Positions 1-64,000 of a stretch of DNA of 64,000 nt are shown here, in pieces; within the stretch, counting starts at the first letter, position 1; each line of letters begins with the position of its first letter. The translations under genes and the position numbers were made by a program. The notes below the pieces were generated by a model that saw only the letters and a list, made by a program, of their open reading frames with translations, was not told the origin of the DNA and ran no database searches. The stretch is from contig CAWJAX010000004.1 in NCBI GenBank assembly GCA_963841015.1, positions 1 through 64,000 of the forward strand, given 5' to 3'. Origin of the DNA: an uncultured Methanoregulaceae archaeon. GTDB taxonomy: Archaea > Halobacteriota > Methanomicrobia > Methanomicrobiales > Methanospirillaceae.

Positions 1-66
1 TAAGAACTCTCATTTTCGCCCTTCAACGAATGTCCTTTAGAGAGAGATCCGGAATGGCGGCTAGAT

Positions 67-717
67 TCACTCCCCCATAACCGGATTGGGACCTGCCAGG
101 ACTTTGGTGAGATAATATGCCCCGAACAGGATCAGAAATATCCCGCACATCCCGAGGATCATGCGGTAGGTCCTCTCACCCATGATAAAACGACCCCGAT
201 GAACGCTCGCGGATACCAGGGTGAACCACCCGAGATCTGCAGCCCAGTGACCGAGAATGAATGCGAGCGCAAGTACGATTCCTCCCGAGTATGCCCCTAT
301 CAGCAGCGCACTCCCTACCGTGAACCACCAGATCCAGAAATACGGGTTCGATATGCTGGTGATAATCCCGGCAAGAAAAGGCCGTGAAATCGCTGCCTGA
401 TCCCCTGCAAGATCGATCCGGGCATTCCGAGCTTCATTCAGGGTCATAACCCCAAACACGACAAGGGCTATGCCACCGATGCCGGCAATCAAACGAGAAT
501 ACTCCCCATTAACAACGCTTATACCTGCCACAATGAGGAGCATCAAGAAGGTCTCGACTGCAATATGTCCGAGGGTTACCCTTGGACCCGCGCTCCAACC
601 GTCTCTTAGTGATGCATTGATGGTTGCAACAAGCGTCGGCCCGGGCACAAGAGCACCGGTAAGTCCGATAACAAAGCCGAGCAGTACCATTTCGACCAGG
701 GGAAGCAGAAGTACCAA
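67..717 (-). CDS. LysE family translocator
   Basis: Hydrophobic protein with GALVPGP near the N-terminus and an SNPYFWIWW motif typical of LysE/RhtB. Confidence 0.85.
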   Translation of the reverse strand: MVLLLPLVEMVLLGFVIGLTGALVPGPTLVATINASLRDGWSAGPRVTLGHIAVETFLMLLIVAGISVVNGEYSRLIAGIGGIALVVFGVMTLNEARNARIDLAGDQAAISRPFLAGIITSISNPYFWIWWFTVGSALLIGAYSGGIVLALAFILGHWAADLGWFTLVSASVHRGRFIMGERTYRMILGMCGIFLILFGAYYLTKVLAGPNPVMGE

Positions 718-851
718 ACCTTATAGGACTATTATCGTTGATCTCCCAATTATGTTCGCTTCAGGGGTCGTCGGATAGTACTATCGACTGTGACCCGAAA
801 AAGAGAATAAGCTCCAGTATCAATACTAATCCCCTTCAAAAAGGTGAAAAT

Positions 852-1268
852 ATGGGTATATTCGACAAGTTACGAGGAACGAAAAGTATTCAGCTGACAC
901 CGAAATCAGCACTTATCACCGCTGCAATCACGGTAATCGCATCTGATGGCGTATTTGATGAGGCAGAGCTTGGCGATCTCTCCAAGATTGCCAGGGGAGA
1001 TAAGAATGCAGTGAACGATGCGGTGCAGGTGCTGCAGGGCACATCGATCCCGGAAACCATGGATCTGGTCGCACACTGTCTCAATGAGAAACAGAGGATG
1101 GCCGCTATGGCAATCCTGCTCGACCTTGCCATGGCAGACGGCATCCTGGCCGGGAACGAACAGAAGATTCTCCAGCAGTACATGGAAAAATTCGGCATCT
1201 CTGAAACGGCACTAAAGCCTGTCATTGATGCGATCGCCCTGAAGAACGATTTTTCAATTTTCTCTTAA
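852..1268 (+). CDS. TerB (tellurite resistance) family protein
   Basis: Two repeated ASDG/MADG..E motifs typical of the TerB fold. ATG at 852 follows AAGGTGA. Confidence 0.7.
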   Translation: MGIFDKLRGTKSIQLTPKSALITAAITVIASDGVFDEAELGDLSKIARGDKNAVNDAVQVLQGTSIPETMDLVAHCLNEKQRMAAMAILLDLAMADGILAGNEQKILQQYMEKFGISETALKPVIDAIALKNDFSIFS

Positions 1269-1295
1269 ACCTCATTTTTTCGCTTTTGCTCAACG

Positions 1296-2036
1296 TCAGG
1301 TTGTCTTCTGTTCTGCGGTACCTGCTTTTATGATCCAAGGCTCAAAGGTTCCCTGGAAATACACCATCACTTCGATCGCATCTCCCTCACTGGCCCGCCG
1401 TAAACCGTCATCGTACTTTTTCCTGACATGCCGGAGGCCATTGCAAAGAAAATATTTTCCGGTATATTCAAGGTATGCAATTTCACTGGCAAGGGCTGCC
1501 TCTTCAAAAATCTTGGTCTCTCTGGCGATGCGCAATGCATCTTCTCCGGTAATAGATGTATGGTACTCTCCGTGTTGGTCAAGTCCGCTGATCTGGCGCC
1601 AGTCAACATTCCCCTCTTCATCAGGCTCCTGGTGGAGCATGTAAGGATACACCCTGCATACTGCCGGTCTCTTTTCATAGATCCCGCACTTGCGATCCTT
1701 GAGAAAATGACAGGATCCTTCAGGATCTCCCCGCGTTTGGATCGTATACCCGGAAGCATAGAATGTACCATGCTGGTCACAGAAATCAAAGGCAGGAACC
1801 GGTTCCAGCGCTTCAGGCTCAAATGCTCGGATCCGCATGGCATCTTCTTCGAGGAGAAGGACATGTCCGTTGAATTTTCTTGTACAACAACGGGCACAAC
1901 AGTCACAATGAAACCCGACATCGGAGATGATTTCAGCAAGTTTACTGGAAGGATATGCATCCAATGCCGTCTTCTCCCCACGCCGTGAAGCGAGAAGTGC
2001 AGGGAAGGGAGGAGGGAGATTTGTTACAGGGTCCAT
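1296..2036 (-). CDS. YkgJ family Fe-S/Zn cysteine-cluster protein
   Basis: Motifs CDCCARCC and CHFL..KCGIYEKRPAVCRVYP. Confidence 0.85.
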   Translation of the reverse strand: MDPVTNLPPPFPALLASRRGEKTALDAYPSSKLAEIISDVGFHCDCCARCCTRKFNGHVLLLEEDAMRIRAFEPEALEPVPAFDFCDQHGTFYASGYTIQTRGDPEGSCHFLKDRKCGIYEKRPAVCRVYPYMLHQEPDEEGNVDWRQISGLDQHGEYHTSITGEDALRIARETKIFEEAALASEIAYLEYTGKYFLCNGLRHVRKKYDDGLRRASEGDAIEVMVYFQGTFEPWIIKAGTAEQKTT

Positions 2037-2142
2037 GCCTGCCTTGTACGTTACCGCGAAAGGCCAAAAAGACAAGGTTCTCGTCCCAACCTGCATAGAA
2101 CAATCCCGAAAAACTATGCTCTTTGAAAATAACCATATACGA

Positions 2143-2997
2143 ATGGGAATCCGGGAGTACCCTGTCGTACTGGTTCACGGCTGGAAGAGCCATCCCGGGA
2201 TCTGGAAACGATTTATTCCGCTGCTGAACGATGCTTCGCTGCCGGTATGGAGTTTCGGATACGACAGGTTGAATGAGCCTTCCCTTGCAGATCTGGCTGC
2301 CGCCCTGGAACAGTTCATCCGCGAAAGGAAGGATGAGACGGGATATGACGGAGCAATCGATATTGTAGGGCACTGCATGGGGACCTGTGTTTCGAGATAC
2401 ATGCTGGAGGTCCTTGACAGGGAGGCACACAACCTCGAAGTGAGGCAGCTGGTCGGGCTTGGGCCGCCCAATAATGGATCCTCTATCGCTGCACTGCTCT
2501 GTGATCCAGTCCATGGGCCCGGTAAGATCAGGGAACTTTCCGGATCATTTTTCCCGCAGGGATACAATCCTGTCGCCGACAGGATTGTCCAGGAATTCCG
2601 GCCCGGGAGCACGACGATGAGACAACTGGCATCGGCCGGTCTTCGTCCCGATATCGCGTACCGTATCATCCTGACAGAAAATCACCCAAAAGATCCCGGA
2701 TTCTTCCCGGCGTTTGACGGAATGACCTGGCAGTATTCACGGGAAAACGGGTGGAAAAGAACATACCAGGGAGACGGGATCGTTCCCCACACCGATTCAT
2801 TCATCGACGGGGTCGGGCTCGATATTCTTCCTGCCCCTGGTGACGGATTCGTGCATGATCCCTCTCTCTACTGCCATTTTAACCTGCCAAGGAACCCTCA
2901 AATTATGCAACGGGTGATGGAGTATCTTTCCGATCCCACTACAAGCCCACGTTCGGTCTGCCCGGAGCGCGATAGAGTCCGGATGGTATCCCCCTGA
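2143..2997 (+). CDS. Alpha/beta hydrolase (lipase/esterase-like) with a GHCMG elbow
   Basis: PVVLVHGW oxyanion motif, IDIVGHCMG elbow, GPPNNGS, DGIVP and a C-terminal His. Confidence 0.8.
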   Translation: MGIREYPVVLVHGWKSHPGIWKRFIPLLNDASLPVWSFGYDRLNEPSLADLAAALEQFIRERKDETGYDGAIDIVGHCMGTCVSRYMLEVLDREAHNLEVRQLVGLGPPNNGSSIAALLCDPVHGPGKIRELSGSFFPQGYNPVADRIVQEFRPGSTTMRQLASAGLRPDIAYRIILTENHPKDPGFFPAFDGMTWQYSRENGWKRTYQGDGIVPHTDSFIDGVGLDILPAPGDGFVHDPSLYCHFNLPRNPQIMQRVMEYLSDPTTSPRSVCPERDRVRMVSP

Positions 2998-3435
2998 ATG
3001 ACCGGTTATAACCTTTTCCTGGATCTCCCTGTTGTCTTGATGTAGTAGATAGTTGGAATGGCAGGAGGTCTCTGATCGAGTTTTGAAAATCAGTAAAAAA
3101 TGTTCTTCACGCTATCGATCGTGGCAATTGGAAAAAGGATTAATTTCATGCCTCAGCCCGGTGTCCAGAAGGAGCGTTTGAATCGCTCCGATTTGCATTC
3201 GCGCAAATGAGTGCTACAAAGTATAAAATTTGACTGCAGGAATTCTCACGGACTGCCCACCCATGATGAACCTCTGGCGCATTTGTAACCACACCGCGGA
3301 ACCGCCGTCAAACAATCCATCATTTTTTTATCCAACAGAGGGGAATATGCGGAGTATCATCTGATTGAGCTGATTGAGATACGCCGGTTTTACCGACCAT
3401 TCTCCTTATTTTCCTGCTATCGGAAAAACCGGCTT

Positions 3436-4635
3436 TTATACAGTCAGATCATCATGAGAGTTGCCCACGGAACAGAACGGATCCTCCCCTGCAAAATCCC
3501 CGCTCTGGGCATACGCCCGCACCCTGCACCCACCACCACAGAGCGGGAGATAGGCACACGACCGGCACTTTCCCCCAATCTCCGGAGGTTTTTTGCGGAA
3601 CCGGGCGAGGACGTGACTGGTGTTATCGTTCCAGAGCGCAGAGAAGGGCCGGTCACGGATGTTACCGACAAGGAAGGCCGGCGAGCGGGCGAACTGGCAG
3701 GGATACACGTTTCCGCGGGGGTCGACATTGGCCACCCGTTCCCCGGCACTGCACCCCCCGTTGAGCAAAGCAAGGAGCTCGCGGGCATCCTGAAGGTCGG
3801 GCGATCCGTCGCGTTCCATGGACTGCAGCAGGTGGAGGCAGTCCTGCGGTGCATCGACGGTGAGAAATTCCATTTCCTCCGCAGGAATTTCCTTTGCCTT
3901 TCCGTACAGAAGCGTGAGCGCCCGGGTGACATCCGGGGCGTTCACCTGGAGCCGTTCGTAGGCATCGCTTCCCCGGCCGCACGGGACAAGCCAGTACAGG
4001 CAGAACCGGGAGGCCCCGAGGTCCCGGGCAAGGTCCACAAGGGCTCCGAGCTCGTCCTGGTTCTCCTTGGTCAGGGTCACCCGGACCCCGCACCGCACCC
4101 CTGCCTTCCGGCAGCAGGCGAAGGCCGCAACAGCCCGGTCAAACGCTCCGGGGGTGTTCCGGAACCGGTCGTGAGTTGCTGCCGTGGCCCCGTCCAGCGA
4201 GATACCAGCATACTCAATCCCACTGCGTTTGATCTTTTTCGCAACTTCATCAGTGATGAGGGTTCCGTTGGTGCTGAGGCGCAGTCTCGATCCCGTTCTC
4301 CCTGGATACTCCGCAAGCTCCCAGATATCGGGACGGACCAGCGGTTCGCCGCCGGTGAAAATGACCAGCGGGACGTTCGATGCCGCGAGGTCGTCAATGA
4401 AAGTACGGGCCTCGGCTGTTGTCAGGTCATCCCCGGACCCGCATTCCGGCCCGGATGAACTGTAACAATGGGTGCAGGAGAGGTTGCACCGGTCGGTCAG
4501 ATTCCAGAAGATGACAGGCCTGCGCTGGCCGGCGAAGGCAAGATATTTACTTGGAACGGCCTCTTTCCCGTGCCGGTGTTTCATGACGGCACTTACTGTG
4601 CCTTTACCATGGAGGCACTGCGTGATCCGGTTCAT
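3436..4635 (-). CDS. ahbC: Radical SAM/SPASM Fe-coproporphyrin synthase, AhbC-like
   Basis: RPVIFWNLTDRCNLSCTHCY, EFLTVD and SPASM cysteines; clustered with ahbA/B/D. A compensated pair of indels lies near 4280-4310. Confidence 0.8.
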   Translation of the reverse strand: MNRITQCLHGKGTVSAVMKHRHGKEAVPSKYLAFAGQRRPVIFWNLTDRCNLSCTHCYSSSGPECGSGDDLTTAEARTFIDDLAASNVPLVIFTGGEPLVRPDIWELAEYPGRTGSRLRLSTNGTLITDEVAKKIKRSGIEYAGISLDGATAATHDRFRNTPGAFDRAVAAFACCRKAGVRCGVRVTLTKENQDELGALVDLARDLGASRFCLYWLVPCGRGSDAYERLQVNAPDVTRALTLLYGKAKEIPAEEMEFLTVDAPQDCLHLLQSMERDGSPDLQDARELLALLNGGCSAGERVANVDPRGNVYPCQFARSPAFLVGNIRDRPFSALWNDNTSHVLARFRKKPPEIGGKCRSCAYLPLCGGGCRVRAYAQSGDFAGEDPFCSVGNSHDDLTV

Positions 4636-5116
4636 CTCCCCCTCCCATTCTCCCGGATGCGAACATTCGGGACACGCTTGAATTCCTCTGTGCTGAAGAG
4701 GATGAGGTAGCGGGACAGGCCGGTCTGTTCTGCAAGCTGGCGGACCTCCTCTTCAACCTCCTTCCTCGAGAACCCGTGATGGACCGTATACAGGGAATAG
4801 TCCCAACGGCCCGCTACAGGTCTCCGTTCGTAACAGTGGGTGACACAGGGATACGATGCCAGCCGGGATCCCATTTCTCCGGGCGGCATTCCGTTGCAGT
4901 CCCATGCGACGAGGGCATTGGCGGTGATTCCCAGCTGCCGCTGGTTGATCCGTGCCCGAAACCGACGGATGATACCGGCCTCCATTAACCCCCGGACCCG
5001 TACCAGGACGTCCTCACCCTCAAGACCGGCTTTTTCCCGATCTCCGCGAACGGCTCGGGAACAAACGGGAGCCCGTCTTCAAGCACTGCAAGGATCTCCC
5101 GGTCACCCTGATCCAT
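4632..5116 (-). CDS. ahbB: Siroheme decarboxylase beta subunit (Lrp-like), one frameshift near 5033
   Basis: N-terminus MDQGDREILAVLEDGLPFVPEPF joins across an A-run to the ORF carrying VTHCYER..WDYSLYTVHHG and LFSTEEFK. Confidence 0.8.
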
Positions 5117-5612
5117 TCGCACCTCCCTTCCGGATCCCTGCGAGGGGGAACCGGACATCGATTTTTATCTTGTTCACGGTCGGCAGGTCCAGAATATCGT
5201 CCCGGGTAAAGCCTGTTCTTTCAAGGATCTCCTGAAGAACTTCATGCAGCGTATTCTCATCCTTTGCCGAGAGCGTGAACCAGAGTGAATACTGATGATC
5301 ACGCTGGAAATTATGCGAGACATCCGTGTATTGGCTGATGATGTCAGCAACTTCGCGGATGTGTTCTTGCGGCACAGGAAGCGCAACAAGCGTTGCGGCA
5401 GTAATGCCCAGTGGCCGGGATTCGATGATGGGTGAGATTCCCCGGACAATCCCTTCCCGGAACAGACGTTCCAGCCGTTCAAGAAGCACATCTTCCGGGA
5501 TATCGAGCAGGATTGCAACCGCCTCCCACGGGCGGGGTACGAGTGGAATGTCCTGCTGTAATGAATCGAGAATGCGAAGATCGAGTTCATCAGCCGGTGT
5601 TCCCGTGGTCAT
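5103..5612 (-). CDS. ahbA: Siroheme decarboxylase alpha subunit (Lrp-like)
   Basis: LQQDIPLVPRPW, VSHNFQRDHQYSLWFTL and KIDVRF motifs. Confidence 0.8.
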   Translation of the reverse strand: MTTGTPADELDLRILDSLQQDIPLVPRPWEAVAILLDIPEDVLLERLERLFREGIVRGISPIIESRPLGITAATLVALPVPQEHIREVADIISQYTDVSHNFQRDHQYSLWFTLSAKDENTLHEVLQEILERTGFTRDDILDLPTVNKIKIDVRFPLAGIRKGGANGSG

Positions 5613-6711
5613 TGCGTTCCTCCCGGTTCGTACGGGCACCATGGGTCCTCAGAGCGGAGCTCCCCTGCAATTTCCCCAGGGAGCATAAGCCCGTCACACC
5701 AGCAGGGGGAAACCGCTTCCGAGCCCCGGTACGCCCGGGCACGACAGCCGCCGCAAATGATTTTGTATTCACACTCCCCGCATTTCCCGGTCAACAATTC
5801 CGGGTCGCGGAGTGCGGAGAAGATGGGTGAGTGATACCATATCTCGCGAAACGGCGTCTTTCGGACATTCCCGGCACTCACCGGAAGATAGGGACAAGGG
5901 GTGACATCCCCATCTGCGTAGATCCTGCAGTAGCCAATCCCGGCTATGCAGCCCCGTCCCCAGGCTGGGTTGCCGATCCCGAGTTCTGCGGCAATCCGCC
6001 GGAACTGCGGGGCACAGGTCGGGCGGAGGTTCACGCTTGTGTCTCGGGTACTTCAGGAGCACCTGTCGGATAACCTCTTCATATTCCCGGGGATCCAAAG
6101 GGCCAAAATCCTGTGCACGTCCCGTAGGAACGGGGAAAAAGACCTGGTAATCCATCACCCCCAGACCTTTTCCAAACTCCACAACGGATTGCACATCCCC
6201 TGCAGAGGGCCGCATCACGGTCATGTTGATCTGAACCCCGATACCCTCATCGCGGCAGTTCCGTATTGCCTGCACGGCCTTCTCCCAGGCACCGCTGACG
6301 CCACGGAACGAATCATGGACGGCAGGGTCCGCGGAGTCAATGCTGACCGCCACAGAACGGATTCCTGCATCCCGCAGCCGTTCTGCCATCGAATCGTCGA
6401 GGAAGTACCCGCTGGTGCCCATCACCATCCGAAGACCCTGCTCCGTACCGTTACCGTGCTATTTCGCAGAGATCGGTCCGCATGAGTGGCTCGCCCCCTG
6501 AGAGCACGACAACAGGCGTCCCGACATCCCTGATATGGTCGATGACCGCCAGTGCCTCTACCGTGGAGAGCACTCCTGCTGTTTCGTTCTCACCTGCTTT
6601 CACATAGCAGTGGGAGCACTTCAGGGGACAGCGGAGTGTGATATTCCACGAGACGAGACGCGGCGGCCCACTGGATATTCCCTTCACAACGTCAACCCTT
6701 TTACCATACAC
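5609..6711 (-). CDS. ahbD: Radical SAM/SPASM heme b synthase, AhbD-like, split by two frameshifts
   Basis: Pieces 6451-6711 (PRLVSWNITLRCPLKCSHCY), 5769-6428 and 5609-6034 (RPTCAPQF, GCIAG, PCPYLP, CGGCRARAY) join into one protein. Confidence 0.78.
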
Positions 6712-6766
6712 GGCCCGGGCTCCTTATCCTCATTCGTGAGGTTCTCCACCATTGAAGGTGTGTAAA

Positions 6767-9003
<2,237 letters not shown>

Positions 9004-9259
9004 CTACTTCCATTGTGGGGAGCAGGTCGCGTTCAATCCCTCTCCGCTGGTCCCGGACATCCCGATCAGCAAGGTAAAATGAGCGGAATACTGATTCTCG
9101 ATCATCCACAGAAGGAATTGGCGGGATTCAGCTGCCTGATCATTGCTGGTTACGAAACGAATGACTGGAATGCATGAAAGCGGGCAGTTTCGTCAATTAT
9201 ACCTGCATACAAAGTTTGAAAGATATTGCATACCTAGACATTGTTGTTCTGGTGGATAC

Positions 9260-9736
9260 ATGACACAGGCACCGATGGTTAAGCCCGGCGATCCAGCGAA
9301 GAATTTCTCATTAAAAGACCAGAATGACAAGACATTTGGCCTGTATGAGCAGTCAGGAAAACATGTGCTCCTCTCTTTTCATCCCCTGGCATGGACAGAT
9401 TTCTGTGCTGCCCAGATGACGTCATTGGAAGACAACCGGGAAGTACTGGCCTCTCTTGGATGTATTCCGGTTGGGATCAGTGTCGATTCGAGGCCGTGCA
9501 AAAGGGCATGGGCAGAAAGCCTTTCGATCAAGCATACGCCGTTGCTGTGTGATTTCTGGCCCCAGGGGGTTGTTGCACAGAAATACGGGCTCTTCCGCGA
9601 AGAAAATGGTTTTTCCGAACGGGCTAACGTGATCGTCGATAAAAATCAGAATGTCGTGTTTGTCAAGGTCTATCCAATCCATTCGATACCGGACATCCAG
9701 GAAGTAATCGCGTTTATCCAAAAATTATGGGCGTAA
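9260..9736 (+). CDS. Peroxiredoxin (AhpC/TSA family)
   Basis: FHPLAWTDFC (PxxxTxxC), GISVDS and SERA motifs; divergent from katG. Confidence 0.88.
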   Translation: MTQAPMVKPGDPAKNFSLKDQNDKTFGLYEQSGKHVLLSFHPLAWTDFCAAQMTSLEDNREVLASLGCIPVGISVDSRPCKRAWAESLSIKHTPLLCDFWPQGVVAQKYGLFREENGFSERANVIVDKNQNVVFVKVYPIHSIPDIQEVIAFIQKLWA

Positions 9737-10120
9737 AATTCTGCTGGATGAGAGACAATAACCACTACTTCTTCCAAATTCAAAAAGGGAAATTAAGAAT
9801 GAATTCAGGGGCATTTTTCCCTAAAATCACCCTTTCGTTAGTTTCATCTTCTGTCCACAGCAGACCAGTTCCCCGCCGCCTACCACTTTTACTTCAACAA
9901 CATTACCACAGATCTCACATTCAAAAACCTGTCCTTCTTTTGAGACATTCACCATAGGAAAAACACCTCAAATAAATAATTTCCTGGAAATATAGGAAGG
10001 TATGCATCGGGGTATTTGTGAAAATGTTAGCTCGAATTCGTTATAATGAATATTTTAAATTACAGGTCGGAAGTGTTCCGGATCTGAACTTATATAATCG
10101 GTGAATTGAAAGGATGCATA

Positions 10121-10273
10121 ATGTGTAATACCTGCGGGTGCCTCAACTATACGCTCGATGATCTGGTCTGGTATCACTACCGATGTTCGCATTGCGGCCA
10201 TGTTTACAAAAGTACCGGTCAGAAATCAATCTGTCCAGTCTGCAAATCTGAGAATGTGAAAAGAACAAAATGA
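10121..10273 (+). CDS. 50-aa Cys-rich zinc-ribbon microprotein (absent from the ORF track)
   Basis: MCNTCGCLNYTLDDLVWYHYRCSHCGHVYKSTGQKSICPVCKSENVKRTK, preceded by TTATATAA and GAAAGGA. Confidence 0.75.
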   Translation: MCNTCGCLNYTLDDLVWYHYRCSHCGHVYKSTGQKSICPVCKSENVKRTK

Positions 10274-10396
10274 GGTATTCAATCAGGATTCAGACATCTT
10301 TGGTAAACTTATTAATCAGGATGAATGATGACATGACGACACCGGTAAAAATCCCTAAGATGCCCAAGGCGGGAAAAAGATATAAAAAAGTGATGT

Positions 10397-12934
10397 ATGA
10401 AGAATGAAATTAAACCCAATGAGGGTATTTCCTGGCATGCACTCCCCCCTCAGAGGGTCCAGGATCTGCTTTCCACGTCACCGGAAGGCATCTCGGAATC
10501 TGAAGCACAGGCACGGCTGAGACTCTACGGGAAAAATATCCTGAGGGAAGAGAAGACCAGCCGTCTCGTTATCTTCCTGCGGCAGTTCAAAAGTATCCTC
10601 GTCTACATCCTTATCATCGCCGCCATTATTTCCCTCATCGTCGCTGATATCAAAGATTTTTTAATCATCATTCTCATCATCGCCATCAACAGCGTAATCG
10701 GTTTCTGGCAGGAGGTGAAGGCTGAGGCATCCCTTGCAGCGCTCAAGAAGCTGACCGAGAGCAAAGTTACGGTCATCCGGGACGGGACTGAGCGCATCAT
10801 CCTTTCAGAAGATCTGGTGCCCGGTGACTGCGTTGTCCTTGCCGAGGGGGATCTTGTGACTGCGGATATCCGGCTCTTTGAAACTTCCGCACTCACCGTT
10901 GACGAATCCTCGCTCACCGGTGAGTCGCTGCCGGTCATAAAAGACCACGCAGCAAAGGTTGCGGAAGATGCCCCTCCCTATGACCTGAAGAACAGCCTGC
11001 TTTCCGGAACAACAATCGTGCGGGGATCCGGCAAGGGTTACGTTATAGCGACCGGGAAAAAGACCTATTTTGCCGGCATTGCAGCGCTTGCGCAGGAGCG
11101 TTCTCCCGACAGCCCGTTCACAAAAGCGATCGCCCATTTTTCAAAACGGTATATCCTCCTCCTCATCGGTATATTTGCATTGGTGGGAACCATCGCGTAC
11201 CTGCAGGGCCGGCCGCCCGCGGAGATAGCCTATCTGCTCGTTGCCCAGATGGTCTCAGCGGTACCGGAAGGGCTTCCAATTGTCGTGACGATCATTATGG
11301 TTGTCGGAGCGATGGCACTCTCGAAGAAAAAGACCCTTGTCCGGTACCTCCCGGCAGTGGAGACCATGGGCAGCGCCACCGTCATCGCATCCGATAAGAC
11401 CGGGACAATCACGGAGGGTATCCTCACCGTCCACGATGTCTTTGCACTTGACCGCGAGGCGCTCGAACTGGCAGCAGCCCTCTGCAACGAGGCCCGGGGC
11501 AACGCAGGCGATCCCATTGATGTTGCGCTCTCGCGGTGGGTGACCGGGTATGAAGATATCCGGACGCGCAATCCCCGCCGCTGGGTGTACCCTTTCGATA
11601 CCGCAAAGCGGCTCATGGCCACGGCAAATGTTGTGGGCAGTGAAGAGCGGTTCTATGTCAAGGGTGCATACGAGGAACTGAAGAAACACGCGGACAATGC
11701 TCATGCACTTGGAGATCTTGAGCTCCAGATCGATGCGATGGCCGGCCGCGGGCTCAGGGTGCTCGCGTTCGGAGCAGGCCGTTGGCTCGGGGAGGACCCT
11801 GCCGCATGGAAATTCTCCATTGTCGGGATCGTAGGATTTATTGATCCTCCAAAAGAGAGTGCCGCCGAAGCGGTCCGGGTTGCCCAGAAAGCCGGGATCC
11901 GCGTCATGATGATCACTGGTGATCACCCACTGACCGCCCGGGAGATTGCCCGTTCGGTTCATATCTGGAAAGAGGGCGACGGGCTCCTTACCGGACCGGA
12001 GATCGTGGTCATGAGCGATGACGAGCTTGCCACAGCTCTGAAGAAGACCACGGTTCTTGCCCGCATCCTCCCGGAGCACAAATACCGGGTGGTGAAGGTG
12101 CTGCAGGAGCACGGGGAGATCGTGACGGTGACCGGCGACGGTGTGAACGATGTGCCGGCGCTCCGGGCCGCCGATCTCGGCATTGCCATGGGCTCCGGCT
12201 CGGAAGCGGCCAAGAGTGCGGCCAAGATGGTGATTGTGGACAACAATCTCTCGGTCATCGTTGATGCAATCCGGAACGCCCGGGTGATCGTAGACAACAT
12301 CCGCAAGGTGATCTATTACCTGATATCGACCTCGATCACCGAGATCGTACTCATCAGCACAACCGTCTTTGCCGGTCTCCCGCTCCCGCTCCTTCCCATC
12401 CAGATTCTCTGGGTCAACCTTGTCACAGACGGCGTGCAGGACAAGACGTTCCCCTTCATTAAAGAAGAGGGGAACGTGATGGCCCGGCCCCCGAAAGACC
12501 CCGCAAAACAGTTCTTTGATGGCAGGCAGACGCGCCGTATCATGACCTTCGGTCTGGTCATGGGAGCCCTTGCAGCGGTCATGTTCTGGTACCTTCTCGG
12601 AAGATACCCGTACGAACTTACCGTATCGATCATATTCACGTCTGTTGTCTGCTTGCAGTGGTTCAACGGCCTCCAGGCCCAGCTGGAACACGAGCCGTTC
12701 CTGCTGGACATCAAAAAAAGCCTCACCATCAACCCGTATATCTTCTATGGTATCGGCGTGGGCATCGTGCTCCAGCTGATTGCCATCTATATTATTCCGG
12801 GAGTATTCGGTGTTGTTCCTCTCGCCCTCGAACACTGGGTATATGTAATCGCACTTTCACTGACTGCGTTCTTTGTCGTTGAAGCGATCAAATGGCTGGA
12901 GTACCGGGGCAGTCATCCGAAGGTCCCTATCTGA
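10397..12934 (+). CDS. Cation-translocating P-type ATPase (P2-type)
   Basis: LTGES, VPEGL, DKTGT, MITGD and GDGVND motifs with about 10 TM segments. Confidence 0.93.
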   Translation: MKNEIKPNEGISWHALPPQRVQDLLSTSPEGISESEAQARLRLYGKNILREEKTSRLVIFLRQFKSILVYILIIAAIISLIVADIKDFLIIILIIAINSVIGFWQEVKAEASLAALKKLTESKVTVIRDGTERIILSEDLVPGDCVVLAEGDLVTADIRLFETSALTVDESSLTGESLPVIKDHAAKVAEDAPPYDLKNSLLSGTTIVRGSGKGYVIATGKKTYFAGIAALAQERSPDSPFTKAIAHFSKRYILLLIGIFALVGTIAYLQGRPPAEIAYLLVAQMVSAVPEGLPIVVTIIMVVGAMALSKKKTLVRYLPAVETMGSATVIASDKTGTITEGILTVHDVFALDREALELAAALCNEARGNAGDPIDVALSRWVTGYEDIRTRNPRRWVYPFDTAKRLMATANVVGSEERFYVKGAYEELKKHADNAHALGDLELQIDAMAGRGLRVLAFGAGRWLGEDPAAWKFSIVGIVGFIDPPKESAAEAVRVAQKAGIRVMMITGDHPLTAREIARSVHIWKEGDGLLTGPEIVVMSDDELATALKKTTVLARILPEHKYRVVKVLQEHGEIVTVTGDGVNDVPALRAADLGIAMGSGSEAAKSAAKMVIVDNNLSVIVDAIRNARVIVDNIRKVIYYLISTSITEIVLISTTVFAGLPLPLLPIQILWVNLVTDGVQDKTFPFIKEEGNVMARPPKDPAKQFFDGRQTRRIMTFGLVMGALAAVMFWYLLGRYPYELTVSIIFTSVVCLQWFNGLQAQLEHEPFLLDIKKSLTINPYIFYGIGVGIVLQLIAIYIIPGVFGVVPLALEHWVYVIALSLTAFFVVEAIKWLEYRGSHPKVPI

Positions 12935-13026
12935 ATGAGCATAGAAACCATGGAGCGCTGGTCATCTCATATTGGGTTTATTCTTGCCGCGGTTGGCGCA
13001 GCTGTCGGTATTGGTAACATCTGGCG
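12935..13026 (+). pseudogene. N-terminal remnant of a sodium-dependent (NSS/LeuT family) transporter
   Basis: ERWSSHIGFILAAVGAAVGIGNIWR matches the NSS TM1 signature, then similarity stops just before the convergent usp gene. Confidence 0.75.
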
Positions 13027-13051
13027 AAATCCGGGGATCCCGGGGTTGCTT

Positions 13052-13921
13052 TCAGGTTTGCTTCCCATTCCTGATGATAAGAACTGGTTTCCTGGTCCTT
13101 CTCACTACGGTGAACGTAGTGCTTCCGAGGACCAGATTGCGCAGCCAGTCCGTGCCGTGGGCATTCATCGCGATCAGGGATACACCCTCCTCTTCCGCAA
13201 CGGACAGGATCATCTCCGTTGGATCGCCGACGCGGACACGAGGATTTGCCGCAATACCGGCACCGGCAAGGTCCTTTTTTAGTGCTGCAAGTCGGGCCTG
13301 AGCATTTGTGATGCATTCATCAATCTCTTCTTTGGTCTCCGCCCGGCTGACAACATGCAGGAGTTCGACATTTTCCATTCCCTCAAGTGTTTTTAAAACT
13401 GATATTACATCATCGGCGGGTCTGGAGAAATCCGTGGGAACGAGAACATTTGAAAACAATGGGCGGGGAGCTGCCGGCCCGGCACCCGAAATCTGATCGG
13501 GGCGCATGACGAGAACATTCATCTTTGCATTCCGCAGCACGGTGGAGGATACACTCCCCAAAAGCAGTTCCTGGATAGGATTGATTCCACGGGCTCCGAC
13601 GATGATGAGGGACACATCTTCAGTTTTCGCAACACCCAGGATTGCCTGCGCAATAGTGCCCTGGGTAATTGCGTTGACAATCACGTCAACATTGATGCGT
13701 ACCTTCAGCCCGAGATTTTCAAGAACCTCTTTTTTCTCTGCCATGAGAAGCTTGGTGTTTTCGATATGCGGCCCGTGTGTCCATCCGAGTCTTGAAGGGC
13801 GCGTTGCATCCACAACATGGAGGAGCACCACTTCCTGAATACCAGGAATCTCGGAAACGCGGTCAAGGATTTTTTGCGAATACGGTGAAAAATCAAGAGC
13901 AACAAGCACTTTCTCAAACAT
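13052..13921 (-). CDS. Universal stress protein (tandem UspA domains)
   Basis: Two VLVA/PTDFS ... LLGS/VLGS domains. Confidence 0.92.
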   Translation of the reverse strand: MFEKVLVALDFSPYSQKILDRVSEIPGIQEVVLLHVVDATRPSRLGWTHGPHIENTKLLMAEKKEVLENLGLKVRINVDVIVNAITQGTIAQAILGVAKTEDVSLIIVGARGINPIQELLLGSVSSTVLRNAKMNVLVMRPDQISGAGPAAPRPLFSNVLVPTDFSRPADDVISVLKTLEGMENVELLHVVSRAETKEEIDECITNAQARLAALKKDLAGAGIAANPRVRVGDPTEMILSVAEEEGVSLIAMNAHGTDWLRNLVLGSTTFTVVRRTRKPVLIIRNGKQT

Positions 13922-14072
13922 AATGCCTCCGTAGGGGATTCCAGTATCCTAGAATACATACTGTGTTTTAATAAAATGATTGGAGGAAACGAAGAGGAAT
14001 TCTGAATTAGATGCAGATCGCTTATCGGTTAATTGGTCCTGAAAAATTTGAAAAAAGTGTAAAGTTGCCTTC

Positions 14073-15587
14073 TCACGATTTCTGGATATACCAACCAGTC
14101 AGTGTTTCGTCAAGTAATTTCTCGCTGTGCGGGGGTGTTGCAAGACTGATCGCGATCATTGCAACGACCGAGATGATAAATGCATAGAAGGAAAAGTGCA
14201 CTGGCATGGGGATAAGGTTGATCTTGAAATAACTCAGGCCGCCAAAGAAGAGCGACGTAGCAAGACCAAGCCCCATGGCTGCAAGTGCTCCCTGACGGGT
14301 CGCCCTCCTCCAGTAAAGTCCTGCCAGGAGGGGAACGGAAAAGGTGGCGAACATGATCCCGATCCCTGCCCAGATCAGCCAGACCAGCATGTCGGGCGGG
14401 TTCAGGGCGAGCAGCAGGGTGACAATAGCAGCAGTCAGTACCGAGATCTGGCTGATGAGAACTACCTTCTTTTCCGGAGCGTCGGGGTGGAGGATTTTCT
14501 TATAGATATCCCATGCGAAGTATGTCCCGATGGTCAGCATCAGACGGTCGGTCGTGGACATAACAGCGGCAAGGATGATCACCGCAAAGATCCCCCAGAG
14601 TGCAACGCTGGGAAGGGAGGCCTGGACTCCATAGACAAAGACGAAGTCGGAAGCATTCTTAACCGCAGGCAGCGTCATGAGCCCTTCCTGGACCATAACA
14701 AACCCGGCAAACCCGGAAAATTTTAACAGGAACATTACGAACCCGTAGATACCAAAGGCAACCAGCGGAGACCACTTGAAAACTTTCACATCCCTGACCG
14801 CAAGGATGTTATTGATCACGTGCGGGGCACAGGCAAGACCTATCGTCAGGAGCAGGAAGAACGATACGATATAGGGGGGTGTGAATACGGCACCCGCCCC
14901 GGAAGCCCACGGGTCGACACTAACCGGGTTCGCTGCAGCCATTACCTCGTTGATATGAGTCATTCCTCCCGCAGCCATGATCACGATCGGGGCCATGATA
15001 ACAACACCAATGATCAATATCGCGCCCTGCACGAGCGTTGTCCAGGCAACCGCGTACAACCCTCCGATAACAGTATAGACTGTCACGATTGCAGCGCCAA
15101 TTAAAAGGGCGATCCAGTGGGGAAGACCAAAAAGCCACATCAGCACGATGCTGATGGCCGTGTACTGCCCGGCAAGGTATATCATAGAGACAACGATGCC
15201 AGCAATTGCCGACAAACCCCTGAGCTGTACCTGGCTTTCATACCGGTGCGCAAGGTAGTCCTGTACGGTCAGGTATCCTGACTTCTTTGCCACTTTCCAC
15301 ATCTTGACGCCAAAGAAGATGATACAGAACGCGATCGAGAGCGGTACAGCGATCTGCTCCCAGATCGTGGGCCAGGCGAATTTGTAACCAAGGCCGGACA
15401 CACCGAGAAGTGACATCCCCGAGCAGACCGATCCGATCATCAGCATGGTGAAGACCCAGAAGTCCAGCGATCGGCCGGCGACAACGTAATCGGTCATGTT
15501 ATGGATCTTTTTGCTTGCCCAGATGCCAATAGCGAGCAAGCCAATACAGTAGATAATGATAAGACCCGCCGCAACAGGATCGATCAT
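14073..15587 (-). CDS. Sodium:solute symporter (SSS family)
   Basis: DYVVAGRSL, YTVIGGLYAVAWT, AAVMSTTD and GLYWRRAT motifs. Confidence 0.92.
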   Translation of the reverse strand: MIDPVAAGLIIIYCIGLLAIGIWASKKIHNMTDYVVAGRSLDFWVFTMLMIGSVCSGMSLLGVSGLGYKFAWPTIWEQIAVPLSIAFCIIFFGVKMWKVAKKSGYLTVQDYLAHRYESQVQLRGLSAIAGIVVSMIYLAGQYTAISIVLMWLFGLPHWIALLIGAAIVTVYTVIGGLYAVAWTTLVQGAILIIGVVIMAPIVIMAAGGMTHINEVMAAANPVSVDPWASGAGAVFTPPYIVSFFLLLTIGLACAPHVINNILAVRDVKVFKWSPLVAFGIYGFVMFLLKFSGFAGFVMVQEGLMTLPAVKNASDFVFVYGVQASLPSVALWGIFAVIILAAVMSTTDRLMLTIGTYFAWDIYKKILHPDAPEKKVVLISQISVLTAAIVTLLLALNPPDMLVWLIWAGIGIMFATFSVPLLAGLYWRRATRQGALAAMGLGLATSLFFGGLSYFKINLIPMPVHFSFYAFIISVVAMIAISLATPPHSEKLLDETLTGWYIQKS

Positions 15588-15691
15588 GCTGATGTCTCCT
15601 TAAACGTAAGAGCCCAGTAGGTAAGCGCAATCACGATGACGAGGATTACTACCCCGACGCAAGCAGTAGTGAGGAACGGTAGTCCGAACAT
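15584..15691 (-). CDS. 35-aa single-TM symporter accessory protein (absent from the ORF track)
   Basis: MFGLPFLTTACVGVVILVIVIALTYWALTFKETSA. Its TGA overlaps the symporter ATG (ATGA coupling). Confidence 0.8.
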   Translation of the reverse strand: MFGLPFLTTACVGVVILVIVIALTYWALTFKETSA

Positions 15692-16371
15692 TCTATCCCA
15701 GAGGTGTGCGATCTGTTAACATTTAACAAGTTCGAAATTATTCCGATATTTTTTTAAAAAATAGTATTACTATGATTATTTATGGTTAGGACATGAAATC
15801 CCGTTTCATTATTAGTTTTTTAGATATCTTCAAGCCTGTAAAATTAAAATCGATTTATTGATATTTTCAAAAAAGTGAATGGGTGAAATATGCCAAAGCA
15901 TTTTTGTCCGGTTTGTCTGGAGGATATCACCTGTAAGCGCTGCAAAGGCTCTGGCAAATATTACCCCCCTTATTCAACTCATAAAATTGTTCATGATGAA
16001 TGCCATGGCACGGGGAAGATGCCCCACAATCATGAAGAAAATTATTGAATATTCACAAACTAAAAAAAAAATCTTTGCACACGAAGTTGTCAATCGAAAG
16101 AATGACATAAGCGTATTTTTAACATCTTATAATTGCCGAAACATGGTATGAGGAATGAAATCCAATAAGAAGCCGGTAGTACTCGCCATATATTGAACCA
16201 TTTTATGAGAATTTACTAAAGAACATACAGTCCGCGGTGCAAGTAACCTGAACAAGAATAAGATGAGGAACTAAAATATTAATTGCGAGAGGTTAGGGGT
16301 CTTGCTATTGACCGGCTGCATATCAGTGACTTAAGGACGATTCTTTAAATTAAAACTCCACAATACACCAT

Positions 16372-16890
16372 ATGACCCTTGAGAGAACGATTGCGCAGCT
16401 GTTCAGGATGGACGATGCAACCTGGCTGCGGCATGCCAATCCATGGAGCGGGATCCTGCGCAATACGGCGCTCCCTCTCCTCATTATCGCATTCTGGAGC
16501 CGGCTCTGGCTTGGGTGGTGGGCAGTCATCCCGGTTGTTATTGCACTCCTCTGGACCTGGTACAACCCCAGAATCTTCCCGGCACCGCAATCGCTCGATC
16601 ACTGGATGTCAAAGGCTGTACTGGGAGAGCGGGTCTGGCTGAACCGGGATGCGGTTCCTGTGCCAGAGTATCACCGTAAGGTACCAAATGTTCTTTCAGC
16701 AGTTGCCGCTATCGGTTTGGTCTTTATCATTTGGGGTGTTTTCAGGTTCGATCTTTGGCCTACCCTATTTGGGACCTTGATGGCGTATATGGGCAAGTTA
16801 TGGTTTGCTGACCGGATGGTCTGGATCTGGCAGGATATGCAGGAAGCTTCACCGGAATACCGGAACTGGCGGATTCTCAGGCATGAGTAA
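16372..16890 (+). CDS. Conserved membrane protein (DUF6653-like)
   Basis: WLRHANPWS, WMSKAVLGERVWL and KLWFADRMVW; Trp-rich TM segments. Confidence 0.7.
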   Translation: MTLERTIAQLFRMDDATWLRHANPWSGILRNTALPLLIIAFWSRLWLGWWAVIPVVIALLWTWYNPRIFPAPQSLDHWMSKAVLGERVWLNRDAVPVPEYHRKVPNVLSAVAAIGLVFIIWGVFRFDLWPTLFGTLMAYMGKLWFADRMVWIWQDMQEASPEYRNWRILRHE

Positions 16891-17056
16891 TTCTCCTATG
16901 AAATAATTAGTCCGTGGCTGATGATCACTACAGCCCTCCTCTGATATTGTTTTTTCATAACACAATATTTCCGAACACCTGCATGATGATTGATTCCTGC
17001 TTCGCGACTGTTCATTGGAATGCCCCTTTATTTCCAGTGGAGAAATAGCCAATCGG

Positions 17057-17295
17057 GAAGAAATTTTTGTAAAACCCCATTTTTTAGACCACCGTCAGAA
17101 AAAACGATCCTTATATTCGGATTCCGGAAGCCTTTCCGGGATCCGGTGGGGTAAATTAGGTGGCAAAAATCACCTCGATTTAATGGCCTTTGGTGGCTTT
17201 TCAGTGAGGTACAAATCAGCCGTATTTTGGCAAACAGGCGTAAACCTCTGTTTCAATACACACCGAAACGGACGTTATTACGGGGTTTCCCGGAT
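17057..17295 (+). repeat. Dispersed structured intergenic element, copy A (3'-truncated)
   Basis: Shares ATTTAATGGCCTTTGG and GCCGTATTTTGGCAAACAG exactly with copy B, and is colinear with copy C. Confidence 0.85.
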
Positions 17296-17464
17296 CAATG
17301 TCAGGAAAGAGTACGCTGTTTCAATTCTCGCTATCCGGAGAAAAGGAGAGGTTATTGCAAACCCTTCCGGGGAAGTTACCCTTGAACCAGCTGATGAGGT
17401 GATCGTGATCGGTGCACCGCAGCTGATATATTACGCTTATCTCAGGTATTCCACCCGGAGATAA
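17290..17464 (+). pseudogene. Orphan TrkA-C (RCK-C) domain remnant
   Basis: INVRKEYAVSILAIRRKGEVIANPSGEVTLEPADEVIVIG resembles the C-terminus of the neighbouring Kef protein and has no credible start of its own. Confidence 0.7.
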
Positions 17465-17618
17465 AACCAGAGTGAGCATATCAGCCGTACAAAAATATGC
17501 CAGATTATCTTTGTAAGTATTCCTCCCATTGCCATGATCTACCTGATATTTCATATCCTGAACCGGCACAGGTCTTAAATTGATGAATTCATATCTATGA
17601 TTAAATGGATAGAAGAAG

Positions 17619-17765
17619 ATGACGAGTATTATCTGGTATATCTATAATGAAGCGCTCAAGAAGGAGCGGGAGCTGCTGGAAAAAGTAAGAAAAAAAGAAC
17701 GGGATCGACTGGATCGTATCAGAAATATTGGCAAGGACCCCGGCTCATCTCACGATAAGAAATAA
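17619..17765 (+). CDS. Possible 48-aa charged microprotein
   Basis: MTSIIWYIYNEALKKERELLEKVRKKERDRLDRIRNIGKDPGSSHDKK; protein-like helical composition is the only support. Confidence 0.35.
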   Translation: MTSIIWYIYNEALKKERELLEKVRKKERDRLDRIRNIGKDPGSSHDKK

Positions 17766-17829
17766 TGCTGAGAACTTATTGAACGCTAAAACCCCGTTTA
17801 TTAAAATAACAAAAACGTACATGAGAAGG

Positions 17830-19845
17830 TTATTTCCTGTCTTTCTTTTGGGTAAACAGGTATGTACCCTTCGCAACATCTTCCGGCTTTGCATAAATAA
17901 TCGCATTATCCCCTGCCTCAATCCGGGTCTCGCCACCGATACCCGTGATTACCTCTTCTCCCCGCCGGATGGCCAGGACGAGAAGGTTGTGTCGTTTTCT
18001 CAGATTGATTTCTCCGAGCGTTGTGCCGGCAAGCAGGGACCCGGGTTCAACCGTAAGGGTAGTTATACTGACCTCGGGGATATACCGCACGAGATCCGGC
18101 AGCGTTCCCGGCACCGTGCTCGTTGTACGCAACATCTGGTACCCGTCAGCACGAACATCGGTAATAAACGACTCGATCCGGTCCCGCGGCACGAAATACT
18201 TGTTCAGAACGACAGTAAAGATCTCCACAGACGTTTCAAACTCCTCGGCAATGACCTCATCGGCCCCAATCTCATGGAGTGCCTCAACTTCACTGACATA
18301 GCGTGTCCTGACGATAATAGTCAGTTCAGAACTGAGGCCGCGGCAGGTGCTGACAATCTTTCGGACCGCAACGGGATCATTGATGGCCACGACGGCGATC
18401 CGTGCAGTCGGGATTCCCGCATGAGAGAGCACACCTTCGCTGGTTGCATCCCCAAATATGATGGGCTCACCCTGCTTCCGGGATTCCATGACAAGGTCAG
18501 GATTGAGCTCGATAATCGTATAATCGATACCAGCCCTGCGGGCAGTGCGGGCGAGGTTCCTGCCGGTGACACCATACCCGATGATAACCAGATGATCTTT
18601 CTTCGTCTTGCGTGATGCGGGATCATCAATACTGCACGTTCCCCGCGTGATAAGGGAGAGGGCAGGTTGTTGACAGAGCCATCCGGCGACCGGTGGGCCA
18701 ATACCGATCACAAACGGCGTAACTGCCATGGTGATGAGAGCAACAATGAGGAAGGTCTGGTAGGTTTCAAAGGGAAGAATACCCGTAATAAATCCACTCT
18801 GGGCAATAATCAACGAGAATTCTCCGACCTGTGCAAGGGCAAGTCCTGTCATCAATGAGGTCCTCAGGGGGTATCCGAGTGCGAGAGGAGCAGCAGTGGC
18901 GAGCAGGGCCTTGACCACAATCGCAAGAACGATCAGGAATGCAATGATCCAGAAATTTTCAAGCAGGAACCGGAAATCCACCAGCATGCCGACGGAGATA
19001 AAGAAGAAGCTCGTGAAAATGTCCCGGAACGGGAGGACGATACTGGAGGCCTGGCGGCTGTATTCCGATCCTGAGATAAGTAATCCGGCAAAAAGGGCTC
19101 CGATAGCAATAGAGATCCCGGACAGGGAGACCAACCATGCCACGCCAAAACAGACCAGGATGACAAAGAGTAAGAAGAATTCCTGGTTGCGGGTTCGTGC
19201 AATCTCGTGCATGAGCCGGGGTATTACCCATCTTGCAGATACAACAAGGACCAGCACAATGAGGAGATCCTGGATTACCAGGGTCACCAGGGAATCCGCT
19301 GAAAGCAGGGGTGTAGGATCGAACAGGGACAGGCTCGCGAGGAAGGGGATGGCCATGATCATGGGAACTGCCATGAGGTCCTGGAAGATCAGGATGCCGA
19401 GCGCAATGCTGCCATGCGGGGAATCCATATCCCCTTTGTCGTGCAGGATTTTCAGAACGATGGCTGTACTGGACAACGAGAAGAGAAAACCCATCAGGAT
19501 CGCTTCACCGGCAGGAAGCCCCAGCAACAGGGCAAGTCCGCAGAAGAAGGCAAAGGAGAGGCCGACCTGCAGTGCGCCGCCGGCAATTGCGATGAGCCGG
19601 ATCTTCCAGAGGTCCTTGAAAGAGAATTCAAGTCCTATCGTAAAGAGCAGGAGGATTATCCCAATCTCGGCAAGATTTTTTACCTGCTCCTGCCCCTGGA
19701 TAATGCTCAATCCATACGGTCCGACGATGACACCCGTAAGGATATATGCCACAAGGGGAGGTACCTTAATCCTGTTGAAGATCATCCCGACTATAAGCGC
19801 TATGGCAAAAACAATCAGGATGTCCGTTAAGAGTTCAAAAACCAT
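17830..19845 (-). CDS. Kef-type (CPA2) cation:proton antiporter with TrkA-N and TrkA-C domains
   Basis: LLFTIGLEFS, LSSTAIV, QVGEFS, IIGYGVTG and FGDAT motifs. Confidence 0.93.
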   Translation of the reverse strand: MVFELLTDILIVFAIALIVGMIFNRIKVPPLVAYILTGVIVGPYGLSIIQGQEQVKNLAEIGIILLLFTIGLEFSFKDLWKIRLIAIAGGALQVGLSFAFFCGLALLLGLPAGEAILMGFLFSLSSTAIVLKILHDKGDMDSPHGSIALGILIFQDLMAVPMIMAIPFLASLSLFDPTPLLSADSLVTLVIQDLLIVLVLVVSARWVIPRLMHEIARTRNQEFFLLFVILVCFGVAWLVSLSGISIAIGALFAGLLISGSEYSRQASSIVLPFRDIFTSFFFISVGMLVDFRFLLENFWIIAFLIVLAIVVKALLATAAPLALGYPLRTSLMTGLALAQVGEFSLIIAQSGFITGILPFETYQTFLIVALITMAVTPFVIGIGPPVAGWLCQQPALSLITRGTCSIDDPASRKTKKDHLVIIGYGVTGRNLARTARRAGIDYTIIELNPDLVMESRKQGEPIIFGDATSEGVLSHAGIPTARIAVVAINDPVAVRKIVSTCRGLSSELTIIVRTRYVSEVEALHEIGADEVIAEEFETSVEIFTVVLNKYFVPRDRIESFITDVRADGYQMLRTTSTVPGTLPDLVRYIPEVSITTLTVEPGSLLAGTTLGEINLRKRHNLLVLAIRRGEEVITGIGGETRIEAGDNAIIYAKPEDVAKGTYLFTQKKDRK

Positions 19846-19935
19846 AGGAATACGTTAGATTACCTTTGTCGGGAAATACAAAAAATTATTCGCAGATTAG
19901 AAAAAGTAGTGGGCTTACTTAAAAAAAATGAGAAA

Positions 19936-20686
19936 TCAGGGAGCCTGCCGGACGATAACCGAGGCCGACTCGTCAAACGGGTTCTTCCGCAATGCAAGGT
20001 TGAAGAGATAAGGGTAATGGTTTTAAGATATTCCATATAGATGATCCACTCGTGGATCAACCGGGTATACGCACGCTGGATATCGGGGGTGAGATGGCTT
20101 TTGTCGGATGGAGGCAATGCGGACAAGTCGCCCCGTGCTTTCAGCTCTTCGGTCAGGTGGCTGAGCGCAAGAATAAGGTCCGTGAATGATTCGTGCTCAA
20201 AGACCATGGGGTTTTCCACCAGGCGCAAAAGGAACTCCTCGTGATCGATCAGAAACCTCCGGAAATCTTCCAGGTCAATCCGGGTAAGTGAGGCACTGCA
20301 CGAATAATCATCAAGGCATTTTTGCATATCCTTAAACCTTGCCATATCCCAGGTGGCAGTGACTACCAGGCGTTTTTTCACCGGACCAATACGTTCATCG
20401 CCACCGGTCAACCGGGCAAGAAGCGGCGTCCCGAACGTGGAAAAGAAGGTGCCGATGACCATGTTCAGCTTCTCCACTTCTGCTGTTTTTCCCGGGATTC
20501 CAGCAACGGGTCAATGATAAGCGTGACAATCAGCACTTCTATCGGTATGAAAGCCAGGTCCCCGACAAAGAAGATGGACAGATGGTGCTCATCATGAAAG
20601 ATCAGGTAATGGGCAGTAAACAATACAAGAGACAGGAGGATGAGCCCTGATGCAATAATCAGTTTCCACCAAGTGTCTTCTTTCAT
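19936..20686 (-). CDS. Conserved hypothetical membrane-anchored protein, two frameshifts
   Basis: ORF 20465-20686 (DLAFIPIEVLIVTLII) continues into EKLNMVIGTFFS; the restored C-terminus reads HYPYLFNLALRKNPFD. Confidence 0.7.
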
Positions 20687-20735
20687 TTACCTTCTCCGGT
20701 TACCTTGTTGAGCGAGCAGACAATGGACCACAAGG

Positions 20736-21599
20736 ATGAGAGATATATCTGGGAGAAAAGAGAAAATGTCTGCTATGACATCAGGGGAGAAAACAGAGAG
20801 TCACACAGACCCGAAAAAATCCTGGAGATGCACCGTATGTGGTTTTGTCCTTGCAGGTGAAAAGCCGCCTAAGGGCTGCCCCGTATGCCACAGCCCGTCC
20901 CATGAATTTATTCAGGAAACGGACCGGGTACACCTCACCTATGAGGGTAAGCCATTTGATGTCCTGCTGATCAACGGCAGCACGCACCGCGCCGGAAACA
21001 CCGGTTACATGGCCGATATTGCTGAAGAGTATCTCCGTGAACGGGGGGTGAGTTATCGCAGGTATAACCTGAGCGAGTACCGCATCGATCCCTGCTGGTG
21101 TTGTTATGCCGTGCGGGCTCAGTCCTGCACCTACCCGTGCCGGAACAAGTATGACGATACGCCCGCCTTCCACGAGATGCTTGTCGCATCGAAAGCCGTC
21201 ATTGTTGCCTCACCGATCAACTGGAACGGTATGTCGGCACGCCTCAAGATCTTCCTTGACCGGACGACCTGTCTTGAAAATCTCTACCACCTCAACAAAC
21301 CCGGCCTGACCGAGGGGAAGGTGGCGGGTATCCTTGTCTGCGGCCACGAAGACGGAGCGATAAAGACCTCCATGGATATCTGGCTGAATTTCCAGCAGAT
21401 GGGATATGTACTTGCGCCATTCGGTATTGCATTCAGGACGCACGGGTCGCAGTTCAACAGCAGCACGGACCGGGAATTCTTCCGGAACGATGAGCTGATT
21501 GTACGCCAGACAAAGGGCGTTGTGAACAATGTGATCGAACTCATGAGGCTCGGTAACGAATCACAGCTGAAAGGGAAACTCGTGCCGGTCACTGAATGA
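20736..21599 (+). CDS. Rubredoxin-like domain fused to an iron-sulfur flavoprotein (flavodoxin-like)
   Basis: WRCTVCG..CPVC, then INGSTHRAGNT, PCWCCY..CTYPC and ASPINW. Confidence 0.85.
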   Translation: MRDISGRKEKMSAMTSGEKTESHTDPKKSWRCTVCGFVLAGEKPPKGCPVCHSPSHEFIQETDRVHLTYEGKPFDVLLINGSTHRAGNTGYMADIAEEYLRERGVSYRRYNLSEYRIDPCWCCYAVRAQSCTYPCRNKYDDTPAFHEMLVASKAVIVASPINWNGMSARLKIFLDRTTCLENLYHLNKPGLTEGKVAGILVCGHEDGAIKTSMDIWLNFQQMGYVLAPFGIAFRTHGSQFNSSTDREFFRNDELIVRQTKGVVNNVIELMRLGNESQLKGKLVPVTE

Positions 21600-21655
21600 A
21601 TAGTAGCCAGAAGGGTATTATCCCCATGAAAGGGTATCCTTCTGAAACGAGTCCT

Positions 21656-21953
21656 GAAGAAATTTTTATAATAATCCTTTTTTTATCAACCATCGGAAAA
21701 AACGAGCCTCATATTCTCGTTCTGGCTGGGTTTCTGAGGCCAGGATGGGATAAGTTAGGTGGCAAAGTTCTCCTCAATTTAATGGCCTTTGGCGACCTTT
21801 CAGTGAGGTGCAAATCTGCCGTATTTTGGCAAACAGAGCGAATATATGGCGTATTTTCCACAGGAACCGAAAAGGAGCATAATCCAGAGATTTCAGAATT
21901 TGTCCGGTATAAAAGACGGAAAAACGGAGCCCAATTTGGGCTTATTTCCCCAT
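21656..21953 (+). repeat. Dispersed structured intergenic element, copy B (longest)
   Basis: Aligns with copy A at its 5' end and with copy C through its 3' hairpin GAGCCCAATTTGGGCTT. Confidence 0.85.
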
Positions 21954-22009
21954 TGATACCATTATCCCTCATAGCATCTTTTCCTGTCTCAACAATTCAG
22001 AATTAACAG

Positions 22010-22732
22010 CTAACCGTAAATCGTAATGATATAGTATATCCCGACTACGATGAAAACCAAAGCAACCGCCCTCCGGATCCAGACCTCCGCTATTCCTATT
22101 CTCTGCACAGTTCCTTTGCACTTTCCTGCGCCTTTTACAAGAAGATATGAAATTAGAATGACCGGCAATCCTGTCGCAAGTGCGAACACCGCCGGGATGA
22201 CCAGCGGATCCCCCGCACCAATCGCGAGCGGGATGAGCATGGCAAAGAAGAGTACGGCGGAAAACGGACAGAAACTCAGCGCAAAGATAACCCCCAGCAG
22301 GAATGCCCCCAGGTATCCCTTGTCTGCAAGCCGTGCCGGTATCCCGGACGTGAACCCGGAGAACCAGTCTCCTCCGGGAAGCCGATCGAAATGGAAGATA
22401 TCGAGAAGATAAATGCCGCACAAGACCAGGAACGGTCCGAGCAGAAGTTCCCCGTAATGCTGGAGTCCCAACGCCAGGGTCTGGAGATTCATCCCAAAGA
22501 ATACAATAGCTGATGCGACTGCGATATACGCCGCCATCCTGCCGAGGGTGTACACGAACCCGGTGAGCAGGGTATGACGGCTGTTGTCAATCCTCTTCGA
22601 GATATAGGCAATGGCGGTGATATTGGTCGCAAGGGGGCAGGGGCTGATAGCGGTCATCAGCCCGAGGAAAAAAGCGGCAATAACAGGGACGGGGCTTTCC
22701 CCCATCGTCCCGAGAAATTGCAGGAGATCCAT
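22010..22732 (-). CDS. ArsG-like / CcdA-like membrane protein
   Basis: AISPCPLATNITAI and ALSFCPFSAVLFF motifs; downstream of an ArsF-like gene. Confidence 0.75.
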   Translation of the reverse strand: MDLLQFLGTMGESPVPVIAAFFLGLMTAISPCPLATNITAIAYISKRIDNSRHTLLTGFVYTLGRMAAYIAVASAIVFFGMNLQTLALGLQHYGELLLGPFLVLCGIYLLDIFHFDRLPGGDWFSGFTSGIPARLADKGYLGAFLLGVIFALSFCPFSAVLFFAMLIPLAIGAGDPLVIPAVFALATGLPVILISYLLVKGAGKCKGTVQRIGIAEVWIRRAVALVFIVVGIYYIITIYG

Positions 22733-22733
22733 T

Positions 22734-23234
22734 TCAGGTGAGATCCCCGTTCAGGCGCCGTGAGATAACATTTGTGAGATATGCCTTGTATTTCTCTTTA
22801 TCCCCGGTCAAGTACCAGACGTCCATATTCTGTTGCCGGTGAAAACCGTTGGTATCGTAAATTCCAAACCAGAGTGAGGACCCGGTCACACCATATTTTG
22901 CTGAAAGGACAGCGTTCTCCGGCAGATCATAGTTGACATGCGCAAAGACAAGTCGGCCTGAAACAAGTTCGTCTTTGAAATTGGCATTCACTGTTTTTTC
23001 CGCGAGGTCCCCGACTGCGATGCAGGATGAACACTGGTTGTTGCCATGAAAGTGGTAGATCTCCACCCGTTCAACGGAGCTGTTGATACCCGTTGCTCCG
23101 GGTGGTGATGTGTACTGCTGATTGACGGCAGGTAATTTCGCAGGCGAAGTGCACCCGGCTGCTAAACCGCTAGCAACAATCAGGGCGATAAACAATACTA
23201 CCAGGTAAATTCGTTGAAGGTCTGTCATAATCAC
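22734..23234 (-). CDS. ArsF-like thioredoxin-fold lipoprotein
   Basis: Signal peptide with an AAGC lipobox; VEIYHFHGNNQCSSC and AKYGVTGSSL. Confidence 0.72.
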   Translation of the reverse strand: MIMTDLQRIYLVVLFIALIVASGLAAGCTSPAKLPAVNQQYTSPPGATGINSSVERVEIYHFHGNNQCSSCIAVGDLAEKTVNANFKDELVSGRLVFAHVNYDLPENAVLSAKYGVTGSSLWFGIYDTNGFHRQQNMDVWYLTGDKEKYKAYLTNVISRRLNGDLT

Positions 23235-23506
23235 TCGTTATCCGCAAGCAGCGAACGCATCACACCGGAAACTTCTGAAGACAGGTCGTCAGTTTGTATC
23301 AGCGAGAGGCAGCAGATAGTATCCTCCTTCATCCAGCTGATAAGAGCAAGCTTGTCACCGTCTCTGATGTTCGCTTTTTTCCGGATCTCTTTGGGAAGCA
23401 CAATCTGCCCCCGGTTATCCATTGAAAGTACTGCTTCGACCTGGCACGCCAGATTGCTATCAGATGTACAAGATCTGTCTGAGCGGTTTGGGTTCATTTG
23501 GGTCAC
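23231..23506 (-). CDS. AbrB/MazE-fold protein, HgcAB-associated (HgcC-like)
   Basis: CQVEAVLSMDNRGQIVLPKEIR..GDKLALIS..ICCLSLI. Confidence 0.7.
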   Translation of the reverse strand: MTQMNPNRSDRSCTSDSNLACQVEAVLSMDNRGQIVLPKEIRKKANIRDGDKLALISWMKEDTICCLSLIQTDDLSSEVSGVMRSLLADNE

Positions 23507-23889
23507 GCACTCTCATAAGCGAACTTCTGTCCCTTCTCTGTAAGCCGGTAGATGATCCAGTTACCATGCTGTTCTCCTTCTATAAGATCAACTCTTTTAA
23601 GCCCCGTGAGATGGTACGAGAGTTTCGAATCTGCAATTCCAATACAGTCCTTGATAATGCAGACACAGAGCGGCTGGATGGCAAGCAGGTAGAGGATAGT
23701 CAACCGGACAGGATCGGAAAGTGCGTTATGTATCGCGCTCATCTCCATGATATTTTTTGGTTTCGGCAGGTGTCTGCACAGCCCATTCACCCCTCCGACT
23801 GCATCGAGATTACAGGGTACTGAAGCGGGTATATCTATCCTGTGCACGGCCTCCTTTTTGGATTTTACCGCTGGTCTTTTTATCATCAA
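23503..23889 (-). CDS. arsR: ArsR/SmtB family regulator (paralog 1)
   Basis: ALSDPVRL..PLCVC..SKLSYHL..GNWIIY. Confidence 0.9.
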   Translation of the reverse strand: MMIKRPAVKSKKEAVHRIDIPASVPCNLDAVGGVNGLCRHLPKPKNIMEMSAIHNALSDPVRLTILYLLAIQPLCVCIIKDCIGIADSKLSYHLTGLKRVDLIEGEQHGNWIIYRLTEKGQKFAYESA

Positions 23890-23903
23890 AAAATCCCCCG
23901 GCT

Positions 23904-23976
23904 ATTTCAAACAAACATGAAATGCGTAGCTATAAATATCTTGCCCGACAATTTTGGATTCAATTAAATTTGAAAT
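23904..23976. promoter_or_regulatory. Pair of TTCAA-N6-WTGAA inverted repeats flanking a TATA box (candidate ArsR operators)
   Basis: ATTTCAA-acaaac-ATGAAAT (23904-23923) and GATTCAA-ttaaat-TTGAAAT (23957-23976), with TATAAATA between them. Confidence 0.7.
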
Positions 23977-24156
23977 TTCCTGAATGAGGATGACGAATAG
24001 TGGCTCTCTGTGAAGGATGCGTTGGGTGGGGCGAGGATCCCCCGGCTCTTTTTTTGAAACGGCAATAATTTTGGAAATATTTCGCTTAAGATACAGAATT
24101 GGAAATCTATCTTTCAAAATCACGATGATATCGGATTAACAAAGAGGAAAATATCC

Positions 24157-26828
24157 ATGGATAAAAACGATCTTAAACCGGCGATTGAGACAGTCACGCT
24201 CCAGATTGGTGGAATGGACTGTACCTGCAACGCCGATCTGCTAGCCAGAAAACTGGATGCTCTCACCGGCATCCGTAGCCACGAGATTACGCCGGTTACC
24301 GGCCAGGCCCGGGTCAGCTACGATCCCGAGGTTATCAGCGTCCAGGAAATCATAAGGACCGTCGCGGAGGCGGGGATGACAGCCTCACAGATCCGCAGCG
24401 AGGGACGGACGAGCACCTGGTGGCGGGAGCCACAGCAGCTGGCACTCTATGGTTGCGGGATTATCGCCCTCATCGCGTTCATCTCGGGCTACTCCGGTGC
24501 TCCGATCCTTGTCACCAATGGGCTCTACCTGCTCGCCGTCATTGTCGGGGTCTACTACCCGGCACGGAAGGCGCTGATCGCACTTCGCGCCATGACGCCA
24601 ACGATCCACCTGCTCATGCTGATCGGCTCGGTCGGCGCGATGGCACTCGGACTCTGGGGCGAAGCTGCTGTCCTGATCTTCGTCTACTCGCTCGGCGACG
24701 TCCTCGAGTCCTATGCCGTGGACAAGGCCCGCGGTGCGATCCGGTCGCTCATGGAGCTGATGCCGAAAGAGGCGCTGGTCAGAAGAAACGGTTGCGAGTC
24801 TGTCTGTGCGGTTGAGTCGATCGGTGTCGGCGAGGTTGTCATCGTTCGTCCGGGCGAGCGGATCCCAGTCGATGGCACCGTTGTCGCAGGGTCGTCTTAC
24901 GTAAATCAGGCTGCAGTTACCGGAGAGCCCGTGCCGGTACGGTGCGAACCCGGCTCTGATGTTTTCGCCGGGACGATCAACCAGAACGGGTCTCTCGAGG
25001 TCCGGGTCACCAAGCCGGCGTCCGAGACGATGCTCTCGCGGATCATCCTCTCGGTTGAGGAGGCACAAGCACAGCGGACCTCGTACCAGCGGTTCTCGGA
25101 CTCCTTCGGAAAATGGTATACGCCGGCAATGTTCGTCCTCGGCATACTCGTCGCCACCGTACCGCCGCTCTTCTTCGGCGCCGAATGGTACCCGTTCATC
25201 TACCGTGGGCTCGTTGTCTTCGTGGTCTCGTGTTCATGCGGTCTCGCCCTCTCGGTCCCCGTCGCAGTGGTGGGAGCGATGGCAAACGCAGCAAAGCAGG
25301 GAACGGTCTTCAAAGGCGGGGTCTATCTCGAGACGGTCGATAAGGTGAAGGTGATCGCTTTTGACAAGACCGGGACCCTTACCATCGGCCGTCCTGCGGT
25401 TACGGATGTTGTAACTTTCGGTGATCTCCGGGAGGATGAACTGCTCGACCTTGCCGGATGCATCGAGTCCAGATCCGGCCACCCGTTGGCAGCCGCAATC
25501 GTCCGGAAGGCTAAAGAAAGCGGTAAGTTCTCAGCCAGACCTGCCTGAGAACTTCGATGAGATTGCAGGACGTGGGGTCTCGGCCACTATCGATGGACAG
25601 GCCTTCCGGATCGGCAGCCCCAGTGCCCTGCTCGAACAGGGTGTTGATACCCGCCGGGCTGAAGAAGACATTGTCCGGCTTGAGAACGAAGGCCGGACCG
25701 TTGTCCTGGTCAGTCGCGACGGTTCGCTCGCCGGACTTATCGCGATTGCCGATGAAGTGCGGGCCGGTGCAGTCGAGGCCCTGCAACGCCTCTCCCGTGC
25801 CGGTGTCCGGACCATCATGCTGACCGGTGACAATGAGCGGAGTGCGCAGGCTATCGCACACCGTATCGGCGTTGACGAGTACCGGGCCCATCTCCTGCCA
25901 ACTGACAAGGTCGACGTTGTGCGGCAGCTCAGGAAACAGTACCGGACCGGTCGCCATGGTTGGCGATGGGATCAATGACGCACCGGCCATGGCCGTTGCG
26001 GATGTCGGTATCGCCATGGGTGCGGCAGGCACGGATATCGCGATCGAAGCCGGGGACATTGTCCTGATGTCCGACGACCTCGGAAAGATCGCGTACGTCC
26101 GGGAGCTCTCCCACCGGACCGTTTCCACGATCCGGCAGAACATCGCTGTCTCATTGATCAACGTCGCGTTCATGGTTATCGCAGCCCTCCTTGGTTACCT
26201 CGGTCTGGTCACGGGCTTGCTCCTCAACGAGGCGAGCGCTGTCTTTGTGATCCTGAACGCCCTGCGGTTGCTGAAATGGAAGAGCCCGGCAGATACCGGG
26301 AAACCGGTGGTTACGGGAGTAACTGTCACCGCTCAAGGCAAACCGAAACGGTTCCGATGGAAACGCTGGCGTCACCCGCGAATGGGGGAACCTGCTGTTC
26401 CTGCACGGAGACAACCCCGGTTGTGTCAAAGTCAATCCCAGAAACCACTAGTGCGGTAGAATCCTGTTGTTCCTGCACAGCCTCACTCGCTGAAGCACCG
26501 GCCCCGGTTGCAGAGGTTGCAAAAAGTTCCTGTTGCTGTTCCAGTGAGGCACAACCGACCGGAGCATCCGCTCCTGTTCCTAAGACCAACAATGCGAATG
26601 AACCGGGGGCATTGGAGATTGCAAAGTTCCGGATCGAAGGGCTTGGTTGTTCCTGTGAAGGCCAGATCGTTGAGAAGCAGGTAAAATCTCTTCGTGGGAT
26701 TGTCAGCTTTCGGTCTGAACCCCATCACCAACAAAATGAAGGTCAGTTACGATCCCTCGATAGTTTCTATCCAGGATATTGAAGCAGCGGTGACAAAAGC
26801 GGGTGTAACTGCCATACCCTTGAAGTAA
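24157..26828 (+). CDS. Heavy-metal P1B-type ATPase with N- and C-terminal HMA domains, four frameshifts
   Basis: VTGEP, DKTGT, SGHP, MLTGD and GDGIND are spread across consecutive overlapping ORFs. The TM motif is SCSC; the HMA motifs are GMDCTC and GLGCSC. Confidence 0.88.
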
Positions 26829-27011
26829 AAATGACGTATCAAAAACATGGGCAGGGAATCATCTGGCCAGATACTTGTAGACTGATGTATTATTCCATAT
26901 ATTTTTAGTATAAAAAACCTGATGAAAAACTCAATCACTTTTTACGTTGATTTTCGTCAAATTACACGTCTAAAACAGTTATTAATCAGGATTATTGAGC
27001 ATATCCTGACG

Positions 27012-27410
27012 TTACTTCTCCAGACGTTCTGTGCACTTCAGCGCCTGGCGCCCATTATCAGTGATGGAATAGATGATCCAGTTTCCCTGTTGTTCACCGA
27101 CAATGAAGTCCTGTTCTTTAAGGATGCTGAGGTGATAGGATAGTTTTGAGTCTGCAATTTTAACGACCTCTTTAATGACACAGACACAAAGCGGCTGGGA
27201 AAGAAGGGAGTACATAACGGTGAGCCGGATAGGGTCCGCAAGTGCCTGGTGGAGCCGGCTGCTTGCATGAAGTGCAGATGCATCTGGTATCCGGGCAAGA
27301 AGTCCTTCCATCCCTCCTTTTTTTTCGAGTTCTTTTTGTATAGTCTCCGGGAGATCTTTGGAAAATTCGCAGCATTTTTCCTTCATGGAAGGCGTCCGTT
27401 TCCGTGCCAT
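27012..27410 (-). CDS. arsR: ArsR/SmtB family regulator (paralog 2)
   Basis: ALADPIRL..PLCVC..IADSKLSYHL..GNWIIY, with an N-terminal CC pair. Confidence 0.9.
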   Translation of the reverse strand: MARKRTPSMKEKCCEFSKDLPETIQKELEKKGGMEGLLARIPDASALHASSRLHQALADPIRLTVMYSLLSQPLCVCVIKEVVKIADSKLSYHLSILKEQDFIVGEQQGNWIIYSITDNGRQALKCTERLEK

Positions 27411-27414
27411 GGCA

Positions 27415-27486
27415 GATTCAAATTTATATGAAATAACAAACTATATATGTTTTCCATAACAATGATGTTTCAAGAAAATTTGAAAT
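27415..27486. promoter_or_regulatory. Second pair of TTCAA-N6-WTGAA inverted repeats flanking a TATA box
   Basis: GATTCAA-atttat-ATGAAAT (27415-27434) and GTTTCAA-gaaaat-TTGAAAT (27467-27486), with TATATAT between them. Confidence 0.7.
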
Positions 27487-27542
27487 CTTTGCTGCACATG
27501 CAGCGGGAACACGATTCAACAGATTGCATACCCCAATGAGAG

Positions 27543-28625
27543 GTGAATAATCACATGACAGATCCCATAACCGGCTCACTCCTGCTGGGGTGGACAACGC
27601 TGCTTGAGTACCTCTCGCAGCATGTCGTCACCTGCCTGATCCCGGCGTTCTTTATTGCCGGTGCTATCGCATCTTTTATCAAAAAAGAAGCGATCCTGAA
27701 ATACTTCAGCCCGGAAACGAAGAAGACCACTTCCTACGGGATTGCTTCGGTGTCAGGTACCGTGCTTGCTGTTTGCAGCTGTACGATTCTCCCGATGTTT
27801 GCCGGAATTCTCAAGAAAGGAAGCGGGCTTGGCCCGGCAATCACATTCCTGTACGCGGGACCTGCGATCAATATCCTTGCCATAGTCTATACCGCAAAAG
27901 TGCTCGGGTTCGATCTCGGTATCGCCCGGGCAGTATCAGCAATCGTACTCTCGATTGTAATCGGTCTGATCATGATGAAACTGTTTCCACAGCATGACGT
28001 GGATACCACAAAAACGTTTGGCGCCGCCCGGAAAGCGGCTATCGCATGTGCGGACACCCGGCCCAATTGGGTCATTCCGGCATTCTTTATCTTCCTGATC
28101 GCGATCCTTTTGATCGGTACGTCAGCGCTGGATGTTTTCCTCAGGCTCCTGATCGTGTACTTCCTCTCCATGGCTGTTGCCTTCCTGTTGATCTACTATT
28201 TCACCCGTGAAGAAGTCACTGACTGGGGATATGAGATCTGGGACCTGACCAAGAAGATTTTCCCCATCCTGGTCATCGGTACATTCGCCCTTGGGGTCCT
28301 TGCATTCTTCATCCCCCCGGAGACGTTCAAGCCGTTCTTCGGTACCAACTCGCTGCTGGCCAACTTCCTCGCAGCCTTAGTCGGAGCAATTCTCTATATG
28401 CCCACCTTGCTTGAAGTGCCGGTCATCGGCACAACACTAGGCTATCTCTCTGGTGACATGGCAAAAGGCCCGGCTCTCTCCCTGCTCCTCACCGGCCCGA
28501 GTATCAGCCTGCCGAGCCTTCTGGTGCTGTACCGGATTATTGGCGGAAAGAAGACCCTTGCATATGCCGGCCTGGTTGTTGGGTTTTCGACAATGGCCGG
28601 TTTCATATTCGGGAATTTTTTCTGA
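27543..28625 (+). CDS. ArsP/DUF318 family permease
   Basis: AVCSCTILP, FLYAGPAIN, YMPTLLEVP and GPSISLPS motifs. Confidence 0.85.
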   Translation: MNNHMTDPITGSLLLGWTTLLEYLSQHVVTCLIPAFFIAGAIASFIKKEAILKYFSPETKKTTSYGIASVSGTVLAVCSCTILPMFAGILKKGSGLGPAITFLYAGPAINILAIVYTAKVLGFDLGIARAVSAIVLSIVIGLIMMKLFPQHDVDTTKTFGAARKAAIACADTRPNWVIPAFFIFLIAILLIGTSALDVFLRLLIVYFLSMAVAFLLIYYFTREEVTDWGYEIWDLTKKIFPILVIGTFALGVLAFFIPPETFKPFFGTNSLLANFLAALVGAILYMPTLLEVPVIGTTLGYLSGDMAKGPALSLLLTGPSISLPSLLVLYRIIGGKKTLAYAGLVVGFSTMAGFIFGNFF

Positions 28626-28637
28626 GGTGAAGAACAT

Positions 28638-28898
28638 ATGAGCGATGATAAACCCTGCTGTGCCGCTGACGCGCTCCGGCGCATACGGCAGGTGAAGATT
28701 AACGGGATCCTGACGGGTATCACACTGCTCGATGAGAGCATTGCAGAAATACGAACGCAGAACTATGGGAGCGAACCGGAGATCCGTGTCGCTCTCCTGA
28801 AGAAGATCCGGATCTACAATTACGTTCCCAAAAGCGTTGAAGATGAATATGCAAGGATCCTGATGGAAGAATATAAAAAAGCCCTCGCAAAAAACTAA
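28638..28898 (+). CDS. Small hypothetical protein with an N-terminal PCCAA motif
   Basis: Lies within the operon after a GAGGTGA RBS; contains IYNYVP..YARIL. Confidence 0.7.
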   Translation: MSDDKPCCAADALRRIRQVKINGILTGITLLDESIAEIRTQNYGSEPEIRVALLKKIRIYNYVPKSVEDEYARILMEEYKKALAKN

Positions 28899-28931
28899 TA
28901 CAAAAAAATTTGAATAACTTCTGGAGATACC

Positions 28932-29168
28932 ATGACAAAAATCGAAATTCTCGGAACCGGGTGCGCCAAGTGCAAACGGCTCTTTGCCAATGCCGAGCAG
29001 GCAGTAAAGGACCTGAAGATTACGGCAGACGTGGTCAAGGTTGAGGACCTGGATGCGATTGTCGAGGCGGGTGTCATGCTGACACCTGCACTCTTCATCA
29101 ATGGCGAACTGCGGGCTGAAGGCCGGGTTCCCTGTGTGGAAGAAATCATAGCAATGCTTAAGGAGTGA
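28932..29168 (+). CDS. MTH895/ArsE-like small thioredoxin
   Basis: KIEILGTGCAKC..GVMLTPALFING. Confidence 0.88.
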   Translation: MTKIEILGTGCAKCKRLFANAEQAVKDLKITADVVKVEDLDAIVEAGVMLTPALFINGELRAEGRVPCVEEIIAMLKE

Positions 29169-29638
29169 AAAGAGTGGCAGAAACACCAACATGTTCATGT
29201 GGACAAAACGAACCGAAACGGATAATCTTTCCCTGTGCCGGGCAGGCTAACACCGGGCAGCTTACGAACCTTGCAGCTATTCAGCTGACGGAAGAAGGCT
29301 ACGGGAGTATTGCCTGTGCTTCGCTGCTAGCAATCGGTTCTGAAGGTCTGGTTAAGAATGCAAAGGATGTCGATGAAGTTCTCGTCCTCGACGGCTGCCC
29401 TATGATGTGCGGCAAGAAGATTGCAGAGGCGCAGGGTGTGCCGGTGGGACAACACCTTGTCATGACTGAACTCGGTATCACCAAAGGGCCGTCGAAATCC
29501 TATACCGAAGCTGACGTCGAGAAGATCGTTGCTGCGTGCTGGAAGGGAGAAGGCCGGAAGAAGGATGCAGCAAAACCGGGAAAAAAGAGCGGTGGAAACG
29601 ACAGCGGGTGCGGCTGCGGGTGTGGCGGGACCTGCTGA
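29165..29638 (+). CDS. DGC-domain putative zinc-binding protein
   Basis: FPCAGQANTGQL and VLDGCPMMCGKK, with a C-terminal GCGCGCGGTC tail. Confidence 0.82.
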   Translation: MKRVAETPTCSCGQNEPKRIIFPCAGQANTGQLTNLAAIQLTEEGYGSIACASLLAIGSEGLVKNAKDVDEVLVLDGCPMMCGKKIAEAQGVPVGQHLVMTELGITKGPSKSYTEADVEKIVAACWKGEGRKKDAAKPGKKSGGNDSGCGCGCGGTC

Positions 29639-29663
29639 TTGCGGATAGTGAGCACCGGGGCGG

Positions 29664-29968
29664 ATGGAAACGACCGAAGAAGACGAGATGCGTACCTGGG
29701 CTGAAGAGTACGCAAAAAAGAATGGCTGGGTGCTGAACCCGGATAAGAAGATACTGGATACCGTCATCCGGGGGCTGGTCCGCAATAAGAAGAAATTCGG
29801 AGAGCAGTACTGCCCGTGCCGGCTCGGTCCGGGGACAAGGAGAAGGACCGGACGATCATCTGCCCATGCATCTACCATAAAGACGAGATCGCACAGGACG
29901 AGCACTGCCACTGCCAGCTCTACTATCGGAAGAATGACGCCGAGCAGATGAAACGGGAGAAGAAGTGA
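29664..29968 (+). CDS. Ferredoxin:thioredoxin reductase catalytic subunit, frameshift near 29826
   Basis: YCPCR, then IICPCIYH..HCHCQLY in the shifted frame (the CPC/CPC/CHC signature). Confidence 0.85.
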
Positions 29969-29984
29969 CCTGAGGTCAATCCGT

Positions 29985-30395
29985 ATGATACCACCACGAT
30001 ACAAGCGTCTGGAGATTGAATGGAAACATTTCGCGGTTGGCGATGCAACCTGTGAGCGATGCGGGAATACCGGTGAAGCGCTCAAAGAGACTGTCGAAGA
30101 ACTAAAGCGTGAGTTTGCTCCTGCAGGAGTGAAGATCAACCTGACCGAGACGCTCCTTGACAAAACACGCATAGCGGAGTCAAACGAGATCCGGATGAAC
30201 GGGATGTTGATCGAAGACCTGCTCGCTGCCGGGGTTGTTTCGACCGACTGTCCTTCCTGTGGTACACTTGCGGGGGAGAGTACCTGCTGCCGGGCGATAG
30301 AGATTGACAATGAACGATTCGAGGATATACCGGCAGAAATGATCAAGAAAGCAGTGTACCTCGCATTGAGCATGAGCACCCCTTCTAAAAAGTGA
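29985..30395 (+). CDS. DUF2703-like Cys-rich protein
   Basis: [18 protein letters not shown] and CPSCG..CCR motifs. Confidence 0.75.
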
Positions 30396-30432
30396 ACTAA
30401 CTATTGAAGAAAAAAGGCATCCAGGATTACGT

Positions 30433-31509
30433 ATGACAACGACAAAACAACTCTCCTTCCTTGACCGCTACCTGACCCTCTGGATTTTCCTTGCGATGGC
30501 TGTCGGTATCGGTATTGGGTACTTTTTACCTGCGGTACCGCTCGTGATTACGGGCCTTTCGGTCGGGACAACGTCGATTCCGATTGCCATCGGGCTCATC
30601 CTGATGATGTACCCGCCGCTCGCTAAGGTGAAGTACGAGGAGCTTGGGAAAGTGTTCCAGGATCGGAAGGTGCTGGGCTTATCGCTCGTCCAGAACTGGA
30701 TTGTCGGACCGGTACTGATGTTTGTCCTTGCCGTCATCTTCCTCCGCGACCAGCCAATGTTCATGTATGGCCTGATCCTCGTCGGCATTGCCCGCTGTAT
30801 CGCGATGGTTATTGTCTGGAATGATCTCGCTGAAGGCGACTGTGAGTACTGTGCTGCTATTGTGGGCCTGAACTCGGTTTTCCAGGTCTTTTTCTACTCG
30901 GTCTATGCATGGTTCTTCATCACCTACCTGCCCCCGCTGCTTGGCATTGGGACGGGTTCTGAGGTCTCGATCACGATGCTCCAGATTGCCGAGAGTGTCT
31001 TCATCTATCTCGGCATCCCGTTCATTGCCGGCATTGTCACGCGTTATATCCTGATCCGCGTGAAATCAAAGGCGTGGTACGAACAGGTATTCATCCCGAA
31101 GATCTCCCCGATTACGCTGATTGCCCTGCTCTTTACGATCATCGTGATGTTCTCCCTGAAAGGGGAGTATATTGTCAACGTCCCCCTTGCTGTCGTCCAG
31201 GTTGCAATCCCGCTGCTCTTCTACTTCGTCATCATGTTCTTTGCGAGCTTCTGGATGTCCTGGCGTCTCGGTGTTGATTACCCTAAGTCGGCATCGCTCT
31301 CATTCACGGCGGCATCCAATAACTTCGAGCTTGCAATTGCAGTTGCCATTGCTGTCTTTGGCATTGCATCACCAGCGGCATTCGCCACGGTGATCGGGCC
31401 GCTTGTCGAAGTGCCCGTTCTGATTTCACTCGTGAATGTCTCGTTCTGGCTTAAGAAGAGATGGTATGGCGGGAAGAGTGATGATACGTGCAGCCCTTCG
31501 TTACGGTGA
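30433..31509 (+). CDS. acr3: Acr3 family arsenite efflux transporter
   Basis: [37 protein letters not shown] and GPLVEVP motifs. Confidence 0.95.
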
Positions 31510-31525
31510 AAAAACAGGTGGTCTG

Positions 31526-31939
31526 ATGAAAAAGAAAGTCTTGTTTATCTGCACCCATAACTCGGCCCGCTCACAGATGGCAGAAGGGTATATGAAGGCA
31601 AAGTATGGTGACCGCTACGAAGTATCCAGTGCCGGAACTGAAGTAACCCGGGTCCACCCGATGGCAATTGAGGTCATGAAGGAGATTGGAATCGACATCA
31701 CCAGTCACCGTTCGAAACTAATCGATGAGTTCTTCGGTAAAGGAATAGGTACCGTAGTGACGGTCTGCGATTCTGCACAGAAAGCCTGTCCGTTTTTCCC
31801 GGGTGCAAAGGAAGAAATTCACCGGAGTTTTCCGGATCCTTCGGCATTTAATGGGTCTGATGAGGAGATCCGGGCCGGGTTCCACCGCGTGAGAGATGAG
31901 ATTATCCAATGGATCGATGAATATTTTACAAGAAGGTAA
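31526..31939 (+). CDS. arsC: Arsenate reductase (thioredoxin-coupled, LMW-PTP fold)
   Basis: FICTHNSARSQMAEG, TVCD..ACPFFP and FPDP motifs. Confidence 0.92.
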   Translation: MKKKVLFICTHNSARSQMAEGYMKAKYGDRYEVSSAGTEVTRVHPMAIEVMKEIGIDITSHRSKLIDEFFGKGIGTVVTVCDSAQKACPFFPGAKEEIHRSFPDPSAFNGSDEEIRAGFHRVRDEIIQWIDEYFTRR

Positions 31940-31943
31940 AACC

Positions 31944-32780
31944 ATGACTGACGAACACGAAATACGGAAACAAGTACGGAAAAGCTACGCAAAGGTTGTT
32001 GAAGGGAGTAGCGGATGCAGCTGCGGCCCAAATTCCTCTTGCTGTGGCGGAGCGACAACGGCAGAACAGATAAGCGCGAAGGTCGGCTACTCAGCCGAGG
32101 AGATGGGGGCTGTCCCGGAGGGGGCAAATCTCGGCCTCGGGTGCGGGAACCCGCTTGCCCATGCAGCGATTCATGAAGGGGACACAGTCCTAGATCTGGG
32201 ATCCGGTGCCGGGTTCGATTGTTTCCTTGCTGCCCGGAAAGTCGGAAAGACAGGACGGGTTATCGGGGTTGACATGACGCACGAGATGCTGCTGAAAGCA
32301 CGGGAAAATGCGAAAAAGTCGGGTGCAACCAATGTAGAGTTCCGGCTCGGGGAAATCGAAGCCCTGCCGGTTGCTGATAACTCCGTTGATCTTATCATCT
32401 CAAATTGTGTTATCAATCTCTCTCCTGACAAGGCGAGAGTCTTCCGCGAGGCATTCCGGGTGCTGAAGCCGGGGGGATTGCTCATGGTTTCAGATATTGT
32501 CCTGACCCGTGAACTTCCGGAATCAGTGCGTACTTCGATGGAAGCCTATGCCAGCTGCATCGCGGGTGCGAGCCTGAAAGATGCCTATCTTGACCTGATC
32601 CGAAAGGCACATTTTTCCGATGTAGCGGTACTTGAGGAAACCGCCGTACCTTTCGGGCTGGCAGTGGCAGACCCCCTTATAAAAGCAGGTTTTGAGTCCC
32701 TGTCCCTTTCGAAAGATGAATACACACAAATCACGGAATCGGTGAAGAGTGTGAAGGTAAAGGCGATAAAAAGAAGATGA
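31944..32780 (+). CDS. arsM: Arsenite methyltransferase
   Basis: NLGLGCGNP, LDLGSGAGFDC, IISNCVINL and ASCIAGA motifs. Confidence 0.93.
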   Translation: MTDEHEIRKQVRKSYAKVVEGSSGCSCGPNSSCCGGATTAEQISAKVGYSAEEMGAVPEGANLGLGCGNPLAHAAIHEGDTVLDLGSGAGFDCFLAARKVGKTGRVIGVDMTHEMLLKARENAKKSGATNVEFRLGEIEALPVADNSVDLIISNCVINLSPDKARVFREAFRVLKPGGLLMVSDIVLTRELPESVRTSMEAYASCIAGASLKDAYLDLIRKAHFSDVAVLEETAVPFGLAVADPLIKAGFESLSLSKDEYTQITESVKSVKVKAIKRR

Positions 32781-32813
32781 CTGTTAGATTATAATCCAAT
32801 CCTTTGAATCAAG

Positions 32814-33179
32814 GTGAGAGAAATTACTGACGAAAGTCCATTGATCCTTATCACCTGCTCGGGTGTTTCCAATACCGGGAAACTGACGGCACAGGTCGCG
32901 GGAATCCTTGCGCAGAAAGAACCGGATCTCTTTGAGGGGCACGTGCATGTAAAGCAGTCCACCCGCGATATGGAAGCGGTAATCAATGGTGGTAAGGTGG
33001 TGGTGATTGACGGATGCGGAGATCGGTGTGCAGCAAAGAAACTCAAAAGTTTTTTCATTACCCCCCATATCCATATCATCGCGACTGAAGAGGGAATCGA
33101 AAAGAACGGAATGGGTGACCCGAAGTTCGAAGAGATTGAAACGCTCATCGCGGCGGTTCGCAGGGAAGTTCGGCGATAA
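32814..33179 (+). CDS. DGC-domain putative zinc-binding protein (second copy)
   Basis: TCSGVSNTGKL and IDGCGDRCAAK motifs. Confidence 0.8.
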   Translation: MREITDESPLILITCSGVSNTGKLTAQVAGILAQKEPDLFEGHVHVKQSTRDMEAVINGGKVVVIDGCGDRCAAKKLKSFFITPHIHIIATEEGIEKNGMGDPKFEEIETLIAAVRREVRR

Positions 33180-33356
33180 TCCAGATCGTGTATGTAAAAA
33201 ATGAATAGATGAATTATGGAAATGGTGAAGAAATACTGAATTTCCTGTACTCAGTTAAAATTTTTGCGGGGGACTGGAAGACCACAAAAAAATCTTTCAT
33301 GCCCGGATTTGAATGATCGATAAGAAACTCGCCTGTTTGAAATCAGTGACGGAATC

Positions 33357-34274
33357 ATGAACGCTATAGAAGCCGGGCATCTCATCAAAAGATTTGGTAC
33401 GGTAACCGCAGTGAACGATGTCAGCCTTACGGTGCGTGAGGGAGAAATCTTCGGGTTCCTCGGCCCCAACGGGGCCGGAAAGACGACGACGATGCGCCTG
33501 CTCACCAGCGTTCTTACTCCGGACGCAGGAACAGTCCTCATCAACGGCATTGATATCCACCGTCATCCGCTGGATGCCAAGATGCAGATGGGTGTCATCC
33601 CGGAGAACAGCTCGGTCTACGCAGACATGTCCGCGGAGCAGAACCTGCATCTGAGTGGGCAGATGTACGGCATGTCCCGGGCACTCCGGGAAGAGAGGAT
33701 CGATGAGATACTCTCAAGGATGGGCCTTTCTGAGAAACGACGCCTCCCGGTCCGTACATTCTCGAAAGGGATGAAGCAGCGTGTAAGTATCGCATGCGCC
33801 ATCATCCACCGGCCTAAAGTCCTGTTTCTCGATGAGCCCACAAGCGGCCTTGACGTGCAGAGTCGCAGACTCGTGATCGAGACGATTCGTCAAATGAACG
33901 AGCAGGGAAGTACAATCTTCCTCACCACGCATAACATCGAAGAGGCAAACACGCTCTGCCAGACAGTCTGCATCATTAATAAAGGGAAGATCGTTGCACA
34001 GGACAGTCCCGAACGGCTTAAAAAGATGTTCGATACTACGCAGTCCGTAGAGGTTTCCTTTGACCGGGCTGTAACCCGGGACTTGTTCGCAGCGGAAGGG
34101 ATTTTGCGGGCGGAGCAATGCGGTGACAAGTGGAGGTTGTATACGGACAATCCGGACATGATCCTGAAATACCTTGTCGGGCGTGCCGAACGCGAGTCCA
34201 TTGGCATCACATCCCTCACGACCTCCGGTCCGAGCCTTGAAGAGGCATTTGTCACGCTAACGGAGTGTGCATGA
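33357..34274 (+). CDS. ABC-2 type exporter ATP-binding subunit
   Basis: GPNGAGKTT, FSKGMKQR and LDEPTSGLD motifs. Confidence 0.93.
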   Translation: MNAIEAGHLIKRFGTVTAVNDVSLTVREGEIFGFLGPNGAGKTTTMRLLTSVLTPDAGTVLINGIDIHRHPLDAKMQMGVIPENSSVYADMSAEQNLHLSGQMYGMSRALREERIDEILSRMGLSEKRRLPVRTFSKGMKQRVSIACAIIHRPKVLFLDEPTSGLDVQSRRLVIETIRQMNEQGSTIFLTTHNIEEANTLCQTVCIINKGKIVAQDSPERLKKMFDTTQSVEVSFDRAVTRDLFAAEGILRAEQCGDKWRLYTDNPDMILKYLVGRAERESIGITSLTTSGPSLEEAFVTLTECA

Positions 34275-35020
34275 TGGAGATACCGATATTCCTTCGCGGT
34301 ATCCTCGTCATTACCGAAAAAAACATGAGGCTGTATTACACCAAACCGCCAGTCCTTATGTTCGGGCTCCTCTTCCCGCTCTTCATGTTCTTTGCGTTCT
34401 TCGTCGGGCGTAAACTCGAGCTGACCACCTATTTTCCGGCGTTCCTGGCGATGATGCTGTTTTTCACTGCGTCATCGGTAGGCCCGCTGATCACACCATG
34501 GGAGAAACGGGATAAGACGTATGAACGGCTCCTCTCGTACCCGGTAACGCAGGACATCATCATCCTCGGCGACGTTGCAGCGGGTGCGATCTTCGGGATT
34601 GGGATCTCCCTGCTTATATGGATTTTGAGTTCCCAGTTTATTCCAATTGCAGTCACGAGCCTGGGGTTATTTGTCCTTGCGTTTGTCCTCGGCACGCTTT
34701 CCTGTTCCGCGATGGGGGTCCTAATCGTATCGCCGGGATCCGACAACCCGCCCAACGTGATGATCTTCTCAAACCTGATCCGGTTCCCACTTATCTTCAT
34801 CTCCGGCATCTTTGTTCCCCTCGCGGATATGCAAGGATTGGCCCTTACGCTCGCGTATTTTTCACCTCTGACGTACCTTGTCGACTTGTTCAACGCTGCC
34901 ATGAACGGAATATCAGTATTTTCACCGGCTGTTGATTGTGGGGTGCTCATTGGTATCTTCGCCGGTTTTCTCCTTGCTGCACGGTTCATTCAGAAACGGA
35001 ATCTGATGAAGGGAATGTGA
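34265..35020 (+). CDS. ABC-2 type exporter permease
   Basis: Six TM segments with FISGIFVP and SPLTYLVD; overlaps the ATPase gene. Confidence 0.9.
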   Translation: MCMMEIPIFLRGILVITEKNMRLYYTKPPVLMFGLLFPLFMFFAFFVGRKLELTTYFPAFLAMMLFFTASSVGPLITPWEKRDKTYERLLSYPVTQDIIILGDVAAGAIFGIGISLLIWILSSQFIPIAVTSLGLFVLAFVLGTLSCSAMGVLIVSPGSDNPPNVMIFSNLIRFPLIFISGIFVPLADMQGLALTLAYFSPLTYLVDLFNAAMNGISVFSPAVDCGVLIGIFAGFLLAARFIQKRNLMKGM

Positions 35021-35038
35021 GGATAAAACAGCAGGGAA

Positions 35039-35669
35039 TTATGGTCTCCAGACCTCCACCATCGATTGATCACCGTGGTATCCAAGGAACTTCTGGAGAG
35101 CGGGAAGCTCGATTTTTCTTTTTTTGGGATTGGTATCAAGGGGATTGTTGAAGTACATGAATTTGTCATTGATTCCGGTCACTACAACCCAATGAGGGAG
35201 GTCTTCTTTGCTGAAAAACAAGGAATTCGTCACCACCAGGGGAACATGGTTCGAAAACAGAGATTTGAAAATGGTTTTTCCGGTGATGGTTTCTCGTTTT
35301 TCCCTGACCCCCAGTTTTCTGCATCTGGTTCTTCGTTCGTAAAACTGGTCCTTGAGCATCTCCATATCCGGGGCGTTCAGTGGTGGAACGAACTGTTCAG
35401 CAAAATCAATTCCACCACTATTGCTGGTAACTCTTGCGGAAAATCCACGAACTGCTGCAGAAAAAGCCAGACCATACCTGCTTGTTCCATAGACAGCTGA
35501 CAAGGGTTCCTTCCCTCCAGAGGTCCAATTCCAACTCTTTTCCGAGGCGCACTTCCTTATCCAGGTACTTCATTGCCATCATCAATGAAGCCGGGCCGCA
35601 GGTGAAGTCATAATGCTGCCGGTAAAAGGGAATATTCAGTTGGATAGACGCTCCGTTGTCAGCCTGCAT
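35039..35669 (-). CDS. Peptidase C39-like protein, frameshift near 35500
   Basis: PFYRQHYDFTCGPASLMMA and LWRE in one frame; PHWVVVTG..FNNP in the next. Confidence 0.78.
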
Positions 35670-35843
35670 GTCCTGTCCCCTTTTTTGTATGTGGATTGGA
35701 TGAACCTTTCTTCGATGGTGCTTTTTATTGAATACCGCTATAATTCTGAAACTTCCTGGTGATCTGAAACAGCTCATGAAAGAATGCTGCTGCAATCAAA
35801 CATGGATAATCCATCATAAAATGATATCCCGGTACATAATCCA

Positions 35844-36098
35844 TCAGCATTGCTGTTCCGATGTTTTTATTTGTGGAGTAATCCGTATGCGTTTCAGGTC
35901 ATACCATCCCTTCCCCAGCACGACGAGTCCAATCACGATAAAAAAGCAGGAATGAACTCCATAGACCCAGGTCTCAAAACCGGAATTTCCGGAAAATAAA
36001 CTCATCCAGAAGAACGGGCATACCAGACCAAAGAGGGCAAGTCCTGCACCTACTTTTACCTGGCTTTTTATCTGTTGTTCGCTGGGAGGCATTTTCAT
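35844..36098 (-). CDS. Small two-TM membrane protein (paralog of 36142-36576)
   Basis: KVG..GLVCPFFWMSLFSG..VHS. Confidence 0.7.
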   Translation of the reverse strand: MKMPPSEQQIKSQVKVGAGLALFGLVCPFFWMSLFSGNSGFETWVYGVHSCFFIVIGLVVLGKGWYDLKRIRITPQIKTSEQQC

Positions 36099-36141
36099 TA
36101 CCCTGAGGTGTTCAGCAAATCAATCATTATCAGATACCGAT

Positions 36142-36576
36142 TCATGGATTTTCATTAAATTCACGTGCCTGTTCGTTTCTCAGCTGAATCCGGTACATTA
36201 TCACGAACCCGAGACCGAATAGGAATACAAGGGACGAGTGCACGGCATTGAACATGAGTTCGTTTCCCCGGGCGCCGGACAGAAATGAGATCCAGAAGAT
36301 CGGGCAGAATATCCCGATGAGCATTATACCATACCCGATTTTTATATTGCTTTTCAGGTGGATTTCCCGGTTGGTGTTCCATTCAAGGGGTGTTCCCGTT
36401 TCCCCCCGCAGGAACTGGAGGACCTTTTTGCCAAGCATTGTGTAGGGACAGCAGGAGATCAAAAAACTGATGAATCCGCGTAGCCCTTGTTTTTGTCCCA
36501 CCGATGACTCTGATACCGGGCAGCGGATCCCGGGTGCATCACCGGAACAATTCTGTCTGATGAGCTGTCCTTTCAT
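36142..36576 (-). CDS. Membrane protein with a Cys-containing N-terminal extension
   Basis: KIG..GIFCPIFWISFLSG..VHS; divergent from hxlR. Confidence 0.7.
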   Translation of the reverse strand: MKGQLIRQNCSGDAPGIRCPVSESSVGQKQGLRGFISFLISCCPYTMLGKKVLQFLRGETGTPLEWNTNREIHLKSNIKIGYGIMLIGIFCPIFWISFLSGARGNELMFNAVHSSLVFLFGLGFVIMYRIQLRNEQAREFNENP

Positions 36577-36658
36577 TATTCAAATGTGTGACATTACTAA
36601 ATTTATAGGGGATACTAATTTAGATTTAATATACTAACAAAAAACATAGTGATATTGC

Positions 36659-37030
36659 ATGATGAAAGATCCTTCCTGTTATTTTTGCCCGGTGGAAGGC
36701 ACACTCGATGTGATCGGCGGCAAATGGAAACCGCTGATCATCTGGTTCCTGAGAAAACGTGTCCTGCGGTTCAGTGATCTCAGGCGGTCGATTCCCGGCA
36801 TCACCGATGTGATGCTGACAAAACAGTTACGGGAATTGGAACAGGATGGTATTATCAGACGAAAAGTGTATACCCAGGTCCCTCCCAAGGTCGAATATTC
36901 ACTTACACCTCTTGGGATGACGGTTATCCCGCTCCTCAATGCTCTCTGCGATTGGGCGATCGAGCATATGAAGATCCCGATGATTGACGATAATGAAATT
37001 ATTGTGTGTGGAAGAAAGAAGAAAAAATGA
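36659..37030 (+). CDS. HxlR family winged-helix regulator
   Basis: CPVEGTLDVIGGKWK..LRELEQDG..PPKVEYSLT. Confidence 0.92.
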   Translation: MMKDPSCYFCPVEGTLDVIGGKWKPLIIWFLRKRVLRFSDLRRSIPGITDVMLTKQLRELEQDGIIRRKVYTQVPPKVEYSLTPLGMTVIPLLNALCDWAIEHMKIPMIDDNEIIVCGRKKKK

Positions 37031-37280
37031 GCCTCATATTGGCGTTCTGGCAGGGTTTCTGAGGTCCGGAGGGGGTAAATATGTGGTAAAAACAATCTCG
37101 ATTTAAAGTCCTTTGATGGCCAATAGGCGAGGTGAAAATCTGCCTTAATTTGGCAAACAAAGCGAATATTGGGCATATTCTCCATACGAAACGAAAAGAA
37201 GCGTTTTACGGGTTTTTCCGGTATTGGTAAAATATATCTGGACGGGAAAAGGAGTCCATTTTGGGCGTATTTTCTCTCAT
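37021..37280 (+). repeat. Dispersed structured intergenic element, copy C
   Basis: Shares GAGCCTCATATT, GGGTTTCTGAGG and TTTGGCAAACA with copy B; starts at the hxlR stop codon. Confidence 0.82.
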
Positions 37281-37297
37281 GGCACTTAGCATCCAAA

Positions 37298-37783
37298 TTA
37301 TTTCTGCCCAATCCGCTTTTGTGTAGTTATGAGGTATTTTGTCACATCCTTCAAACAGCACCCGCCGGAGGGGTTGTTCCGCTCACAGTTGCACCCAGCT
37401 GTTTTCATCCTGCTCATGATATCCTCAACCGCCAGACTCTTTCCGGTCCGGGTAATCTCATCATCGATCTTTTTCTGTGTCCATCCATAACAGTAGCATA
37501 GAGGGACAGGATCTTCGGTCTCCTTGATACCGACCCGTACATTCACGTCTCCTTTTTCAATATACTCGTCAGTGTCGTTGTTGAAGTAAACCACCGCACA
37601 GTCCGGTGTGTGGCAGAATGAAAAGCCATCCGGAGATGCCAGCAGGGACCGGCGTTTTTCTCTTACGAGTGATTCCACGGAGATCCTTGTTACCGGAGTA
37701 CCGGGATTCCCGCACACCAGGCATACTGGTTTTATATCGGGCTTTTTCGGGCCACAACAACAGGAGTGCTGGTTTTTTTCCAT
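37298..37783 (-). CDS. Cys-rich Zn/[2Fe-2S] metallochaperone (CopZ N-terminal-like)
   Basis: CLVCG, FCHTPDCAVVYF, PLCYCYG and CNCERNNPSGGCC motifs. Confidence 0.8.
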   Translation of the reverse strand: MEKNQHSCCCGPKKPDIKPVCLVCGNPGTPVTRISVESLVREKRRSLLASPDGFSFCHTPDCAVVYFNNDTDEYIEKGDVNVRVGIKETEDPVPLCYCYGWTQKKIDDEITRTGKSLAVEDIMSRMKTAGCNCERNNPSGGCCLKDVTKYLITTQKRIGQK

Positions 37784-37973
37784 TTTAAATTCTCCTTATA
37801 TAGTACTACAGATTTTTGTTCTCATGCTTTATGAAAGATAATCCCTGAAAATCTACCTGAAATTATCTGCATGATAAAATATTTTCTCACTAGCGATTTT
37901 TGAAAATCAGGGGAGGGAATATATACCCCGTTAACGGATAACCAGTTATCAACTGCCAGTGGAAGGATGCGTT

Positions 37974-39933
37974 ATGACCGAAGAACCAAAACCCCAGCTG
38001 ATACGGGAGAAGCTCGATGTCTGCGAGCTCGATAAAGCCCGAATGGCAATCCTGAATCCTGCATTAATTGAGCAGAAGAAGAATGATCGTACAATCGACG
38101 AGAATGCTAAACCAGTCCTTGAACTGATGTTGCGGGAAGGCATCGAGACGGTCTGGGACCGGTTCGAGATGCAACAGCCTTCGTGTAAATACTGTCTTGC
38201 CGGAACATCCTGTTCGCGCTGTACCATGGGACCCTGCCGTATCATCCCGCCTAACCGTATCCGTGGTGTATGCGGTGCAGATGCCGACCTTATCGTTTCC
38301 AGGAACCTCCTGGACCTGATAGCAACCGGTTCCGCAGCCCATTCAGACCACGGCAGGGACATTGCTGAAACGCTCTATCTCGTAGGTACGGGGAAAACCA
38401 AGGATTACACCATTTCTGATCCGGTAAAACTTAAACGAATATCAGAAGAGTTTGGGATAAAAACTGACGGGAAAAAACCAGAGCAGCTCGCTGCCGAGCT
38501 TGGCGGGGCCATGCTGGATGAGTATGGTATGCGAAAGAATACCCTCCAGTTTCTCAACCGTGCCCCGAAAGCGACACGGGAGATATGGACAAAACTGGGC
38601 ATCACCCCCCGGGGGATTGACCGTGAAGTGGTAGATTCGATGCACCGCGTCCAGATGGGTGTTGGTGCTGACTATGTCAATATCCTGCTCCAGGGGCTGC
38701 GTACCAGTCTTTCTGATGGATGGGGCGGCTCGATGATCGGCACCGAGGTGTCGGATATCCTGTTTGGCACACCGACAATACAAAGCTCAACGATGAATCT
38801 TGCAGTCATGAAAGCAGATCATGTGAACATCTCGGTGCATGGTCATAACCCGGTGCTCTCTGAAGTAATCGTGAAGGCGGTAGCTGATCCAGAGATGAAA
38901 GCACTCGCGCAAAAATACGGTGCAAAAGGAATCAATCTTGTCGGGATGTGCTGCACGGGCAGCGAACTGCTGATGAGAAAAGGCGTCCCGATGACCGGTA
39001 ACCATCTCAACCAGGAACTGATCATTGCAACCGGCGCCCTTGAAGCGATGGTGGTGGACTACCAGTGTATTTTCCCATCGCTTCCCCGGACCGCAAGCTG
39101 TTTCCATACCCTGATCATATCAACAAGTTCGAAAGCTGACGATACCTGGTTCGTACTTCTTCGACTTCCACGCTGAGGATGCATATCTGACAGCAAAAGC
39201 AATCGTGCGGATGGCAGTGGAGAATTTCAAGAACCGGAACCCGCAGCGTGTCCTTATCCCGGGAGAACCCGTACCGGTTATGTCAGGATTCTCCAATGAG
39301 GCGATCAAGAACGCACTTGGAGGTTCATTTAAACCACTGATCGACCTTATCGCTGCTGGCAAGATCCGGGGAGCAGTAGGCATTGTCGGGTGCAACAACC
39401 CGCACATTAAGCATGATTCCGGCCACATCGCTCTCACAAAAGAACTCATTAAGAAGAACATTCTCTGTGTTGAGACCGGTTGTGCTGCAATCGCATCAGG
39501 AAAAGCCGGGCTGCTGAGACCAGAAGCTGCATCGCTCGCAGGTAATGACCTCCGGGCGATATGTGAATCTCTCAAAATCCCCCCGGTGCTCCACATGGGC
39601 TCCTGCGTTGACAACTCCCGTATTCTCGTGCTCGCTGCTGAACTTGCCAATGCCCTCAACGTCCCGATCCATAAGTTACCTATCGCAGGTGCGGCGCCGG
39701 AATGGTATTCACAGAAAGCTGTCTCTATCGGAGCATACTTTGTTGCATCCGGTGTCTACACGGTGCTCGGGGTGATGCCTCATATCTCCGGAAGTCCTCC
39801 GGTAGTATCGCTGCTCACCGAAGGACTGAAAGGTGCCGTTAATGCGAGCTTTTCCGTTGAACCGGATCCGGTCAAGGCATCTGTGCTTATATCGGACCAC
39901 ATCGAACGCAAGCGGACTGAGCTCGGGATTTAA
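37974..39933 (+). CDS. cooS: Homodimeric Ni,Fe carbon-monoxide dehydrogenase, frameshift near 39138
   Basis: CSRCTMGPC..CG (B cluster); AAHSDHG, HGHNP, GMCCTG, VDYQC, GCNN, TGCAA and GSCVDN motifs. Confidence 0.92.
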
Positions 39934-40845
39934 GTGTCCCCAACCATTAACCGTGCACAATCAACAGAAAAAAGCCATCTTTCCCCTCCTGGCGGAACGG
40001 GAATCCGGATCGTAATTACCGGAAAGGGCGGGGTCGGTAAAACCACCATTACCGCTCTTCTGGCCCACCTGTTTGCACAGGAAGGGTTCAGGGTCCTCGC
40101 TGTTGACGGGGATCCTCAGCAGAACCTTGCAGTCACCATGGGTATTCTGCCGCAGGATGCAGAGCGGATAGTACCGGTTTCGCAGAGTACTGATTACCTT
40201 CGGGAAAAAACCGGCGCCGGCCCGGGAATATCCCCGGGGGGACTTCTTACCCTCAATCCTGATGTCAGTGATGTCATTGACCGGTTCTCGGTCAGCGTTG
40301 CCAAAAACCTCCGGCTCCTAGTGATGGGTGGCGTCAGCCAGGCTGGTGGCGGTTGTCTCTGTCCTGAGTATACGCTCCTTTCAGCTATCTTCCGTCATAT
40401 GCGTCTTCTTCCTGATGAAGTAGTCCTTCTTGACACCCCGGCGGGAATGGAGCATTTCGGCAGAGCGGTCGCAGACGGTTTTTCCTGTGCGCTGGTCGTT
40501 GCTGACCCGTCCTATAATGCGCTCGCTGTCGCAGAGGAATCTGCAGGGCTTGCACAGCAGCTGGGAATCCAGGATAGAATCCTGGTAGTAAACAGGGTAC
40601 ACAAGCAGGCAGAGGTTGATAAAATACAAGAAATGATGGAGGCAGTTACAGGATTTTCCCGGATGGTTTTTTTACCCTGTGATCCTGAAATAATTCATCT
40701 CGAACCTGCAGTCAACCGGCTCCTTTCACGTGAATCCGTGTTTATTGATGAAATGCGTTTACTTGCAGCAACAGTTGCTGCACAAGAAGAGAACAGGCCC
40801 TCAGCAGTGTTGAAAAAAAATTGCAGACAGGAACTGTCAAGATGA
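39934..40845 (+). CDS. cooC: CODH nickel-insertion ATPase
   Basis: GKGGVGKTT, GGGCLCP and DTPAGMEHFGR motifs; immediately follows cooS. Confidence 0.88.
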   Translation: MSPTINRAQSTEKSHLSPPGGTGIRIVITGKGGVGKTTITALLAHLFAQEGFRVLAVDGDPQQNLAVTMGILPQDAERIVPVSQSTDYLREKTGAGPGISPGGLLTLNPDVSDVIDRFSVSVAKNLRLLVMGGVSQAGGGCLCPEYTLLSAIFRHMRLLPDEVVLLDTPAGMEHFGRAVADGFSCALVVADPSYNALAVAEESAGLAQQLGIQDRILVVNRVHKQAEVDKIQEMMEAVTGFSRMVFLPCDPEIIHLEPAVNRLLSRESVFIDEMRLLAATVAAQEENRPSAVLKKNCRQELSR

Positions 40846-40935
40846 TGAAGCCTTGCTAAAAACATAATCTCCGTTTAAGATGAGCAGATCATTCCTGCCC
40901 ATTGTCCTTTTTTTCCTTTGCTATTACAAAGCCAT

Positions 40936-41359
40936 TTATGGGGTTTTCGGTTTCCCATGCCTATGATCGCCCGGTACCCACCGTCCCCCATCCTTTGTCA
41001 GCTCTTTTTTCCAGATGGGAACACCGGCTTTGATTGCCTCAATAATAAACCGGGATCCGGCGTAAGCCTCTTTTCGGTGTCCTGCAGCAACAATGATGAT
41101 CAGTATATTCTCACCCACCGCAAGCCGCCCAATACGGTGGATGATATCGACATGCAGGAGCCGGAACTGTTCAGTCGCGTCTTTGGCAATTTTTTCCAGT
41201 TCCTGTGTTGCGACATCTTCGTACGCTTCGAGTTCCATCTCGGTAATATCGTCATCTCTGACGATACCATCGAAGACCACCACAGTCTCCCGTCCCCTGT
41301 TTCTTTGCTGCCTGAATGAGACCCCCGATATCGACATCATCTGTCTGGATTGAAATCAT
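40936..41359 (-). CDS. moaE: Molybdopterin synthase catalytic subunit, frameshift near 41288
   Basis: VFDGIVR, IIHRIGRL, HRKEAY and PIWKKE; the true N-terminus MISIQTDDVD lies in another frame. Confidence 0.88.
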
Positions 41360-41371
41360 GCTTCACCTTAA

Positions 41372-41649
41372 TTATCCTCCCGCAACCGGGGGAAAACTGC
41401 AATCTCATCACCATCGGTAACCGGGGTTTTTGCCGCATCAGCGATATCGATCCGTTTACCGTTTTTCATAAGGATGACAAACTCCCGAAACTCGCCTTTC
41501 TCATCAAAGATAGCAGCGTATCCCTCGGGATTTTTCTTTGCGACCGTGGTAATCAGCGGGGTGAACATTGTTCCCGCTGCCACATCAGTCATGATATCGC
41601 TCCCGAGCAGTTCACGGAACCGTGCAAAAAACCGGATCTTAACGCTCAT
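41372..41649 (-). CDS. moaD: MoaD/SAMP1-like ubiquitin-fold sulfur carrier
   Basis: VKIRFFARFRE..DGDEIAVFP. Adding one base to the C-run restores the C-terminal FPPVAGG-stop. Confidence 0.85.
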
Positions 41650-42400
41650 TTTTTCTCCTTGCTGGTGTCTTCTTTTCCATACCACCACACGCTACGCAGG
41701 CTGGGTTGCGTTCCACGCATATCTCCTCTGCGTGCGCCAGTAATCCATCCCAGATGATGAGACGCCCCGTGAGCATTTCACCGATACCGAGCAGGTACTT
41801 CAGTACTTCATTGGCCTGAACCGTGCCGATGATTCCTGCTGTCGCACCCACCACCGGGAATATTTCCTGTGGCGGGGGTTTGGGAAAGATGCATTTCAGG
41901 CACGGGGTTGTTCCGGGAATGATGGTGGTTGCCTGCCCGTAGAATCCCCGGATACCTCCATGGAAGAGCGGGATCTCCTCTGCAATTGCGACCTCGTTGA
42001 GCAGGTAACGGGCAGGATAGTTGTCCAGGGCATCTACAATCCCATCAGCTTCCCCCACCAGGTCAGCAGCATTGGTTTCATCAATCTTTATATCGATGGC
42101 GTGGATCGTGATGTCCGGGTTTATTTCCTGTAATTTTTCCTGAGCGGACTCGGTTTTCTTCCTGCCGATATCCCGGTCGAAATGGAGGATTTGTCGGTTC
42201 AGGTTCGTCCGGTCAACCACGTCCGTATCGACAATGGTGATTGTTCCTACACCCGCGACAGCAAGATAGAGGGAAACCGGTGATCCGAGGCCCCCCGCAC
42301 CTGCTATGAAGATATGCGCTTTTTTAAGTCGTTCCTGTCCCTCATCCCCGAAGAGCAACATCTGCCGCTTGTATCGTTCGCGTTCACGTTCTGAAAACAT
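41639..42400 (-). CDS. ThiF/MoeB/UbaA E1-like activating enzyme
   Basis: RYKRQM, GAGGLGS, TNLNRQ, PCLKC and CVAC motifs. Confidence 0.92.
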   Translation of the reverse strand: MFSERERERYKRQMLLFGDEGQERLKKAHIFIAGAGGLGSPVSLYLAVAGVGTITIVDTDVVDRTNLNRQILHFDRDIGRKKTESAQEKLQEINPDITIHAIDIKIDETNAADLVGEADGIVDALDNYPARYLLNEVAIAEEIPLFHGGIRGFYGQATTIIPGTTPCLKCIFPKPPPQEIFPVVGATAGIIGTVQANEVLKYLLGIGEMLTGRLIIWDGLLAHAEEICVERNPACVACGGMEKKTPARRKNER

Positions 42401-42439
42401 TGTTCACCGGAATTTTGGATTTGTTCCTGCAGTCCTGCC

Positions 42440-42874
42440 TTAATGATCGCAGGTGAGATCTTCAGCATGATCATGGGAATGGGGATGTTTCTCCTCCCAT
42501 GGTTCCAGCCCTTTCTTTACACGGTAATCGTTGATTGCCTTGTGAATGCCTTCTTCGGCCAGAACCGAGCAATGCATTTTGATAGGGGGCAGACCATCAA
42601 GCGCCTCTGCGACTGCTTTATTCGAGAGATCCCATGCCTCCTCCAGCGTCTTTCCCCTGACAAGTTCAGTTGCCATGCTGCTGGATGCAATTGCTGCTCC
42701 GCAGCCGAACGTTTTGAACTTCGCATCAACTACGATGTTGTTTTCGATCTTCAAAAAGATCTTCATGATATCCCCGCAAACCGGGTTCCCGACCTCGCCA
42801 ACCCCGTCAGGGTTTTCAATCTCCCCAACATTTCGGGGATTCCTGAAATGATCCATCACCGTGTCACTATACAT
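42440..42874 (-). CDS. iscU: Fe-S cluster scaffold IscU/NifU
   Basis: MYSDTVMDHFRNPRNVG, NPVCGD, KTFGCGAAIASSS and KMHCS motifs. Confidence 0.95.
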   Translation of the reverse strand: MYSDTVMDHFRNPRNVGEIENPDGVGEVGNPVCGDIMKIFLKIENNIVVDAKFKTFGCGAAIASSSMATELVRGKTLEEAWDLSNKAVAEALDGLPPIKMHCSVLAEEGIHKAINDYRVKKGLEPWEEKHPHSHDHAEDLTCDH

Positions 42875-44063
42875 TGCATCCCCCTTCTTTTCCGCTCTTT
42901 TGGTAGAGCGGGGACATGTCCCGTAGTTTTTGTACGACTTTGGGGAGAATGTCGAGCACAATATCCACATCCCCTTCCTTATTTGCATCGCCCAGCGTGA
43001 GGCGGAGCGAGCCATGCGATATTTCGACCGGAAGCCCGGTCGCAAGTAATACGTGTGAGGGTTCAAGGGAACCGGATGTACAGGCACTTCCGGTTGATGC
43101 GCAGATACCTTCATCGTCCAGCCAGAGCAGCATCGACTCGCCTTCAATAAATTCAAAACTCACATTGAAGTTACCCGGCAGCCGTTTCTCAGGGTGCCCG
43201 TTCAGCCGTGCATTGGGAATTTTTTCCAGCACGCCTTTGAGGAGACGGTCCCGCATCGCTGTGATCGCTGCGTTGTGTCCCGGGATATCCGCAGTGGCAA
43301 GTTCGATAGCTTTCCCCAGACCGACAATACCGGCAATGTTCTCTGTTCCCGCACGACTTTTGCGTTCCTGGCCTCCACCATGAATAAGATTCTCGATCCG
43401 GACACCCTTTCTTATATAGAGTGCCCCTGCTCCTTTCGGGCCATAGAATTTGTGGGCAGAGAGGGAGAGCAGATCGATGTTTTGTGATTTCACATCAATC
43501 GGAATATTCCCTATAGCCTGCACCGCATCAGTATGGAAGTATATCTTGTGATTCCGGGCGATTGCACCGAGATCTCCAACGGGTTCTATTGTTCCGATCT
43601 CATTGTTGGCATACATAACCGAGATCAGGATCGTCTTTTCCGTGATAGCATTTTCCAGATCTTCAGGATTAACAAGACCGTACTGGTCAACCGGAAGATA
43701 GGTGACTTCAAAGCCTTCCTTTTCGAGAAACTTGCAGGTGTGGAGTACTGCGTGGTGCTCGATCTGTGTCGTGATGATGTGGTTACCACGCTTCCGGTTC
43801 GCAAGTGCCACTCCCTTGATCGCCCAGTTGTCTGATTCACTCCCGCCAGAAGTAAAATAAATCTCGTCCGGGTCTGCACCCAATGCCTTTGCAGTCTGTA
43901 CCCGGGCTGTTTCAATTGCCTTTTTCGAATGCCGGGCAATGCTGTAAATGGAGGAGGGGTTGCCAAAATATTCCGTGAAGTAGGGGATCATGGCCTCCAA
44001 TACCTCTGGTTTTACAAACGTGGTTGCAGCGTGATCCAGGTAGATTGTGCGCTGTGCTCCCAT
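42867..44063 (-). CDS. iscS: Cysteine desulfurase IscS/NifS
   Basis: YLDHAATT, SAHKFYGPKG and STGSACTS motifs. Confidence 0.95.
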   Translation of the reverse strand: MGAQRTIYLDHAATTFVKPEVLEAMIPYFTEYFGNPSSIYSIARHSKKAIETARVQTAKALGADPDEIYFTSGGSESDNWAIKGVALANRKRGNHIITTQIEHHAVLHTCKFLEKEGFEVTYLPVDQYGLVNPEDLENAITEKTILISVMYANNEIGTIEPVGDLGAIARNHKIYFHTDAVQAIGNIPIDVKSQNIDLLSLSAHKFYGPKGAGALYIRKGVRIENLIHGGGQERKSRAGTENIAGIVGLGKAIELATADIPGHNAAITAMRDRLLKGVLEKIPNARLNGHPEKRLPGNFNVSFEFIEGESMLLWLDDEGICASTGSACTSGSLEPSHVLLATGLPVEISHGSLRLTLGDANKEGDVDIVLDILPKVVQKLRDMSPLYQKSGKEGGCNV

Positions 44064-44211
44064 GCGTTCCCTCGTACCTGAATATGTGCGTTGATCTGGG
44101 GATTATTCTTTTCCACTCTGATTATACAAGAAACCATTCGGTCAGGTTCCCGGAACATCTTGCGACAGTTGCCGGCTTTTCACAAAGCTTGCCCAATTTT
44201 GCCGATGGAAA

Positions 44212-44250
44212 TAACAATTGTGAATGCAATATATTATGTGACAATTGTGA
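44212..44250. promoter_or_regulatory. Two ACAATTGT palindromes (direct repeat of ACAATTGTGA) in the divergent iscS/regulator promoter
   Basis: TAACAATTGTGA (44212-44223) and TGACAATTGTGA (44239-44250) flank AATATATTAT. Confidence 0.5.
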
Positions 44251-44271
44251 TAATTTAAACGATGTGATAGT

Positions 44272-44556
44272 ATGGAGACCCCCTGTCAGAAAATAGTCTG
44301 GGACGTTCTGCCGGCAATCCGGGCAGCAATCGCAGTAGAGCTTGTCAGGTGCGGAGTCTCCCAGGTCCAGGCAGCACGCATGCTGGAGATTGCACCATCA
44401 GCGGTCTCGCAGTACCTTTCAGGTAAGCGAGGATACCGGATCGAATTTGACGATGAGGTGAAAAAATCCATCGCCCGGCTGGCGCAGGATCTGATCGACA
44501 AGAAACAGATAGATGTAGTCGGGCGGATCTGCGGGATCTGCCGGGCAGCTCCGTGA
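44272..44556 (+). CDS. Archaeal HTH transcriptional regulator with Cys motifs
   Basis: TPCQ..LPAIRAAIA..SAVSQYLSGKRG..ICGIC. Confidence 0.82.
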   Translation: METPCQKIVWDVLPAIRAAIAVELVRCGVSQVQAARMLEIAPSAVSQYLSGKRGYRIEFDDEVKKSIARLAQDLIDKKQIDVVGRICGICRAAP

Positions 44557-44655
44557 AGGGGAAGGCGGATGTACCGGCCTTGTGCCCGAGCGCTGCGGCT
44601 CGTAATTTTTTTATCTGCCTGACATTCATTTGATACCCATGGTTCTGGTCTCCCG

Positions 44656-45453
44656 ATGAATACCGTAGAGAAAACACGAGCACTCAAAAAAACAATCGCA
44701 GGGAGAGGATCGATGCTGGTCGCTTTCTCAGGAGGGGTTGACAGCACGCTTCTTGCGGTCCTCGCAAAAGAAGTGCTTGGTCATAAGACAACGTGTGTCC
44801 TTCTTGACAGCCCGGTTGTCCCGCGAGCTGCTGTTCAACAGGCACACCAAATCGCAAAGGAACTCGGACTCGAGCTGGAAACCATTGCAGTCCCCCTGAT
44901 GGATCATGAAGAATTCCGGAAAAATCCGGCAAACCGTTGTTATTACTGCAAAAAGATCTCCGCACCTTGTCTCAGACAACGGGCAAGAGAGCGGGGTTTT
45001 GCCAGTATTGCTGACGGGATAAATGTCTCGGACAAGAGCGAGCATCGCCCGGGACTTGCCGCATCAACAGAAGAGGGGATCCTCCACCCGTTTATTGAAT
45101 CCAGTATCACCAAACAGGAGATTCGGGAGATCGCTCGGGAGTATGGTCTGTCAGTCTGGCAGAAACCCTCTGCAGCCTGTCTTTCATCCCGCATACCCTA
45201 CGGAGAAGAAATCACCCGGGAAAAACTCCGGATGGTTGAAGAGGCTGAGGCATTCCTCGCAGAAGAGGGATTCGGACAGCTCCGGGTACGTTTACATGGC
45301 ACTATTGCCAGGATAGAAGTGCATAAAGAGGAGATGAAGAAAATACTGGATATGCAACCTGCAGTCGTGAAGAGACTCAAATCAATCGGTTTTTCTTATG
45401 TCACCCTTGACCTCGAAGGATACCGGAGCGGGAGTCTGGATGAAGTATTGTGA
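44656..45453 (+). CDS. larE: ATP-dependent sulfur transferase, LarE-like (TIGR00268)
   Basis: AFSGGVDS PP-loop, RCYYCK, HRPG, ACLSSRIPYG and DLEGYRSGS motifs. Confidence 0.88.
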   Translation: MNTVEKTRALKKTIAGRGSMLVAFSGGVDSTLLAVLAKEVLGHKTTCVLLDSPVVPRAAVQQAHQIAKELGLELETIAVPLMDHEEFRKNPANRCYYCKKISAPCLRQRARERGFASIADGINVSDKSEHRPGLAASTEEGILHPFIESSITKQEIREIAREYGLSVWQKPSAACLSSRIPYGEEITREKLRMVEEAEAFLAEEGFGQLRVRLHGTIARIEVHKEEMKKILDMQPAVVKRLKSIGFSYVTLDLEGYRSGSLDEVL

Positions 45454-45505
45454 TGTAATCTATAGTACTGCCTCAGGATTGTCCTGGTGAAGGAGAAGGA
45501 GAGAG

Positions 45506-46291
45506 ATGAGCGAAAAGATGTACCGGAAACTGCCCTGTATTAAGGTCGACGGGGACACGTTCGGAAATGTACTTCACGAAGTCGTTGAAGAAGTACCTGT
45601 TGCCCTTTTTGTGAATGGCAGGCACGCGATGACTGGGATGATGAGCCCGGTGCAGCTCGAGGATTTTGTTACCGGCTACCTCTTCACCGAACAGATTATC
45701 AAGGGTGTCGATGAGATCGAATCAATCAGGATTGAGAAAAACCGGATCAGCGTCATTACAAAGAACCTGTTCAAAGTGCTCGGCCCAAAAAAGACCATTT
45801 TATCAGGATGCGGCGGGAGTGTATCTTATATTGACGCAGAAAAACTCCCGAACATAAAGTCTGATCTTGTGATAAGCATAGAGAAAATCAACGAATCGGT
45901 CAGGGATGCACTCTCTTCAGATCTTCACAAAACAACCGGCGGGATCCATGTCGTTGCCTTACGTGATACCGAAAAAGTTATCTCGGTTTCTGAAGATATC
46001 GGCAGGCACAATGCGGTCGACCGGGTTATCGGGCATGGACTCCGTACAGGTGTCGATTTTTCGCAGACATTTATCGTTTCTTCAGGCAGGATCTCTTCTG
46101 AAATGGTGCGAAAATGCCTTATTGCAAATATTCCCCTGATCATATCGCGCAGTGCTACGACGACATTATCAGTTGAGATTGCAGAAAAGACGGGACTGAC
46201 TATTATTGGTTTTGTGCGGGCAGGAAAAATGAATATTTATTCGCGACCACATCGAATTATTGGATTGGAATCTTCGTCAGCACTTTTATAG
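45506..46291 (+). CDS. fdhD: Formate dehydrogenase accessory sulfurtransferase
   Basis: SGCGG, TGGIH, EDIGRHNAVD and SSGRISSEMV motifs. Confidence 0.92.
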   Translation: MSEKMYRKLPCIKVDGDTFGNVLHEVVEEVPVALFVNGRHAMTGMMSPVQLEDFVTGYLFTEQIIKGVDEIESIRIEKNRISVITKNLFKVLGPKKTILSGCGGSVSYIDAEKLPNIKSDLVISIEKINESVRDALSSDLHKTTGGIHVVALRDTEKVISVSEDIGRHNAVDRVIGHGLRTGVDFSQTFIVSSGRISSEMVRKCLIANIPLIISRSATTTLSVEIAEKTGLTIIGFVRAGKMNIYSRPHRIIGLESSSALL

Positions 46292-47221
46292 GTCAAGTGA
46301 CTGACGGAGCAGGCATACCTGGCAGAGATCCCCGCTGCAGGGATCACCACACTCCCGGCAGGAACGGATGGGTTCAGACATCCCCGAACCTTTATCGCAG
46401 CGCTCGATCTTTTCTTTGCTCTCCACAAGGTTGAGCATAGTGCCGGGATGCTTATATTCAAAACCTGACAGCATTGACCGGACCTCCCGCCGCATTGCAT
46501 ACCGGGTGTACGGGCACTCCGGAAGTTCGTTCCACGCATGATTGAGCAAAAGATACGTAGCAATCTCTTTTTCTGAAATCCGTGAAAGCGGCTTGATCCT
46601 CGGGATAAACTTCCCGGATGATTCACCTCTGGAATTCCGGACAAGACGCGGCAGGTCACCCCTGAATACATTCATTAATACCGATTGCGCCTCATCGTCA
46701 AGGTTATGACCGGTGGCAAGCTTTGTTGCCCCCGCCTGGTATGCGCCCACCACCAACGCTTTTTTCCTCATGATACCACAGATACTGCAGGCCTGCGTCT
46801 CCCTGCCGGTGAGGAAAGCATCGAGTGAGTCTCCGAACAGGCTGGTAAAAGAAATACAGTGATGTTCGATCCCAAGCCGACCGGTGAGCCGTTCTGCTGA
46901 CTGGATCGTTTCTTCACGGTAGCCGGCAATACCCTCATCGATCGTTATGGCAATGAGCCGGACGTCCTCCCACGCCGGGAGGAGACGGTGCAGGAGGAGA
47001 AGGAGTGCGGTGCTGTCTTTGCCACCGCTCAGGGCAACTGCCACACGATCCTGAGGGACGATCAACTGCCGGGTTGTTATAGTATCTGCCACTCGCAGTT
47101 CCACATCAGCAGTAAAATGAGTCCCACAGAGGTGACGGTTGTAATATCGCTGGCATACTACGGCCGGTTCCGTGCAGAAAGAACATTTCGGAACATCCGG
47201 TTGCACGGCCTTTGTTTCCAA
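46286..47221 (-). CDS. tRNA 2-thiolation protein, NcsA/TtuA/Ctu1 family (TIGR00269)
   Basis: N- and C-terminal Zn fingers, SGGKDS, CSICG, TGHNLDD and CPY motifs. Confidence 0.9.
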   Translation of the reverse strand: METKAVQPDVPKCSFCTEPAVVCQRYYNRHLCGTHFTADVELRVADTITTRQLIVPQDRVAVALSGGKDSTALLLLLHRLLPAWEDVRLIAITIDEGIAGYREETIQSAERLTGRLGIEHHCISFTSLFGDSLDAFLTGRETQACSICGIMRKKALVVGAYQAGATKLATGHNLDDEAQSVLMNVFRGDLPRLVRNSRGESSGKFIPRIKPLSRISEKEIATYLLLNHAWNELPECPYTRYAMRREVRSMLSGFEYKHPGTMLNLVESKEKIERCDKGSGMSEPIRSCRECGDPCSGDLCQVCLLRQSLDL

Positions 47222-47224
47222 GCA

Positions 47225-47419
47225 TCAACCCCCGTGTGCTATCCTGATAATTCGAACCTCATCACTCCCTTGAATAATCGTATCCTCAGGAAGCAGCTTC
47301 CCGTTCCGGGATACGATCACTTCAAGCGGATTTATACCCTGTTCGAGCAGGATCTGTTCAACAGGAGCCGGACTATGCTCAAAAATCCGGACGTCCTTGT
47401 CCGATAGGATAAGTCTCAT
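47225..47419 (-). CDS. ThiS/SAMP2-like ubiquitin-fold sulfur carrier
   Basis: 64 aa ending IAHGG; directly upstream of the thiolase. Confidence 0.88.
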   Translation of the reverse strand: MRLILSDKDVRIFEHSPAPVEQILLEQGINPLEVIVSRNGKLLPEDTIIQGSDEVRIIRIAHGG

Positions 47420-47564
47420 TTTGCCACTAAGTAGCTTTGCGAGCAGGTTTCTTAAACATCCCGCTGGGGAAAATTGTCATTGAAAAGCCCTCAACAAAAA
47501 AACTTAAAGGCTGATACGTAATCCACGTATTTGATACACAGGATTAACACATACAAGTACGGAA

Positions 47565-48482
47565 GTGTGCAGGGTGCCAGATGCATCGTTCATTCATGAT
47601 GAAATTTTCCGGCTGAAAGAGGATCGGCATGCGATTATTCTCGCGCACAATTACCAGCCGGTCGAAGTACAGGATATCGCTGATCTCACCGGGGATTCCC
47701 TCGAACTGTCCCGGGCAGCCGCCTCCATGGATGGCGACATTATTGTTTTCTGCGGCGTGGATTTCATGGCTGAGACTGCCGCAATCATCTCCCCGGAAAA
47801 GACGGTCCTGTTGCCGGCTCCGGAGGCCTGCTGCCCTATGGCAGATATGATCACGGCAGACGAGCTGAAACACCTGAAAATACGGCACCCGGGGGCTGCG
47901 GTTGTCTGTTATGTGAACACAACCGCTGAGGTAAAAGCCGAGAGTGATATCTGCTGCACCTCTTCAAACGCGGTAAAGGTAGTCAACTCTTTAAAAGAAG
48001 ACCGGATACTTTTTGTTCCTGACCGCAATCTCGGGCTCTATACCCAGCGTTTTACCAAAAAGGAGATCCTGCCCTGGGAAGGATTCTGTAGTGTACATGA
48101 CCAGATTACCCCGGATGACGTGCGAAAGGCACACGATCTCCATCCTGGTGCGATCATCCTGGTGCACCCGGAGTGCCGTCCTGAGGTAATCGATCTTGCA
48201 GATCATGTCGCGAGCACTTCAGGTATCATCTGGCAGGTGTGCAATTCCTCTGAAAAAGAATTCATCATTGGTACTGAAGTTGGTATCCTCCACAGGCTCA
48301 TAAGGGAATGCCCGACAAAACAATGTTATCCTTTATCACCGGCAGCAATTTGCAGAAATATGAAAAAGACAGATCTGAATAAAATCCGGAATGCTCTTAT
48401 CTCCCTGCAGCCCCGCATCACCGTACCAGAAGAGATTGCTCATCGTGCCCGCTGTGCAATCGAGCGAATGTTGGCAGTCTGA
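47565..48482 (+). CDS. nadA: Quinolinate synthase
   Basis: LAHNYQ, FCGVDFMAE, YVNT, HPEC and GTEVG motifs. Confidence 0.95.
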   Translation: MCRVPDASFIHDEIFRLKEDRHAIILAHNYQPVEVQDIADLTGDSLELSRAAASMDGDIIVFCGVDFMAETAAIISPEKTVLLPAPEACCPMADMITADELKHLKIRHPGAAVVCYVNTTAEVKAESDICCTSSNAVKVVNSLKEDRILFVPDRNLGLYTQRFTKKEILPWEGFCSVHDQITPDDVRKAHDLHPGAIILVHPECRPEVIDLADHVASTSGIIWQVCNSSEKEFIIGTEVGILHRLIRECPTKQCYPLSPAAICRNMKKTDLNKIRNALISLQPRITVPEEIAHRARCAIERMLAV

Positions 48483-48507
48483 AAAAAGAGATTATTTCTC
48501 CTGCTTT

Positions 48508-48750
48508 TTAAGGGGGGATGTTTTTTCGTTCCATAAGTTTCGTGTACATTTCCTGACCGATACATTCCTTTGCATGCCGGCACCACTGGACACAGGATTC
48601 GATATCATTGTAGACCACAAAACCGCACCCGCTGCATTTCACGGAGATATCGTTTGAGAAGAGTTCCACTTCCTCACCGCAGTGTGGACACTTTTTGATC
48701 GCGAGGGTGGGAGTCCGCAGGTTCGCGGCACCAGGGCAGTGGTCAGGCAT
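48508..48750 (-). CDS. Small Cys-rich zinc-finger protein
   Basis: HCPGA, CPHCGEEVELFS, CSGCG and SCVQWCRHAKEC motifs. Confidence 0.78.
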   Translation of the reverse strand: MPDHCPGAANLRTPTLAIKKCPHCGEEVELFSNDISVKCSGCGFVVYNDIESCVQWCRHAKECIGQEMYTKLMERKNIPP

Positions 48751-48761
48751 AGGGAATATCC

Positions 48762-49451
48762 TTAGCAGTAGGTCAGATCATCTGTTAAAGAATTCAATGG
48801 ACGGATGATCCGTTCATCATCAGCAGCCGGAGAATTCACAAGGGAGGATATGGGATACATCGACATGTTCTTTGCGGGAAACGGTGCAAGAATTTCTTTG
48901 AGTGCCTCAGCATTCAAAGGAGTTTTTGAAAGCCAGCGATCTTCATGTTCGGGCAGGAGAATTGACGGCATACGATTGTGAACCTTTGCGACAAGTTCGT
49001 TGGGCGCGGTAGTAACGATAGCATACGTTCTGATAAGATTTCCGTGAGTTCCTGCCCATTGGTCATAGAGGCCGGCAAAAGCAAAGAGCGGGATCTTCGG
49101 CAGGTAAACATAGAACGGGATCTTCTTTTTACCTTCCTTTTTCCATTCAAAAAAACCGGATGCCGGAACAAGACACCGGCGGTTTTGCAGCAGCTCTTTA
49201 AAGGTAGGTTTTTCTGATAAGGTTTCTGCACGTGCGTTGATCGGTCGTTGTGCCGTGGTAATATCCTGTGTCCGGTGAGGCACCAGCCCCCACTTCATCA
49301 TGACAATTTCGTTTTTTTCTTCACGAATAATTACCGGCATTTCATTTCCCGGAGCGATGTTGAACCGCGAACGTGACCCGATCATCGGGTTGAATACCCT
49401 GAACCGGTTGCCAAGATCATCGATAAAGACTAACGAGTACCTGCCACACAT
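48762..49451 (-). CDS. SOS response-associated peptidase (SRAP/HMCES family)
   Basis: MCGRY, INARAET, GFFEW and HNRMP motifs. Confidence 0.93.
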   Translation of the reverse strand: MCGRYSLVFIDDLGNRFRVFNPMIGSRSRFNIAPGNEMPVIIREEKNEIVMMKWGLVPHRTQDITTAQRPINARAETLSEKPTFKELLQNRRCLVPASGFFEWKKEGKKKIPFYVYLPKIPLFAFAGLYDQWAGTHGNLIRTYAIVTTAPNELVAKVHNRMPSILLPEHEDRWLSKTPLNAEALKEILAPFPAKNMSMYPISSLVNSPAADDERIIRPLNSLTDDLTYC

Positions 49452-49582
49452 ATACCTGATCGCTTCGGATGTTCGTTAAACGGGTATATCATCCTGCCGC
49501 AGGGACTTTATAAATACCCTGTCTGTTCTCCACCCATGATACAAACATGTAATATTGCCCATAGCCAAATAACTGGCAACCA

Positions 49583-51112
49583 ATGACAGAAAAACAACTT
49601 ATATCGACAATAAAGTATATCTCTGCAATAAAACCGGCTTTTTTCCTGTCAGAGATTATCCCTTACCTCGATGAGACGATGCCCGTGCACCAGCTGTTCC
49701 GCATTATATCTCCTGAACTTTCTGCTCTGGGACTTATGGCCAAAAAAACTCAGGGGGATTTTGAGATTATCCGGATTCCGCCCGCACAACCATATCTTAT
49801 GAATCAGGAGGAAGTCAAACAGCAGCAGCATTTTTTTACGACCAGAGAACTGCCTGATTCCCTTGCCCAAAGTATTGAACGGTACATTACAAAAAAAGTC
49901 GGAAAGGACTGGAACGATCCGATCATTATCGAACGTATCCGCAGGGCGATCGTCTCCCAGAAAGATGATTACTGGAAACCATCACACAAAAGGTCCTTGC
50001 ACTACATAAAAGGTTATAGTGTTCTCAGTTATCTCGCCTACCATTTCCCGGTATATTTTTTCCAGACCGAACACCTGCTCCTTATGCTCGCACGGGAAGG
50101 TCTCCTGAAAAAAAGCATGACCGTCCTCGATGTCGGAACCGGGCCTGGGGTAGTTCCGCTCGCAATTGCTGATTTTTATTCACGGCTGGATGGACCGCAG
50201 GCGACCATATATTCTCTCGAAAGGTCAGAAGAGCATATCGAGGCCTTCACCTATTTACGCGAGGCTTTCGTACCCAGAGGGGGCAGAGTATCCATTAAGT
50301 CTCCGGTTAAAACAGATATCAGATCACTCGACCTCGCCAGACTTCCGGAAAAAATCGATCTGGTTATCTTTTCCAACGTCCTGAATGAACTTCCGGATGC
50401 CACCATGGAAGTCAGGGCTGACATTGTGGCACTGATCTCAGAGCGACTCGCTCCTGATGGTTCAATCCTGATGGTTGAACCTGCGGATGAGGAGAACGCG
50501 ACCCGGATGCGATCACTCACCGTTGCGCTGCAAAAAAAAGGGCTGTCTGTCTCCAGCCCGTGCTCATTCATATGGGGTTCAACCTGCACTGCCCCCCGAT
50601 GCTGGAGTTTTGAGACCGCACCTGCGATCAGACTCTCCCGGTTGATGGAGACGCTTGCCCACTGCGAGGATTCCTACCGGTACGTGAACACTGACATCAA
50701 GTATAGTTATGCAATCCTGCGAAAAGATGGCAGGCGAAAGGAGCATTTCCGGTTACCCGTCGGATCAAAATTCCTCCGGTTATCCAAACTGCACCTGCAT
50801 GTGGGAAAACGGATCAATGTTGCCGGTGGAAAAATGTCCGGGGAGCTTGGCAATGCACGATCCCATGTGTATAAGATATGTGACGGGACGGCAAAAACAC
50901 CGGTGTATGCGGTGCTGCCTTCCTATCATATCACACCGGAAAATGACCTGATCACATCTGCCCCGTATGGATCAATCCTCGAACTGCGCAATGTGCTGGT
51001 GCGGTATAACAGGACCCATAATGCGTATAATCTGCTGGTGAGCCGGAATACGAAGGTCACTTTTATAAAAAAGAAGCAGTCTGAACATCCGGAAAATGTT
51101 AAACAAGAATGA
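49583..51112 (+). CDS. Class I SAM-dependent methyltransferase (Rsm22-like)
   Basis: YLAYHFP, VLDVGTGPG, FSNVLNEL and VEPA motifs, with a Cys cluster (SPC..C..CW). Confidence 0.75.
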   Translation: MTEKQLISTIKYISAIKPAFFLSEIIPYLDETMPVHQLFRIISPELSALGLMAKKTQGDFEIIRIPPAQPYLMNQEEVKQQQHFFTTRELPDSLAQSIERYITKKVGKDWNDPIIIERIRRAIVSQKDDYWKPSHKRSLHYIKGYSVLSYLAYHFPVYFFQTEHLLLMLAREGLLKKSMTVLDVGTGPGVVPLAIADFYSRLDGPQATIYSLERSEEHIEAFTYLREAFVPRGGRVSIKSPVKTDIRSLDLARLPEKIDLVIFSNVLNELPDATMEVRADIVALISERLAPDGSILMVEPADEENATRMRSLTVALQKKGLSVSSPCSFIWGSTCTAPRCWSFETAPAIRLSRLMETLAHCEDSYRYVNTDIKYSYAILRKDGRRKEHFRLPVGSKFLRLSKLHLHVGKRINVAGGKMSGELGNARSHVYKICDGTAKTPVYAVLPSYHITPENDLITSAPYGSILELRNVLVRYNRTHNAYNLLVSRNTKVTFIKKKQSEHPENVKQE

Positions 51113-53030
51113 AATTGAATACCACGAGGGTTATCAGGAGTAAAACGCACGCATGCTTAACACCCGCTGCAAGGGATGACTCCCCCATCTGGCCGGGAAT
51201 AAGACCGGAGAAAAATGCCTGGATAAGGCACGCATGATAGAGGATCCTTGCAAATGTAGCGATCGATATTGCTCCAATCCCCGAAAGGATTCCGGTTGCA
51301 GAAATTCCCTGCGTAGAGATATTTTCGAGGACGGGGAGAAACTGCATTGTCAGGACCGCCACAACAAAGAGGAATACAAAGAATGCGAGATACACAATAA
51401 CCGTGTAGATAAACATCTCAGCATGGCGCTCTTTTTTGAGCATCTCGGTCATTTTTGCATCAGCTGCAGCAATGGAAAGCACTTCGCCTATCTGCCCGCT
51501 CATCTCACTTGCCTTGGTAATCAGTGTTACGGTACGTGCAATCGAAGGTGTGCTGACCCGCTCTTCAAACCTCACCAGTGCTTCGGTAAAATTCGCACCC
51601 CAGTCCATATCCTTCTTGATTTTCCTGATTTCATAGCCGATAAGGCCGAGATTGGTATTTACCATAATGGCAATTCCCTGGGCAATGGTGAGACCGGACT
51701 GGTTGATCCCGGCCATTCTTTCAAGGAAATCAGGAATGAGCTCCTGAATACCAAGTACTTTTTTTGCCCAGATTCCATAAAAGACAGCGTAGGGGATAAG
51801 TACAACAAGCAGGGCTATTACGATATGATCATCGATGACACTGAAATAGAGTTCGCTATCTGTGTAGGCAGGAACCTGTAAAAAAGTAATTACGCTGTAG
51901 ACGATGGCGATTGGAACAGTTATGTACAGGGTGAGATTGACATTATTGATAAAACTGTCAAGGGGATGCCGGATAAAGGTAATAAAATTCCTGATCCGGT
52001 CGTATTTTTTCAGTTGCTCCAGCAGGGATTCTTCATCCTTTTTTTTATAAATCCTGATGTTGGCATAGGTTTTAAGCAATTTTGTCCGGATATATCGTTC
52101 CGTCTTTTCAGTTTTGTCTGACAGGTGATAGATAAGAAAAATAAATACCACTGATCCAACAGGAATGATCACATAGGTAACTAAGGTCAGCTGGGATACT
52201 GCAGATCCTCCCATCATCCCCATCACAACCATGATGATAATCAAAAAGAGGGGTCCAGCGACAAAGAGAGTAACATAGGACTCAGCTACAAGGGAAAGAA
52301 TGTTGAGGAATTGTTTCTGTTCAAAGCGTGCTTCTTCCTGGTAAAGCCTCACTCTCTGGGAGAGAAACTCTGCCATATCCCCACCACTCTCAATTACCGA
52401 AAGCAGATCCTGTAAAAAATCCTTGAGCTTCTCAGAGGGGGTGGTTTGGGCGAGATGGTGAATAGCAGTTATGACATCGTGCCCAAAAAAGTCCGCATCT
52501 CTCACAATCTGGCGAAATTCAAGGGCAACCTCTCCATAAATATCTGCCCGGTCGGAGAGGGAGCGAAAGACCATCATCAGCTGGGCACCTCCTCTCCGCA
52601 TAGCGTACATATAAGCAACCGCATTGTGCAGGGTCAGGTTGATTTTTATTGCGCGGTTTCTTTTTTCATACCCGGGGAGTTTTAAAAGGAATAAATATCC
52701 GAAATATATTCCCAGGAGGAACATAACAAGCACGGTAAAAATCTGGATGGACAGGATGCCTGAATCGGTAATAGGGATTGAGGGAACCTGGATATTGAGT
52801 ACATTGTAGATGCCGATCTTTCCAACCTGGAACTCCAGGGTAAGGTACGTGGTGATAAAATATCCAAGAACCGCAAGGATGATACCTGTCAGGAATGCGA
52901 TTTTAACCGATCGCCATAAGAACTGTTCGAGGGTCAGACCCATCCTGGCAGAAATCATCTCTGCATGCAGGTCTGAATACCGGGACGGGTCTTGTTGTAT
53001 CCATTTCCTGATATGGTGTCTCACATTCAT
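51099..53030 (-). CDS. Type IV pilus/T2SS platform protein (TadB/TadC, ArlJ-like; two GspF domains)
   Basis: YGEVALEF..FG..IESGG and IPDFL..SG..DMDWG..ASEMSG. Confidence 0.9.
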   Translation of the reverse strand: MNVRHHIRKWIQQDPSRYSDLHAEMISARMGLTLEQFLWRSVKIAFLTGIILAVLGYFITTYLTLEFQVGKIGIYNVLNIQVPSIPITDSGILSIQIFTVLVMFLLGIYFGYLFLLKLPGYEKRNRAIKINLTLHNAVAYMYAMRRGGAQLMMVFRSLSDRADIYGEVALEFRQIVRDADFFGHDVITAIHHLAQTTPSEKLKDFLQDLLSVIESGGDMAEFLSQRVRLYQEEARFEQKQFLNILSLVAESYVTLFVAGPLFLIIIMVVMGMMGGSAVSQLTLVTYVIIPVGSVVFIFLIYHLSDKTEKTERYIRTKLLKTYANIRIYKKKDEESLLEQLKKYDRIRNFITFIRHPLDSFINNVNLTLYITVPIAIVYSVITFLQVPAYTDSELYFSVIDDHIVIALLVVLIPYAVFYGIWAKKVLGIQELIPDFLERMAGINQSGLTIAQGIAIMVNTNLGLIGYEIRKIKKDMDWGANFTEALVRFEERVSTPSIARTVTLITKASEMSGQIGEVLSIAAADAKMTEMLKKERHAEMFIYTVIVYLAFFVFLFVVAVLTMQFLPVLENISTQGISATGILSGIGAISIATFARILYHACLIQAFFSGLIPGQMGESSLAAGVKHACVLLLITLVVFNFILV

Positions 53031-54680
53031 TGGATTACCTTGTACAGGTCGGCGAGACTGTTAAGAACTTTCGGGGCATCAATATAATAAGCGTGAAAGA
53101 GGGATGCAACCGATATATAATCCCTGATTCCCTGTTTTTTCATTGCCTCAAGAATGTTCTTTCGTGTGCTGATCTCGGATTCCAGCTGATCCCGGGTCCA
53201 GCCCCGTTTTTCAGCGATCTCGGCATAAACCTGGGATCGGCCGGTAAAACTGAATACATCGTGAACGGGATCATAGACAAAGACGTTATTCACCCGCAGG
53301 TTTCCGGTTGCGGGATCGATTCCGGCGATTTCGACAATTTCCTGAACGCGACGCACCCGCTCTGTCCCGCGATAGAGCAGCTCCTGGACACATACAATAT
53401 TCAATGCCTGGATCATGTTTCTTGGGACATTCAGGGGTTCACTTTCAAGACGATGAACAGACTGCATCCACATTTCCCGCATGCATGGTCGAGAACGTTG
53501 TATGCCCGGTATTCATGGCCTGGAAGAGCGTCTGCGCCTCAGGTCCTCTCACTTCACCGACAAGGATGAACTCAGGTCGCTGTCGCAATGCCGACTTTAA
53601 CAGGTCGAACATCCTGATTGCATTTCCCCCTTCAGCAGATCCATCGCGGGTCACACTTGCAATCCAGTTATCGTGGAAGAGGGTAATCTCCCGGGTGTCC
53701 TCAATGCTCACGACCTTTGCAACCGGGGGGATGAGAAGGGAGACTGCATTGAGGGAGGTTGTCTTTCCGGATGCAGTTCCGCCAACAAAGAGCAGGCTCT
53801 TGTTGTTTTCTATCGCGAGCCAGAGATACGCAAGTGACTCCGCATTGAAGGTGCCGTTTTCCATCAGCTCAACCGGAGAGTATGGATCCTCCCGGAATTT
53901 CCTGATGGTAAATGAGGTCCCCCGTGTTGTTACCTCAGAACCAAACGTGAGCTGCAGTCTTGACCCCTCGGGAAGGGTTGCATCGACCATGGGTGAGCCG
54001 GTCGAGATATGCTTTCCTGAACGCTGGGCAAGTGCAATTGCGAGCGAATTAAGGGCATCTGATTCAAATGCGATATTTGTTTTTATGTTAGCGTAAATGC
54101 GGTGATAGAGGAACAAGGGGATGTTGTTGCCATCACAGGAAATATCTTCTATCTGGGAATCTTTCATAAGGGCTTCAATACGGGACCACCCCGTGAAATT
54201 CCTGATTAAATAATACTGGATTTTAAAAAGGGACAAGGAATCAGGAGTTATTCCATAATCATCGATAAGCTCATTTACTTTTTCCAGCAGAATACGTTTG
54301 GGATCCTTTTTGATTTCATCAGAGGAAAGGATCAGAACATCCCGCAGGTCCTCATGGAGACGTTCGAGCAGCTCATATTCGAATTCAGAAAGTGCCGGTT
54401 CAGACAGCAGATACTCTTTCTGGTTGGTCTTCTTATTCAGAGCAATTACTACCAGTGAACGCCCCTTTTCAACCCAGTAGCGATCGATTTGTTCATACTC
54501 AGGAGAAATCTCAGCCTCAACAAGCGTTCCAAACCGTTCAAAATCATATTCCACCACAGGTATTTTGACTTTTTTCTTCAGGATATGAAAATAGTGGCGA
54601 TAGGTGGAATCGGGTTTTGTTGGCTCCTTTTTTTGTTCCTGGGGGGGAACCACATTTTTTCCAAAGTCAGGATCAGTCAT
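53027..54680 (-). CDS. Type IV pilus/T2SS assembly ATPase (ArlI/TadA-like), frameshift near 53460
   Basis: IEDISCDG, GGTASGKTT, SIEDTRE, ALRQRPE..VGEVRG and TGH; continues as RLESEPLNVP. Confidence 0.92.
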
Positions 54681-54987
54681 GGATAATTCATCCGTTGCCT
54701 TGAGGATCGCCCTTACTTGTTAAGGTTTTGAAGGATATGAAAATGTGGACTATCTGGATAGTGCTCATCCTCCTTCCTTTTCGCTGAATCATTTTTATTC
54801 TCTCGAATAATAATTCGGGAGATCATTTTATATAATTATGCAGTATTTCAGGGAATTTCATGGCGCTTCAGAGTTTTAATATCGTTTTCCTCATCCGTTT
54901 TTTAATAATACGACAGATATCTTTATCACAAATACCTACGAGAGTCTCTTTTAAGAAGTCAAATCTATCGTTTATGAGGATATTTTT

Positions 54988-55815
54988 ATGCAGAAATTGA
55001 AGAATGTAAAAATGCCAACCGGTATCAGATCTCTTGACCCGATCCTTGGTGGAGGAGTACCTGCAGGATCCGTCATCCTTCTTCTCGGGGATCTTGGGGC
55101 AGGCAATTATGAATTCGTGTTCAGTTCCCTGGTAAATACCATAAACGCCAGGAAAGGGAGTGAACAAGAAGGTGCTGTCGCTCCCCATGAAGTGCGGTAC
55201 ATCACCTTTACCCGGTTAAAAGAAGAGGTGAAGCAGGAGATCATCAGTTCGTTTTCAATCGATGATATCCCCTCACTCGTGGACAGGATCCAGTTTGATG
55301 ATCTTTCGGAACACTATTTTGACGGCAGTATGGTTCCTGACGAATGGTATTGCAAAGGTGATACGAAAACCCGATTGCAGAAACGATCGGTTCATGAGAG
55401 TATTTTTGTCCAGATTTCACACGTGATAAATGCTGTACAACCGGACAGCCTTGTTGTTCTGGATTCTGTAACAGAAATTGCAACCCAGTGCAATACCCCG
55501 GCCCTCTGGAACAACCTGACGGGATTCCTTCGGGGGTTACAACGTGTGGCAAAGCAGAAAAACATCACCCTGTACCTGCTGCTCAGCCGGGGTATTCTTG
55601 ATTCTTCCAAAGAAAGGGAAATGGCAGATATCGCCGATGCCGTTTTGCTCTTCAAATGGGAGGAGAGCTCCGGTGCCAGGAGGCAACGTGTGATGTATTT
55701 CGAAAAATTCCGGGGAGTGATGCCCCATCTCGAAGAGCGCGATCTGGTGAAATTTGCAGTCCGTATCTCCACTTCCAGTGGATTTGAAGTGAGCAATATC
55801 CGGGTGGTCATATGA
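54988..55815 (+). CDS. RAD55/KaiC-like protein with a degenerate Walker A
   Basis: PTGIRSLDPILGGG..GDLGAGNYEF (lacks the Lys), VLDS and EKFRG. Confidence 0.82.
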   Translation: MQKLKNVKMPTGIRSLDPILGGGVPAGSVILLLGDLGAGNYEFVFSSLVNTINARKGSEQEGAVAPHEVRYITFTRLKEEVKQEIISSFSIDDIPSLVDRIQFDDLSEHYFDGSMVPDEWYCKGDTKTRLQKRSVHESIFVQISHVINAVQPDSLVVLDSVTEIATQCNTPALWNNLTGFLRGLQRVAKQKNITLYLLLSRGILDSSKEREMADIADAVLLFKWEESSGARRQRVMYFEKFRGVMPHLEERDLVKFAVRISTSSGFEVSNIRVVI

Positions 55816-56510
55816 GCACTGAGAGAGTAAAAATCGGAATTGACGGGCTCGATGCAATGATGGGTGGGGGTCTCATCTCTAAAAGCATCGGTGTGATTAT
55901 CGGAACCTATGGTACGGGGAAAACAACATTCTCCCTGAATTTTATATGGGAAGGACTGGAAAAAAAGGAAAATGTCATTTATATCAGTCTTGAAGAGAGT
56001 AAAGACCGTATCCAGACCTATATGAAGCAGAAAGGCTGGGATATTGAAGATTACCTTGACAGGTCACTCCACATTCTCAAACTTGATCCCACCGATTTCA
56101 ATATCGCAAGTAACCGGATAAAAAACGAGCTTCCCCGGCTCATTGAAGAGGTGAAGGCAACACGGGTGGTGATTGATCCTATCTCTCTTTTTGAAGATCT
56201 TTTCACGAATGATGCAGAGCGCAGGCAGGAAATGTACCAGTTTGCCGAAGGGCTTCGCGATAAACAATGCACCATCGTGATGACTTCAGAAACGCACCGG
56301 GATAATATGTTTTCAAGCCGTCATGGGCTCATAGAATACCTGGCCGATACCGTGATTCTGCTCCGCTACGTCCGTCCAAGCGACCTGACAAATGTTCACC
56401 TCGCTCTCGAAGTTGTCAAGATGAGAATGTCACAACACTCCCGGGAGATTAAACCTTACGATATCCTGGAAGACAGGATTGAGGTATATTCAGAAGCAAA
56501 CGTCTTTTAA
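55812..56510 (+). CDS. KaiC-domain ATPase
   Basis: GTYGTGKTT, SLEES, RVVIDP and VVKMRMSQH motifs. Confidence 0.88.
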   Translation: MSTERVKIGIDGLDAMMGGGLISKSIGVIIGTYGTGKTTFSLNFIWEGLEKKENVIYISLEESKDRIQTYMKQKGWDIEDYLDRSLHILKLDPTDFNIASNRIKNELPRLIEEVKATRVVIDPISLFEDLFTNDAERRQEMYQFAEGLRDKQCTIVMTSETHRDNMFSSRHGLIEYLADTVILLRYVRPSDLTNVHLALEVVKMRMSQHSREIKPYDILEDRIEVYSEANVF

Positions 56511-56592
56511 ATAAGATTCCCGAGCGTACCTGAACAAAAATCCGGAATGAGTGAGAAAATAATATTGTTTTTTGGTTTTTGCCGGTAGTTTT

Positions 56593-57138
56593 TTATTCCA
56601 TATCAATAACAGCATCAACATAGGTTGTGAGCTGCGTCATGAGCAGGGGATCCAGCCCTTTTTCTACGGCGAGAAAGACGCCCGGAGAATCCAGGAGCCG
56701 GAGCTTGCTTGTCACGAAATGGATGAACTTGGAGATATTGGTTGAGGGTATGTAAATGAGCATGGTACTAACCGAGTCGAACAGGATACAGGGTTTCTCC
56801 TTTGAAAATGCATTCAGGACTTCAGTAATCGCAATCCCGAGGTCGGTCAGGTTTGAAGGATTGTTGATAAACCGGCAATTCTTTGTCTCAGCCGGGACTT
56901 TTCCAATAGCGTATTTTGTGATCGCATCAATAAACTGGATCTTCGAAATATCAAGCATATTTTTCTCGTAGGAGGCTACAAGGGCGGAGTATGGCTGGTT
57001 TGTTGTTACGATGATAACACTGTTCTTGTTCTGTATCAAAAACCGGATGATCTCGATATTATTGAGCTTCAGATGGTCAGGAGCTGACATCACCAGGTAG
57101 AGCTTTTGTTCTCCGGACAGGTTGATGGAAAATGTCAT
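56593..57138 (-). CDS. Degenerate RecA/KaiC-fold protein
   Basis: IQFIDAIT, PSNLTDLGIAI and LFDSVSTMLIY; no Walker A motif. Confidence 0.7.
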   Translation of the reverse strand: MTFSINLSGEQKLYLVMSAPDHLKLNNIEIIRFLIQNKNSVIIVTTNQPYSALVASYEKNMLDISKIQFIDAITKYAIGKVPAETKNCRFINNPSNLTDLGIAITEVLNAFSKEKPCILFDSVSTMLIYIPSTNISKFIHFVTSKLRLLDSPGVFLAVEKGLDPLLMTQLTTYVDAVIDME

Positions 57139-57151
57139 GAAAATCTCCCCC

Positions 57152-57795
57152 TCACCGTGTTAAAAATTCCCGGTAGGCATCCGGAATGTCAGAGGATCCC
57201 TCTATGACTGCTGCATTCAGAAACTGCAGGGTTTCAAGGATCTGCTCCATATTCTTGATCTGGACCTGAAGGGAGTCAAGGGTTTCCGGTGAAGCTACCC
57301 GGAATTTTTTTCCAGGGTCTCTTTGATTTCCATCAGATTCCAGAGACTCAACCGCATGGGGTTTTTCATCCTCTGGGTGTACTCGACCATAAATCCGATG
57401 AGGGTAGCATTTTTCTTTTCAATTTCCTGCTTGGAGGCTAACAGGGCCTTGCTGTATTCTTCTTTTTCTTCAGAAAGCATGGCTACCAGGATAGCAACGA
57501 GAACAAACATGGAGGCACGAACAAACGGACCCCACAGCAGTTCTCCGCTGACCATATAGGAGGTCGCAAGATGTATCGCGGCAAGAATCAGGGCAAGCCA
57601 GATCGCTTTTTTCTGGAACCAGATTCCCACAATGACAATCAGGACATAAAAAAAATGGGTGTAGCCGATATCAATATTCTGCCAGAGATGCATTACGATT
57701 TCACAGAAAACAGATACAACGATAAGGATCCCGACAATTGCTATCTTGACGTTCCTGTCAGAAACTGCCACCCCATCCTTCAAGGGAACTTGCAT
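57152..57795 (-). CDS. Four-TM sensor-like membrane protein with a helical C-terminus, frameshift near 57300
   Basis: YTHFFYV TM domain and RMKNPM; the restored tail reads QIKNMEQIL..IPDAYREFLTR. Confidence 0.68.
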
Positions 57796-58014
57796 ATGTG
57801 ATTTGTTATTGCGATGACGGTAAAATGTTTCGCTTCAACGAATAATTTCAGGCCATTTGCATTGGCAACAGGAAAGAAAATGAAAAATGAGTCCTCAACA
57901 GGATAAAAAAAAGAAAGGGTAGGGTCACTATTAACCACAAAAAAAATGATTTAAGACGTGAGAAAATGAAAAAAATGGCTCTGTAGAATTCCTTTTCCTT
58001 TGATATGAAATTCA

Positions 58015-58115
58015 CGATGCCGGTACAATGAAGAAGGGGACAGGCCCTGTCCCCCCTTACTGCCCCTACGCTGAGCGATGATGAAGGTAGTACCAGTTCG
58101 GGAGTTATCGCATCG
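58015..58115 (+). ncRNA. Candidate K-turn / box C/D-like small RNA
   Basis: Terminal stem CGATGC/GCATCG; C-like ATGAAGA at 58028; CTGA at 58071 then ATGATGA at 58078; internal stems; GC-rich within an AT-rich spacer. Confidence 0.5.
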
Positions 58116-58238
58116 GGGTCGCCACAGCGGCGGGGGCGGAGGAAAAAGCTCAAGCCCAAAGGAGCATCACCAATGATTTTTTTTATAAAACGTGAAGAAA
58201 TGTTAGTTGTTTGAATGTGACTATACAAAAAAAAGAAA

Positions 58239-60957
58239 TTACTCCAGAATTGTGTAGCCATTTGGCAGCGTGCCATACAGGGCGTCCGTGTTGGTCACCC
58301 GGACATCAGTCAACCCGACCACGACGGTCTCGGGAAGAGTGAACGATGTGGTGATCTGGGTGGGTGAATTCACGGTCACGGAAGGAGCGGTATAAATCAG
58401 GGTGGTTCCCCGGTATAACCTGACCCGAGCACCCGTCAGGAAATTTGTCCCGGTCACTAGTATCGGGCTGACCGTCATCCCATCCCTTCCCTGTACCGGA
58501 CTAATGGAAGTTACAGTCGGGGGTGGATTCGTGACCGTAAACCGGCCAGTGCGGGACGCCGTAGTCCCATCAGTATTGATAACCCTGACACCATACGAAC
58601 CGGCCGTGGCACCGGAGGGAATATTCAGTGTCCCGGACATACGGGTACCTGAAATAACATTTACATCGGTCATGTTGATCCTTGTGGTACCGTAATAATA
58701 ATCGACCAGTGCTCCCGGCTGGAACCCGGTGCCGGTAAGGCTGGTAATACTCACTGATGTCCCACGGACTCCCGTAGCCGGGGTGCTTGTTGAGATTGTC
58801 GGAGTGGGGCTGTTGACCGTAAAGGTCAGCGTGCCGGATGTTTTTCCATCCGGATTCATAACCTGGATATTCCATGTACCCGGGGCCGCCCCAAGAAGGT
58901 TAAAGGTGCAGGTGATTTGAGTCGGTGATAGTACCGACACTCCTGTTGCAACGATATCCGGATACCCTGTCCTCGTCATGCGCACGCCAGCTCCCGGCTG
59001 GAACCCGGTGCCGGTAAGACTGACAACCACCGGCCATCCGCGGTTACTGGAAGTAACATTCCTTGCAGTTAGGGTTGGTGCATTGCCGGTTACGATGAAC
59101 CCGTTTACCAGACTTCCGGCATCGGAATCCGGATTAGCGACAGTAACATTCCGTGAGGCAGCTGTCGCCCCGGTCAGGTCAAAGGTGCAGGTAATGCGGG
59201 TAGCTGAAACAACCACAACATTTGCAGCAATAATATCCGGCCCGGCAGAGCTGTTCACGAGACGTACTGAAGCACCCGACCTGAAGCTGGTGCCGGCAAG
59301 ATTGGTGATGTTTACGTTCCAGCCGCGAACCTGCGTGTTGGGCGTGATTGAAGTCACAGTTGGTGTCGGTGTCCTGACCCTGAACCCGGCCGGCAACATA
59401 CCAGCCTGCCCATCGGCATTGGTAACTACCACATTCCACAATCCGGGAGTGGCACCGGCTGGAAGGGAAATTGAGCAGGTGATAAGGTTGGAAGACCCCA
59501 CATTCACTCCTGATGCAATGATATCCGGATCACCGGTTTTATTGAGCCTCACCGTTGCACCACTCACAAAACCGTTACCTCCGATAGAGACAGGTACTAC
59601 CGTTGAACCCACAACGCCAGAGGAGGGGGTTATTCCACTGACAAACACACCCGCACCTTTTACCAAAAATCCGTTCGGTAATACCGCCACCCTGCCATCA
59701 GGATTGGTAACTACGACATTACGGGCACCCAGGGAGGCGCCGGCAAGGTTTACCGTGCAGCTGATCTGGTTCTGGTTCACAACCACAACACCAGATGCTA
59801 CGATATCAGGGGCCGATGAACTATTGAGAATAACCGTGGCCCCATTCTGGAAACCAGATCCGGCAATACTGGAAATCGTGATCGTGTTGCCGGTGATTCC
59901 CGAGTCCGGGCTGATATTGGTAACAAGCGGTCCGGGGGTGTTGACCATGAAACTGGTGGGAAGAATCCCTGACTGGCCATCCGTATTTATCACCGTTACA
60001 TCCCATAATCCGGGAGATGTCCCGGTGGGCAGCGTAAAGGTGCAGGTAAGATTGGTTGCGTCCAGTACCAGGTACATCTGAAGCAAAGAGATCGGGATTT
60101 CCTGTTTTCGAAAGTTTTACCGAAGATCCGGTGATAAAGTTCGTACCCGTAAGATTTCCGATACTCACTATGCTTCCACTATTTCCGGAATTTGGGGTAA
60201 TGCGAAGTACCGTTGGTGCGGGGCCGGGTGTGAGGACCGTGAAACCATTGACAAGTGTCCCCGGGGCACTCCCGGGATTGGTTACCGTCACATTCCATTG
60301 ACCAGGAAGAGCACCGTTCAGATTAACGATGCAGTTGATCCGGCTCTGTGAAACCACCAGAACATTCGTTGCAGGAATAACAGACGATCCCTGGACAAGT
60401 CGTACTGTTGCACCATTCACAAACCCGGCACCTGAAATGATCGTGGGAATTGAAGAACCGGTTATACCGATATTTGGGGTGATTCCCGTTACGGTTGCGG
60501 CTTCTCCCGGTGTGGGGATTGCAGTCGGAACGAAGGTGGGCATACCACCGGAAAAATCGGTTGAGACAAGGACGGTCTGCGATGACCCGCTTGTATAGAC
60601 TATCTGCACTTTTCCCGGCAGTGAACCAGTATAGTAATCCAGAGATTCACCGGGTGACCAGGCAGTCCAGTTCGAACCTCTGAGAGTAAAATTGGAGGTT
60701 GTATCCACCCCATCCACTAAAATAATCATTTCCTGACGTAACAGGGCATCCCCGCCGTTATGAAATATCCTGAGGGTGTCGTTGCCGTTTGAGGATATGA
60801 CAGCATCGAGTGCAGGGATCTTCTGCGGGAGAGGTTGTGACGTAAGAACAACCCCGATAAGTGCAACAGCCATCACAACAACCGATATAAGCATCACTGA
60901 TCCTATCACCTCTGATACACCAGAGTCATGACCTTTGTTCCTGTTCCGTTCTTTCAT
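58239..60957 (-). CDS. Giant pilin-like adhesin: class III signal peptide, pilin domain and 8 IPT/TIG repeats; frameshift near 60075
   Basis: DSG|VSEVIGSVMLI N-terminus, then repeated P(T)VTxIxP..GxGFxxGAxV..WNVxVTNPDG units. Confidence 0.82.
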
Positions 60958-61068
60958 CGCTGACAACATCCTCAGTTCCATTGCCCGATTACCCAGTGTT
61001 GAGAGTTTTATCTCATTAGCCTATCTGAAAGAGACTGTTCTTCAACCATCCGGAAATAAATCATGCAA

Positions 61069-61950
61069 TCACTCACTCATAATTTCAATCGCGGAAACTT
61101 TTGGATTTTCATAACCCTTGATGAAATCGATATCAAGGATACCGTCATTTACCGTAATATGGTAGGTTCCATCTGTTGCAGAGTAAAGGCCTGCCGTTGA
61201 TAACAGATAGAGATCCGTGATAACCTGATTTCCTTCCAATGCAACACTGAATATCCTCGGATTATTGGGATTAATTCCATTGTAGATCTCAGCAAATTTC
61301 AGGGTCACTTTATAGTTACCATCTGGTACAGTAAAGCGGTACTGCCCGTTCCCACCCGAAAACCAGCTTTCGGTCTGGTAGAGGGTTGGATCCATGGTAT
61401 TCGCGATAGAATTTCCTACCGAATAGGATTGCCGGTTTCCACCATATCCCCAGCCTCCGGGAATATATTGCTGGTCTGCAGACCAGAGATTATTCTTTGT
61501 ATCGGTATATGCTCCGTCTCCGCAATTCACCCTGATGCTGATTACAGGTTTGCCTAAGGAGAGGATGACCTGCGGTGAAGTTCCACTGGTGTAGACCAGC
61601 TGAAGACTGTCAGGCAAGATCTGTCCTGCCGGGACATCATATCTGAGTGTGTCCCCGGCAGACCAGCGGGACCAGGGAGTTCCATCCATATTTTTAAAAA
61701 AATTCCTCATATCGGTCCCGTTCACCAGGAAAGACACCTCTTCTTTCAGGAGTGTATCACCACCTTCATGGCGGAGCAGGATAGAATGATCGATCGTTAT
61801 GAAATCCACATCAAGTGCAGGGATCTTTTGCGGAGGGGATTTTGAGAGTATACTGACTCCTAATAGAGCCACCCCCATACCGACTACCGCAACAAGAATA
61901 ATGGCACCAAGAGCATCAGAAAGACCGCTGTCATGGTACATATTCCTCAC
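61069..61950 (-). CDS. Pilin-like protein with a C-terminal malectin domain
   Basis: DSG|LSDALGAIILV and LRHEGGD; then RVNCG..WSAD..LYQTE..YKVTLKFAEIY..RIFSV..PKVSAIEI. Confidence 0.85.
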   Translation of the reverse strand: MRNMYHDSGLSDALGAIILVAVVGMGVALLGVSILSKSPPQKIPALDVDFITIDHSILLRHEGGDTLLKEEVSFLVNGTDMRNFFKNMDGTPWSRWSAGDTLRYDVPAGQILPDSLQLVYTSGTSPQVILSLGKPVISIRVNCGDGAYTDTKNNLWSADQQYIPGGWGYGGNRQSYSVGNSIANTMDPTLYQTESWFSGGNGQYRFTVPDGNYKVTLKFAEIYNGINPNNPRIFSVALEGNQVITDLYLLSTAGLYSATDGTYHITVNDGILDIDFIKGYENPKVSAIEIMSE

Positions 61951-63452
61951 GAAATGACTCCACCGGCTCCGTGTATTGTAGTTGTGAAGGTCCCCCGTGC
62001 TGCAATCACATTGATATCGTTCCAGGTGTCAGTCACATCGTAACCATTTATGGTGATATAACTCTCGTTGCCCGCAATACCCGTGGTGAAATGTGGCACC
62101 CCTGCTACAGTAGCGGTGTAATCAAAATAATTTTTCCACATATTCCTCGACTGATTGTTGGTGGTATTGACTGCAATCGTTATCCACTTGGTGTTGGCAC
62201 TGCCGGGAGCATAGGGAAGTGTAGTGACACTATCAAGATGTGTCTTTACCTGGATTGAACTGCTCCCGCCAACGATCCCACGATTATTTGGATCAAAGGT
62301 GAGGGCATTGATATTTACGGTGACAATTTTTTTCGTGACAACGGGGTCGTTATTATAGTTGAAGGAAATCTCGGGGGGGAGTTTGTATACCGTGTTGCCA
62401 TCTGCCTGGGAGAGGAACACACCCCCGAGCTGATAATAATACGTCTGGGGGATCCAGTAATTATTCTGTCCGCGGTATTCTAAAGATCCCAGGGTAATAG
62501 GGGCTACAGTATAGTTCATTTCTGTAAAGCCATAGGTAACATTCCCGTTTCCCTTTATATGGGAGGTATAGTGAAGAGTGTCGAACTTGTCCAGGGTAGG
62601 TGAGAGGAAAAGATTGTCGGGAATTTGCAGCGATGATTTCATTCCATACGCGTCATCCATCAGATCAACTGTATACGTTCCCGGAGAAATTGTTTTGTAG
62701 ACGGTAAGATCCTGCACTGTTGGAATATTACCTTTTATAACGGTTACACTGATATCAGAACCGGTATAATTGGATGCCGGAGTTGAAACAAGGCAGTTTA
62801 CGCCACCACCCGGATTCATGCCAACAACCTGGCCCGGCGGACAGGAAGGTTGCTGCACGATACTATATGCATCATAATAGGCAAAGCGGGGGGTGAGATT
62901 CACCGTTGCAAGCCAGCCTGATCCGTTTATCTCGACTCCGTAGTAGGTGTCTTTTGAAAGGTCATTGGGGGTTATTCCGGAAATAGTGACATAGATATGT
63001 TCTGGAACATTATCAATTCCGGCAGGAAGATCTACCGCATCATTCACCGTGTTATTAAGGATAAGAGAGCGTGATGTTAACGATAATAACTCCGGCTCTT
63101 TTGTCCTGTCATTTATTGCAATTACACCGGATGAGCTCAATGGGCTCATTATCGGGATAAAACTGATTGTTCCCTGGGAATAACCTCCTGCCGTGCCAAG
63201 GGTAAACGAATTACTGACCGTTGTGCCAACTTTATTGTTATTGAAAAGTGAGTCAAGGCTGAGTTTATAGCCGACAAACTGATCTTTTACCTCATTCATA
63301 TGACCAATTTCATTCTCCCTGCCCTGTGCAGGAACGCCATAAGTCAGGTAAAGAGACGCCACAACAACGATCAAGCCAATGATCAGGACAAAACCGATCA
63401 CTTCGGATAGTCCCGATTCTCGATGGGGGTATACCTGGGAATAGTCAGTCAT
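61947..63452 (-). CDS. Large class III signal-peptide (pilin-like) protein
   Basis: ESG|LSEVIGFVLIIGLI..VPAQGRENEI.HM; NNYWIPQTYYYQLGGVFLSQ. Confidence 0.82.
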   Translation of the reverse strand: MTDYSQVYPHRESGLSEVIGFVLIIGLIVVVASLYLTYGVPAQGRENEIGHMNEVKDQFVGYKLSLDSLFNNNKVGTTVSNSFTLGTAGGYSQGTISFIPIMSPLSSSGVIAINDRTKEPELLSLTSRSLILNNTVNDAVDLPAGIDNVPEHIYVTISGITPNDLSKDTYYGVEINGSGWLATVNLTPRFAYYDAYSIVQQPSCPPGQVVGMNPGGGVNCLVSTPASNYTGSDISVTVIKGNIPTVQDLTVYKTISPGTYTVDLMDDAYGMKSSLQIPDNLFLSPTLDKFDTLHYTSHIKGNGNVTYGFTEMNYTVAPITLGSLEYRGQNNYWIPQTYYYQLGGVFLSQADGNTVYKLPPEISFNYNNDPVVTKKIVTVNINALTFDPNNRGIVGGSSSIQVKTHLDSVTTLPYAPGSANTKWITIAVNTTNNQSRNMWKNYFDYTATVAGVPHFTTGIAGNESYITINGYDVTDTWNDINVIAARGTFTTTIHGAGGVIS

Positions 63453-63695
63453 TTCTCATTGATTCGTATGGCAACGTCTCATATATATGTTGTTCGTCAG
63501 AAATCCTTGCATTTCCCGCTAAAGACCATTAAAATCATTTTTTTTAATTCACCCATCAAAAAAGCAAGGGAAGGCAGTATCCCGGGGCTACAACGCATGG
63601 TCTCCTTTGAGGTACAGAAGAGTTTTGTGCTTTGCTTACAAATAAAAAAGAACATAATTTCAGGAATTGCCTGGTATCTCAGGAAGGGGTTGTGG

Positions 63696-64000
63696 GTGTC
63701 ACTTTCAAAAGGCTGTGTTCTCTGCCATCAGGGCGCAAAGATGGTACTCTTTGTTACGGGGCGATGCCATCGCTCCTGCTGGTACTGCCCCCTTTCCCGT
63801 GAACGAAAAGGTTCCGACACCGTTTATGCAAATGAGCACCCGGTGGATATACCGTCACAGATGATTGAGGAAGCGGAGAATATGAGCGCTCTTGGTACGG
63901 GAATCACAGGAGGAGAACCACTCCTGTGCCTCGACAGGGTTATTGGATATTGCCGGCTGCTCAAGGATCATTTTGGAACTGATCACCACATACACCTGTA
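63696..64000 (+). CDS. Archaeal radical SAM protein (5' part; runs off the window)
   Basis: Frame from GTG at 63696: LSKGCVLCHQGAKMVLFVTGRCHRSCWYCP..GITGGEP. Confidence 0.85.
   Translation, partial: MSLSKGCVLCHQGAKMVLFVTGRCHRSCWYCPLSRERKGSDTVYANEHPVDIPSQMIEEAENMSALGTGITGGEPLLCLDRVIGYCRLLKDHFGTDHHIHL

What the first reader, a model, noticed from the sequence alone, without database searches (positions are those of the whole stretch)
17057..37280. Unannotated ~250-300 bp structured element in three diverged, co-oriented copies
Seen: 17057-17295 (A), 21656-21953 (B) and 37021-37280 (C) are colinear homologs. Each lies just after the stop of a + strand gene and faces a convergent gene. Several stems survive the divergence. 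Stem 1 is CCGGA/TCCGG in A, CTGGC/GCCAG in B (two compensatory changes) and CTGG/CCGG in C. Stem 2 is ACCTCG/TGAGGT, TCCTCA/TGAGGT and ATCTCG/CGAGGT, so one position reads G-U, A-U and G-C. All three share a GCC..GGC hairpin before AAACA and a hairpin around TYATATT. B and C share a terminal hairpin (GCCCA/TGGGC, GTCCA/TGGGC). No terminal inverted repeat, target duplication or transposase is visible. Inference: this is a family of structured ncRNAs, 3'UTR elements or REP-like ssDNA elements that I do not recognise. Three copies in 20 kb could mean many more genome-wide.
Basis: partly seen in the sequence, partly recalled or inferred. Interest (0 to 1): 0.82.

Follow-up and report, generated by a model that had tools for sequence, protein, structure and literature searches.

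The report
Helically phased methanogen DNA repeat
The three copies belong to an undescribed, roughly 260-base DNA repeat of one methanogen family; it is not a folded RNA but a pattern of AT- and GC-rich runs in step with the DNA helix, it travels on integrating mobile elements, and it most resembles the strong DNA-gyrase sites known from bacteria.

Summary
The three copies are real (71-75% identical). The family has 8 near-full and 10 partial copies in this genome, occurs in 53 of 60 genomes of the genus, and was found in 0 of 81 genomes of sister families. What is conserved is a duplex-DNA pattern: AT/GC runs with an 11.2-bp period, near-constant length, and two 31-bp palindromes 91 bp apart. 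135 of 139 copies score above the 90th percentile of intergenic DNA for the published E. coli gyrase motif. A second, ~320-bp family exceeds all 1,795 background windows. The host has a wrapping-type gyrase. Copies ride on unnamed tRNA-targeting integrative elements, often just behind an MreA-like regulator gene, form local co-oriented arrays, and swap flanks at their edges. Best reading (0.45): strong-gyrase-site-like elements spread by mobile DNA. Rivals: recombination accessory site, array for MreA-like protein or histones, relic. Binding is untested, and sequence divergence is near neutral. The scan had not reported this sequence before.

The parts
17092..17301 (+). Copy A of the phased repeat (type I), 3'-truncated (model positions 4-219); lacks the outer palindrome and the inner one is degraded. 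Similarity to B's 5' flank extends back to 17057
   Evidence: gyrase-motif score only at the 78.5th percentile
17297..17464 (+). Orphan TrkA_C gene fragment that replaces the 3' end of copy A (deletion junction, inferred)
   Evidence: Pfam PF02080 E=1.1e-8; translation
21690..21953 (+). Copy B, full length (model 4-267), between a flavodoxin/rubredoxin gene and a convergent DsbD_2 gene
   Evidence: second-strongest 10-12-bp-periodic window of the genome; gyrase-motif score 99.9th percentile, best centre near 21895
21829..21859 (.). Inner 31-bp imperfect palindrome of copy B
21920..21950 (.).
37020..37281 (+). Copy C, full length (model 9-270), overlapping the stop of an HxlR gene and facing a zf_CopZ gene; 92% identical to a copy in G017 with unrelated flanks on both sides
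   Evidence: gyrase-motif score 99.2nd percentile
37153..37183 (.). Inner 31-bp palindrome of copy C
37245..37275 (.). Outer 31-bp palindrome of copy C

Best explanation
A double-stranded-DNA cis-element, not an RNA. Its AT/GC runs are phased so that the DNA wraps easily in a right-handed path, and it most likely acts as a strong site for the host's DNA gyrase, as the Mu strong gyrase site, the pSC101 site and BIME-2 do in E. coli. SHOWN by computation: the phasing, the fit to the published gyrase motif, a wrapping-type gyrase in the host, carriage on tRNA-targeting integrative elements, dispersal, local co-orientation and flank exchange at the edges. INFERRED: gyrase binds and cleaves there (two preferred motif centres 112 bp apart suggest two overlapping footprints); the integrative element benefits in keeping its excised circle supercoiled or relieving torsion between convergent genes; copies are left in accessory regions when elements decay and are reshuffled by recombination or gene conversion between diverged copies. 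The palindromes may bind a helper, possibly the linked MreA-like protein. Sub-claims: duplex-DNA element rather than RNA about 0.85; spread by these integrative elements about 0.75; gyrase as main reader about 0.45.
For: Phasing: AT profile peaks at 11.25 bp, 2.43 against a median of 0.07; the 8 near-full G000 copies lie at the 97.9-100th percentile of 113,962 windows; all 139 copies beat the median of their own run-preserving shuffles, 59 beat 95%. Of 95 variable columns, 15 keep the AT/GC class, 19 purine/pyrimidine, 3 keto/amino; class-keeping transversion ratio 1.22 against 0.97 at 7,276 four-fold sites. Length: 73 of 109 copies within 1 bp of the mode, 22 shorter by 10-12 bp. Gyrase motif (G+C profile from table DS10 of PMC6379681): 135 of 139 copies above the 90th and 77 above the 99th percentile of 2,985 intergenic windows, shuffled median 3.7 against 6.2, preferred centres at model 64 and 176; all 18 type II copies exceed the maximum of 1,795 windows from their own genome. 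The motif's own spectrum has twin peaks at 10.0 and 11.2 bp with a trough at 10.6; type I shows 11.2 with a side peak at 10.2 and a trough at 10.4-10.8, type II 10.15. Both types score best at the true arm spacing, modulo one turn. G000 has gyrA with a full C-terminal domain, and its genome-wide AA/TT period is 11.3. 50 of 109 copies lie between convergent genes against 136 of 603 long gaps. Mobile carriage.
Against: No binding or cleavage data. Any strongly 10-11-bp-periodic DNA scores well: a plain 11.2-bp sinusoid also peaks at the true spacing, so type I alone does not single out gyrase, and the motif comes from E. coli. Divergence is near neutral: 0.217 in elements against 0.236 at four-fold sites and 0.163 in other intergenic DNA over 15 pairs with shared flanks, partly inflated by replacement. 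The one-turn deletions fall mostly in one segment and may be as few as 3 events. Conserved palindromes imply a sequence-specific reader, which gyrase is not. Gyrase is in 100 of 101 genomes of the order and the Rep in 58 of 101, but this repeat only in one family. 23 of 30 loci of the element's marker gene lack the repeat beside it, and G079 has 7 Rep matches and no copy. Convergent placement is expected of any harmless insertion, and those counts use my own gene caller on non-independent copies. Copy A scores only at the 78.5th percentile. The abstract start of PMC7537859 (listing only) questions reading such periods as supercoiling signals.
Confidence: 0.45

Rival explanations
1. An accessory-sequence recombination site (working like cer/psi or a phage attP, recalled): a crossover zone at one edge plus about 230 bp that wrap an architectural protein. 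Direct copies then bound exchangeable gene blocks, giving cassette-like arrays.
For: Adjacent copies are co-oriented in 27 of 30 pairs under 20 kb, 12 of 16 at 20-50 kb and 10 of 27 beyond 50 kb. Tandem diverged units of 309-395 bp occur. In 6 of 11 pairs sharing only the upstream flank the change point lies at -4 to +46 of the element. Near-identical copies sit in unrelated flanks with sharp edges. G050 carries a 19.6-kb block between two copies whose outer flanks are adjacent in G060.
Against: No match to the dif-like core of the xerA-adjacent array. The integrases sit at tRNA genes in 5 of the regions scanned, so they appear to use tRNA att sites. Change points are spread, including mid-element and 3' cases. 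Type II shows no co-orientation (15 of 26). Homologous recombination or gene conversion explains the same patterns.
Confidence: 0.2
2. A loading or wrapping array for the linked MreA-like winged-helix protein or for archaeal histones, serving chromatin organisation, silencing or partition of the mobile element.
For: 27 of 42 MreA-like genes in my loci have the element starting 30-65 bp downstream in the same orientation, and the 15 without it fall in the conserved single-copy clade. Protein and element distances correlate (Mantel rho 0.58, 0 of 2,000 permutations, 26 pairs). G000 has such a pair at C2:49380-49914. MreA binds DNA at multiple sites and is likened to TrmBL2 (passages of PMC3419521). 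G000 has two histones, which prefer alternating A/T and G/C runs (passages of PMC10151503).
Against: In a set chosen by the protein alone, only 1 of 33 non-core paralogs had a (weak) match downstream; the 27 of 42 is inflated because many loci were fetched for the element. Linkage shows co-inheritance, not binding. None of the three window copies has the gene beside it. No partition ATPase was identified among the core genes scanned.
Confidence: 0.2
3. A functionless relic or a non-autonomous mobile unit without inverted repeats; the periodicity is inherited from one ancestral sequence.
For: Near-neutral divergence; very uneven copy number, 0 to more than 50; copies absent at homologous loci: 0 of 10 homologs of B's downstream module and 2 of 30 FEN1 loci, both in close kin; decayed tails of the mobile element's marker gene remain beside many copies.
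Against: The core survives whole while its flanks are truncated at varying points. Class-keeping substitutions and constant length. A second family, mostly different in sequence, fits the same geometry. No transposase, terminal repeat or fixed insertion point.
Confidence: 0.1
4. A structured ncRNA, 3'UTR element or folded ssDNA site; the outer palindrome might double as a terminator.
For: The outer palindrome is 82% paired and reads as a terminator-like site on the minus strand in B (1 found, 0.5 expected). Short contigs in RNA-labelled runs touch the element's middle, but these are relatives' contigs and may be DNA.
Against: no Rfam match.
Confidence: 0.05

Closest known systems
Strong gyrase sites: Mu SGS, pSC101 and pBR322 sites, and the 130-bp Topo-Seq gyrase motif (PMC6379681: passages and supplement parts 1, 241, 242; PMC13284261: passages)
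   Same: Phased G+C content, high score against the motif, same twin-peak spectrum and arm spacing, carried by mobile elements, host has gyrase.
   Different: Archaeal; 260-320 bp (about two footprints); a multi-copy sequence family with conserved palindromes and a linked regulator gene; binding untested.
BIME-2 / REP repeats of E. coli (gyrase link from passages of PMC6379681; REP and RAYT biology recalled)
   Same: Dispersed intergenic repeat family containing palindromes, often at gene ends, sometimes tandem; proposed transcription-independent gyrase sites.
   Different: No hairpin covariation, no HUH transposase among 98 neighbours, one long asymmetric unit rather than short REP pairs, spread with integrative elements.
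cer/psi and phage attP accessory-sequence sites (recalled, not from a call)
   Same: Length of about 250 bp, tolerance of one-turn deletions, direct copies around accessory DNA, neighbouring DNA-binding protein.
   Different: No dif-like core, no single crossover point, integrases use tRNA sites.
High-affinity archaeal histone sites such as Clone20 (PMC10151503: passages)
   Same: Alternating A/T and G/C runs; host has histones.
   Different: Natural, multi-copy, much longer; type I period 11.2 rather than about 10.
Archaeal MITEs (PMC13343696: passages; earlier scan notes on an IS5-type MITE in this genome)
   Same: Short, non-coding, multi-copy, patchy presence.
   Different: No terminal inverted repeats, copies in one genome 70-80% identical, no linked transposase.

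Membership tests
Structured ncRNA (Rfam-type) | Consensus fold with covarying pairs | tested here: not met
Structured ncRNA (Rfam-type) | Match to a curated RNA family | tested here: not met
   (best E 5.7)
Structured ncRNA (Rfam-type) | Discrete transcript | tested here: inconclusive
   only relatives' contigs at 5-6% word share; no strand or ends
Strong gyrase site | Host encodes gyrase with a wrapping C-terminal domain | tested here: met
   PF00521 E=2.9e-161, 837-aa frame; C-terminal domain with a GyrA-box-like motif, name recalled
Strong gyrase site | Top-ranking score against the gyrase motif | tested here: met
   135 of 139 above p90, 77 above p99; 18 of 18 type II above all 1,795 background windows; G+C profile only
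Strong gyrase site | Arm-centre-arm geometry rather than plain periodicity | tested here: inconclusive
   both types peak at the true spacing; type II differs from a plain 10.2 sinusoid, type I does not differ from a plain 11.2 sinusoid
Strong gyrase site | Preferential gyrase binding or cleavage | not testable with these tools
   needs Topo-Seq or in vitro cleavage
MITE / IS end | Terminal inverted repeats | tested here: not met
   70 of 118 copies
MITE / IS end | Target-site duplication at an empty site | tested here: inconclusive
   no clean empty site: flanks differ in all homologous loci
REP/BIME with RAYT | Adjacent HUH (Y1) transposase | tested here: inconclusive
   none among 98 neighbouring proteins; no genome-wide search for the family was run
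REP/BIME with RAYT | Hairpin kept by compensatory change | tested here: not met
Xer/dif or cer-like site | dif-like core | tested here: not met
   profile of the xerA-adjacent array: elements median -4.1, random -4.0 (60 each); the true dif site of G000 is not known
Xer/dif or cer-like site | Single crossover position | tested here: inconclusive
   6 of 11 change points in a 50-bp zone, others elsewhere
Xer/dif or cer-like site | Recombinase dependence | not testable with these tools
   needs a plasmid assay
Integron attC | Folded bottom strand with R and L boxes and a linked IntI | not tested
   boxes and IntI not searched; lack of any covarying hairpin argues against
Decayed protein gene | Shared reading frame or 3-base conservation pattern | tested here: not met
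   no common open frame in 8 copies; period-3 power 0.05 against median 0.26
Histone-positioning sequence | Alternating A/T and G/C runs and histones in the host | tested here: met
   binding itself not testable

The most novel reading that the evidence does not exclude
The first natural family of strong gyrase sites in archaea: a mobile regulator-gene-plus-wrapping-site module, carried by an undescribed integrative element, that seeds chromosomes with tens of topological hot spots which also serve as exchange points for blocks of metal-resistance, defence and signalling genes, a cassette-like system built on DNA bendability rather than on a hairpin or a transposase.
Probability: 0.3. Interest if true: 0.85.

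Novelty: new variant of a known kind. Interest (0 to 1): 0.62.

Why it matters
How archaea that acquired bacterial gyrase use it alongside histones is open. None of my ten literature searches turned up a sequence-defined gyrase site or a phased repeat family in methanogens (open-access library only). These repeats give a natural, multi-copy substrate with built-in controls (truncated copy A, one-turn deletions, a second family) for testing that directly. They also mark the junctions of accessory gene blocks in a globally common methanogen genus and expose an unnamed integrative element that is widespread in the order.

Tried and rejected
RNA structure: single-sequence folding, RNAalifold, explicit stems (31; one search had the stem coordinates off by one and was corrected in 27), all-pairs covariation, Rfam. 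Pseudogene. MITE or IS; empty-site searches gave no clean site. Replichore bias: co-orientation fades with distance. dif-like core. Viral, phage and plasmid collections: no match; metagenome and all-genome pattern scans were not run, so the range beyond the searched genomes is open. Transcription: runs X1-X4 hold only relatives' contigs; no conclusion. An exclusive MreA-like partner: weakened by the blind set. Tandem periods are not consistent multiples of 11.2 or 10.5. Triple-wise mosaic test on 16 hand-picked trios showed no single crossover. The 167-aa protein of the integrative element folds confidently (pLDDT 90.5) but has no clear match (best Z 6.6) and no family hit; a viral capsid reading is unsupported. 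No solved relative of the MreA-like protein. Tandem pairs showing identity 1.0 are alignment artefacts of overlapping windows and were not counted.
Full report
Observation. The three stretches are homologous and co-oriented. A sequence-only model built from 43 copies gives 17092-17301, 21690-21953 and 37020-37281 and finds 18 matches in G000, 8 of them near full length. A is cut at its 3' end by a TrkA_C gene fragment. The window region is an accessory block of metal-handling, transport and regulatory genes. Source names of related proteins point to Methanoregula.

Range. BLAST with copy B hit 19 of 24 genomes of the genus and 0 of 16 from other families. The model hit 53 of 60 in the genus, 13 of 19 in the family and 0 of 81 in five sister families, and 46 of 77 against 0 of 73 in a larger draw. 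Matches per genome run from 0 to 53. Nothing was found in viral contigs, phages or plasmids. Metagenome collections were not scanned.

Not an RNA. Copy B folds at z -1.42 and -1.78. RNAalifold finds no pair. Among all column pairs of 139 copies, 3 exceed the simulated null and none base-pairs. Rfam is blank. There is no shared reading frame or codon-period signal. RNA-labelled runs were uninformative.

What is conserved. AT and GC runs alternate with a main period of 11.2 bp and a side peak at 10.2; local periods vary from 8.5 to 13.9 in 56-bp windows. The 8 near-full G000 copies are at the 97.9-100th percentile of the genome, whose own AA/TT period is 11.3. Shuffles that keep run lengths lose the signal. 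Variable columns keep the AT/GC class far more often than the keto/amino class (15 against 3 of 95), and length is nearly fixed apart from losses of about one turn (22 of 109). Those losses lie mostly in one segment and need at least 3 and up to 17 changes on a tree. Each full copy has two 31-bp imperfect palindromes 91 bp apart, with weaker relatives 66 and 134 bp further 5'. Against this, substitution rates are close to neutral (0.217 against 0.236; 0.097 against 0.154 and 0.156 against 0.179 in the two pairs that share both flanks closely).

A second family. Weak hits in G020 proved to be a distinct ~320-bp repeat (type II; 18 aligned of about 27 listed; median identity 0.72) that shares the 3' part and repeats the same palindrome module. 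It also occurs beside the Rep gene in G069, G043, G003 and G071.

Where it comes from. Many copies sit in or beside an unnamed integrative element: tyrosine integrase at tRNA-Leu or tRNA-Gln in 5 of 20 regions scanned, small genes, a ~1,030-aa protein matching PF27228 MTBMA_p00010 (a methanogen plasmid replication protein by recall), a 167-65-158-194-aa operon, ArdC, and defence cargo such as Dnd. Of 24 full-length Rep loci taken from the Rep hit list, 10 had a copy; of the 16 with at least 19 kb of sequence, 9 did, and 4 of the 7 misses are in G079, which has no copy at all. Four loci with only the N-terminal part of Rep had none. G050's two full copies lie 19 and 38 kb from its only Rep, and G137's only match 13 kb from a Rep. 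Lone copies often keep a truncated tail of the 194-aa gene. The link is not obligatory: 6 of 30 loci of that gene have the repeat directly behind it, one more has a partial copy further on. G000 has no Rep and only a broken operon, 30 kb from the nearest partial copy; the window holds no marker gene. An MreA-family winged-helix gene (NF053756) precedes the element at a near-fixed distance in 27 of 42 cases and co-diverges with it, but only 1 of 33 paralogs chosen blind had a weak match.

How copies behave. Neighbours are co-oriented at short range only (also 28 of 30 multi-copy loci). Tandem diverged units occur. Flanks are exchanged: copy C is 92% identical to a G017 copy with unrelated flanks, and several pairs share one flank at 86-95% while the elements are 63-77% alike. 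Breaks cluster at the 5' edge and just behind the outer palindrome but are not at one base. There are no terminal repeats, no adjacent transposase and no clean empty site. Recombination or gene conversion between diverged copies is the simplest reading; a site-specific reaction is not excluded.

Mechanism. The E. coli gyrase motif is 130 bp with two 10.75-bp-periodic arms around a 36-bp centre, and known strong sites score highest with it (passages of PMC6379681); gyrase wraps DNA in an underwound right-handed path (passages of PMC13284261). Using the G+C profile of its table DS10, most type I copies and all type II copies tested rank at the top of their backgrounds. The whole motif has spectral peaks at 10.0 and 11.2, the periods seen in types II and I, and both types fit best at the real arm spacing. 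A plain 11.2 sinusoid does the same, so the geometric argument rests on type II. The host has gyrase, two histones and one tyrosine recombinase. I therefore put gyrase first (0.45), a recombination accessory site and a chromatin-protein array at 0.2 each, a relic at 0.1 and RNA at 0.05. These roles are not exclusive.

Known and new. It works like a strong gyrase site or BIME-2 by computation, but membership is untested at the defining step. It fails the tests for ncRNA, MITE and dif. Ten searches of the open-access library found no description (most papers seen as listings only; passages read for PMC13284261, PMC6379681, PMC13343696, PMC3419521, PMC10151503). Subscription papers and supplements other than the three parts read could bear on novelty. 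Earlier scan notes hold no look-alike; notes on a MITE and a xerA-adjacent array in this genome appear to concern other DNA. Verdict: real, not RNA, new variant of a known kind, interest 0.62.

Noticed in passing
G020 loci L129-L132, L134-L148; also L226, L246, L247, L250: Type II repeat, ~320 bp, about 27 copies in G020, built of the same palindrome module, often beside small toxin-antitoxin-like genes; L148 looks like a type II/type I hybrid.
   Followed up: partly
L310:1211, 7251, 18501 (G019) and L327:1272 (G166): A third conserved ~350-bp non-coding element follows MreA-like genes in genomes with few or no type I matches; its periodicity is weak.
   Followed up: partly
L089, L109, L110 (G060:C1:396800-427000) and relatives: Unnamed tRNA-targeting integrative element with a PF27228 Rep, found in 43 of 72 genomes of the genus and 58 of 101 of the order, carrying Dnd and restriction-like cargo.
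   Followed up: partly
L109:18068-19865: Conserved 167-65-158-194-aa operon without family hits; the 167-aa protein has over 2,000 relatives and no clear fold match; C-terminal fragments of the 194-aa gene are scattered in many genomes.
   Followed up: partly
G000:C5:408741, C4:142641, C2:450601: Strongly periodic intergenic windows that do not match the family model, the first being the top-scoring window of the genome.
   Followed up: no
window 20766-21599 and L025:5577-6440; L025:7597-8310 and L026:1202-1915: Near-duplicate accessory genes close to different copies of the repeat in G000.
   Followed up: no
L161-L190, downstream of the FEN1 gene: The DNA right after FEN1 differs in nearly every genome, an insertion hot spot; L179 and L182 show degenerate periodic-looking stretches there.
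   Followed up: no
G073:C1:1.49-2.58 Mb; G020:C1 gap 1.80-2.40 Mb: Copies are confined to part of the chromosome in complete genomes.
   Followed up: no
L022:3977-4270 and L029:4110-5142: One copy in G000 and three tandem copies in G007 lie just downstream of the mcr operon, which would suit a role in relieving transcription-driven torsion.
   Followed up: no
window 19860-20686, 24157-26782, 37974-39933: Genes split into consecutive frames (a membrane protein, a heavy-metal P-type ATPase, a CO dehydrogenase), either frameshifted or assembly errors.
   Followed up: no
G000:C2:370420-371470: The AT-rich tandem array downstream of xerA noted earlier by the scan is present and unrelated to this repeat.
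   Followed up: partly
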